A stretch of 32,000 nucleotides of DNA from the NCBI RefSeq assembly GCF_000011465.1, contig NC_005072.1:1320001-1352000 (forward strand), read 5' to 3'. Positions 1-32,000 of the stretch are shown here, piece by piece (within the stretch, counting starts at the first letter, position 1; every line of letters begins with the position of its first letter). The notes under the pieces were generated by a model. That model was not told the DNA's origin, did not search any database, and saw nothing but the letters and a program-made list of their open reading frames with translations. Source of the stretch: Prochlorococcus marinus subsp. pastoris str. CCMP1986 (lineage in GTDB: Bacteria > Cyanobacteriota > Cyanobacteriia > PCC-6307 > Cyanobiaceae). The translations under genes and the position numbers were made by a program.

Positions 1-257
1 CGCCATGCAGCGCCAGTTTAATAATTCAGTACGGAATAAAGAATTGGCCTATTTGGGAGCGCGAACCATGTAATTTTTCTTGGATTTACAGGGAAAAAGA
101 AATTTGTTACATAATTGAAGGTGAAGCAAAAATTAAAACTGAAGCTGGAGAAAGTTACTTAATTAAATCAGGAGACTTGGTTGAATTTCCTGAAGGACTT
201 TCTTGCGAATGGAAAATAATTAAAAGTTTGAAAAAACACTTTAGATTAGGGGAATAG
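1..257 (+). CDS. cupin-fold protein, DUF861/cupin_3-like (5' end outside window)
   Basis: Frame 3 is open from the window edge to TAG 255-257. Translation ...WEREPCNFSWIYREKEICYIIEGEAKIKTEAGESYLIKSGDLVEFPEGLSCEWKIIKSLKKHFRLGE fits the cupin_3 pattern (CYILEGE...GDLV.FP.G..C.W). Confidence 0.6.
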   Translation, partial: PCSASLIIQYGIKNWPIWEREPCNFSWIYREKEICYIIEGEAKIKTEAGESYLIKSGDLVEFPEGLSCEWKIIKSLKKHFRLGE

Positions 258-324
258 ATTTAAAAAAATATTCCCATAAATTAACTAATTTTGTTCTATA
301 AGCTAATATAAATTAGTAAATTAA

Positions 325-516
325 TTGTTAAAACATAAATTTTTTATGACTTTCACGGACAATGAATATTTCGAAGTTATCCAAAAAAACGAAACTGTCA
401 AAGAAGCCTTCGAAACCATAAAACAAACATGTATTAATTTAAAAAATCAAACTAATTGCCCAGAAGAAGACATTGAGAGTTTTCTGATCTTTATTTCTAA
501 ACAATGGGATAATTAA
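325..516 (+). CDS. hypothetical small protein (63 aa)
   Basis: ORF-track ORF. The C-terminal CPEEDIESFLIFISKQWD resembles CPKEFIFDFIKDIQQDWD of ORF 6778-6984. The true start may be an internal Met. Confidence 0.4.
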   Translation: MLKHKFFMTFTDNEYFEVIQKNETVKEAFETIKQTCINLKNQTNCPEEDIESFLIFISKQWDN

Positions 517-1008
517 TGATTGATAAATCTTTCTAAAAGATATTGATAATTAAAATAACATTTAATATTATTCGCAATTTTAAAACTTAAATATCTTTTT
601 TAGCGCTTGTATTAATACTTGAAGTTCCTTTAGCCGCTGATACAAAGAAAACAAAACCTACTAATCCTGCAATACCAAAAATTGCAGCTAAATGGTCAAA
701 AGTAAAAAGAGAACATAAAAAACTATAAAATAAAGATAAATAATAGTTTTTGAATCCAAATTTCACAATTATTGTTAAGTAACATTTGTCACATTAATAT
801 ATCTCAAGACGTCAATATTAATTAATTAGTAGAAAATATTTAAGTAAAAAACTTATATTTAGAAATCAAATAAGGATATAATTTCCTAAGGAATTATTCT
901 CTAAACCCTTTTCGTAACTGGTATTCATTTTTTATTTTATACAATTTCATGGAGAGAAAATAGATCAATATATCCACAATTAACTTTTTTTTTGTTTAAA
1001 GTATATTT

Positions 1009-1188
1009 ATGACAGAAATCTATTCAGCAACTTCATCAATAAGTCCATTCTCAGCAATCTTATGGTGTTTTTACCCTATAGCTATATTAATTTTGGTTGA
1101 GTTGTTTCTAGGTGGAGGATTTGACGATGATAATGATGATCAAGATGGTGGAATGATGATCCCTGCATATTCAGGAGCTAAGAATTAA
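1009..1188 (+). CDS. hypothetical small membrane protein with acidic tail (59 aa)
   Basis: Manual translation MTEIYSATSSISPFSAILWCFYPIAILILVELFLGGGFDDDNDDQDGGMMIPAYSGAKN. One hydrophobic helix, ATG start, TAA stop. Confidence 0.4.
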   Translation: MTEIYSATSSISPFSAILWCFYPIAILILVELFLGGGFDDDNDDQDGGMMIPAYSGAKN

Positions 1189-1540
1189 ATTAAGCTAAGA
1201 ATTAAATTAAATTTTTAAATTTATAATTTTAAAATCTTAAAATTCAAGTTCGTTATTATAATTTAAATTGACTTATTCATTAATAGTATTAGCCACTTTA
1301 ATCCTTGTATTTCTTTATTGGTTAGTAACTAAAACACTTAAAGAAGGCAAGGAGGCTCTTAAGGAGATGAGTAAAAATACTAAATAACCATTTTTATTCC
1401 CCTTTATTCATAATGTAAATTTTATAAATTAGAAGAAACAAAACTACAATTATGTTTAAAATTTATTTTAAGTTAAATAGAAATTACCTATTAATTTAGA
1501 TTAATTTTTTATTTTGACAAATTTCTGACGAAAACTCAAG

Positions 1541-1639
1541 ATGCATCTTAATTCTCTACTTTATATTTTTTCTATTTCTTTATTTATTTATGTCATGGCT
1601 TTATTTTGGAGAGATCTTCCAAATCAAAAAAAGAAGTAA
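1541..1639 (+). CDS. micro-ORF, single-helix peptide (32 aa)
   Basis: MHLNSLLYIFSISLFIYVMALFWRDLPNQKKK. Hydrophobic core with a basic tail, but no other support. Confidence 0.25.
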   Translation: MHLNSLLYIFSISLFIYVMALFWRDLPNQKKK

Positions 1640-1720
1640 AAGATAATTATTATTAATTTTGTTGCCTATTCAAATAAATTTAGTTATTAATTTAATGATG
1701 TTTCTATTAATTTTATATAT

Positions 1721-1885
1721 ATGCAAATTGAATCTTCAAATAATTCAAAAGATGATGCCTTTCCACAGTCATTGAAAATTGAAAAAGAAAATATTATTTG
1801 TAAAGACGGCTTTTGTACATTACCAATTCAAAATCAAAATCAAAACATAATTAAAAACAACGTGAATTTATTCGATCCTATTTAA
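1721..1885 (+). CDS. hypothetical small protein (54 aa)
   Basis: MQIESSNNSKDDAFPQSLKIEKENIICKDGFCTLPIQNQNQNIIKNNVNLFDPI. ATG to TAA, contains a C-x4-C pair. Confidence 0.35.
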   Translation: MQIESSNNSKDDAFPQSLKIEKENIICKDGFCTLPIQNQNQNIIKNNVNLFDPI

Positions 1886-1971
1886 AATAAAGGAATACAT
1901 TAATTAATTCTCTTAAGCGAATACTCTTTGAATAGTAATGTTTATTTAATAAATGATTAAATTTAGAGCTT

Positions 1972-2307
1972 ATGTATAATAATTTTTTGAATGCCTATCA
2001 AGAATTTTGGCTTAAAGCTACAAACTTTAATAGCAAAACAACAAGATCTGATTGGTGGCGAGTTCAATTAGTAAACATTATTATCTCTATTTTTACTATT
2101 CCAATATTTCTAAGAACATTTGGTTTTAATATTTATGGATTAGTTTGTATAGTCCCTCAGATAGCTATTGATGTTCGAAGGTTAAGAGACTTTGGAAAGA
2201 ACTGGGAGTGGATATTTATAAATTTGATACCAGTGTTTGGCTGGATAGTATGGTTTATATGGCTTGGTTTTGGTAAATCTGGAAATGGGAAGTCAAAATT
2301 TATTTAA
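1972..2307 (+). CDS. DUF805-family inner membrane protein
   Basis: 111 aa. TRSDWWRVQLVNIIISI...QIAIDVRRLRDFGKNWEW...LIPVFGWIVWFIWLGF matches the DUF805 (YhaH/YhaI-like) signature R..YW...L...A..VRRL.D.G...WW..L.LIP..G.IV. Confidence 0.75.
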   Translation: MYNNFLNAYQEFWLKATNFNSKTTRSDWWRVQLVNIIISIFTIPIFLRTFGFNIYGLVCIVPQIAIDVRRLRDFGKNWEWIFINLIPVFGWIVWFIWLGFGKSGNGKSKFI

Positions 2308-2550
2308 ATTTTGACTATCAACCTAGAGAGTCTAAATCCCTCCTGTAATGAACTAAATTTTCCTTATTGTTCAAACTAGTTTCTTTAAAGTTTTTATTCA
2401 AATTCTTTTTAAAATTAAAAACGGAGAAGGAGCTAATTAAGTTTTTCATAACGTCTATTGATTACTTACAACCTAATAAAAAGATGGTCTCCATTGAGCA
2501 TAATTTTAATGGCTTAACCGAACAATGAAGTTCATTAACCCGTACTAAAA

Positions 2551-2580
2551 AAAGAAAGCGTTTAAAAAAGCTTTCTTTTA
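2551..2580 (-). terminator. putative intrinsic terminator downstream of ORF 2610-2954
   Basis: 9-bp stem AAAGAAAGC / GCTTTCTTT with a 10-nt loop. It is followed by a T-rich run when read on the minus strand. Confidence 0.4.
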
Positions 2581-2609
2581 TTAACTTATTTTCTTATTTT
2601 CTTATTTTT

Positions 2610-2954
2610 TTATTTTTTTATTATTTTATTTTTTTTAAAATCTACAAAAGTTACTTTATTTTTAAACTCTAATTGTTTTTTTAGAATTCTGAATACATGC
2701 CATTCACATTCAGATAACTTTTGAAATTGATCAAGTGTATCTTTATCTTCTTCATCAAATTTATCAAAAATATCGGATATACCCAAACTATTAATTGCAA
2801 CAAAATTCTCTGCCACATCTTCAGGGTTTTGACCTTTGGCAAAGTCTTTAAAAGCCTCATAAGAATTTAGTTTTCTAGTCAACCAATTAAACCATAATTC
2901 AGATGTATTTTTATTCTCTTCTTTAACAATTTTCTTCATTAACAATATATTCAC
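2610..2954 (-). CDS. hypothetical protein (114 aa)
   Basis: ORF-track ORF with no competing frame. Acidic and helical composition, no recognisable motif. Confidence 0.55.
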   Translation of the reverse strand: MNILLMKKIVKEENKNTSELWFNWLTRKLNSYEAFKDFAKGQNPEDVAENFVAINSLGISDIFDKFDEEDKDTLDQFQKLSECEWHVFRILKKQLEFKNKVTFVDFKKNKIIKK

Positions 2955-3169
2955 TACATTAATGATTATTGGTCATTATCTATTTGGCACCTGTACAATT
3001 ACTCATATTTATATTTGGAAGGATTATTAATAAACTAGTTTAGAAAATTTGTTTATTTAATTGGATAAGAATTTTTTATTAATAGCAAAAACTAGATAAA
3101 TAAAATATTAGGTATTTATCTTATATTATTTAAATCAAAAAAAAGCTAAGATAAAAGTTTATATAGCAA

Positions 3170-3391
3170 ATGTCTTCAGTACCTTTTTACGATTTCCCAT
3201 CATCACCTTTATTAATAATTGGAGCACTTGGTATTGTTGTAGCGTTAGCAGTATTTTTTCTAGCTTATCAAAAATACTTTAATTCACCTTTTAATAAAGA
3301 ACTCCAAAAAAAGAAAAAATCTTTATTAAAAGAAAAGCAAGAATTAAATGAAAGATTGCAAAAAATAGAGCAAGATTTAAAAAATTTATAA
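3170..3391 (+). CDS. hypothetical membrane-anchored coiled-coil protein (73 aa)
   Basis: N-terminal hydrophobic helix LLIIGALGIVVALAVFFLAY followed by a K/E/L-rich helical tail. Confidence 0.5.
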   Translation: MSSVPFYDFPSSPLLIIGALGIVVALAVFFLAYQKYFNSPFNKELQKKKKSLLKEKQELNERLQKIEQDLKNL

Positions 3392-3530
3392 AATTAAGTA
3401 AGAAATTTAGAAACCACTTTTAGGGATAAATAGTCTCGAAATTAGAAAAATAGTAAAAATAACAATAGTAATAAGGTTTGGGATTCAAGATTTTTAGTTT
3501 TTAATGTAAAAAAATGGCTTATAAAAAGTT

Positions 3531-3686
3531 ATGGATAAACAACATCTTATAGATTTAATCTCAAACAGTTTGATTTGCGAAAGTCAAAATCTCAAATCGA
3601 GAGAGAGTTCTACTGAGATAATAAATTATTTAAATAAACTAAATTTGGATCAATTAAGAACAATGTCTAAAGAATTTATTCTCTAG
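3531..3686 (+). CDS. micro-ORF (51 aa)
   Basis: MDKQHLIDLISNSLICESQNLKSRESSTEIINYLNKLNLDQLRTMSKEFIL. ATG to TAG, no motif. Confidence 0.3.
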   Translation: MDKQHLIDLISNSLICESQNLKSRESSTEIINYLNKLNLDQLRTMSKEFIL

Positions 3687-3840
3687 ATTTCAAGACAAAT
3701 AAAAATAAACAGTTTAACTAGAATTCAAATCTAAAATCAAAAATAATTGATATACAATAACCCATATAAGAAGCCTTTAAATTTCATATATATTTTAATA
3801 TGGTTGGATATCGCATCTTTTACTAAATAATTTTTAAACT

Positions 3841-4119
3841 ATGACTATTTTTATTGGAAATTTATCCTGGAAAACTGAAGAAGAAGACCTTAAAGACCTT
3901 TTCAAGACTTATGGTGCAGTAAGAAATTGTACAATTCCTTTGGAGAGGGATTCAGGGAGAAAAAGAGGTTTTGGCTTTGTTGAAATGACTAGCGAAAGCT
4001 CCGAGAAAACTGCGATTGATGATTTACAAGATGTCGAGTGGATGGGTAGAGAAATTAGAGTTAACAAGGCGGAGCAAAAAGATCGCTCCAGAAGAAATAG
4101 TAGACATCATGGCAGTTAA
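3841..4119 (+). CDS. RRM-type RNA-binding protein (cyanobacterial Rbp family)
   Basis: RNP2 IFIGNL and RNP1 RGFGFVEM are both present. 92 aa with a short basic tail. Confidence 0.95.
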   Translation: MTIFIGNLSWKTEEEDLKDLFKTYGAVRNCTIPLERDSGRKRGFGFVEMTSESSEKTAIDDLQDVEWMGREIRVNKAEQKDRSRRNSRHHGS

Positions 4120-4266
4120 AATAATATTCAAGCAATTCTTTAGTTTTTAAATTCTTAAATACTTATGTTGAAAATAAAGTTCTAAAAACTATATAAATAA
4201 AAATCCTTTTGTATTTTTGTGCAGACTAATAGATCATAATAAAAGTAGAAATAAAACAAAATTATT

Positions 4267-5262
4267 TTGGAAAAAGTTTTAGTTACTGGTGCATCTGGGT
4301 TTATTGCTATTCACTGCATACATGAGCTAATAAAAGCAGGTTATCTTGTCAAAGGATCTCTAAGAAATATGAATAGAGAAGATGAAGTAAGAAAATCTCT
4401 TGATAAAGATTCAGATAATCATAAGCTGGAATTTTGTAAACTTGACCTTCTAGATAATGAGGGATGGGATGAGGCAGCCTCTGATTGTGATTATCTTCTT
4501 CATGTTGCATCTCCTTTTACTATCGAAGAGCCAAAAAAGGAATCTATTCTTATTAAGCCCGCAGTAGAGGGAACTTTAAGAGCGTTGAATGCTTCAAAAA
4601 ATTCCTCTAAAGTCAAGAAAGTTGTCCTAACTTCTTCGATGGCTGCAATTGCATATGGGCATGACAAGCAGTTATGCTCGCCTGAAGACTGGACAGATAC
4701 AACAAAAAACGTTGGTGCATATGTAAAAAGTAAAACAATTGCAGAAAAAGCTGCATGGGATTTTATTCATAATGACACTGAACACTCTTTTTCAATGACA
4801 ACTATTCATCCTGGAATGGTTTTTGGTCCACTGCTAAGTGATGATAATGATGGTGCTTCGGCAGAACTTATTTCAAAAATGATTAATGGTAAATTTCCAG
4901 CACTACCAGATGCATATTTTACTGTCGTAGATGTAAGAGATGTCGCCAAGTTACATGTCGAATCTCTTAGAAAAAACCAAAGTGATAATAAAAGAATTAT
5001 TGCGACTTCTCCTCAAGGGATCAATATTATGGAAATTTCTAATATTTTAAGAAAAAATGGCTACAAGAAAGCACCTCAAAACTTTATCCCTACAAAAATG
5101 ATAAATTCTCTAGCACCATTTAATAAAGAGATGAAAAGTATGGCTGCCATGGTTAATAGAGGATCTTATGGCGCTGATATTACGGAAACTATTTCTATAT
5201 ATAATTGGGAACCTATTTCATTAGAAAAAACTTTAATAGATATGGGTAATTCTATAAAATAA
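4267..5262 (+). CDS. NAD(P)-dependent extended SDR (dihydroflavonol/cinnamoyl-CoA reductase-like epimerase/dehydratase family)
   Basis: N-terminal VLVTGASGFIA Rossmann motif, catalytic YVKSK (YxxxK) and SSMAA serine region. TTG start as given in the ORF track. Confidence 0.88.
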   Translation: MEKVLVTGASGFIAIHCIHELIKAGYLVKGSLRNMNREDEVRKSLDKDSDNHKLEFCKLDLLDNEGWDEAASDCDYLLHVASPFTIEEPKKESILIKPAVEGTLRALNASKNSSKVKKVVLTSSMAAIAYGHDKQLCSPEDWTDTTKNVGAYVKSKTIAEKAAWDFIHNDTEHSFSMTTIHPGMVFGPLLSDDNDGASAELISKMINGKFPALPDAYFTVVDVRDVAKLHVESLRKNQSDNKRIIATSPQGINIMEISNILRKNGYKKAPQNFIPTKMINSLAPFNKEMKSMAAMVNRGSYGADITETISIYNWEPISLEKTLIDMGNSIK

Positions 5263-5387
5263 ATTCCAATCAAATGAATCAATAACGAAGTATTGGCTAT
5301 AGTTTTCATATATTGGCAAATTGAAAACTTTGCCACGATAAATAATAACTAAGCTATGCTAATCAAAGAGGATATAGAAAAGTTTAT

Positions 5388-6494
5388 ATGAATGTAATCA
5401 AGAGGTCAGATTTTATATTAAAGCCATTTCTTAAAAGAAATAATTTCAAAGCTTTTTATCAGTTAATAACTACTCTTATACCGATAATTTCTCTTTGGTT
5501 TATTGTCTCTAAAATTGTATACTCTCCTCTTTTACAAATTACAAAAGGGTTTTTACTTATTCCCATTCTTTTTTTTCTTACCCTATTATCTTCTAGAACA
5601 TTCTCATTAATGCACGATTGCGGTCATAATTCCTTATTTGAAAAACGTTCTTTGAATAACTTCTTTGGCTTTTGTCTGGGTTTATTAAATGGGATACCTC
5701 ATAAACCTTGGGCTAATGACCATGCATTCCACCATAGGAATAATGGGAATTGGGAAATTTACAAAGGTCCTGTAGATGTTTTAAGCCTAAAAGATTATGA
5801 GGCTCTTAATAAAAGAGAAAAACTTATTTATAAGGTAAGTAGACATTGGTTAATGCTTTTTCCTGGTGGTTTCTTTTATTTAGTTATTAAAGCTAGATTA
5901 GGTTTAATTCTAATTATTATTAATTTTATAAAATCGTTAATGCAAGAAACTTTTATTAAATTAAAAAAAAGAAATTATTTAGGACTTTTAAATATTCAAT
6001 CGAGAATTAAGCCGCCTTTCTCTGACTATGGAGATAATTTTGATGAATTATTTGATCTAATAGCAAACAATATTATTGTGATAAGTGGATGGATAATTAT
6101 GTGTAAATGGTTAGGAGCTGCTTTTTTCTTAACTTTTTATTCTCTAATATTAACTTTTTCAGCAGCAATTTTCATATGCATCTTTTTTATACAACATAAC
6201 TATGAAAATGCATATGCAAGTAATACAAAAAATTGGGATATTGTCGAAGGTGCTATTTCTGGCAGTAGCAATTTAGATATCCCAAATTGGTTAAACTGGT
6301 TTTTAGCTGATATTTCGTTCCATAGCATTCATCATCTATCCGAAAGAATTCCTAATTACAATTTAAGAGCTTGTCATAAAGCAAATTTACATTTACTGCA
6401 AAAATCAAAAGTTCTCAAATTAAGTGATTTCCCAAATTGTTTTAGATATATTATTTGGGACAGCAAGAACGAAAATCTAATTCCAATTAATTAA
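5388..6494 (+). CDS. membrane fatty-acid desaturase
   Basis: Three histidine boxes (HDCGH, HAFHH(RN), HSIHH) plus several hydrophobic spans. Confidence 0.88.
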   Translation: MNVIKRSDFILKPFLKRNNFKAFYQLITTLIPIISLWFIVSKIVYSPLLQITKGFLLIPILFFLTLLSSRTFSLMHDCGHNSLFEKRSLNNFFGFCLGLLNGIPHKPWANDHAFHHRNNGNWEIYKGPVDVLSLKDYEALNKREKLIYKVSRHWLMLFPGGFFYLVIKARLGLILIIINFIKSLMQETFIKLKKRNYLGLLNIQSRIKPPFSDYGDNFDELFDLIANNIIVISGWIIMCKWLGAAFFLTFYSLILTFSAAIFICIFFIQHNYENAYASNTKNWDIVEGAISGSSNLDIPNWLNWFLADISFHSIHHLSERIPNYNLRACHKANLHLLQKSKVLKLSDFPNCFRYIIWDSKNENLIPIN

Positions 6495-6497
6495 ATA

Positions 6498-6680
6498 CTA
6501 GCTGAGTCTTCTTCGCATTTTCCTTTTTAGAGGAATGCTACTATAAGCGTGAGCTCCAATAGATGGGGGTAAATCATTTTTAACAGGATGAATAAAAGCA
6601 TTTGCCATGCTTTCTAACATTTTAGAAAGCCAACTAATAATTGATCTCATTTGAAAATCTAAAAAGTACATTATTATCAT
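6498..6680 (-). CDS. doubtful hypothetical ORF (60 aa)
   Basis: ORF-track ORF lying tail-to-tail with the desaturase. Basic C-terminus, locally higher GC, no motif. Confidence 0.3.
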   Translation of the reverse strand: MIIMYFLDFQMRSIISWLSKMLESMANAFIHPVKNDLPPSIGAHAYSSIPLKRKMRRRLS

Positions 6681-6694
6681 CTAACGAAATTTTT

Positions 6695-6730
6695 AAAAAG
6701 TAAATCAGTCTTTATGCTGATTTACTTTTT
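6695..6730. repeat. perfect 14-bp inverted repeat (hairpin)
   Basis: AAAAAGTAAATCAG - 8 nt loop - CTGATTTACTTTTT. T/A runs lie on both sides, so it could act as a bidirectional terminator. Confidence 0.6.
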
Positions 6731-6777
6731 AATATCATTAGAAGGAATATAAAATCAGTAAGTAGAAAATAACCTTT

Positions 6778-6984
6778 ATGAATAATAAAAAATGGCAACC
6801 TACAAATTATCAAAAAGATCGATTAATTTCTTGCACTAAAAAATACATACATCAAAAATTAAATGATCTTCACAAAGAACTTGAATGTCCTAAGGAATTT
6901 ATTTTTGATTTCATTAAAGATATCCAACAAGATTGGGACCCAGATAGCTATAAATCTAAATCAGAGAAGTTACTAAAAAATTAA
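6778..6984 (+). CDS. hypothetical small protein (68 aa), weak paralog of ORF 325-516
   Basis: ORF-track ORF sharing the motif CP(E/K)E..(I/F)..F.......WD with ORF 325-516. Confidence 0.45.
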   Translation: MNNKKWQPTNYQKDRLISCTKKYIHQKLNDLHKELECPKEFIFDFIKDIQQDWDPDSYKSKSEKLLKN

Positions 6985-7193
6985 CCTAAAAGTAAAAATT
7001 TAAATTATTAAGATTAAGTTTTTAAGTATTTAATAGACCCAATAAAACAAGGTGGGGAATAAGATTTTACCTTTTTATAAAATTAAAACTTAAGACTAGT
7101 AACTAATACTTATTTATCCAATTTTTCTTAACAAAGCAAAAATTATTTTTTAAAGTCATGCTATATCTCATTCCAAATTAAGGGACAAAAATT

Positions 7194-7352
7194 ATGGATG
7201 AGTTAATTTTTTCTTCGAATCTAATAACAGCAAAAGATACCATAGATTCATATTTTGAATGCATTAGTGAATGCAGCATTGTTGATGGACATCAAGAATG
7301 TGTTACTAGATGTGTAGAAATTCATCTTAAGGGAGGCAATAAAAATGAATAA
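7194..7352 (+). CDS. Cys-rich micro-protein (52 aa)
   Basis: MDELIFSSNLITAKDTIDSYFECISECSIVDGHQECVTRCVEIHLKGGNKNE. Four Cys are spaced CxxxC and CxxxC. It overlaps the next ORF through ATGAATAA. Confidence 0.4.
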   Translation: MDELIFSSNLITAKDTIDSYFECISECSIVDGHQECVTRCVEIHLKGGNKNE

Positions 7353-7494
7353 AAGACATTCTCTTCAAAGAAAAACAACTCTAAAGTGGAACTCTAATGG
7401 AGATCTTTCTGAAATTGATATGCTGAGAATTTTGGATAGAATTTCTGCCTATGAACTGAATCAATGTGAATTGACATGCGATTTAGATGAATAG
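7345..7494 (+). CDS. micro-protein (49 aa), overlapping the upstream Cys-rich ORF
   Basis: MNKRHSLQRKTTLKWNSNGDLSEIDMLRILDRISAYELNQCELTCDLDE. Its start lies inside the last codons of ORF 7194-7352. Confidence 0.35.
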   Translation: MNKRHSLQRKTTLKWNSNGDLSEIDMLRILDRISAYELNQCELTCDLDE

Positions 7495-7593
7495 GTAAAT
7501 AGCTACAGGAAAAACTATATTTAATATTTTTTTAAATAACTATTAGTAAAAAGATCCATTCTCTATATAAAAAACATATTTATTCTTGAATCC

Positions 7594-8478
7594 ATGATTA
7601 ACAATATTAATGACTTCAAAAAGCTCAATAATAATGATAAAAGAGAAAAAAATCTAAATTTAATTCTTGATTCGAATTCCTACAAACTTGCACAGGAAGA
7701 TCTTAATTTGCTTAGAAGTGACGAAATGAGAGGTGTAAGAATGCTGCTGGAAATAACTAAGCCTGAATTAGTACTAGAAGAACAAAATATCATCTCAACT
7801 ATTATCGTTTTTGGAGGTGCAAAAATTGTCGAAGAATCATCATCTCAGAGCAAAATCGAAGAAGTAAAAAACTTATTAGAAAAATGTCCTCAATCTATTA
7901 AATTAAAAAATAAATATAACAAGTTAAAAAATTTACTCTCTATGAGTCATTACTATGAATCCGCAAGAGAATTTTCAAAACTCGCTTCAATAAATAATCA
8001 AGATGATAAATGCAATTCTCATGTAATAGTGACAGGAGGTGGACCAGGAATTATGGAGGCGGCTAATAGAGGCGCTTTTGAAGCAGACTGTAAGTCTATT
8101 GGTTTAAACATACAGTTACCGAATGAACAATTCCCAAATTCTTTTATAACTCCTGGACTTTGTTTTAAATTTAATTATTTTGCATTACGCAAAATTCATT
8201 TTGTAATGCGCTCTGTTGCTGCTGTTTTTTTTCCTGGAGGATTTGGGACATTAGACGAATTATTTGAATTATTAACTCTTAGACAAACAGGAATGAAAAG
8301 TGAAATTCCAATAATTTTATTTGGTAGGAAATATTGGAATAATTTAATTAATTTTGACTTCCTTGCTGATTTCGGGCTTATTAGCGAAGAAGATTTAAAG
8401 ATTTTTAAATATGCTGATACAGCATCAGAAGCATGGGAAATAATTGACTCTAATAAATTATCAAAAAACAAATTTTAA
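7594..8478 (+). CDS. LOG-family (TIGR00730-type) nucleotide phosphoribohydrolase-like protein
   Basis: GGGPGIMEAANRGA and PGGFGTLDELFE motifs are present. 294 aa with an N-terminal extension. Confidence 0.88.
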   Translation: MINNINDFKKLNNNDKREKNLNLILDSNSYKLAQEDLNLLRSDEMRGVRMLLEITKPELVLEEQNIISTIIVFGGAKIVEESSSQSKIEEVKNLLEKCPQSIKLKNKYNKLKNLLSMSHYYESAREFSKLASINNQDDKCNSHVIVTGGGPGIMEAANRGAFEADCKSIGLNIQLPNEQFPNSFITPGLCFKFNYFALRKIHFVMRSVAAVFFPGGFGTLDELFELLTLRQTGMKSEIPIILFGRKYWNNLINFDFLADFGLISEEDLKIFKYADTASEAWEIIDSNKLSKNKF

Positions 8479-8781
8479 ATTTTATTTTTTGTTTTATGAA
8501 ACTTAAGATCTTTAATTTAGTTACAAAAGTAACTTAAACCTTTATAGGTTAATTTTTCAAATTTAATATTAATTACTTTGCAATAAACAAATGAGTTCCG
8601 TTTAAATACATGTAAACCATAATGCAGTCTCCTAAAAATGCTCAAGCCACTTCCTTTGACTAGAGTAATGATGTGGTGAACTAAAGCATATCGGACGTTT
8701 TGGTCCCTTAACATACACTGTATTAAAAGTATTTATACTTATCCCTGTCAAGCTTTACTTACCTGTTTTTGAAAATTTAGG

Positions 8782-8928
8782 TTATTTAATTTCCTTTTTA
8801 GATTTAGTTTTATCATATAATTTGCTGTAAATTTCTTGCCTTGTCACTTGTATAGGTTCTACTTTTCCTGCATCACCATGAGTTGGGCAGTAGTAAGTCA
8901 TTAACATCCATTTTTTATCTTGATTCAT
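8782..8928 (-). CDS. hypothetical small protein (48 aa)
   Basis: MNQDKKWMLMTYYCPTHGDAGKVEPIQVTRQEIYSKLYDKTKSKKEIK. ATG to TAA on the minus strand. Confidence 0.4.
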   Translation of the reverse strand: MNQDKKWMLMTYYCPTHGDAGKVEPIQVTRQEIYSKLYDKTKSKKEIK

Positions 8929-9123
8929 AAAAATAATTCCTCAATTAAAATTTTACTAGGTGTTATTTAGGATATAAATCTAAAGAACTTCTCATATTTA
9001 ATCTTTTTTTCGCTTTTCCTTAACAATATAAAAAGTTGTAAAGATATAGCCTTATTAGATATATATACGCATGACTAAAAAAATAAATACTGCTATTAGT
9101 AAGAGAAATTTGAAAATAAATTA

Positions 9124-9255
9124 ATGTCTCTAGAATCTATACTCATGGTTGTTGCTCCAATATGTGTTTTTACTGTCGGAGTTATTATTTTGCCAATATT
9201 AGTAAAGCCACGTAAGCAATCATTGCCCCCTAAAAGATACGTTCGTGGCTTATAA
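9124..9255 (+). CDS. single-helix micro-protein (43 aa)
   Basis: MSLESILMVVAPICVFTVGVIILPILVKPRKQSLPPKRYVRGL. It is preceded by a 17-codon ORF ending in a TAATG overlap. Confidence 0.4.
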   Translation: MSLESILMVVAPICVFTVGVIILPILVKPRKQSLPPKRYVRGL

Positions 9256-9367
9256 AATTAATCCAAGTTTCTAAAATATTATTGTTGAAAGACAAAAAGT
9301 AATTAAATACCGAAATAAAAAAAAGACTATATTAAATAAAGATTATATCTAAAATATTTCAACAAAG

Positions 9368-10045
9368 ATGGAATTCCCAGAAGCAATTCTTTTTGATTTA
9401 GATGGTGTTCTATTAGATACAGAACCATTACTAGCTAATGCCTGGAGTGAAACCGCAAAAGAATATAATCACTCTTTATCAATCGATAAATTATTAGAAT
9501 TAAAAGGAAGAAGGAGAATAGATTGTGCAAAAAAAGTCCTTAACTGGATAAATAAAGAAAGCTCATTAGAAGAATTACTCATTATTCAAAAATTAAAAGT
9601 AGATAAAGTACTCACTAAAGCAAAACCTTTTAAAGGTGCAATAGAATTAATCAATTTTTGTATAAATACAAATTTACCTATTGCTTTAGTAACAAGTAGT
9701 AGTAGTGAAAGTTTTAAAATCAAAAGCTCTGTAAATCCCTGGCTAAATTTATTCAAGACAAAGGTTCTTGGAGATGATAAGTTCATTTCTAATGGCAAGC
9801 CTTCACCTGATCCCTATTTGAGAGCTTTAAAAATATTGGATGTAGATCCAAGGAAATCTTGGGTTATAGAAGACTCATATGCAGGATCTATCTCAGGACT
9901 AAAAGCGGAATGTAATTTAATGTTTTTTTCCAAAGATAATGAGATACTAAATAAATTAATAAATGAATTTAACCAAGAAAAGATTCAAAAAGTTAATGAG
10001 TTATCAGAAATTATTTATTATTTAAAGTTATATAAAGGATTTTAA
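9368..10045 (+). CDS. HAD-superfamily hydrolase (beta-phosphoglucomutase/CbbY-like subfamily IA)
   Basis: Motif I FDLDGVLLDTE, motif II VTSS, a conserved Lys, and EDS near the C-terminus. Confidence 0.88.
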   Translation: MEFPEAILFDLDGVLLDTEPLLANAWSETAKEYNHSLSIDKLLELKGRRRIDCAKKVLNWINKESSLEELLIIQKLKVDKVLTKAKPFKGAIELINFCINTNLPIALVTSSSSESFKIKSSVNPWLNLFKTKVLGDDKFISNGKPSPDPYLRALKILDVDPRKSWVIEDSYAGSISGLKAECNLMFFSKDNEILNKLINEFNQEKIQKVNELSEIIYYLKLYKGF

Positions 10046-10098
10046 ATCAATCAAATAAATTTCCAATAAAATTCAAAACCCAAACACTAATATTTAAT

Positions 10099-10737
10099 AT
10101 GTGCGGAAGATTTGAACTTAAAACTAAATTTGATAAGTTACCAAAAGTTTTAAAACAAGACTATCCAAGTGGACTTGATAATAAATACGAGACACAGAGT
10201 TTAATTAGACCAACTGATCCAGTCCTTGTAATTAAAAATGAAGGAAAAATTCAGACAACTTTTATGTCATGGGGTTTTATATCTCCTTGGTCTAAAGATC
10301 CTTTTGATAAGACAAAACCCAGACCATTTAATGCAAGATCAGAAACTGTGGAAGAGAAAAAATTATTTAGTGGAAGTTGGAAACATAAAAGATGTTTAAT
10401 ACCAGCAAGTGGTTTTTTTGAAAAAAACTATCGTATTAGGAAAGAGAATTATGAAACTTTTTGGTTAGGAGGGATTTGGAGCAAATGGTCTTCACCTGAT
10501 GGAGCAGAGTTAGAAAGTTGCTGTGTTTTAACAACTGAACCAAATAATTTAGTGAAACCTTTACATCATCGTATGCCAGTTATTGTTCCTAATGGATACG
10601 AAGAACAATGGACTGAACAGGTTAAGGATGCGCATGAATTAAAAGGGTTAATACCCATAATGTTGGGATGGTCATCTTCTGGATGGATAACGGAAGAAAT
10701 TAATAAAAAGTCTACTGATCAGATGAACTTATTTTAA
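10099..10737 (+). CDS. SOS-response-associated peptidase (SRAP/YedK, DUF159)
   Basis: N-terminal MCGRF with catalytic Cys2, FNARSET, and PASGFFE plus a HHRMPVI-type C-terminal half. Confidence 0.9.
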   Translation: MCGRFELKTKFDKLPKVLKQDYPSGLDNKYETQSLIRPTDPVLVIKNEGKIQTTFMSWGFISPWSKDPFDKTKPRPFNARSETVEEKKLFSGSWKHKRCLIPASGFFEKNYRIRKENYETFWLGGIWSKWSSPDGAELESCCVLTTEPNNLVKPLHHRMPVIVPNGYEEQWTEQVKDAHELKGLIPIMLGWSSSGWITEEINKKSTDQMNLF

Positions 10738-10835
10738 ATTGGAAATATTAAATATATTTTTGTTATTGAAATTTACTAAGTTTATTTGTTGAAGCCTTGG
10801 TGATTCAATAAGTTTAGATTAGCCCTTTTTAAAAA

Positions 10836-10967
10836 ATGGTAAAAGTAATTAACAGAAAAATTAGATTTTTTAGATGGCTAAATACTGATTTGATCTTACC
10901 TCTTTCTGCCTTCGCGATTACTTCTACTTTATTTCTATATTTAGTTTTATTGATTGCCATAAAATAA
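10836..10967 (+). CDS. single-helix micro-protein (43 aa)
   Basis: MVKVINRKIRFFRWLNTDLILPLSAFAITSTLFLYLVLLIAIK. Confidence 0.35.
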   Translation: MVKVINRKIRFFRWLNTDLILPLSAFAITSTLFLYLVLLIAIK

Positions 10968-11161
10968 TTTTTATTAATTATTTACTAATAATTTACAACT
11001 TATGAAGATTTAAAATTGTTAATAAATTTTCAAAAAATTGCCCAAATTAATACTATTTGAACATTTGAAACTACATATTACTTTCATAAAAAGAGTCTTT
11101 GATGGATAATAAATTATATAAACTAAAATTTATTAAAAACTAAATCCTAACCCAAAATAAT

Positions 11162-12340
11162 TTGAGCGATATTAAATTTTCTGGCCTTAAAGGTCAAGCA
11201 CTTGCAATAAAGATGAGTGATATTCCAAGCATGAAAGAGTTTCAAAGTGTTATTCCAAATAACTGCTTTAAATCTCAAACAATAACTTCATTAGGCTATC
11301 TTTTACAATCAATCATAATTCAGGCAATTGTTGTCGCAATAGGATTAACAATTCCTTTTAGTCAAAGAATGGTCCCGATTTGGATCCTTTATGCACTTTT
11401 ATCAGGAACTACTGCTATGGGTTTTTGGGTAATTGCCCATGAATGTGGTCATGGAGCCTTCTCAAAAAATAAAACTTTGGAAACCATTACTGGATATTTA
11501 CTTCATTCATTATTATTAGTTCCGTATTTCTCTTGGCAACGTTCACATGCAGTCCATCATCGTTTCACCAATCATATAACTAATGGAGAGACTCACGTGC
11601 CCATAGTTATTGATGGGAATGGAATTAGCGAAAAAGTTGGAGGTGAAAAGGAACTATCTTTCTCAAGTAAATTAGGCAAAACTAAGTATGGAATTCTCCA
11701 ATTAGTTCTACATCTTATTTTTGGTTGGCCTGCTTACTTGTTATCTGGAAGTACAGGTGGTCTCAAATATGGTACTTCAAATCATTTTTGGCCAAGAAAA
11801 CCTTTTTCTAAAACATTGTGGCCTGCTGTATGGGCGAAAAAAGTTTGGATTTCAGATATTGGTGTAGCTGCAGTCATAGTTGGACTTATTATTTTTATTA
11901 TCAAACATGGATTCTTTCCAATAATTGGAATGTATGTAGGACCTTTATTAGTAGTTAATTGTTGGTTAGTTATATATACTTGGCTTCACCACACAGATTC
12001 AGACGTCCCACACCTCTCTAATTCAGAATTTTCTTTTATGAGAGGAGCCTTTCTTTCAATTGATAGGCCTTATGGGAAGATTATTAATATTCTTCATCAT
12101 AATATTGGTTCAAGTCACGTAGTTCATCATGTATGCCCAACTATTCCTCACTATCATGCTACCAAGGCTACTCTTGCAATAAGAAAAGCATTCAATAAAG
12201 CCTATCTTTTTAATCCCGATCCAATACATAAAGCTCTATGGAATATTGCTTGTAATTGTATTGCGGTTAAATCAGATATAGATGAAGGAAGATATATTTG
12301 GCAATCCTCTTATAAAAAAAAGATTAAAACAACTTATTGA
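11162..12340 (+). CDS. membrane fatty-acid desaturase, delta-12/omega-type (DesA-like)
   Basis: Histidine boxes HECGHGAF, HAVHH and HVVHH with the spacing typical of acyl-lipid delta12/omega3 desaturases. TTG start in the ORF track; an ATG lies 18 codons in. Confidence 0.9.
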   Translation: MSDIKFSGLKGQALAIKMSDIPSMKEFQSVIPNNCFKSQTITSLGYLLQSIIIQAIVVAIGLTIPFSQRMVPIWILYALLSGTTAMGFWVIAHECGHGAFSKNKTLETITGYLLHSLLLVPYFSWQRSHAVHHRFTNHITNGETHVPIVIDGNGISEKVGGEKELSFSSKLGKTKYGILQLVLHLIFGWPAYLLSGSTGGLKYGTSNHFWPRKPFSKTLWPAVWAKKVWISDIGVAAVIVGLIIFIIKHGFFPIIGMYVGPLLVVNCWLVIYTWLHHTDSDVPHLSNSEFSFMRGAFLSIDRPYGKIINILHHNIGSSHVVHHVCPTIPHYHATKATLAIRKAFNKAYLFNPDPIHKALWNIACNCIAVKSDIDEGRYIWQSSYKKKIKTTY

Positions 12341-12428
12341 AACTAATCTAATATCACATTAATTTACGCAAATCTGAAAATAATATAAAAGAATTAGAAA
12401 TTAAGTCTTTTTTATCTTAAAAACTTAA

Positions 12429-12617
12429 TTGGAAATTGATCCTATTTTTGTAGTTATGAGCGGAGACAACCTTCACGGTAAGCAACCAATCAAGTTTTAT
12501 TCTGAAGAAGTAACACTTACTAAAGTGCAATTATTAGAAAAGCAATTAAGTTTAGGAGATAAAGTATCAGACTTAGATGCGAAGCATAAAGAATGGAGCA
12601 GACAGTTATCAATATAA
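12429..12617 (+). CDS. hypothetical small protein (62 aa or shorter)
   Basis: ORF-track ORF with a TTG start. The internal ATG (MSGDNLHGKQ...) is an equally plausible start. Confidence 0.35.
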   Translation: MEIDPIFVVMSGDNLHGKQPIKFYSEEVTLTKVQLLEKQLSLGDKVSDLDAKHKEWSRQLSI

Positions 12618-12750
12618 TTTCTTTTTAAAAGATATTAAAACTGCTGAAAAAATAATTATAAATATTAATAAATTAATAAAGTGTGTAATTTGATTTCATG
12701 AATTTTTAATTTATAAAAATTTTACAGAAAAAAAATTATTCATAATCCCT

Positions 12751-13374
12751 TTATAAAGATCCTTTCCTGTAAATTACCGAAAAGTTATTAGCAGGCATCC
12801 GAATAAGCTCCTCTTCAATGAAATCATTCTTGTTGGCTTCTTCACTAACTTCTTCTAAATCTCTAACACCCCAAGATTCGTTTTGCATTTTTAAGGAAAT
12901 ATCAAATAATTCATTGCTTTGACTAATATGCTTACCACCTATTTTAAATGGCCCATATAACATCAAAAATTGTCCATTTTTTAATAAGTTGCCAGATTCG
13001 CTAAATAGTGATTTTGTACAGTTCCAGGATGCTATATGAATCATATTGATAGATATTATTCCTTGAATAGAATAAAGTAATTCAGATGGTATTTCCCAAG
13101 GAATTTTCTCCACATCAATATCTAAAGGTTGAGGCATTTGACAATTTAATTCTTCATGCTCAATCCAAGAACTAATACTCTTTCTATGAACTAGTTCCGG
13201 ATCACTTGATTGCCAAGTTAATTCTGGGAAGCATTTTTGAAATTTAATTGCATGCTCTCCACTACCGCTACCAATTTCTAAAATATAACCTTTTTTTAGA
13301 AGAATTCTTGATAATACTTCTGCTATAGAATCTTTATTTCTTTCAGTTGCAGGAAAGAAAAGTCTATTATCCAA
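12751..13374 (-). CDS. DUF938-family class I SAM-dependent methyltransferase
   Basis: PATERNKDSIAEVL... N-terminus typical of DUF938, plus the SAM-binding motif ILEIGSGSGEH. Confidence 0.82.
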   Translation of the reverse strand: MDNRLFFPATERNKDSIAEVLSRILLKKGYILEIGSGSGEHAIKFQKCFPELTWQSSDPELVHRKSISSWIEHEELNCQMPQPLDIDVEKIPWEIPSELLYSIQGIISINMIHIASWNCTKSLFSESGNLLKNGQFLMLYGPFKIGGKHISQSNELFDISLKMQNESWGVRDLEEVSEEANKNDFIEEELIRMPANNFSVIYRKGSL

Positions 13375-13382
13375 AATAGTTT

Positions 13383-13547
13383 TTATTTAGCTCTTCTCAA
13401 TTTTGGAGCTTTATAAAACATTATTTTGAAGCTAAATAACAATATTGAAACAGTTAAAACAGGCAAAATATAAAGTATCAATTCAGAACTGAATAAGGAC
13501 GGAACGCTAGAAAAAATCAAATGCATATAGTAAGTAGTAAATGACAT
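13383..13547 (-). CDS. hydrophobic micro-protein (54 aa) directly upstream of the DUF938 gene
   Basis: MSFTTYYMHLIFSSVPSLFSSELILYILPVLTVSILLFSFKIMFYKAPKLRRAK. Its stop lies 8 nt before the next start. Confidence 0.35.
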   Translation of the reverse strand: MSFTTYYMHLIFSSVPSLFSSELILYILPVLTVSILLFSFKIMFYKAPKLRRAK

Positions 13548-13760
13548 AACTATTTTTTTATTTAATTTATTAATAGCAATTATTTACTTAAATAAAAAGA
13601 GTATTTACTCTAGTATTCAAGAATATAAATTTGTATAAAAATTAAACTGCTTTTAAATTAATTATTAAAGCTATCTAAAAAAAGAATATTAGATAGAAAG
13701 ATATTCTTCTTTTGCATTTTTGGAGATTTCTATTTCTATTTTTAAAAATATCTTTTTTTT

Positions 13761-13802
13761 AAAATAAAAAGAGTCGGCCTGTATCCCTACTAGCCAACTC
13801 TT
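13761..13802 (-). terminator. hairpin-family copy T2 (terminator-like)
   Basis: Minus-strand reading AAGAGTTGGC-TAGTAGGGATACAG-GCCGACTCTT followed by TTTTTATTTT. The loop matches the other family members. Confidence 0.5.
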
Positions 13803-14313
13803 GTTAATAATATTAGTTAAAAATTATATTGAATGAGGATTTTATCTCAAAAAAAGATGTTCAAAATTATTTTATAAATAATAAAGTTCAAGAATTTGGT
13901 TTCTAAAAAAAAGAATATAAAAAAGGCCCCTTAAACATAATCAAGTATAAATTAATCTATCTTTCATTGAATTGCTGGAGGTGTTCTTTCAATATTTAAA
14001 TAGATTGGTTTATATATTAAATAATAATTAAAAAAATTTTTTCCATGTATTAAATCCTAAGAGATCTATTAAATTTTGACTATATATAATTAACGAGAAC
14101 TCAAATCACAGTTATAAGTGGATTCATGGTATATTAGGTCTATCTCAGGTAGAGATAAGATTAACTAATATTGACCAAGCTAAAGAATTTCTAGTAAGAA
14201 TACCAATTGCAAGAGTCAAGCCTTCAATTATATAAGTGTCTTTAATCTATTTTTGATTAAATACGAATATTTATGTTTCTTATCAATCCTGAATTTATAA
14301 CATTACAATTTAA

Positions 14314-14448
14314 ATGAAAAAATTAAACAAAAAGTATGCAGATTTATTGCATCAAGCATCTAAGGCAACCGGTAGAAAAGAAGCGGTAGGTTTATTGCAT
14401 AAGGCGGCAAAACTTCAAACTAAATTTGATGAGAAGTCTAAGCCTTAA
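14314..14448 (+). CDS. hypothetical basic helical micro-protein (44 aa)
   Basis: MKKLNKKYADLLHQASKATGRKEAVGLLHKAAKLQTKFDEKSKP. Confidence 0.4.
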   Translation: MKKLNKKYADLLHQASKATGRKEAVGLLHKAAKLQTKFDEKSKP

Positions 14449-14558
14449 AAGGAGCGTCGTAATTCCTAGTCAAAAATAGAGGCTTAGAAACGTTTTGGAC
14501 ATTAATGTAACAGAAATGCAGCTAAATAATCTACAACACGAGTATTTACCTCTATTTA

Positions 14559-14587
14559 TTTACAAAAATAAATATATGTGTTATATT
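14559..14587 (+). promoter_or_regulatory. sigma70-type promoter of the hli pair (-35 TTTACA, 17-nt spacer, -10 TATATT)
   Basis: TTTACA at 14559-14564 and TATATT at 14582-14587, about 25 nt before the ATG. The same architecture and the core TGTTATATTT recur upstream of the hli loci at 25674 and 30368. Confidence 0.55.
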
Positions 14588-14612
14588 TATTAATATAAAT
14601 TACTTTAAAAAA

Positions 14613-14720
14613 ATGACTCCTGAAGCAGAACGTTTTAATGGTTGGGCAGCAATGTTAGGTTTCGTAGCAGCTGTAGGTGCTTACGTAACAACAGGTCAAA
14701 TCATCCCTGGTTGGTTCTAA
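14613..14720 (+). CDS. hli: high-light-inducible protein (single-helix CAB/HLIP), 35 aa
   Basis: MTPEAERFNGWAAMLGFVAAVGAYVTTGQIIPGWF. CAB helix signature E..NG..AM.GF plus a TTGQIIPG tail. Its stop overlaps the next start (TAATG). Confidence 0.9.
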   Translation: MTPEAERFNGWAAMLGFVAAVGAYVTTGQIIPGWF

Positions 14721-14860
14721 TGAAGAACAACGAACCAAAATTAGTTGAAAAAGAAAAAATTGTAGCCGAAAAACTTAATGGTAGGTTTGCCATGATGGGA
14801 TTCGTTGCATTAGTAGGAGCTTATCTAACCACAGGTCAAATTATTCCTGGATTTATCTAA
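14720..14860 (+). CDS. hli: high-light-inducible protein, 46 aa
   Basis: MKNNEPKLVEKEKIVAEKLNGRFAMMGFVALVGAYLTTGQIIPGFI. The ATG at the TAATG junction is preferred over the ORF-track start 14642, which would overlap the upstream hli. Confidence 0.9.
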   Translation: MKNNEPKLVEKEKIVAEKLNGRFAMMGFVALVGAYLTTGQIIPGFI

Positions 14861-14884
14861 GCCTTTTCAAATAAATTTTATAAG

Positions 14885-14915
14885 CCAGATTGCCAAACTC
14901 GATCTGGTTTTTTTT
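14885..14915 (+). terminator. intrinsic terminator after the hli pair
   Basis: Stem CCAGAT / ATCTGG with an 11-nt loop, followed by a run of eight T. Confidence 0.7.
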
Positions 14916-15036
14916 ATTTTAATTAATTACTTTAACTATATTCTTTTTAAGTAATTGGAATTAAGAAAATTAGAACATTAATTATTTTTCTATTATTAAA
15001 AAAATTAGTTAGTATTGCTTAAATGATTATAAAAAA

Positions 15037-15156
15037 ATGAATGCAATTAATAAATATTTACCTTTTGGCTTAAAAGCTGAAAAGATCATGCCATCTTTTA
15101 TTATTTTTAAGCTTCTTACCTTTTCTGGTTTTATTGCTTATATGATGAATCGATAA
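15037..15156 (+). CDS. micro-ORF (39 aa), hydrophobic C-terminus
   Basis: MNAINKYLPFGLKAEKIMPSFIIFKLLTFSGFIAYMMNR. Confidence 0.3.
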   Translation: MNAINKYLPFGLKAEKIMPSFIIFKLLTFSGFIAYMMNR

Positions 15157-15157
15157 A

Positions 15158-15271
15158 ATGATTTATCCTCCGCCTCAAGTAGTTTTTGCCTTACTGATTT
15201 TATCCACTGCAGCAGTATTAATTTGGGATATTAAATATAATCCTTTCGGTGAAGATCAAGACGGGATATAA
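15158..15271 (+). CDS. single-helix micro-ORF (37 aa)
   Basis: MIYPPPQVVFALLILSTAAVLIWDIKYNPFGEDQDGI. It starts 1 nt after the previous stop. Confidence 0.3.
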   Translation: MIYPPPQVVFALLILSTAAVLIWDIKYNPFGEDQDGI

Positions 15272-15379
15272 AAACAGGTTTAAAACCCCATTAAATTTAA
15301 GTCTTTAATCAGTATAAAAACTCTATCGGAATAATAAAAATCATATTAAAGTCAATTCAAATAATTGGAGGCAAATCAA

Positions 15380-15481
15380 ATGACCAACCTCGGATTGGAG
15401 ATTGTATTCTGGCTAATTTTATTAACCTATCTTGGAGCTAGACTTACCCAAACTAAGAAAGGTTACAAACAACAGTATTAA
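15380..15481 (+). CDS. single-helix micro-ORF (33 aa)
   Basis: MTNLGLEIVFWLILLTYLGARLTQTKKGYKQQY, with a GGAGG Shine-Dalgarno 9 nt upstream. Confidence 0.45.
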   Translation: MTNLGLEIVFWLILLTYLGARLTQTKKGYKQQY

Positions 15482-15505
15482 CACTAAAAGAAGGAGGTTT
15501 TAATC

Positions 15506-15655
15506 ATGGCATTAAATGACACTTTTAAAATTCTTCCAAAAAATAAAACTTCTTTGGAGGCTGATTTAACATCATTCTTACCTAAAAAAGACTATTGGGC
15601 TGCAGAGTGCAAAGAGCATCCCTCTAAAAAAGAATGCCTTTTCTATTGCGACTAA
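15506..15655 (+). CDS. small protein with C-terminal EC..(H/Y)P.K..CL..C motif (49 aa)
   Basis: MALNDTFKILPKNKTSLEADLTSFLPKKDYWAAECKEHPSKKECLFYCD. AAGGAGG Shine-Dalgarno 8 nt upstream. A paralog lies at 26701-26847. Confidence 0.55.
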   Translation: MALNDTFKILPKNKTSLEADLTSFLPKKDYWAAECKEHPSKKECLFYCD

Positions 15656-15748
15656 AATTAACTTTTATACGTAAACTTGTAAATTTTGCAGATTGATTTT
15701 TAATAGATTTATTCTAAATTAAATTTAATTTTTATTTGAGGAAGATTT

Positions 15749-15865
15749 ATGAATACAAGAAAGAAAAATCCCAAAAGGGGGGTAGGGAAAACTGAAACCA
15801 ACACCGAATGGTTGGATAAAGTTATTAATCAGTTAATCAATAAAGATTTCAGTCAATATCTTTAA
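15749..15865 (+). CDS. basic micro-ORF (38 aa)
   Basis: MNTRKKNPKRGVGKTETNTEWLDKVINQLINKDFSQYL. Confidence 0.3.
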   Translation: MNTRKKNPKRGVGKTETNTEWLDKVINQLINKDFSQYL

Positions 15866-16191
15866 GTTGTGATTTTAATTCAAAAACTTTAACTAGCATT
15901 CTTAGATTGATTTCTAGCTTAAAATTTATTTTAAATAAAATGAAATAAAATCTTTAGATATTATCCAAGTCCCCAATAATGCCTTTTGTTTCAAAATAAG
16001 AAATATATTAAAAGGGACTAAAAAACTGAAAGATATTTATGGATAAGATTACTTTCTACAAATTTAATTTTGTTTCTTATGTAAGTTCTATTTTTTTAAT
16101 TTATGGGTTTAAATAAGGGTAAATAATAATACAAGGGAATTTTTTTTAATTTTAAAAGGTGATAGATTTATTAAGAAATTTTGGCTACAAA

Positions 16192-16326
16192 ATGAGAGTA
16201 AAACTTGAACCTGAAACAGCTTTTATAGGTAAAAAATTTGCATATATTTTTCTAGGTATAATATTTGCTCTTAATTCAATAGTCTTCATTTGGTATTTCT
16301 TTTTTTCTAATCTAACTTGGAGCTAG
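16192..16326 (+). CDS. single-helix micro-ORF (44 aa)
   Basis: MRVKLEPETAFIGKKFAYIFLGIIFALNSIVFIWYFFFSNLTWS. Confidence 0.35.
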   Translation: MRVKLEPETAFIGKKFAYIFLGIIFALNSIVFIWYFFFSNLTWS

Positions 16327-16434
16327 TGAATTATCACTTATTAATAGATCCATATAGTAGTCAGTTAAATCAAGCGCAAACCAGCTTGAGTATTTATACT
16401 CACAGTAAGTAATTTTACTCACTATAATAAAAGC

Positions 16435-16541
16435 AAGCATTTAGGAAGTGCTTAGCTGGTTAAGCTCAGTCAATCTGAATTTAACTTTATCGTCATGAGA
16501 GTTTGCTAGTAGGGATGCGAGCAAGCTCTTTTTAATTTTTT
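16435..16541 (+). ncRNA. candidate small RNA (~105 nt) ending in hairpin-family copy T1
   Basis: TATAAT box at 16423-16428. There is no ORF longer than 4 codons. Internal hairpins are AAGCA-loop-TGCTT and GCTTAG-CTGG-TTAAGC. The 3' end reads ATCGTCATGAG + AGAGTTTGCT-AGTAGGGATGCG-AGCAAGCTCT + TTTTAATTTTTT. Confidence 0.35.
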
Positions 16542-16733
16542 GCAAATAATACTCAGTTTGTAAATAAACAAATCAACAGTTTTTGATTTTTAATAAAAAA
16601 GATTAAGTTAAAGCATTGATTAGAACTTAAGAAAAAGTTGTTGAATAAGACCTTGTCAATCAGGATTAAATTTTTTTTAGAAACTTTCCTGTCAAAATAA
16701 TTTTGCTAAAAAAGGATATAGATTAAATTCAAT

Positions 16734-16835
16734 ATGTCTTTAGATTTCATTCTTATTCCTTTTTGTATAATTGCTATTTTATGGTTATTTAATCGAGAGA
16801 ACAAAATCTACCGCAATAATAAAAAAGCACGATAA
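16734..16835 (+). CDS. single-helix micro-ORF (33 aa)
   Basis: MSLDFILIPFCIIAILWLFNRENKIYRNNKKAR. Confidence 0.3.
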   Translation: MSLDFILIPFCIIAILWLFNRENKIYRNNKKAR

Positions 16836-16951
16836 AAACAAATCTAAACTCAAAAAATTTAAGCTTGATATTTAATATTGCTGTAATTATTTTGGTATTT
16901 TTTATTTAATATGTTTCCTTATTTTATATAAATTCAATTACTAAGAAAAAT

Positions 16952-17071
16952 TTAAGCATTCAATTTATTACTAATTAACTTATCCCAATAAACTTTTGAA
17001 CGACTTATTTGTTCCAATTTTTGTTTGCAATGAATACAATTGCAAGTTCTTGCTAATGTTTTGGAAGTCAT
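16952..17071 (-). CDS. micro-ORF (39 aa) with CxCxxC
   Basis: MTSKTLARTCNCIHCKQKLEQISRSKVYWDKLISNKLNA. Confidence 0.3.
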   Translation of the reverse strand: MTSKTLARTCNCIHCKQKLEQISRSKVYWDKLISNKLNA

Positions 17072-17264
17072 TACTTCATTTTTTTTTAAAAAAACAAATA
17101 TCTAAATTAATTGCAATAGCAAATATTCTTATCCTGTAAATTTATCAATAAAAAATTGAAAAGGGAAATATTTTTTTATAAAAAGAAAGAGTAAAGATGG
17201 TCTCAATTTGATTAGTATTTTATAATCTTAAAAACTATTGAAAATTTAATCAAATAAATTTCCT

Positions 17265-18467
17265 TTGCAAATTTCAACTCAATCAACTATTAAAAAATTT
17301 ATCCGCCAAGTTTGTTTACCATGGAATTCTATTCCATTAATAGATAGATGGTTAATAGCGCAAATATTACCTCCAATGTTATTTGCTATCTCTGCTTTTA
17401 CAGTTATTTCATTATCAGTGGGAGTAATGTTTGATCTAATAAGAAAAATAGTTGAATTTGGATTACCTTTATTTTTAGCTATAAAAGTTCTTTTTTTTAG
17501 CCTTCCAAGTTTTCTAGTTTTGTCGTTCCCGATGGCAGTTTTATTGTCTACGTTGTTAGCTTATGGGAAATTATCAGCAAATTCAGAATTATTAGCATTG
17601 AAATCTTTAGGAATAAAAACTTCAAGAATTATCGCTCCTGCTATTGCAGTTTCTATATTAATGACAGGCTTAACTTTTTATTTCAACGATAACTTGGTAC
17701 CTTCAAGTAATAAGTTAGCAGAATCTACTTTAAGAGCTGGTATTGGAAGTTCTTTTAGCAGTGAAGAAGGGAAAGATAATATTATGTTCTCTAGATATGG
17801 TTCAAGAATAGAATCGGCAACAAATAAGCCCACAAAGACTAATACATTCCTCACTCATATTTTCTATGCATCGTGGTTTGAAAATAACATTATGCAGGGA
17901 GTTACTGTTTTGGATTTTTCGAGACAAGATATACAGCAAATCTTAAAAGCAAAAAGTGCGGTATTTGATAAGGAAAACTCCTCCTGGATATTTTCAGATG
18001 GTAGTATTGTTTCTGTTGACCAAGGCGGTCAAACTACTAATATTCAATTTGAAAAATATAGGTATCCATTTGTAGAAGGGCCCTTAGATTTAGCCAGAGT
18101 CCCAAAAGATGCTACCGAAATGTCTCTTAAGCAAGCATTAGAGGCTGAGAGAATATACAAAGAGACAGGAAACTTAAAAGAAATAAGAAGAATTCAAGTT
18201 CGCATCCAAGAAAAATTTACTTTGCCTTTTGCATGCTTAGTATTCGGATTAATTGGAAGTAGTCTAGGATCAAAATCCAATTTAAGATCTTCCAAAAGTC
18301 AGGGATTTGGATTAAGCGTTATTCTAATATTAGTTTATTATGTGATGTCTTTTGTATTCAGTTCATTTGGAGTAAAGGGATTGTTAAGTCCAATAATTGC
18401 AACTTGGCTACCTGTTTTAATTTCTATGGGTGGTGGAATTTATTTCTTAAGAAAGGCTAGTTTATAA
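17265..18467 (+). CDS. LptF/LptG-family (YjgP/YjgQ) permease
   Basis: 400 aa. N-terminal IDRWLIAQILPPMLFAISAFTVI..., three N-terminal and three C-terminal hydrophobic spans around a large periplasmic-type loop. TTG start as in the ORF track. Confidence 0.85.
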   Translation: MQISTQSTIKKFIRQVCLPWNSIPLIDRWLIAQILPPMLFAISAFTVISLSVGVMFDLIRKIVEFGLPLFLAIKVLFFSLPSFLVLSFPMAVLLSTLLAYGKLSANSELLALKSLGIKTSRIIAPAIAVSILMTGLTFYFNDNLVPSSNKLAESTLRAGIGSSFSSEEGKDNIMFSRYGSRIESATNKPTKTNTFLTHIFYASWFENNIMQGVTVLDFSRQDIQQILKAKSAVFDKENSSWIFSDGSIVSVDQGGQTTNIQFEKYRYPFVEGPLDLARVPKDATEMSLKQALEAERIYKETGNLKEIRRIQVRIQEKFTLPFACLVFGLIGSSLGSKSNLRSSKSQGFGLSVILILVYYVMSFVFSSFGVKGLLSPIIATWLPVLISMGGGIYFLRKASL

Positions 18468-18523
18468 ATTTTGATTGATTGACAGCTAGTTTAAAATAAT
18501 AGTTATTTATCATCTAATATTTT

Positions 18524-18808
18524 GTGACTATTGAAACAACCGTTTTCACCTTTCAAATTTCAAATACATTTGAAGAGTAGGCGAAAATTTTTGATAGTCC
18601 AGAGATAGATGAATTTCATAAAAACTTAGGATTATCCCTTCTTTATAGAGGGAAAGGTTTAACAGATCCTAAAGAAGTTATTGTTATTCATCAAGCCAAA
18701 AAAGGAGTCGCTAAACATATATTTTCTGATCCCGAAACAATAAAGAATATTGAAGCTGGAGGTCATATATATAGCACTACAAAAATCACAAGTTGGTTAT
18801 CAGATTGA
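18524..18808 (+). pseudogene. paralog of ORF 27131-27412 interrupted by one in-frame TAG (18578-18580)
   Basis: The GTG-start frame reads VTIETTVFTFQISNTFEE*AKIFDSPEIDEFHKNLGLSLLYRGKGLTDPKEVIVIHQAKKGVAKHIFSDPETIKNIEAGGHIYSTTKITSWLSD. This is colinear with MSIETTVLDFKLSNTFEEYQAHMN...ASGHIYEGTIINRWIS, with TAG in place of TAT (Tyr). Confidence 0.6.
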
Positions 18809-18997
18809 TTGAATTACGAGATATATAGAAGATTACTTTCTCAGGGATGGAGGAAAATAAAACCAGTTTGATCATAAAAATTATTTACATCAACTTTTCA
18901 AAAGATTTAAAGACAGAATTTAAAAAAGCAATACATTAAATAACTCGCAGATTTGTAACTTAAATTTTAGGATTGATCTATAAATAAATTAAAAAAT

Positions 18998-19198
18998 ATG
19001 GGCGAAGCAAAAAGAAGGCAAGCATTGGGTATCCCTCCAAGAAAAAAAATATCAGATATAAATAAATCAGATAGGTATATTTCTTGGCTTCCACTTACCA
19101 AAACGAGAATTAAAAAATATCCATATATGGGAGTAGCAACAATGGCATTAGGTGCGATTATATTCTTAGTAAGTGGTGGATTTAATACTATTAGTTAG
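18998..19198 (+). CDS. small tail-anchored membrane protein, MGEAKRR-type N-terminus (66 aa)
   Basis: ORF-track ORF with a basic N-terminus and the C-terminal helix MGVATMALGAIIFLVSGGF. Confidence 0.5.
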   Translation: MGEAKRRQALGIPPRKKISDINKSDRYISWLPLTKTRIKKYPYMGVATMALGAIIFLVSGGFNTIS

Positions 19199-19253
19199 TA
19201 ATTAATAATTTCATTTCTAATTTTTTAGAGGCTTTTTATTTAAATCTTTAAAA

Positions 19254-19835
19254 TTAATTTTTATCAATTCTCATATATCCAAACCAATCAGGAATATTTT
19301 TTTCTTCTATATGATTATCATTCCGGATTAATTCTATTTCCCAATTTTTTATATTTTTTATAACCTCACAATCTTCTACATCAATAAAATCTTTAACAGC
19401 ATAAATATCATCTTTATGTTTTTTTTTGCAGTCAATTAGCCATTTCGATTTGGCCTTATTATTGGCCTCTGAAGGACTAGAGGCTACAACAAGGCCAAAT
19501 TCATGTTTTTCTTGCATAGAGCTTGGATCATATCCTCCAATATTTACAAACCATAATTTTTTTTTGGAGATTTTCTCTTTTTTTAAAATCTTATTTTTTG
19601 GTTCCCTATTCTCTTTATTTCTAAGATTTATTTTATAGCCATCAATTGAATCAATTTTTTTATAACTATCAATATGAAAGCCATTGTTAGATCCAAACCA
19701 ATCATTTCTTAATTGATCAAAAGTGTCCTCAATTTTTGAACCTATAACCCACCTGACGTCATGCAGTTCGATATTTGCTTTAGGAGATCTACCTCCAACC
19801 ACAACTAAAAAAAGAAATTTTTCATTAGGTTCCAT
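19254..19835 (-). CDS. DUF1543 domain protein (two tandem repeats)
   Basis: FLVVVGGRSPKANIELHDVRWVIGSKIEDTFDQLRNDWFG fits the DUF1543 signature (GGR...IELHDVRFV.G..IE.T...L...W). A second, degenerate copy starts at LWFVNIGGYDP. Confidence 0.7.
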   Translation of the reverse strand: MEPNEKFLFLVVVGGRSPKANIELHDVRWVIGSKIEDTFDQLRNDWFGSNNGFHIDSYKKIDSIDGYKINLRNKENREPKNKILKKEKISKKKLWFVNIGGYDPSSMQEKHEFGLVVASSPSEANNKAKSKWLIDCKKKHKDDIYAVKDFIDVEDCEVIKNIKNWEIELIRNDNHIEEKNIPDWFGYMRIDKN

Positions 19836-19930
19836 TTTTTTATCTTAAATAGAAAGTCAACTAAAATAAAGGGTTATCTGAAAGATATGATAAAAGGATT
19901 ATTTACAATACATCAATACTAATACTTGTT

Positions 19931-20563
19931 ATGGAACTAATTGGGAGATATAAAAATTCAGGATTTGAAGCAGTAGCTGATGGTGTTATTTCTTTCTTTG
20001 ATCGCCGCAAAGAATTACATACTAATGGAATTGCTTTCGGACAAAGTACATCTTTGAATTCTGATCCATATAAAGTTTCCACTGATATTAGTCTTGTATC
20101 AATAGACAGATCAGATCCAGAAGCCTTTGCAATGTCTGAAGTCATAATTAGAGGAGTTAATGCAGGACTAAAAAAATATCTTGAGGATCACCCTTTAATA
20201 AAAGAATGCTGCCCAGAACAATCTTTATTTGTTAACCCAATATTTAATTTGCAACGTTACGCACCAGGAGAGGGATTTAAGAAATGGCATTGTGATTGGA
20301 CTTTTAGTGATGAAGCTACAGAGCCTGTCAATAGAGTCTTAGCTTGGATTCTTTATTGTAATGATGTTAATTCTGGTGGGACTGAATTTCATTGGCAGAA
20401 TCATCATGAAATAGCTGAGAGGGGAAAACTTATTATCTTCCCAGCAGGTATATCTCACATTCATCGTGGAAGAGTGAATAATAAAGAGGTTAAAACTATT
20501 GCGACTGGTTGGGTTAATGCTGGCAAACTTGAAGAGTATATTTCACGCTTAGCTAATTCCTAA
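19931..20563 (+). CDS. 2OG-Fe(II) oxygenase superfamily protein
   Basis: HxD facial-triad start in KKWHCDW, distal His and Arg in ISHIHRGR, and GGTEF and LIIFPAG strands typical of the double-stranded beta-helix fold. Confidence 0.8.
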   Translation: MELIGRYKNSGFEAVADGVISFFDRRKELHTNGIAFGQSTSLNSDPYKVSTDISLVSIDRSDPEAFAMSEVIIRGVNAGLKKYLEDHPLIKECCPEQSLFVNPIFNLQRYAPGEGFKKWHCDWTFSDEATEPVNRVLAWILYCNDVNSGGTEFHWQNHHEIAERGKLIIFPAGISHIHRGRVNNKEVKTIATGWVNAGKLEEYISRLANS

Positions 20564-20671
20564 AATATTAAATATATATTTGTTAGACCAAAATTATTTC
20601 TTATCTTTTACTGCTCGATAAGTTTCCCTAGCATTGAATTTATATAAAATATATTACTCAAAAATACTTGT

Positions 20672-20815
20672 TTAGTTAAACCAACCTTTTTTCTTGGCTT
20701 TAATTTCTGGGACTGTTTTTATATTTGTTTTTTCATCAGTTCTACCTTTTATAATCATTAAAGGGACAATTCCCCACAACCCAAAAAACAATATCCAAAA
20801 TATGTAAACATTCAT
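20672..20815 (-). CDS. single-helix micro-protein (47 aa)
   Basis: MNVYIFWILFFGLWGIVPLMIIKGRTDEKTNIKTVPEIKAKKKGWFN. Confidence 0.4.
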   Translation of the reverse strand: MNVYIFWILFFGLWGIVPLMIIKGRTDEKTNIKTVPEIKAKKKGWFN

Positions 20816-21009
20816 AGTTAAAAAACAAAATCTTTTTCTATTTTAAATATATTTTCTATTTGTCTGTGGCTTTCTTTTTATAATTATCTTTGGGATGTGT
20901 AATCTACTTCAATAAACTATTTATAACTTGAAATTTGAGACATGATATAGTCAATATAAAGAGCAGATCAAAAACAATTAATAAGATCTCAATCAAAAAT
21001 ATAAAAACT

Positions 21010-21042
21010 AAAAAAGGAGCTTATAAAGCTCCCTTTTATTTT
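21010..21042 (-). terminator. intrinsic terminator downstream of hli 21057-21185 (bidirectional shape)
   Basis: Palindrome GGAGCT-TATAA-AGCTCC flanked by an A-run on the left and a T-rich run on the right. Confidence 0.6.
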
Positions 21043-21056
21043 AATTAATGTTTAAT

Positions 21057-21185
21057 TTAGAAAATACCTGGAACAATTTGACCAGTAAAGTAGTAAGCCC
21101 CAATAAGAGCAAACATACCTAGCATTGCTGCTTTACCGTTAAACTTTTCAGCTTTTTCGGTCATAAATTTCTTAACAAATTCCAT
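21057..21185 (-). CDS. hli: high-light-inducible protein, 42 aa
   Basis: MEFVKKFMTEKAEKFNGKAAMLGMFALIGAYYFTGQIVPGIF. An alternative start is the internal MTEK. A TATATT -10 box lies at 21208-21213 (minus). Confidence 0.85.
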   Translation of the reverse strand: MEFVKKFMTEKAEKFNGKAAMLGMFALIGAYYFTGQIVPGIF

Positions 21186-21463
21186 AATAAAGTAAAACAA
21201 AGTTATGAATATAAATTAATCAATTTAAACTTCCCTTGATGTAGTGTTTCCTACCAAAATTAAACTTTTTAAAAGAACTTAATTATTTTTTAATTTAATG
21301 GTTAATTTACTACCAAAACTTATCATGTCTTTAAAGAGGGGAAAATAATCATGAAAAACTATTAAAATAGATAACTACCAAATCATTTATAAAAATTTAA
21401 CAATCATCACATTGTCTTAATTAATACGGAATGAATAGAATAAAAATAAGTATAAATAACTAA

Positions 21464-21688
21464 ATGCCAGAAAGGACTCAATTAAATATAAATATCAATC
21501 CAGACTTATTAAAAAACCTCAAAAAAATAGCATTAGAAAATAATAGAAAGTTAGTTGAATTGATTAATGAAGTCCTGACGAATTATATTCAAGAAATAAA
21601 AAACGATCAAACAAAATATAGGAGTATTTTAGACGAATTAGATGATGTCAAAAATAGAATATCAGTTTTAGAAAATTCAAAAAATTAA
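21464..21688 (+). CDS. possible ribbon-helix-helix (CopG/Arc-like) small protein with coiled-coil tail
   Basis: MPERTQLNININPDLLKNLKKIALENNRKLVELINEVLTNYI fits a beta-strand/helix/helix layout. This is fold inference only. Confidence 0.45.
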   Translation: MPERTQLNININPDLLKNLKKIALENNRKLVELINEVLTNYIQEIKNDQTKYRSILDELDDVKNRISVLENSKN

Positions 21689-21782
21689 ATTAGATTTTTA
21701 TCTTTTTAGTAAATATAAAATTCCAAAAATAAAAAGTTTATACTTTAAATAATAAAAATTATATTCAGAAAATATTCCTGAT

Positions 21783-22076
21783 ATGAAACTCATAATTCTT
21801 ACTTCAATTTTTTTAATTTCAATACCTGTTTTTGCAGATGATATACAAAGAGAAATAGAGTATGAGGCTATTAATCTTGTTATTCAAAAATATGGAAAAG
21901 GTTTATCAAACAGATTAAAAGGAACTGGGTTAAAGCCAAGCTATCGAAGTTGGTATGAAAATGAATGTTTTGTGAGTGTTGCTGCTGGTACTTACCAAGA
22001 ATACAATTGGTCAGCAATGAAATGGTTTAGTGTGAATACCTGTTCTGATTCTGCTGAAATATTAGAAGCTGATTAA
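21783..22076 (+). CDS. secreted hypothetical protein (97 aa)
   Basis: Signal-peptide-like MKLIILTSIFLISIPVFA followed by DD; two Cys. Confidence 0.55.
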   Translation: MKLIILTSIFLISIPVFADDIQREIEYEAINLVIQKYGKGLSNRLKGTGLKPSYRSWYENECFVSVAAGTYQEYNWSAMKWFSVNTCSDSAEILEAD

Positions 22077-22138
22077 CAACTCATTATCTTACTATTTATA
22101 ATTTTGACTTCACTAAAAAGTAAATCAACCAATGATTT

Positions 22139-22618
22139 TTATTTAAAAAGACTCTCAAATTCTTTTTTTATGAATTTATATTCCGAATTAATCTCATTTA
22201 TTACTTCATCTACTTCATCTTTCAAATCTATAAATTTATTAATTTCTTTTTTACTTTTCGAATATAAGATTGATTCAAAAGTTCCAGGTTTTACCTTCTC
22301 AATCCAATATCCAGAGAAACAATAAAGGTTATTAGGAATAAGTTTTATCATGCGCGAATCCTTAGATATTTTATATTGATCAATCATCTTCATTATTAAA
22401 CGCCCTCTAGTTTTACTAATCCCAAATTTTGCAATATCTTTCGAAATTGACTTAACTTTAAGGGATACATTTTTCCTTTTTTGTATCGAATTCCTTGAAA
22501 GAATTTTTTCAAGAGAATAACAATAATTAAATAGCTTTGTATTTTCTTTTTTCGTAGGATAGATAATGCCAATTAAAGTAAATAGTAAAAAAGAACATAA
22601 AATTAGTTTTTTAAACAT
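22139..22618 (-). CDS. hypothetical protein with N-terminal signal/anchor (159 aa)
   Basis: MFKKLILCSFLLFTLIGIIY followed by a K-rich soluble domain. ORF-track ORF. Confidence 0.6.
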   Translation of the reverse strand: MFKKLILCSFLLFTLIGIIYPTKKENTKLFNYCYSLEKILSRNSIQKRKNVSLKVKSISKDIAKFGISKTRGRLIMKMIDQYKISKDSRMIKLIPNNLYCFSGYWIEKVKPGTFESILYSKSKKEINKFIDLKDEVDEVINEINSEYKFIKKEFESLFK

Positions 22619-22679
22619 TTTTAATTCAAGCTCTTTTAAAGTTTATATTAGAAATCTAATTAAGAAATGACATCCTTAA

Positions 22680-22772
22680 TTAATTTCCTTTTCTAGTTTT
22701 TGCAAGCATATATAAAGAATAATTAGGATAGGTGTCTGTCAAAATCTCAAGTCTTTCTTCCGTCATTTCCAT
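22680..22772 (-). CDS. micro-ORF (30 aa), second gene of an overlapping pair
   Basis: MEMTEERLEILTDTYPNYSLYMLAKTRKGN. Its start overlaps the end of ORF 22763-22903 by 10 nt. Confidence 0.3.
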   Translation of the reverse strand: MEMTEERLEILTDTYPNYSLYMLAKTRKGN

Positions 22773-22903
22773 TCTGGCATTAAATATCTTAATTTAATTA
22801 CTATCTCTAATAACTGATCATCTTCAAGGTTTAGTTTAGTTTTTCCGCTGATTTTTTTTGCACTAATATTTTTCAAATCTTTTTTTATATTCTCCGATAT
22901 CAT
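22763..22903 (-). CDS. micro-ORF (46 aa), first gene of an overlapping pair
   Basis: MISENIKKDLKNISAKKISGKTKLNLEDDQLLEIVIKLRYLMPEWK. Confidence 0.35.
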   Translation of the reverse strand: MISENIKKDLKNISAKKISGKTKLNLEDDQLLEIVIKLRYLMPEWK

Positions 22904-23102
22904 GTTATTAATCTAATTCTATTGTCTTCTTAAACATAAAAACAACATCTAAATTATTTTTTGTCTTCATAGGACGAATCAAGATTTTAACGCGAACTTT
23001 AATAAAAAAATTTTTAATTAATTTCCGATATAAACTAGAAGATATCAAACACTATTTTGATATAGGATTATTTTATTTTTCTTAAAAAATTGGCAAAAGA
23101 AA

Positions 23103-23234
23103 ATGAAACAGGAAATTAATTTTAGAATTTTAGAAACTATAGAGGCGTGTAAGAGTATCCATGATTTGAAGCAAGAGAAAGAAAATCATATATCAATAAA
23201 AGAACTAATAATCCTAGAGGAAATTTATGGATGA
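23103..23234 (+). CDS. micro-ORF (43 aa), first gene of an overlapping pair
   Basis: MKQEINFRILETIEACKSIHDLKQEKENHISIKELIILEEIYG. It overlaps the next ORF through ATGGATGA. Confidence 0.4.
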   Translation: MKQEINFRILETIEACKSIHDLKQEKENHISIKELIILEEIYG

Positions 23235-23490
23235 AGACTCTAGAAAGGTAACAGAGGAAGTATGGTTAATATGCCCTAACTCGACAGAAGTAAGACGTTT
23301 TACAAAGAATAAAAATAATAAAGATAAGTTTTTCGAATATATGTTTGTTGATAGTGGCATTATTATTGGCGTACTAGGTGCTAAACCTCCACTTATGAAA
23401 ACTAGAAAAGAAATTAAAATAGAAGCTGCTCGCAAAGAGTACCAACAATTAATCATTTCAGGTTGGCAAGTAACTATTCCAAAATGGTAA
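23227..23490 (+). CDS. hypothetical protein (87 aa)
   Basis: ORF-track ORF. The antisense ORF 23214-23456 is the less plausible alternative. Confidence 0.55.
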   Translation: MDEDSRKVTEEVWLICPNSTEVRRFTKNKNNKDKFFEYMFVDSGIIIGVLGAKPPLMKTRKEIKIEAARKEYQQLIISGWQVTIPKW

Positions 23491-23665
23491 GTAAATAGAA
23501 TTTTTTAATATTATACGAATCTCCTAATTATTTTTTTTCTGATCAATCATTCTTTTTGTACAAATTAAACATGATATTTAACTAATTTATAAAGAGCTGT
23601 ATGTAGGACTACCGCCTACCAATAACTAATAACCTATTTATTTCTTGAACTTTTAATTAAAGTAT

Positions 23666-23791
23666 CTATTTTTCGGAATTACTTAATGCTTTTTCAAATG
23701 TAGAAAATAATGTATATAAACTATTTAATGCGATCAACCAAATCACTAATGACATTCCATGTTGAGTTAATTGAATTGTTCTTTGAGTCAT
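23666..23791 (-). CDS. micro-protein (41 aa) downstream of leader element M
   Basis: MTQRTIQLTQHGMSLVIWLIALNSLYTLFSTFEKALSNSEK. AAGGA Shine-Dalgarno 10 nt upstream; the start is 19 nt after the element. Confidence 0.45.
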   Translation of the reverse strand: MTQRTIQLTQHGMSLVIWLIALNSLYTLFSTFEKALSNSEK

Positions 23792-23810
23792 AATTAGATT
23801 TCCTTAAAAC

Positions 23811-23937
23811 TATGGTTGACTTCAGCTGCATTCCTACAACTGTCTCATGACAACCATATTTTAATTTTAGGCAAGCTATTCAACCTTATAAGTAGATATA
23901 CTTACCTCTTTCCGTACCTTGTCGTTCCTTAAACCGT
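23811..23937 (-). ncRNA. structured leader element, copy M (126 nt core)
   Basis: On the minus strand: 32-nt box CGGTTTAAGGAACGACAAGGTACGGAAAGAGG, a 47-nt variable segment, then the 47-nt nested hairpin ATGGTTG-TCATGAGA-CAGTTG-TAGGAATG-CAGCTG-AAGT-CAACCAT. It is colinear with copy P without indels. Confidence 0.5.
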
Positions 23938-24027
23938 ACATCATGACGTTCATGAATGAGATAAATAATCATCATCACTTGGTCTAACAAGGTCATTTTT
24001 TAGTGCAAGGAGTAACTTATTCTCTAA

Positions 24028-24420
24028 CTATTTTGTCTTAGAAAGTAATAAAAGCCAACCACAGATTAAGGCAAAAGCCATTATCGAAGAAAAAATATTA
24101 TTCCATTGAGCAGTATCTGTTAAATATCTTTCTATCCAAAAAGGGATAAATAACACAACAAAATACCAATAAATTAGAGAAAGAATTCCAAACAACAAAG
24201 CTAAAAGAATATAAAAAGGTAATATACAAAAAAATCTTTTTCTTTCAATTTTTGAATATTGTCCTATTCCTATTTTTCCCCAATAACCTCCATTTAATTG
24301 AAGAAAAAACTTTAAGAATACTCCGTAAGTTGTTATAAAAAACTTAGCGAATCCCAGCAATGGTTTAAAAATTACCTTTATTAAATGCGAGAATAATTTC
24401 ACAAGTATTTTTATTTGCAT
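24028..24420 (-). CDS. polytopic membrane protein, unknown function (130 aa)
   Basis: ORF-track ORF with three or four hydrophobic spans. Confidence 0.6.
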   Translation of the reverse strand: MQIKILVKLFSHLIKVIFKPLLGFAKFFITTYGVFLKFFLQLNGGYWGKIGIGQYSKIERKRFFCILPFYILLALLFGILSLIYWYFVVLFIPFWIERYLTDTAQWNNIFSSIMAFALICGWLLLLSKTK

Positions 24421-24512
24421 AAATTAATGATACTACCAAAAATTTTTCTTATGTGAAAATAAAAATTGAATCAAGACAATGGTTCTGGCAAAGTGTCTAA
24501 AAATTAAATTAT

Positions 24513-24542
24513 TAAAAAAAACAACTCCCAAGAAGAGAGTTG
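24513..24542 (-). terminator. intrinsic terminator (minus strand)
   Basis: Minus-strand stem CAACTC / GAGTTG with a 9-nt loop, followed by eight T. Confidence 0.55.
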
Positions 24543-24600
24543 AATTTCTAACGTCGGAAGTTAATTTATTTCTTTTTCTCTTTTTTAGAGACTTAACAAT

Positions 24601-24645
24601 ATAAAAGCTTGCTTAATATCCCTATAAGCAAGCTCTCATGACGAT
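24601..24645 (-). terminator. hairpin-family copy T3, immediately after ORF 24661-24840
   Basis: Minus-strand reading ATCGTCATGAG + AGCTTGCTTA-TAGGGATAT-TAAGCAAGCT + TTTAT. Confidence 0.5.
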
Positions 24646-24660
24646 TTAATTTTTAAATAT

Positions 24661-24840
24661 TTATGCTGGCAATCTACAATCAAGTTCTATTGTTCCCTCA
24701 TCCATAAGGCGACCAATTTTTAAAACTAGTGCCATATCTAATCTTGAGAAATCTGATTGGTGATTTGTAATCCAATCTAATTCAGATAAAGTTATTACTC
24801 CAGTAGTATTAACTTTGAGGAAGAGTAATCCTAAATTCAT
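24661..24840 (-). CDS. hypothetical protein (59 aa from the internal ATG)
   Basis: MNLGLLFLKVNTTGVITLSELDWITNHQSDFSRLDMALVLKIGRLMDEGTIELDCRLPA. The longer ORF-track start (24876) would overlap the upstream micro-ORF. Confidence 0.5.
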   Translation of the reverse strand: MNLGLLFLKVNTTGVITLSELDWITNHQSDFSRLDMALVLKIGRLMDEGTIELDCRLPA

Positions 24841-24847
24841 TATGCTA

Positions 24848-24937
24848 TTAATTAGTTGCTTTTTTTCCCTTAGCAATCATCAGTACTGGTACTAAAAGAT
24901 ATGCAAAGAATGAGATTAAGAAAATATCTAAATTCAT
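24848..24937 (-). CDS. single-helix micro-ORF (29 aa) directly after the hli operon
   Basis: MNLDIFLISFFAYLLVPVLMIAKGKKATN. It starts 1 nt after the hli stop. Confidence 0.35.
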   Translation of the reverse strand: MNLDIFLISFFAYLLVPVLMIAKGKKATN

Positions 24938-24938
24938 T

Positions 24939-25067
24939 TTAAAAAATCCCAGGTATGATCCAGCCAAAAAGACCGTAATTAACTACTAATGCAAAAAAGC
25001 CCATCATTGCCATTCTTCCATTAGTTCTTTCTGCATTTTGCCAGTAATTAGGTTTTGAGTTTTCCAT
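24939..25067 (-). CDS. hli: high-light-inducible protein, 42 aa (divergent type)
   Basis: MENSKPNYWQNAERTNGRMAMMGFFALVVNYGLFGWIIPGIF, with the E..NGR.AM.GF signature. Confidence 0.85.
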   Translation of the reverse strand: MENSKPNYWQNAERTNGRMAMMGFFALVVNYGLFGWIIPGIF

Positions 25068-25097
25068 TTTTTTGTTTTAGTTATTTGAAGTTTGTAT

Positions 25098-25358
25098 TTA
25101 AACGAAACCTGGAATGATTTGACCTGTAGTTAGATATGCACCAACTGCAGCTATAAGTCCGATCATTGCAAATCTACCGTTGAGAGTTTCTGCAACAACT
25201 TTTTCCTTCTCGATTGTTTTAGTTTTTGTGTTTGAGTTTGTCATTTGATTTTTGTTTGAGTAGATTAAATTTTCTTCTTGAAATTGTTTAGTTAGGGAAG
25301 CAACGAGTAAAGCAGTTAGAGATACAATTAAAATCAAAAAAACTGCTAGTGGACTCAT
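25098..25358 (-). CDS. hli: high-light-inducible protein with extra N-terminal hydrophobic helix (86 aa)
   Basis: MSPLAVFLILIVSLTALLVASLTKQFQEENLIYSNKNQMTNSNTKTKTIEKEKVVAETLNGRFAMIGLIAAVGAYLTTGQIIPGFV. The start is taken at the TAATG junction; the internal MTNSN start (48 aa) is the alternative. Confidence 0.8.
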   Translation of the reverse strand: MSPLAVFLILIVSLTALLVASLTKQFQEENLIYSNKNQMTNSNTKTKTIEKEKVVAETLNGRFAMIGLIAAVGAYLTTGQIIPGFV

Positions 25359-25567
25359 TAAAAAATACCTGGAATGATTTGACCTGTTGTTACGTATGCA
25401 CCTAATAATGCTACGAAGCCAATCATTGCCCAACGACCGTTAACTTTTTCTGCGTTTTGAGGATAGCCGTCATAAGAAACTGACTCATCTATGTAAGGAC
25501 GAGTTTCTGATGGAAACATGTTTTGTCTTCCGCCAGACTCAGTTGTTGTGTATGAAGAATTTGACAT
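25358..25567 (-). CDS. hli: high-light-inducible protein, 69 aa
   Basis: ...QNAEKVNGRWAMIGFVALLGAYVTTGQIIPGIF. TAATG overlaps at both ends. Confidence 0.9.
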   Translation of the reverse strand: MSNSSYTTTESGGRQNMFPSETRPYIDESVSYDGYPQNAEKVNGRWAMIGFVALLGAYVTTGQIIPGIF

Positions 25568-25674
25568 TAGAAAAAACCAGGAATTATTTGACCAGTTGTT
25601 ACGTATGCGCCAACAGCTGCTACGAAACCAAGCATTGCTGCTAAGCCGTTAAATCTTTCTGCGTCAGGTGTCAT
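25567..25674 (-). CDS. hli: high-light-inducible protein, 35 aa
   Basis: MTPDAERFNGLAAMLGFVAAVGAYVTTGQIIPGFF. Near-identical to the product of 14613-14720. Confidence 0.9.
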   Translation of the reverse strand: MTPDAERFNGLAAMLGFVAAVGAYVTTGQIIPGFF

Positions 25675-25698
25675 AATTAAAATTTGATTATGTAAACA

Positions 25699-25727
25699 AA
25701 TATAACACAACTATTAATGAATGTAAA
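25699..25727 (-). promoter_or_regulatory. promoter of the 4-gene hli operon (-35 TTTACA, 17 nt, -10 TATATT)
   Basis: On the minus strand, TTTACA at 25727-25722 and TATATT at 25704-25699, with the core GTGTTATATTTGTTTAC shared with the other hli promoters. Confidence 0.55.
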
Positions 25728-25850
25728 GATATTGGCCTCTATTAGTGCTTAAATAGTATTTTCTATACATTTTTGATACATTAATGTATAAAAGTCATTA
25801 AACTTATCTATTTATTGTTAACAAGTAAGATTTTGAAAGGTAAAAAAATA

Positions 25851-25961
25851 ATGTCAATTTCATACTACAGAGAGCAAAGAATAATGCTTTTAGGAGGACA
25901 AAATATTGTTCTGGCCAGTGAAAATCAAGAGGAAATTGAACCTATCTGGGCGAAAAAATAA
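25851..25961 (+). CDS. micro-ORF (36 aa)
   Basis: MSISYYREQRIMLLGGQNIVLASENQEEIEPIWAKK. Confidence 0.3.
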   Translation: MSISYYREQRIMLLGGQNIVLASENQEEIEPIWAKK

Positions 25962-25980
25962 ATGATAAATATTCAAAAAA

Positions 25981-26022
25981 ATGAAACGCTTACTACTTAC
26001 ACCGCTAATAGTTACGAATTGA
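25981..26022 (+). pseudogene. truncated MKRLLL signal-peptide gene start (13 codons)
   Basis: ATGAAACGCTTACTAC... encodes MKRLLLTPLIVTN then stops. The downstream -1 frame (LTAESHYGESLIPVKFTT) is colinear with the region upstream of and into ORF 27474-27623. Confidence 0.35.
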
Positions 26023-26107
26023 CAGCCGAATCCCATTACGGTGAATCGTTGATTCCAGTAAAATTTACTACTTAGGAAACTAAGAGATAATTGATTAGTC
26101 TTTTTTA

Positions 26108-26626
26108 TCAGGTTAGTGATTTGATTTCTCGTTCTATCGGATTAAACCCAACTTTCTTAATTTGATCATTTTCCCAAACCCAATAAACAGGTGGAGTTTT
26201 TCTTGCCTTTATTAAACTTATTTGGTCTAATTTTTGTGGGATAAATTCTTTAGCTGGATCAAAAAATTTATCTCTTGTGGGTTGATTTAAGACAATACTA
26301 CCTTCTTTTCCTGAAATTGATCTGTGATAAGTTCCAATAGGAATTTCTAATGCCCCCATAGATCTATTTAAATAAATTACATGATGGGGTTCATCCCATG
26401 CAGGATTTATTAGAACAAATGTTCTTTCCCCAGCAATAACTAAGTTGTGATCACTTTGATGATTGTGAACGTAATATTGTTCATCTTTAAAATCATCTGG
26501 AGGAGATATAGCCTCTTCAGAGTGAATTACCACATCGCAACCATTAGATGCCTCCAAGCCTGCATCAAAGAATGTCACTTTTGGAGTCTCTCTAAAAATT
26601 GTTGTTGGGAAGAATCTTAATTTCAT
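26108..26626 (-). CDS. cupin-like protein, unknown function (172 aa)
   Basis: YVHNHQSDHNLVIAGERTFVL and IPIGTYHRS resemble the two cupin motifs. Fold-level inference only. Confidence 0.6.
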   Translation of the reverse strand: MKLRFFPTTIFRETPKVTFFDAGLEASNGCDVVIHSEEAISPPDDFKDEQYYVHNHQSDHNLVIAGERTFVLINPAWDEPHHVIYLNRSMGALEIPIGTYHRSISGKEGSIVLNQPTRDKFFDPAKEFIPQKLDQISLIKARKTPPVYWVWENDQIKKVGFNPIEREIKSLT

Positions 26627-26700
26627 TGTTCAACTTCTCATTAATAAATTTATAAATATTTTTAGGATTTATAAGCTATAAAATAACGATTAATTTATAG

Positions 26701-26847
26701 TCAGTTGCAACAAACTAAACAATCTTCTTTTGTTGGATAATCCATACATTCTTTCTTTAAAGTTTCTTCTAAAACTTTTACTTTGTTGACATAGTCAAGA
26801 TCTCTAAACTCTTTTTTTGGAACGGTGAATTGAGTTTGTAGTTTCAT
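26701..26847 (-). CDS. small protein with C-terminal EC..YP.K..CL..C motif (48 aa), paralog of 15506-15655
   Basis: MKLQTQFTVPKKEFRDLDYVNKVKVLEETLKKECMDYPTKEDCLVCCN. GGAGG Shine-Dalgarno 6 nt upstream. Confidence 0.55.
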   Translation of the reverse strand: MKLQTQFTVPKKEFRDLDYVNKVKVLEETLKKECMDYPTKEDCLVCCN

Positions 26848-26875
26848 TTAGACCTCCTAGATCCATATCTATATT
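26847..26875 (+). promoter_or_regulatory. putative promoter of leader element P (-35 TTTAGA, 17 nt, -10 TATATT)
   Basis: TTTAGA at 26847-26852 and TATATT at 26870-26875. This would give a ~250-nt 5' leader before ATG 27131. Confidence 0.4.
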
Positions 26876-26904
26876 GTCCTACTATTGCCCTGTAATTTAT
26901 AGGG

Positions 26905-27030
26905 CGGTTTGAGGAACAATTAGGTACGGAAAGAGGACCGAATTATGAGACTGTTATTTAATTGTCATTCCTAGGATTAAAACATGGTTGTCATGAGGCA
27001 GTTGCAGGGATACAACTGAAGCCAACCATA
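26905..27030 (+). ncRNA. structured leader element, copy P (126 nt)
   Basis: Box CGGTTTGAGGAACAATTAGGTACGGAAAGAGG, a 47-nt variable segment, then the nested hairpin ATGGTTG-TCATGAGG-CAGTTG-CAGGGATA-CAACTG-AAGC-CAACCAT. The inner stem differs from copy M by G to A opposite U, so pairing is preserved. Confidence 0.5.
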
Positions 27031-27130
27031 AATTATTTGAGATAAAATCGAGAGAGAGATATCACTCATCAATCAGTAAATATATGATTGACAGTCGATC
27101 TAAAATAAGGGGCAATTAGTTTTTTTGTTT

Positions 27131-27412
27131 ATGTCAATTGAAACAACTGTTTTAGATTTCAAATTAAGCAACACTTTTGAGGAATATCAGGCTCACATGA
27201 ATGCTCCTGAACAACAAGCCATGTTTAAAGAGATGGGAGTAAAAACCTTTTATATTGGTAAATCATTAGAAGACCCTAAAAGAGCAACCGTTATGTTTCA
27301 AGGACCAGTAAATACTTGTTACGACATCTTTGTTAACCCAGAAACAAAACCAATAGTTGAAGCCTCAGGTCATATTTATGAAGGGACAATAATTAATCGC
27401 TGGATTTCTTAA
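27131..27412 (+). CDS. conserved hypothetical protein (93 aa; TTG 27125 is an alternative start)
   Basis: MSIETTVLDFKLSNTFEEYQAHMNAPEQQAMFKEMGVKTFYIGKSLEDPKRATVMFQGPVNTCYDIFVNPETKPIVEASGHIYEGTIINRWIS. A paralogous pseudogene lies at 18524-18808. Confidence 0.7.
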   Translation: MSIETTVLDFKLSNTFEEYQAHMNAPEQQAMFKEMGVKTFYIGKSLEDPKRATVMFQGPVNTCYDIFVNPETKPIVEASGHIYEGTIINRWIS

Positions 27413-27473
27413 TAATTTTGAAACGCTTACTACGTGCACCACTTTATTATTGACAGATAGCTATAAAGTATTA

Positions 27474-27623
27474 ATGGAACTTGAGAAAGGAGAAATAATT
27501 GAAATTCCAGTAGAAAATCCTACTTATTTAACAAATGCAAAGCAACCAGAAATTGGGATTATTGTTTTAAGTTTTACTGTAGTTTTATTAGTATTGGCTA
27601 TCTATAATAGAAAGCGGCATTAA
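27474..27623 (+). CDS. tail-anchored micro-protein (49 aa)
   Basis: MELEKGEIIEIPVENPTYLTNAKQPEIGIIVLSFTVVLLVLAIYNRKRH. It is preceded by a degenerate GAAACGCTTACTAC repeat. Confidence 0.4.
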   Translation: MELEKGEIIEIPVENPTYLTNAKQPEIGIIVLSFTVVLLVLAIYNRKRH

Positions 27624-27691
27624 TACCGATATACAGAAAAAAATAATCATAGTAATTTTATCTTGATCTAACGGATCTAAGCTAAAAATCC

Positions 27692-27736
27692 AGAGATTGT
27701 TTCCTTTTAAAGGCGGGAGTGCAATCTCTTTTTTTT
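27692..27736 (+). terminator. intrinsic terminator
   Basis: Stem AGAGATTG / CAATCTCT with a 22-nt loop, followed by eight T. Confidence 0.55.
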
Positions 27737-27828
27737 GTTAGCTTATTAAAAGTTAAAAGGTGAGATTACTCATAGAGATTCATAAAATTTATGCTTAAAT
27801 ATTCGAGATTCTTATTCAACTTATAAAT

Positions 27829-28188
27829 ATGGTTTACTCACAAGCAAAAGTTATTGCAGGTGGATTAGCTCATATCCCAATAGTCATATCAGTTTTTTAT
27901 TTTATAATGATATCTTTTAATATTAGAGCATTGGAATATGCTGAAGCGAATAAATCAATAAAACCAAAGTCAAATGTACTGGGATCAAAAACTGAAGCGA
28001 AGCCATTGATGGCTGTGAAAGCAGAAACGGAAGATGTAAAAGAAACCGAAGTTAAAGAAGAGAAAGCACAAGCTATAAAGGGAATCTCAAATAAGCTAGA
28101 AGAGATTGAAAAAAAAGCAGAAGATGTAAAAGAAAAAGTGAAGAAGAAACAGAAAGACAAGAAAAAAAAGAAGAAAAAAAAGATATGA
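27829..28188 (+). CDS. membrane-anchored K/E-rich protein with poly-Lys tail (119 aa)
   Basis: N-terminal helix GGLAHIPIVISVFYFIMISF, repeated EDVKE units and C-terminal KKKQKDKKKKKKKKI. ORF-track ORF. Confidence 0.55.
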   Translation: MVYSQAKVIAGGLAHIPIVISVFYFIMISFNIRALEYAEANKSIKPKSNVLGSKTEAKPLMAVKAETEDVKETEVKEEKAQAIKGISNKLEEIEKKAEDVKEKVKKKQKDKKKKKKKKI

Positions 28189-28239
28189 ATAGGGATTAAC
28201 TATGTGAAAGGATTGTCATCCAATTTGCATTCCATTCAT

Positions 28240-28371
28240 ATGGTAGTTTTTGCTCAAGCATTTATGCTTTGGGGTTCTCAGCACTATATTTTTATATTCG
28301 ATAGGAGTATAAATAATTCAAGAGTCAAAAGCACTTCATCGACTTTGTGGACACTGAGGTGCATGACTTGA
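28240..28371 (+). CDS. doubtful micro-ORF (43 aa)
   Basis: MVVFAQAFMLWGSQHYIFIFDRSINNSRVKSTSSTLWTLRCMT. Its stop abuts the following hairpin. Confidence 0.25.
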   Translation: MVVFAQAFMLWGSQHYIFIFDRSINNSRVKSTSSTLWTLRCMT

Positions 28372-28400
28372 AGAGGGCGACAAGCCCTCTTATTTATTTA
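28371..28400 (+). terminator. GC-rich hairpin, terminator-like
   Basis: AAGAGGGC-GACAA-GCCCTCTT followed by ATTTATTTA. A CTTATGACGATG motif 10 nt downstream recalls the family flank in reverse orientation. Confidence 0.45.
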
Positions 28401-28592
28401 CTTATGACGATGTATCAGAAATATCAAATCACATAAATAAATACAATAATAACTTTGTATCAACATGAACTAAATAAATACGATCTAATATTGCTATAAA
28501 TATAAGCGTGGTTGATATTGGCATCGTTCCGCCGATATTACCGCCCGGATTGGTGGAAGCTTAATATATTCTATTATTTAACTGGTAGTACA

Positions 28593-28688
28593 TTAGATTA
28601 AAACGAGGATTATTAGCAGTAACATAAGCACGTTTAATGCAACTCCTATCCGAAATAAAGTCCTATTATCTTCACCCTCATCACTCAT
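28593..28688 (-). CDS. single-helix micro-ORF (31 aa)
   Basis: MSDEGEDNRTLFRIGVALNVLMLLLIILVLI. It overlaps the upstream ORF by 8 nt. Confidence 0.35.
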   Translation of the reverse strand: MSDEGEDNRTLFRIGVALNVLMLLLIILVLI

Positions 28689-28830
28689 TTAAGCTATCCA
28701 TAAAGTGTTGTCTTCTGATCTTTTCAATCTCTTTAATCTTTTCCTGTAGCCATAAAATATTTTCTGATCTTTTTTTAAAATAAGAAATCTTAGGTTGATT
28801 GATTTCTAATGTTTCATAATCTCCACTCAT
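28681..28830 (-). CDS. micro-ORF (49 aa), helical
   Basis: MSGDYETLEINQPKISYFKKRSENILWLQEKIKEIEKIRRQHFMDSLNE. Confidence 0.4.
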   Translation of the reverse strand: MSGDYETLEINQPKISYFKKRSENILWLQEKIKEIEKIRRQHFMDSLNE

Positions 28831-29116
28831 AAATTCCCCCAAATTTATATTTCATTAAAACTCTAATTAGTGTATTTATTATTTTTACTAAGGAGAAAAT
28901 AAGAAAGAATTAATTTATGGTTAAAAAGAATCAACTGATCGCGAGAGAGGGAAATAAAAATATTTTCGAGAGGATTATAAACTTAAATTTTATTTTTCTT
29001 ATTCGTATCTTATTTAATTCTTAAAGAAGAGTTCAGTAAATCTTTTAAACTGAAATTAGATTCTATATTCGCCTCACACGAAAGATAGAAGCTTTCTCTT
29101 TTTGAAATAATTTGGT

Positions 29117-29317
29117 ATGACATATTTTGCAGAACCAAATTACATAGCATATGACCGGTGGTTTGATTCAAATATCAATCCAGTTGATTTAATTGACAAT
29201 TCAGATGAAAAAGAATTTAGTAATTTTGTTAATGAAAAATTCAATGATATTTCAAGTTTAAATATATTTATAGGTGCCTCACAACATAAACAAATAAATA
29301 TTTTTCCTTTTTTCTAA
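29117..29317 (+). CDS. hypothetical acidic small protein (66 aa)
   Basis: ORF-track ORF, no motif. Confidence 0.4.
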   Translation: MTYFAEPNYIAYDRWFDSNINPVDLIDNSDEKEFSNFVNEKFNDISSLNIFIGASQHKQINIFPFF

Positions 29318-29354
29318 TTTGCTTGCAGATTTAAAGCTTTCTTATATTTGATAG

Positions 29355-29756
29355 TTAAGCAGCTTTTTGATTTGATTCCTCTTGTTCAAAATTTGCTTTA
29401 TTTTCCTTAATCGCTGGATTAGCCCATTTTAATAATCTTATAGCTAATCTTAAATCCCCCTCTAACCAGGCTCTAATTGCTATTGCTCTTCTTGGATCAT
29501 AAAATTTTTGTTTTCTATACCAATAAAAAACATTTTCATCTGATTTGTTTCCATTACAAGTAAGACAAGCTGGAACACAATTTTCTGTTATGCTTAAGCC
29601 TCCCTTACTTTGTGGTAATAAATGATCAATAGATTCTGATGGTTTGCCGCAATATATACACCTTTTTCCTGTAAATGTATGGATAGATTTTCGCCAATAT
29701 CTTAATTTGATTTTAGGACATAAATCCTCTAAAAACACTGCATCATCAATATGCAT
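29355..29756 (-). CDS. HNH endonuclease
   Basis: CIYCGKPSESIDHLLPQSKGG...NCVPACLTCNGNK. The paired CxxC zinc knuckles and the H-N-N catalytic spacing are characteristic of HNH. Confidence 0.88.
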   Translation of the reverse strand: MHIDDAVFLEDLCPKIKLRYWRKSIHTFTGKRCIYCGKPSESIDHLLPQSKGGLSITENCVPACLTCNGNKSDENVFYWYRKQKFYDPRRAIAIRAWLEGDLRLAIRLLKWANPAIKENKANFEQEESNQKAA

Positions 29757-29909
29757 TAAGATTATTTAATTACTTCTATTTGTGCCTTATTAAATTTAAA
29801 AATAATTTAAGAAAAGTTTATCATTAACAATAAAATTTAAAGCGCTTACTAGTTGAACCGTTTTCTTATTGGCAGATGGTAAATAATTATTAGACCGAAA
29901 ACATAAAAT

Positions 29910-30032
29910 ATGGGCGAAAAAAGATGCCGCAACTTAATCACTTGTTCTAGGAAATTAAATTTAAAAAAATATGTTCATCAGTCTATGGAGATGCAAGAAA
30001 GGAATATGAGCAGTTATTGGAAAAGGATTTAA
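29910..30032 (+). CDS. doubtful micro-ORF (40 aa), degenerate relative of 18998-19198
   Basis: It shares AAAATATGGGCGAA at the start and AAAAAATAT...ATGGAG further in with 18998-19198. It lacks the C-terminal helix. Confidence 0.25.
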   Translation: MGEKRCRNLITCSRKLNLKKYVHQSMEMQERNMSSYWKRI

Positions 30033-30040
30033 AAATCTGC

Positions 30041-30088
30041 ATTAAAAAGTGCTTGCCAGTATCACTATTGGCAAACACTCATGACGAT
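30041..30088 (-). terminator. hairpin-family copy T4
   Basis: Minus-strand reading ATCGTCATGA + GTGTTTGCCA-ATAGTGATAC-TGGCAAGCAC + TTTTTAAT. Confidence 0.5.
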
Positions 30089-30101
30089 GTTTTTTGAAAA
30101 T

Positions 30102-30212
30102 CTAAACGAACATTTCTGTTGATGTAGTGATACTTAAAATTACAGAAATAAAGAAAATGTAAGGAACTACCTTAAAAGGAACATATCCTCGGCGTTTAGA
30201 AATAAAGTCCAT
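30102..30212 (-). CDS. single-helix micro-ORF (36 aa) abutting the hli stop
   Basis: MDFISKRRGYVPFKVVPYIFFISVILSITTSTEMFV. Its ATG follows the hli TAA with no gap. Confidence 0.4.
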   Translation of the reverse strand: MDFISKRRGYVPFKVVPYIFFISVILSITTSTEMFV

Positions 30213-30368
30213 TTAGACGAATCCAGGAATAATTTGACCTGTTGTTAAATAAGCACCAATAGCAGCTATGAAGCCAATCATGGCAAATCTGCCGTTGAGC
30301 TTTTCTGCAACAACTTTTTCCTTCTCAACTGTTTTTGTTTCGAGAACTTTAACTTTTTTTGAGTTCAT
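30213..30368 (-). CDS. hli: high-light-inducible protein, 51 aa
   Basis: MNSKKVKVLETKTVEKEKVVAEKLNGRFAMIGFIAAIGAYLTTGQIIPGFV. Confidence 0.9.
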   Translation of the reverse strand: MNSKKVKVLETKTVEKEKVVAEKLNGRFAMIGFIAAIGAYLTTGQIIPGFV

Positions 30369-30394
30369 AAGAAAAATAGATTGCTACGTAAACA

Positions 30395-30423
30395 AATATA
30401 ACATTAATATTACTTTCTGTAAA
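30395..30423 (-). promoter_or_regulatory. hli promoter (-35 TTTACA, 17 nt, -10 TATATT)
   Basis: On the minus strand, TTTACA at 30423-30418 and TATATT at 30400-30395, with the shared core ATGTTATATTTGTTTAC. Confidence 0.55.
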
Positions 30424-30540
30424 GAAATAATGCTATTTATCTTGGATTTTAGATATCTTAACACAATCCTGGCACAGTTATGAGTCAAAATATAAATATC
30501 CTTTATGTAGTTACCCTTTTAAAAAATTTCCCTTTCAGAA

Positions 30541-30580
30541 GCGGACTAATCCTTCGTGGAGTTTATGGACCTTAGTCCGC
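30541..30580. repeat. 40-nt hairpin with perfect 9-bp outer stem
   Basis: GCGGACTAA ... TTAGTCCGC enclosing TCCTTCGTGGAGTTTATGGACC (inner TCC/GGA pairing). GC-rich for this window, with no T-run on either side. Confidence 0.5.
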
Positions 30581-30756
30581 AATATATAAATAGCCTTTTA
30601 TTTAATATCATAAGGTAAGGAAAGTTTAAAAATTTTTTAAGATAACGAAACCTCCCTATTTTTGGGCAAGAAAATACCCTTGCGAGGTTAGATAATGGGG
30701 ATGAACTGGATTTTTAAAAGGACTCGTTTATATCTTCTTTAATTTTTTTAAAGATC

Positions 30757-30987
30757 TTAGTCGCAATACTTTCCAGAGCTAATAAATTCTGAATTTTGTG
30801 AAGTAATTCTTTCTAAGTTTTTGTTTAAATTTTTAGTTTGATTAGAAGCTAAATAAAATCCAATGGTTAAAAAAACAAGTGCTATTGAAGTAACTATTGT
30901 GCTTAACTGAAGAACCCCATCTGCCAAAATAGTTGGAGTTTTTGGAGATAAAATAGCTTTTCCCCCCTTCACTTTTGATTTTGCCAT
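30757..30987 (-). CDS. single-pass membrane protein (76 aa)
   Basis: ORF-track ORF with a basic N-terminus and the helix LSTIVTSIALVFLTIGFYLA. Confidence 0.55.
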   Translation of the reverse strand: MAKSKVKGGKAILSPKTPTILADGVLQLSTIVTSIALVFLTIGFYLASNQTKNLNKNLERITSQNSEFISSGKYCD

Positions 30988-31143
30988 AATCTTAATCTTT
31001 ACTTTTACTTAACTAATTGTTAACAATAGGTCGAAAATATTAATTTGTCAGCTAGTCACATTACCTATTTGGATGACTTAAGTATGATAAATACTCCTGG
31101 AACAATTACGAACAATTGGAGATAAGAGAAATAATCGTTTCAA

Positions 31144-31515
31144 TTAAAATTTAAGTTTTGTTTTTACTCTATTTTTATTTTCAGAATTAAATTTAAAAAG
31201 TCCCGAGTCAGTAAATATAGTCAATTCATCGCCATATGATTCCTGGATAGATAAACCTTCATCAGAATCTAAATTTTTAACAAATACATTTCCGACTAGT
31301 TTTAAAGTTCTCGCATCTTTGTCGTAAGTAAGCTTATTTGAGGAGGCTTCAAAATTATTCTTATTACTTTTGATAACTACATTTCCAATAGCTTCAAAAC
31401 TCCCTTTTACGTTTTGTATCTGAGAATCAGAGGTAACTGTATAATTCAGCTTCTCTTTTGCAAATGAAATTTCAGTTAAAAGTAATAGTAGCGGGGCAAA
31501 TAGTAAGCGTTTCAT
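31144..31515 (-). CDS. OstA/LptA-like periplasmic protein
   Basis: Signal peptide MKRLLFAPLLLLLTEISFA, then repeated beta-jellyroll strands GNVVIKS...LTYDKDARTLKLVGNVFV, as in LptA/OstA N-terminal domains. Confidence 0.7.
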   Translation of the reverse strand: MKRLLFAPLLLLLTEISFAKEKLNYTVTSDSQIQNVKGSFEAIGNVVIKSNKNNFEASSNKLTYDKDARTLKLVGNVFVKNLDSDEGLSIQESYGDELTIFTDSGLFKFNSENKNRVKTKLKF

Positions 31516-31803
31516 TTATGGATCAAGCTTCGTTGTTAGTTGGCAAAAAGTAGCATTATTATTTTTGAGACATTTATTGTATTTTGTCTGTAAAACTTTT
31601 TGTGCTTCTTTCTTTATGCAAAGATCCAAGTAATTTTTTGCAAATTGAGTCATCCCAATTTCGTTATATTCTGCATATTTCAAACCTGGTCTTTTGCATT
31701 GAGAGACTATTTGTTTGTAAGTAGGTTCTTTATGAAAAAGATTTGCTTTAACAGCAGTAGGTAAAGCGACAACAGCTAAAAGTGGGAGTAGTAAGCGTTT
31801 CAT
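31516..31803 (-). CDS. secreted Cys-containing hypothetical protein (95 aa)
   Basis: Signal peptide MKRLLLPLLAVVALPTAVKA and four Cys. Its stop abuts the start of 31144-31515. Confidence 0.55.
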   Translation of the reverse strand: MKRLLLPLLAVVALPTAVKANLFHKEPTYKQIVSQCKRPGLKYAEYNEIGMTQFAKNYLDLCIKKEAQKVLQTKYNKCLKNNNATFCQLTTKLDP

Positions 31804-32000
31804 TCAATCTTCTGCATCTTCAAATTCTCTTAGCAAACGAAAAGTTTTGGAAATAAAAGGAAAGATCCAAACAAACAAACCTACTACTGTTATCAAAGCG
31901 ACAAGAAAACCCAAAATTGCTAAGAATCCACCAGTTGCATCTCCTTCGTAAAAGCGATCAAGTCCAATTGGAGCACCAACTCCTAAAAGGAAGAGTCTTG
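31804..32000 (-). CDS. TM2-domain protein (5' end outside window)
   Basis: The minus frame reads ...LLGVGAPIGLDRFYEGDATGGFLAILGFLVALITVVGLFVWIFPFISKTFRLLREFEDAED then stops. G.DRFY.G followed by a second helix is the TM2 signature. Confidence 0.65.
   Translation of the reverse strand, partial: RLFLLGVGAPIGLDRFYEGDATGGFLAILGFLVALITVVGLFVWIFPFISKTFRLLREFEDAED

Follow-up and report, generated by a model that had tools for sequence, protein, structure and literature searches.

The question raised by genomic island 5 of Prochlorococcus MED4 is whether several hairpins with the same loop, found downstream of genes and small RNAs, are ordinary terminators, a repeated DNA element or a structure that is recognised as RNA. 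In this work, exactly four members of this module (T1-T4, each about 50 nt) were identified in the window, i.e. the whole 32-kb stretch analysed (MED4 1,320,001-1,352,000), and all four had been quoted with correct positions and strands in an earlier sequence-only reading. The module consists of the unpaired box AUCGUCAU, a stem of 11-14 bp and a loop of 9-12 nt with the near-invariant UAGGGAU, followed by a U-run. At its base the stem reads GAG(A/U)G / C(U/A)CUU, so the GAG that had been assigned to the conserved 5' flank is part of the stem base (GAGAG/CUCUU), and the unpaired conserved box is AUCGUCAU. The folding energies of T1-T4 are -17 to -19 kcal/mol; the box, where present, stays unpaired, and the U-run follows the hairpin. 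A covariance model built from 28 copies, with which the window was searched with filters off, gave between 50.1 and 72.7 bits for T1-T4 (E <= 1.8e-9; Table 1) and 13.6 bits for the best non-member. Furthermore, an exhaustive hairpin scan of the window for long hairpins (11-14-bp stems) with an AG[GT][GA]AT loop returned T1-T4 only, and the same scan added two short nested hairpins in the leaders M and P. The 11-mer ATCGTCATGAG occurs exactly three times in the window, and with up to two mismatches there are 11 matches compared with 3.8 expected (0 of 100 shuffles reach 11). The neighbouring terminators in the region have loops of 3-8 nt and do not contain the motif.

Table 1. Window coordinates of the module copies and of the transcripts and leaders discussed with them.
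Feature	Position	Strand	Details
T1 module	16483..16536	+	72.7 bits; -17.4 kcal/mol, box unpaired
T1 parts	box 16489-16496; stem 16497-16507 / 16520-16530; loop 16508-16519	+	box ATCGTCAT; loop AGTAGGGATGCG; then T-run
Yfr20 sRNA (Rfam RF02367)	16435..16523	+	106.9 bits (gathering score 44); 89 nt
T2 module	13763..13814	-	50.1 bits; -18.7 kcal/mol
T2 parts	stem 13802-13792 / 13779-13769	-	loop AGTAGGGATACA; T-run; no AUCGUCAU box
Promoter-like element upstream of T2	13823..13850	-	TTGAGA, 16 nt, TATAAT; 11/12
T3 module	24597..24651	-	63.4 bits; -18.7 kcal/mol, z -4.46
T3 parts	box 24645-24638	-	stem up to 14 bp; loop TAGGGATAT; tail TTTTAT
PMED4_15921 small ORF	24661..24876	-	71-aa reading; 59 aa from annotated start 24840
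Four-gene hli cluster	24939..25710	-	upstream of PMED4_15921 and T3; translations with ...NGR.AM.GF...GQIIPG.F
T4 module	30041..30094	-	71.6 bits; -17.6 kcal/mol
T4 parts	box 30088-30081; stem 30080-30069 / 30058-30047	-	loop ATAGTGATAC (G-to-T variant); T-run
Operon ended by T4	30102..30368	-	hli gene 30213-30368, then 36-aa ORF 30102-30212
Leader M	23805..23950	-	~140-nt structured 5' leader of 41-aa ORF; RNAz P 0.99 interval
Leader P	26903..27030	+	M paralog, upstream of DUF3764 gene 27131-27412; inner loop CAGGGAUA

T1-T4 cap four transcripts of this high-light stress island, namely two small RNAs and two hli operons. T1 is the 3' (third) hairpin of the known sRNA Yfr20 and is therefore not new in itself; the Rfam consensus of Yfr20 already holds both the box and the loop (UCGUCAUGAGAG...GUaGGgaU). 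Yfr20 has its own start of transcription at 16435, with a promoter -10 that ends at 16428. The sRNA (genome 1336435..1336523) is abundant and is the only one among the ncRNAs of that study to be upregulated by high light (Steglich, 2008). Its half-life of 2.0 min makes it a short-lived RNA, so the module does not stabilise strongly. There are also copies without the Yfr20 body, in hli operons (T3, T4 and more than 100 orthologs) and in the T2 sRNA. In the Rfam search T2 and T4 had no match, and T3 reached 26 bits, all from the module, against a gathering score of 44. The statement that no named family matches was thus mistaken for T1, which belongs to RF02367, and also for the T2 interval, which already carries a label. 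We found no text in the literature on the shared module or on its recurrence outside Yfr20.

T2 had been described as following nothing obvious, and it is in fact the end of a conserved small transcription unit. It coincides with a 58-nt expressed interval (MED4 1333763-1333821, minus strand; RNAz P 0.977) labelled yfr27 (Lott et al., 2020, Table S3), which stops at the U-run of T2. The promoter-like element upstream, obtained with a scan that also recovers the true Yfr20 promoter, adjoins T2 directly and lies within an aligned stretch of 130 nt or more, conserved across eight strains and with an invariant AATCCTCATTT. T2 is probably the 3' part of a small transcript of about 58 nt, a second candidate sRNA. 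The earlier description is corrected in that T2 lacks the box, as do its orthologs, so the box and the loop need not work as one unit.

The other two copies end operons of hli (high-light-inducible protein) genes, in the order hli genes, small ORF, module. T3 lies downstream of PMED4_15921 and closes the hli-cluster operon, and the microarray '3'UTR + orf' signal complement(1344631..1344840) extends into it. PMED4_15921 has no Pfam or NCBIfam family, and its orthologs have the module downstream in most genomes. The operon ended by T4 has a weak Chloroa_b-bind match, and in L140 a homolog of the 36-aa ORF is followed by a module with another stem. Among 156 box-bearing modules, 127 lie no more than 900 nt downstream of an hli gene on the same strand, and the remainder are mostly Yfr20. 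The module is not found at every hli unit; two of the four in the window have ordinary terminators (14882-14910, plus strand; 21037-21011, minus strand). The further copies that had been sought are present in well over 100 Prochlorococcus assemblies, and at least 117 matches of the genome-collection search (117 of the 120 among the matches listed) are from Prochlorococcus. In published tables these intervals are limited to the clades HLI and HLII, and the module was not found in cyanophage hli cassettes or IMG/VR, where copies had also been sought. It is invariably in the same orientation as the upstream gene or sRNA body. We favour, with somewhat better than even confidence, the explanation that the module is an RNA-level 3'-end element of high-light-adapted Prochlorococcus, in which a probable intrinsic terminator is combined with a putative shared recognition signal.

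The stem covaries. In an alignment selected without reference to the motif, 95.5% of the cells are paired (39-55% in slid controls), and compensatory changes occur at 9 of the 12 pairs, which none of 500 shuffles reaches. At the orthologous site after the same ORF there are three unrelated stem types, GCUUGCUU, GUUUGUCA and GUCAGCA (MIT 9515), with box and loop unchanged. G.U pairs are frequent (32 of 43 at the basal pair, 13-14 at others), which argues for selection on RNA and not on DNA, since they would be A.C mismatches on the opposite strand. This bears on the proposal that the module is a DNA-level element, i.e. REP-/MITE-like mobile DNA or a recombination site at island cassette boundaries. 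In favour of this, the module is a palindrome outside genes in hypervariable islands, and its stem types are exchanged between gene contexts: the T4-type stem follows ORF36 in MED4 and ORF59 in HLII genomes, and both ORF36 of L140 and ORF59 of MIT 9515 are followed by the T2-type stem. We nevertheless consider this proposal very improbable, because, besides the abundant G.U pairs, the copy number is low, every copy is in sense orientation and has its U-run at one end only, the sequences read show neither terminal inverted repeats nor target duplications, phage hli cassettes and IMG/VR lack the module, and at many loci downstream synteny is kept past it, with the same convergent terminator about 15 nt further. 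REP/BIME elements are imperfect palindromes outside genes, commonly close behind a gene, and carry a short conserved motif next to the stem. The module resembles them in these respects; however, REPs number tens to hundreds, lie in either orientation, frequently form inverted pairs and come with RAYT transposases, whereas the module is single and has few copies per genome (four in the 32-kb window, one in 20 kb of MIT 9515, and one or two strict matches per assembly wherever more than one was seen). No RAYT gene was present among the ORFs examined. The term REP-like was therefore dropped, on account of the low copy number, the invariably sense orientation and the G.U pairs pointing to RNA.

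Like intrinsic (Rho-independent) terminators, the module places a stable hairpin and U-run just downstream of genes and sRNAs on the sense strand; it differs from them in its large near-invariant loop and its unpaired 5' box, which are selected independently of the stem and neither of which the ordinary terminators nearby possess. In 64 distinct downstream sequences, chosen by the upstream protein and not by the motif, the loop was exact in 42, the box-plus-GAG 11-mer was found in 31, and nine had neither. Columns of the box were conserved at 80-99% and those of the loop at 90-99%, compared with 40-60% in the spacer and upper stem. The compensatory pairs, together with loop and box as the most conserved columns of this protein-selected sample, bear out the earlier view of a selected structure rather than generic terminators. 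It is unlikely, though far from absurd, that the copies are ordinary intrinsic terminators whose likeness comes from common descent of duplicated hli cassettes, occasional gene conversion and the constraint of termination. Homology among the copies is clear and extends to stem positions such as UUG...CAA, and hli cassettes were duplicated within MED4, where the T3 interval pairs with a twin at genome 772701-772783. Moreover, the motif is lost at about 14% of orthologous sites, so the module is dispensable in some lineages; some of these keep a plain hairpin, and L223-225, L258 and L261 have lost loop and box and kept hairpin and T-run. On the other hand, conservation is a mosaic in which box and loop are kept and the stem on both sides of the loop varies with compensation. 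This holds for all three stem types and for upstream sequences that are unrelated to one another, namely an sRNA body, ORF59 and ORF36. Gene-conversion tracts cannot be the source of the mosaic, as whole tracts would be homogenised. A loop of 9-12 nt is also unfavourable for a terminator, compared with 3-8 nt in the neighbours. Some U-runs are weak (UUUUAU in T3, UUUUGUUAUU in MIT 9515), a point against the favoured explanation.

The motif also occurs in part in a non-terminator setting, the leaders M and P. The nested end hairpin of M is AUGGUUG-UCAUGAGA-[CAGUUG UAGGAAUG CAGCUG]-AAGU-CAACCAU. Both leaders share with the module only the sub-motif UCAUGAG, stem and YAGGRAU, and have no U-run. 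Their inner hairpins had been taken as members, which gave a count of at least six copies; four stand as members, since M (23805-23856, minus strand) and P (26985-27030, plus strand) gave no match to the covariance model in the window search, and one of four M/P-type leaders has a different sequence in place of the AGGRAT loop. M, which has no Rfam match, and P form a separate leader family of related non-members. The sub-motif in these leaders, the similar loop of Yfr20 hairpin 1 and the nearby terminators that lack the motif argue that the module is more than a terminator.

Since loop and box are conserved far beyond the needs of termination, we hypothesize that they are a recognition signal. 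Hairpin and U-run would serve for intrinsic termination and form the 3' ends of a few high-light stress transcripts, i.e. Yfr20, the T2 sRNA (yfr27) and the hli operons with hli genes, small ORF and module. The constant loop and 5' box over a co-varying stem suggest a shared tag for one common trans-acting factor, most likely an RNA-binding protein, which could couple the processing, decay or localisation of these transcripts. The earlier notion of a protein-recognised terminator module thus remains the best reading, with recognition as its putative part. The histone mRNA 3' stem-loop of eukaryotes, read by SLBP, tags a co-regulated gene family by a conserved loop and flank. By analogy, the module might work in this way, as a 3' hairpin with conserved loop and flank on a co-regulated set; the analogy does not say what the module is, because the histone element is eukaryotic and non-homologous and has no U-run terminator, and the reader of the module is putative. 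Two known types of reader have related preferences: CsrA/RsmA binds GGA-loop decoy and target hairpins, and hnRNP A1-type RRM domains prefer UAGGG(A/U). The module likewise has purine-rich GGA/GGGA in a hairpin loop, repeated within Yfr20, where the hairpin 1 loop UUUAGGAAG resembles the module loop and hairpin 3 carries UAGGGAU. In contrast, MED4 T4 has UAGUGAU, and to our knowledge CsrA has not been found in cyanobacteria. Cyanobacterial RRM-type Rbp proteins as loop readers are pure conjecture.

Box and loop could also be base-pairing seeds, making Yfr20, the T2 sRNA and hli 3' UTR fragments sibling regulatory RNAs with common target mRNAs, or with mutual pairing through the self-complementary UCAUGA. 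In favour of this, two copies form the principal structured region of an established or candidate sRNA, folding predicts an unpaired box and an exposed loop, and UCAUGA is palindromic. We find this distinctly improbable because T2 lacks the box and because, in an island-biased sample of 1.12 Mb of Prochlorococcus with the modules' own antisense removed, complements of box and loop are not enriched (ATGACGAT residual 21, same-composition median 20) and have no conserved start-codon context; given the bias of the sample, this second point weighs little. Barely conceivable is a peptide or translational effect of a conserved mini-ORF, opened by the AUG of the box and closed by the loop UAG (e.g. 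AUG AGA GUU UGC UAG). The two codons are in frame in T1, T3, T4, M, most T4-type and long T3-type copies, but there is no Shine-Dalgarno sequence upstream, T2 orthologs lack the AUG, and variants 2 nt shorter (L091, L094, L102, L148, L208 and others) or 1 nt longer persist with a broken frame. The in-frame AUG-UAG spacing is explained by the fixed stem length.

In this work, the 3' ends of a defined group of transcripts were observed to carry a conserved sense hairpin with a U-run, and this group is linked to high-light stress genes and two sRNAs. The element, hereafter the module, is an RNA of about 50 nt with an unpaired 5' box, a stem, a loop with UAGGGAU and the U-run. The window has a G+C content of 28% and numerous tiny ORFs and high-light-inducible (hli) genes, and its four copies (T1-T4) were found in the sequence as the sequence-only reading had quoted them. 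An exhaustive window scan for hairpins with AG[GT][GA]AT loops gave four long ones, T1-T4, with stems of 11-14 bp, and two short nested ones, which lie in the 5' leaders M and P. The covariance model of the module (R1), built from 28 distinct copies and run on the window with filters off, scored T1 at 72.7, T4 at 71.6, T3 at 63.4 and T2 at 50.1 bits; the runner-up reached 13.6 bits, and orthologs score 35-79 bits. The family of at least six copies proposed earlier is thereby confined, in the window, to T1-T4, because M and P fall outside R1. The conserved 5' flank stands as the unpaired box AUCGUCAU, except that its 'GAG' belongs to the base of the stem (GAGAG/CUCUU).

Hairpin 3 of the Rfam family Yfr20 (RF02367) is T1, so the earlier statement that no named family matches does not hold. 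Yfr20 scored 106.9 bits (E 8e-19) with the three-hairpin Rfam model, whose gathering threshold is 44 bits, and is the sole above-threshold Rfam family in the window. Among T1-T4 this threshold was reached by T1 alone; T3 scored 26 bits (E 0.1-1), aligning just to the box and third-hairpin positions of the model, and T2 and T4 gave no match at E <= 5. The Rfam consensus holds UCGUCAUGAGAG...GUaGGgaU. These results would amount to an annotation correction, since the third hairpin of Rfam Yfr20 is not Yfr20-specific. To our knowledge, no function has been proposed for Yfr20 since 2008. In MED4, Yfr20 was mapped to 1336435..1336523 of BX548174.1 in genomic island 5 as an abundant sRNA of 89 nt with its own promoter, and no other ncRNA of that study was upregulated under high light (Steglich et al., 2008, PMC2518516). 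From this placement the window is MED4 1,320,001-1,352,000. In the first hairpin of Yfr20, the loop UUUAGGAAG is strongly conserved in the Rfam consensus and is similar to UAGGGAU, so Yfr20 displays two similar purine-rich loops.

T2 lies on the opposite strand to T1, 2.7 kb apart, and a block of at least 130 nt around it is conserved in eight strains. A sigma-70-type scan, validated by its recovery of the actual promoter of Yfr20 (-10 element ending 7 nt upstream of the mapped start), found a promoter-like match of 11/12 (TTGAGA, 16 nt, TATAAT) just upstream of T2. By R1, T2 orthologs were recovered beside Yfr20 in seven further genomes; the loop AGUAGGGAUACA does not vary among them, their stems co-vary, and they are without the box, as is T2 itself. 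Voigt et al. 2014, reportedly a transcription-start-site map of MED4, presumably defines Yfr22-27. The MED4 interval 1333763-1333821 (-), 58 nt long with an RNAz P of 0.977, was labelled 'yfr27' (Lott et al., 2020, Table S3, PMC7368042); it corresponds to T2 plus a short leader and is expressed, with its 3' end at the U-run of T2. This label is ambiguous, as another interval, 15 kb away and without the module, was named '3' region of yfr27' (Lott et al., 2020, PMC7368042). Upstream of T2, an invariant AAUCCUCAUUU (anti-Shine-Dalgarno-like CCUC) sits between promoter-like hexamers, and may be part of the transcript or a regulator binding site.

T3 is located 3' of PMED4_15921 (ORF59; 59 or 71 aa, no known family), itself 3' of four hli genes, and T4 is located 3' of an hli gene and a 36-aa ORF (ORF36). 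The '3'UTR + orf' array signal was reported to extend to genome position 1344631, inside T3 (Steglich et al., 2008, Table S2, PMC2518516), and RNAz candidates on the strand opposite to T3 and T4 overlap these copies (Lott et al., 2020, PMC7368042). Across all loci examined, 127 of the 156 box-bearing modules are preceded on the same strand by an hli gene no more than 900 nt away. Of the four hli units in the window, two, at 14613-14910 (+) and 21011-21200 (-), have ordinary terminators at their ends.

Coordinates of the module copies and neighbouring features (window positions unless a locus is named)
Feature	Position	Strand	Description
Yfr20	16435-16523	+	sRNA ending in T1
Yfr20 first hairpin	16435-16453	+	loop UUUAGGAAG
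T1	16483-16536	+	module copy
T2	13763-13814	-	module copy
Promoter-like match	ending 13823		upstream of T2
AAUCCUCAUUU block	13815-13880	-	upstream of T2
'3' region of yfr27'	28946-28997	-	second yfr27 interval
ORF59 (PMED4_15921)	24661-24876	-	small ORF upstream of T3
T3	24597-24651	-	module copy
T4	30041-30094	-	module copy
M	23805-23950	-	M/P-type leader
P	26903-27030	+	M/P-type leader
L190 leader	L190:1379-1553	+	M/P-type leader
L139 leader	L139:243-417	-	M/P-type leader
HLII convergent terminator	L080:6034-6084	+	beyond a T4-type module
Hairpin with box-like ATCGTCATAAG	28371-28411	-	antisense of PMM1402 3'UTR terminator
AAATTAATCGTTATTTTAT	26678-26696	-	adjoins PMED4_15981 stop codon
HNH ORF	29355-29756	-	stand-alone endonuclease

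A strict genome scan (one genome per species; box, loop and T-run all required) gave at least 120 matches. Among the matches listed, 117 were from Prochlorococcus and 3 were evident chance; most copies lay 3' of PMED4_15921 orthologs, about 14 at Yfr20 3' ends and others 3' of the 36-aa ORF. In the complete genome of MIT 9515, four hli genes and ORF59 are followed by a module of a third stem type, the sole copy in 20 kb. The Yfr20, T3, T4 and P intervals were reported to be present in HLI and HLII and absent from the LL clades, and the T3 interval was grouped with MED4 772701-772783, which has the same 82-nt length and a near-identical RNAz z-score (Lott et al., 2020, Table S4, PMC7368042). 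The latter interval, outside the window, implies a twin module at a second hli cluster and matches the MIT 9515 locus L590; therefore, MED4 probably carries at least five copies. Yfr20 was grouped with four other MED4 intervals, including Yfr18 and its antisense, in a heterogeneous group (Lott et al., 2020, PMC7368042). At one HLII locus and about 50 others, a convergent ordinary terminator, GAGAGATTGTTT-TTAGCTAAG-AAACAATCTC with a T-run, lies about 15 nt beyond a T4-type module; it has the GAGAG/CTCTT base in common with the module but not the loop, and scores about 30 bits with R1.

In cyanophages, which carry closely related hli genes, no module copies were found by the IMG/VR scan, blastn or R1. 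A phage origin of the module was rejected. The strict IMG/VR box-plus-loop scan gave 68 matches that were all chance, in coding sequence of unrelated phages of about 50% GC. A blastn search with T3 against 50,697 phage genomes gave nothing relevant. The ORF59 protein had one weak viral match. In this locus together with 80 hli loci, 81 viral loci and 234.5 kb in all, R1 found no module, and its top weak match was an ordinary terminator.

Because the genome scan itself forced box and loop, an independent sample of 80 metagenomic loci was chosen solely by tblastn to PMED4_15921. Their 64 distinct downstream sequences contained the exact loop in 42 cases, the exact box-plus-GAG 11-mer in 31 and both in 29; both were lost in 9, so that the motif is lost at about 1/7 of orthologous sites. 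In the model alignment, the consensus is matched in 80-99% for box columns and 90-99% for loop columns, and in 40-60% for the upper stem and for the spacer that follows the stop codon. The covarying stems described earlier were borne out by an alignment of 43 sequences (metagenomic copies, T2 orthologs, MIT 9515 and window copies), in which 95.5% of cells are paired and two-sided changes occur at 9 of the 12 pairs. None of 500 shuffles attained this level, and slid registers pair in 39-55% of cells. G.U pairs occur in 32 of 43 sequences at the basal pair and in 11-14 at three further pairs. On the complementary strand they would read as A.C mismatches, and the orientation is strictly sense, so that the constraint lies on the RNA. 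The selection acting on loop and box can be separated from the stem. Such mosaic conservation, which holds for three different stem types and for upstream sequences that are unrelated, is not what duplication or gene conversion alone would give.

The inner hairpins of M and P had been taken for two more family members, and this did not hold up: they gave no R1 match at E <= 10 with filters off, their stem of 6-7 bp is enclosed by an outer stem and is without a U-run, and the loop is not kept in L139. M and P are paralogous 5' leaders of about 130-140 nt, ahead of a 41-aa ORF and a DUF3764 gene, respectively. Both consist, from 5' to 3', of a hairpin around GGUUURAGGAAC, GGAAAGAGG, an insert that varies and the nested hairpin (AUGGUUG..CAACCAT). 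Only two further examples were seen among the loci examined, one of which (L139) has another inner loop and retains UCAUGAG. Two 14-mer scans of viral contigs for such leaders gave chance matches only, among the matches listed. Both nested hairpins are unannotated candidates with RNAz P >= 0.99 (Lott et al., 2020, Table S3, PMC7368042). No Rfam family was found for T2-T4, M or P, even at E <= 10. The leaders resemble the glutamine riboswitch clan by eye only (GGAAC, ACGGAA.GAGG), and membership in this clan (glnA / Downstream-peptide) was rejected after a sensitive scan of 3.4 kb gave no match at E <= 10. Thus M and P have a sub-motif in common with the module (UCAUGAG, stem, YAGGRAU), there in a non-terminator setting, but not membership; they form a separate, apparently undescribed element and could represent an undescribed cis-regulatory RNA.

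The module had also been called REP-like, which is ruled out on copy number, orientation and G.U pairs. REP / RAYT repeats occur in tens to hundreds of copies per genome, in both orientations and often as inverted pairs, whereas the module has 4 copies in the 32-kb island and 1 in 20 kb of MIT 9515 and always has the orientation of the gene or sRNA that precedes it, its U-run being on the 3' side. Strict matches numbered 1-2 per assembly wherever several were seen. No transposase (RAYT, Y1) was found among the 10 window ORFs scanned. As expected of an intrinsic terminator, the module is a stable hairpin with G+C and an adjoining U-run, in sense orientation downstream of a transcription unit (3' of Yfr20, ORF59 and ORF36). 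T1-T4 fold at -17.4 to -18.7 kcal/mol with the box single-stranded and a U-run of 4-6. The short loop of intrinsic terminators (typically 3-8 nt) is lacking, as module loops have 9-12 nt, and a generic terminator scan with a loop limit of 8 passes over all four copies. Transcript ends at the U-run have indirect support from the mapped length of Yfr20 (89 nt), the array signal into T3 and the 58-nt expressed interval at T2. The module behaves like an intrinsic terminator carrying an added recognition signal. We infer that the hairpin terminates transcription and that the oversized invariant loop and the box are recognised by a common factor.

Our best guess for this factor is a protein reader, because so large a loop is unsuited to efficient termination and the terminators nearby, with loops of 3-8 nt, do not carry the motif, because no intramolecular partner of box or loop was found and their complements are not enriched, and because the sub-motif recurs in the non-terminator setting of M and P and the similar loop UUUAGGAAG caps Yfr20 hairpin 1. 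A box-loop pseudoknot would have by eye at most three contiguous pairs (AUC:GAU), and both segments stay unpaired in folding. Trans-target seeds were rejected, with 21 residual box/loop complements in 1.12 Mb of Prochlorococcus sequence against a median of 20 once the module's own antisense strands were removed. A mini-ORF running from the AUG of the box to the UAG in the loop is contradicted by persisting frame-breaking variants, the lack of an SD and T2, which is without the AUG. By eye, a hammerhead core (CUGAUGA...GAAA) was discarded as no GAAA follows the stem, the CRESS/nanovirus nonanucleotide TAGTATTAC as TAGGGAT alone is conserved and the trailing AC is not, and the integron attC core GTTRRRY as absent.

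We hypothesize, at low confidence, that the module is a 3' 'regulon tag': a dedicated RNA-binding protein restricted to the HL clades would recognise two signals, the UAGGGAU loop and the box, in Yfr20, in the T2 sRNA and in hli-operon mRNAs, and would co-ordinate the burst-and-decay kinetics of the high-light response or thylakoid targeting. This protein might bind the sub-motif of the M and P leaders as well, and Yfr20 and the T2 sRNA might act as decoys, competing with the mRNAs for it. Against over-reading such a reader are the short life of Yfr20 (half-life 2.0 min), the ordinary terminators of window hli units, the motif-less sites, T2 without a box, and the UAGUGAU loop of T4 in MED4. 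The closest functional analogy is the histone mRNA 3' stem-loop, which is read by SLBP; the regulon tag, if true, would be a bacterial counterpart of this logic. If loop and box are functionless, the module would be a clean example of a lineage-specific terminator family.

The components were already catalogued singly, as Yfr20 in Rfam, the 'yfr27' interval and the RNAz candidates at T3 and T4, and no description of the shared module was found in the searchable literature, which is incomplete. The most conserved part of Yfr20 is a module common to hli operons and a second small RNA, in which loop and box are selected and not the stem sequence. With it, Yfr20 and the hli operons have a common feature in one RNA of about 50 nt with two short motifs and a defined transcript set. 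Prochlorococcus, the most abundant phototroph of the ocean, possesses only a minimal complement of regulatory proteins. We know of no described mechanism of post-transcriptional control for its large multi-copy hli family, and the module could open such a layer of the high-light response.

In the same island, the box-like ATCGTCATAAG lies 10 nt before a hairpin, AAGAGGGC-TTGTC-GCCCTCTT, which lies antisense to the PMM1402 3'UTR terminator as mapped. The family loop is absent from this hairpin, R1 gives no match there, and it may be a decayed or bidirectional relative. AAATTAATCGTTATTTTAT, after PMED4_15981, is a box with spacer but without a hairpin (R1 13.6 bits) and may be the remnant of a deleted module. 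The island also encodes a 133-aa HNH endonuclease (Pfam HNH, 4e-9), which is like the HNH regions of IscB and Cas9 at the domain level only.

Follow-up and report, generated by a model that had tools for sequence, protein, structure and literature searches.

Two inverted copies of a ~130-bp element in Prochlorococcus MED4, termed M and P here, are best explained (probability roughly 0.7) as copies of a promoter-plus-leader cassette that has spread in the flexible genome of high-light Prochlorococcus. Such a cassette would combine a −10 box and a 46-nt 5′-terminal hairpin RNA with a candidate transcription factor site, which a spacer of conserved length, but not sequence, would keep at a constant distance from the −10 box. 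The window (the whole stretch of DNA analysed, 32,000 nt) corresponds to MED4 (BX548174) 1,320,001–1,352,000 and lies inside genomic island 5; positions are those of the window unless given as MED4 coordinates.

M (23937–23811, minus strand) and P (26905–27030, plus strand) align end to end with zero indels and are 76% identical over the whole element (E = 3e-18, blastn). Between them lie PMM1395, PMM1400, four hli genes, small ORFs and a Yfr20-like RNA. A repeat finder returned two colinear inverted arms:

23811–23871 / 26970–27030: inverted arm, 61 nt, 85%
23905–23936 / 26905–26936: inverted arm, 32 nt, 88%

Alignment, repeat finder and blastn confirm the colinear, indel-free repeat pair proposed in an initial annotation of this DNA, and the three segments described there (a 32-nt box, a diverged middle with a conserved tail, and a nested hairpin) are present as claimed. 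The annotation was also correct about the hairpin stems (ATGGTTG/CAACCAT outer, CAGTTG/CARCTG inner), the single inner-stem difference between M and P, which changes U-G to U-A, and the location of M 19 nt ahead of a 41-codon ORF (23791–23666) and of P upstream of ORF 27131–27412, which is PMM1401, encoding a DUF3764 protein.

Transcription starts and the upstream promoter DNA

Published dRNA-seq data (Read 2017; Lott 2020) map the primary 5′ ends to the first bases of the AUGGUUG stem, 23856(−) and 26985(+); the MED4 data (Read et al. 2017, PMC5607370, Supplementary Tables 8–11) contain these starts, 1343856(−) and 1346985(+), in four of four libraries. Start positions were calibrated on Yfr20, for which the listed position is 1 nt downstream of the 5′-RACE position; because of this 1-nt offset we set the true +1 at the A of AUGGUUG, probably the A at 23857(−) for M and the A at 26984(+) for P. 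These data show that transcription begins at the first base of the hairpin, 23857(−) and 26984(+), and that the last 46 of the 126 nt are RNA and the first 80 are promoter DNA. The features of both copies are as follows:

23905–23936, minus: M upstream box CGGTTTAAGGAACGACAAGGTACGGAAAGAGG, −79 to −48; conserved in all sub-types, upstream of the mapped start
23870–23904, minus: M spacer from box to −10; length fixed, sequence not conserved between sub-types
23864–23869, minus: M −10 box TAAAAT (−12 to −7); homologous hexamer pattern, 6 nt upstream of the corrected +1
23856–23857, minus: M transcription start; TSSAR MED4 1343856(−), 4699/1921/2847/3349 reads (Read et al. 2017)
23812–23857, minus: M 46-nt 5′-terminal hairpin RNA, AUGGUUG-UCAUGAGA-CAGUUG-UAGGAAUG-CAGCUG-AAGU-CAACCAU; fold, covariance model (CM), read contig
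23666–23791, minus: 41-codon ORF, small hydrophobic protein (KGF87007/WP_268741255), served by the M transcript
26905–26936, plus: P upstream box CGGTTTGAGGAACAATTAGGTACGGAAAGAGG, −79 to −48 from the plus-strand start; alignment and mapped start
26972–26977, plus: P −10 box TAGGAT (−12 to −7), 6 nt before the corrected +1
26984–26985, plus: P transcription start; TSSAR MED4 1346985(+), 2513/271/1282/1898 reads
26984–27029, plus: P 46-nt 5′-terminal hairpin RNA; CM 73.7 bits, fold, read contig MED4 1346983–1347032(+)
27131–27412, plus: PMM1401 (DUF3764), with its own starts at 27056 and 27115
26701–26865, minus: divergent transcription unit adjoining P, with a very strong start at 26865(−)

No start site was mapped directly ahead of either purine-rich box, and the four MED4 dRNA-seq libraries contain none on the plus strand between 1343374 and 1346985, so that P has no upstream start on its strand. 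A weak minus-strand start at 24022–24024 (152–426 reads) would give a minor transcript including M's box. Because the primary 5′ ends are the hairpin's first bases, AAGGAAC and ACGGAAAGAGG, at −79 to −48, lie upstream of the start. Read contigs from Red Sea (environmental) dRNA-seq, placed on MED4 at 1343811–1343858(−) and 1346983–1347032(+), cover the hairpins only. The initial annotation is thus supported in part, but the element is not a 126-nt transcribed leader. Its 3′ hairpin does reach the RNA and, in M, opens the leader of the 41-codon ORF; the upstream 80 of the 126 nt are not leader RNA by the transcript maps, an outcome that the annotation itself had named as refuting. The TTTAGA-17-TATATT promoter it had placed at 26847–26875 is a consensus match only, lacking a plus-strand start and having the strong minus-strand start 26865 inside it. 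One consideration counts against the promoter reading: a stem-buried 5′ end can resist terminator exonuclease, so that a processed end might be mistaken for a primary one.

Of 80 distinct copies, 79 have TAnnnT as the hexamer 6 nt upstream of +1, with an information content of 2.0/2.0/1.9 bits at T, A and T versus 0.8–1.5 bits at the freely varying inner positions. In both M and P this hexamer has the sigma-70-type arrangement, TAnnnT ending 5–8 nt before the mapped primary 5′ end, and these results identify the invariant CCTAnnnT ahead of the hairpin, i.e. the conserved tail of the middle segment, as the −10 box. No TTGACA-like −35 hexamer is conserved in the spacer 16–18 bp upstream of the −10 box; the −35 element is commonly absent from Prochlorococcus promoters. 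Between sub-types the spacer shows no indels except a single nt within a run of T; in sub-type E it is shorter by 1 nt. The box-to-(−10) distance is constant within 1 nt though the spacers are unrelated in sequence. The CC preceding the −10 box is also conserved, for which the simple stabiliser role considered below gives no explanation.

The purine-rich box is a direct repeat, CGGWWWGAGGWAY twice with 22 bp spacing and AGGWAY cores approximately every 11 bp; in M the repeats are CGGTTTAAGGAAC and CGGAAAGAGGTAA, 22 bp apart. It precedes at least six unrelated downstream contexts and is kept where the hairpin is lost (sub-types D and F); in sub-type D, the box and TAGTTT occur at the same offset, without the hairpin, ahead of a different gene. 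The box is not coding: it runs across a stop codon, lacks a start codon in P, and differs between M and P at non-synonymous positions. Three hallmarks of a transcription factor site are present, namely a symmetrical repeat structure, constant phasing relative to the core promoter, and occurrence ahead of several genes. The 32-nt box is a probable binding site of a DNA-binding regulator. No regulator motif matching it was found, it is not known to be bound by any protein, and as an upstream repeat box it is undescribed so far. In P, the box also lies at about −40 to −71 relative to the divergent minus-strand start 26865, whose unit contains a 48-codon ORF (26847–26701) followed by PMM1400. Sub-types B, P and D have this divergent unit together with the box, which may there also serve the divergent promoter.

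The 5′-terminal hairpin and the genes it precedes

The hairpin is RNA on the annotated strand. In the hairpin alignment 88% of cells pair, versus 16–46% in slid controls; G-U pairs are numerous, one pair shows a C-G > U-G > U-A series, and the inner stem of sub-type E is an unrelated sequence that still folds. The M hairpin folds at −15.1 kcal/mol (z −3.0) and scores 65.9 bits with the CM, and the RNAz P is 0.993 for the M read contig and 0.997 for that of copy P. The close relationship of the sequences keeps covariation modest, and the inner stems are degraded in some M-like copies. A terminator scan had no match at either hairpin, and no U run follows (tails AGUUUUAAGG and AAAUUAUUUG); an intrinsic terminator or attenuator, which calls for a G+C-rich stem and a U run, was ruled out at M and P.

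Stabilising 5′-terminal stem-loops are known on bacterial mRNAs, e.g. E. coli ompA, and RNA half-lives in the host are very short. Like the ompA-type stabilisers, the cassette hairpin has its stem at or ≤1 base from +1, with no single-stranded 5′ tail, on short mRNAs. We propose that the RNA starts with a flush 5′-terminal stem-loop, which most likely protects the short mRNA from 5′-end-dependent decay. In contrast to the ompA-type stabilisers, which need no conserved loop, the cassette has an internal loop (UCAUGAG / GAAR) more conserved than its stems, which a simple stabiliser role does not explain. The hairpin may also carry a recognition motif common with Yfr20 (RF02367), a high-light-induced sRNA of the same island 5, in which an AGGRAU-looped stem likewise comes after GUCAUGAG; in the cassette, GUCAUGAG would be the internal loop and AGGRAU the apical loop. 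The two differ in that the Yfr20 motif is located in the 3′ terminator hairpin, 58 nt past the start, whereas the cassette motif lies within an extra outer stem at the 5′ end, and sub-type A has no loop motif.

The M hairpin would form the 5′ end of the 41-codon ORF mRNA, whose 5′ UTR is 65–66 nt, and homologous ORFs follow sub-types A and C. An identical PMM1401 gene was found elsewhere without P. Because PMM1401 has its own proximal promoter, the P hairpin may be either a separate short RNA or part of a long-leader isoform.

Alternative readings of the element

The initial annotation had suggested riboswitch-like elements recalling glutamine-binding RNAs, and we consider it very improbable that all 126 nt form a cis-acting structured leader (riboswitch or sensor) related to or permuted from the glnA (RF01739) and Downstream-peptide (RF01704) RNAs. 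The element does share with these riboswitches the host group, the position upstream of short ORFs and purine-rich words (GGAAC, CGGAAGNAGG-like): AAGGAAC and ACGGAAAGAGG resemble their conserved boxes, and a diverged copy (L096) reads CGGGAGTAGG. Furthermore, the weak start at 24022–24024(−) could transcribe M's box, and full-length M RNA folds with a z of −2.3. However, no Rfam family, glnA RNA and Downstream-peptide included, matched M, P or L096 at E ≤ 10 on 151-nt stretches, apart from the weak Yfr20 alignment to P given below, and the glnA RNA and Downstream-peptide models gave no match at gathering score and none at E ≤ 10 on 3.9 kb. The glutamine riboswitches have the order CGUUC ... 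ACGGAAGUAGG ... AAGGAACG, with P1 closing the aptamer, whereas here AAGGAAC precedes ACGGAAAGAGG, the reverse of this consensus, and the 5′ CGUUC partner is missing. The consensus fold has no conserved box pairing, the fold of the middle segment changes from one sub-type to the next, the −10 signature and fixed spacing fit DNA rather than RNA, the box persists without the hairpin, and in four libraries the boxes are upstream of the major primary 5′ ends. With its first 80 bases being promoter DNA, the element is not a riboswitch.

A stronger, though still unlikely, alternative is that the hairpin is a stand-alone trans-acting sRNA and not merely an mRNA 5′ end; it would be about 47–49 nt long, expressed from the cassette promoter, and a short relative of Yfr20. 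The environmental contigs, of 47 and 49 nt, end at the foot of the hairpin with RNAz P >0.99 for both, although these ends may only mark where environmental HLII reads cease to match MED4. The shared motif of GUCAUGAG and a hairpin with an AGGRAU loop, scanned as GTCATGAG-N5-16-AGGRAT, occurs four times in the window (Yfr20, the Yfr20-like copy at 24618–24642(−), M and P) versus 0 expected (0 in 100 shuffles); AGGRAU is, however, absent from sub-type A loops. Alignment of P to the Yfr20 covariance model is weak (11.7 bits, E 7.3), far under the family threshold of 44 bits and the 106.9 bits of the genuine Yfr20 (16435–16523), and M gives no hit. PMM1401's own starts, and the 268 nt separating sub-type B hairpins from the next ORF, are consistent with a separate RNA; in M and sub-type A, however, the ORF begins 19–23 nt past the hairpin with no other mapped start, and the missing U run and blank terminator scan also speak against it. 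The least probable of these readings takes M and P as terminal inverted repeats that delimit a 3.2-kb segment, mobile or invertible, with the hli cluster inside. The copies are inverted and do bracket the genes listed above, and similar outward-facing pairs ~3 kb apart exist in several HLII genomes (L012, L065, L125), but the L012 pair encloses different cargo, and many other contexts have single copies, which always point to a downstream gene. The copies are just 76% identical with an unrelated middle, the flanks at the outer ends (TCCTTAAAAC, AATTATTTGA) are unrelated and carry no target-site duplication, and nothing resembling a transposase or recombinase was found between them in a scan of the two larger ORFs, PMM1395 and PMM1400, both without a Pfam family; the other ORFs there are hli genes or short and uncharacterised. 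A transposon or MITE was rejected, as neither a transposase (in that scan) nor a target-site duplication was found.

Relation to known promoters and distribution of the proposed cassette

A close comparison for the box of the proposed cassette is CGRE1, the upstream activator site of Prochlorococcus yfr2 promoters, associated with the GntR-family protein PMM1637 (Lambrecht et al. 2018, PMC6191309). Both are conserved motifs of ~20–30 bp in Prochlorococcus whose position ahead of a promoter with only a −10 element is fixed; CGRE1 starts at −55 to −57 and is repeated before several paralogous small-RNA genes. It is, however, a 22-nt palindrome, whereas the cassette box is a 32–38-bp direct repeat, further upstream (−79 to −48), which also drives small protein genes. 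More tentatively, and at less than even odds, the box may define an undescribed regulon of small flexible-genome genes, with the accompanying hairpin, through the GUCAUGAG/AGGRAU motif it has in common with Yfr20, as the handle of a second, post-transcriptional regulator. If so, transcription and RNA fate of island genes would be controlled as a single portable module, its box read by a DNA-binding protein, although Prochlorococcus has very few regulators.

A pattern scan of species-representative genomes returned at least 120 loci, with about 100 high-light Prochlorococcus among the matches listed. M and P are therefore far from a chance pair: more than 100 copies are present in high-light genomes. 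The homologues outside the M/P pair are conserved across high-light Prochlorococcus and fall into several sub-types ahead of unrelated, non-homologous small genes. The initial annotation holds to this extent, that the element is conserved, non-coding and regulatory and precedes short ORFs. Putative mobile promoters were reportedly described by Matus-Garcia et al. in 2012 as "promoter propagation in prokaryotes". As with these, the same promoter-plus-leader stands ahead of non-homologous genes within and between genomes; unlike these recent, near-identical duplicates, the cassette copies are old and diverged (76%), with only the functional blocks conserved.

Mapped starts and promoter anatomy

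Alignment bore out the colinearity without indels that the initial annotation had described for M and P, the two copies of a 126-nt element made of a 32-nt purine-rich box, a diverged middle segment (spacer and conserved tail) and a 46-nt nested hairpin (blastn of M against P, E = 3e-18). In the repeat finder the pair appeared as inverted arms in colinear order, one of 61 nt (85%) and one of 32 nt (88%), and M and P were the window's only matches to the hairpin covariance model and box HMM. Six window proteins were identical to MED4 proteins (PMM1395, the hli protein PMM1398, PMM1400, PMM1401, CAP16510 and the 41-aa protein); with the position of Yfr20, they set the window at 1,320,001-1,352,000 of MED4 (BX548174), within genomic island 5. 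The element is real and conserved. We judge it probable (about 0.72) that it is a propagated cassette made of a promoter and a 5′ hairpin, whose upstream repeat box has not been described before.

Copies and start sites (window positions unless MED4 is stated; starts are the MED4 TSSAR calls of Read et al. 2017, PMC5607370, from four libraries)
23937-23811 (−): copy M, MED4 complement(1343811..1343937)
23856 (−): M start, MED4 1343856(−); reads 4699 / 1921 / 2847 / 3349
24022-24024 (−): weak start
26865 (−): very strong start, serving a 48-codon ORF and PMM1400
26905-27030 (+): copy P, MED4 1346905..1347030
26985 (+): P start, MED4 1346985(+); reads 2513 / 271 / 1282 / 1898
27056 (+) and 27115 (+): starts proximal to PMM1401, a DUF3764 gene

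Both mapped starts fall on the U of AUGGUUG, base 2 of the outer stem. Because the Yfr20 start in the same list (1336436; PMC5607370) sits 1 nt downstream of the 5′-RACE end (MED4 1336435..1336523; Steglich et al. 2008), the true +1 is probably the A at outer-stem base 1 in both copies. Once +1 is placed at the base of the hairpin, the middle segment's conserved tail reads as a −10 box. The hexamer from −12 to −7 was TAnnnT in 79 of 80 distinct copies, with T, A and T nearly invariant and the three inner positions variable, and it was kept at the same offset in sub-types D and E and in L072, a diverged member from another genome.

The box occupies −79 to −48 and is internally repetitive, with CGGTTTGAGGAAC and CGGAAAGAGGTAT 22 bp apart and AGGTAC in between, so that AGGWAY cores recur about every 11 bp. 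The 35-36-bp spacer is constant in length and unrelated in sequence across sub-types; a strong divergent start is a further ~40-71-bp neighbour of the box in sub-types B, P and D. As read from the sequence, the box, spacer and −10 features are promoter DNA with a phased candidate regulator site, comparable to CGRE1, the PMM1637-bound site upstream of yfr2 promoters in the same organism. We infer that the box binds a candidate regulator. The Prochlorococcus regulator set is very small, and genomic islands carry ecotype-distinguishing genes; a long phased box common to many unrelated small island genes in HLI and HLII points to a common regulator, and the box could serve as bait to fish out that candidate directly. 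The NtcA (GTA-N8-TAC), LexA, HLR1/RpaB, Pho box and CIRCE motifs did not fit the box, and a full-text literature search with the element's sequences returned nothing relevant.

The divergent promoter beside P, 26865(−), was among the region's strongest starts (78,431 reads, N-replete, 12 h). It fell under N deprivation to 13,348 reads at 12 h and was absent from the 24 h list; the hli start 25690(−) rose from 5,034 to 57,347 reads.

The hairpin RNA and Yfr20

Folding agreed with the nested hairpin as initially drawn. Standard pairs filled 88% of the hairpin pair cells, versus 16-46% with partners slid; G-U pairs were frequent, one pair occurred as C-G, U-G and U-A, and the E-type inner stem retained the folding with other sequence. 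The hairpin is thereby supported as RNA on this strand, its covariation being modest because the sequences are closely related. The stem begins at +1 with no single-stranded tail, no U run follows it, and the internal loop (UCAUGAG / GAAR) shows stronger conservation than the stems. K-turn, sarcin-ricin, hammerhead and tetraloop-receptor motifs, compared by eye, did not match the loop consensus.

Red Sea dRNA-seq read contigs on MED4 span 1343811-1343858(−) and 1346983-1347032(+) (Lott et al. 2020, PMC7368042, Table S3), with 3′ ends that may only mark where HLII reads cease matching MED4. Their RNAz P values are 0.993 (M) and 0.997 (P), and neither has an Rfam model or an annotation. Table S4 (PMC7368042) gives homologues for the P contig, in HLI and HLII only, and does not include the M contig. 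Since the contigs coincide with the two hairpins, these are already on record, unnamed, as sRNA candidates. In M, the hairpin would head the mRNA of the 41-codon ORF (23791-23666). Given that PMM1401 has a promoter of its own, and that the identical gene occurs elsewhere without P, copy P may yield a short RNA in its own right.

Yfr20 (16435-16523) matched its Rfam model at gathering score, and the only suggestive Rfam alignment of the element was that of the Yfr20 model to the P hairpin (11.7 bits, threshold 44). Four instances of the composite GTCATGAG-N5-16-AGGRAT lie in the window, one each in M, P, Yfr20 and a Yfr20-like copy at 24618-24642(−); 100 shuffles gave 0. The hairpin ties the cassette transcripts to the Yfr20 family, and would stabilise the RNA, offer a recognition site to a factor in common with Yfr20, or both.

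Further Yfr20-like sequences, sub-threshold in Rfam, lie at 24606-24672 (−; 26 bits), between M and P, and at 30041-30101 (−). Both carry UCGUCAUGAG and then a terminator hairpin, downstream of an hli gene cluster.

Riboswitch, coding and phage readings

The initial annotation had read M and P as riboswitch-like leaders, recalling glnA and Downstream-peptide RNAs. No known Rfam RNA was found at gathering score, nothing meaningful appeared at E ≤ 10 on 3.9 kb or when P, M and L096 (a sub-type E locus) were each scanned within 151 nt of sequence, and neither of the two families was ever returned. The mapped M and P starts lie downstream of both boxes. The TSSAR lists gave no start at a box or directly 5′ of one, though a stem-buried 5′ end can resist terminator exonuclease and a minor transcript from 24022-24024(−) would carry M's box; none was mapped on the plus strand between 1343374 and 1346985 (PMC5607370), nor at the TTTAGA-17-TATATT promoter proposed for P. 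We therefore rejected the riboswitch. A false lead is thus removed; glutamine-aptamer-like purine-rich words can occur in promoter DNA. Candidate long-range pairings between the box and either CCUA or the spacer, examined by eye, were invariant or confined to a single sub-type; none reappeared in the consensus fold.

Protein coding of the box was set aside, given an in-frame stop, no start in P and non-synonymous M/P changes. With AUG at its +1, the transcript could open with a leaderless mini-ORF contained in the hairpin:

23857-23834 (−): mini-ORF M, MVVMRQL then stop
26984-27019 (+): mini-ORF P, MVVM....N then stop, 11 codons; likewise in sub-types A and B

It was rejected, since its length runs from 5 to >11 codons across copies and the AUG is absent in two. 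No phage copy was found by blastn against 50,697 phage records, and four specific patterns gave no match, or chance matches at G+C 0.46-0.50, in IMG/VR; on these negatives phage origin was rejected. The 120 listed matches to a bare 14-mer were all chance, none with the full hairpin. A mobile-element reading of the M/P pair was likewise dismissed.

Relatives and island surroundings

Searching species-representative genomes for TTTNAGGAACNNNNAGGTACGG gave at least 120 loci. Of the matches listed, about 100 came from isolates or single-cell genomes of high-light Prochlorococcus; the remaining listed ones were chance matches in G+C-rich taxa. Homologues outside the M/P pair are thus present in many high-light Prochlorococcus genomes, and the cassette recurs at fixed spacing before unrelated genes. 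The hairpin covariance model and box HMM found the diverged members (E, L072 and F).

Sub-types of the cassette (L-numbers, loci in other genomes scanned)
A: commonest, HLII; a 60-codon ORF begins after 23 nt and is followed by a 43-49-codon homologue of M's 41-codon ORF
B and P: adjoin a 48-60-codon ORF read in the divergent direction; downstream genes vary
C: M-like; 41-codon ORF directly downstream
D: box, no hairpin; nuclease-like gene or 75-codon ORF downstream
E (L096, L059): inner stem swapped for unrelated sequence
F (L080, L082, L034): box without hairpin
L072: diverged member

In HLII a 45-codon ORF (MSGDFETLEINQPK...) is transcribed divergently from sub-type A cassettes; its MED4 homologue, at 28681-28842 (−), has no adjoining cassette. 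The longest repeats in the window come from the hli (high-light-inducible) copy clusters at 14598-14860, 21057-21166, 24939-25710 and 30211-30342. Another repeated motif, TGAAACGCTTACTAC..CACCGCT, directly follows small-ORF stops at 25982-26006, 27419-27443 and 29838-29862 (+) and at 31486-31517 (inverted); at L003 (3854-3880) it lies directly 5′ of a PMM1401-type promoter (ATTGACAG...TAAAAT). This motif may mark the edge of a cassette, or may be a further element upstream of promoters. Outward-facing A/C-type and B/P-type cassettes ~3-3.5 kb apart occur in MED4 (23811-27030) and several HLII genomes (L012, L065, L125), and the genes between them differ, being an hli cluster in MED4 and unrelated small ORFs in L012.
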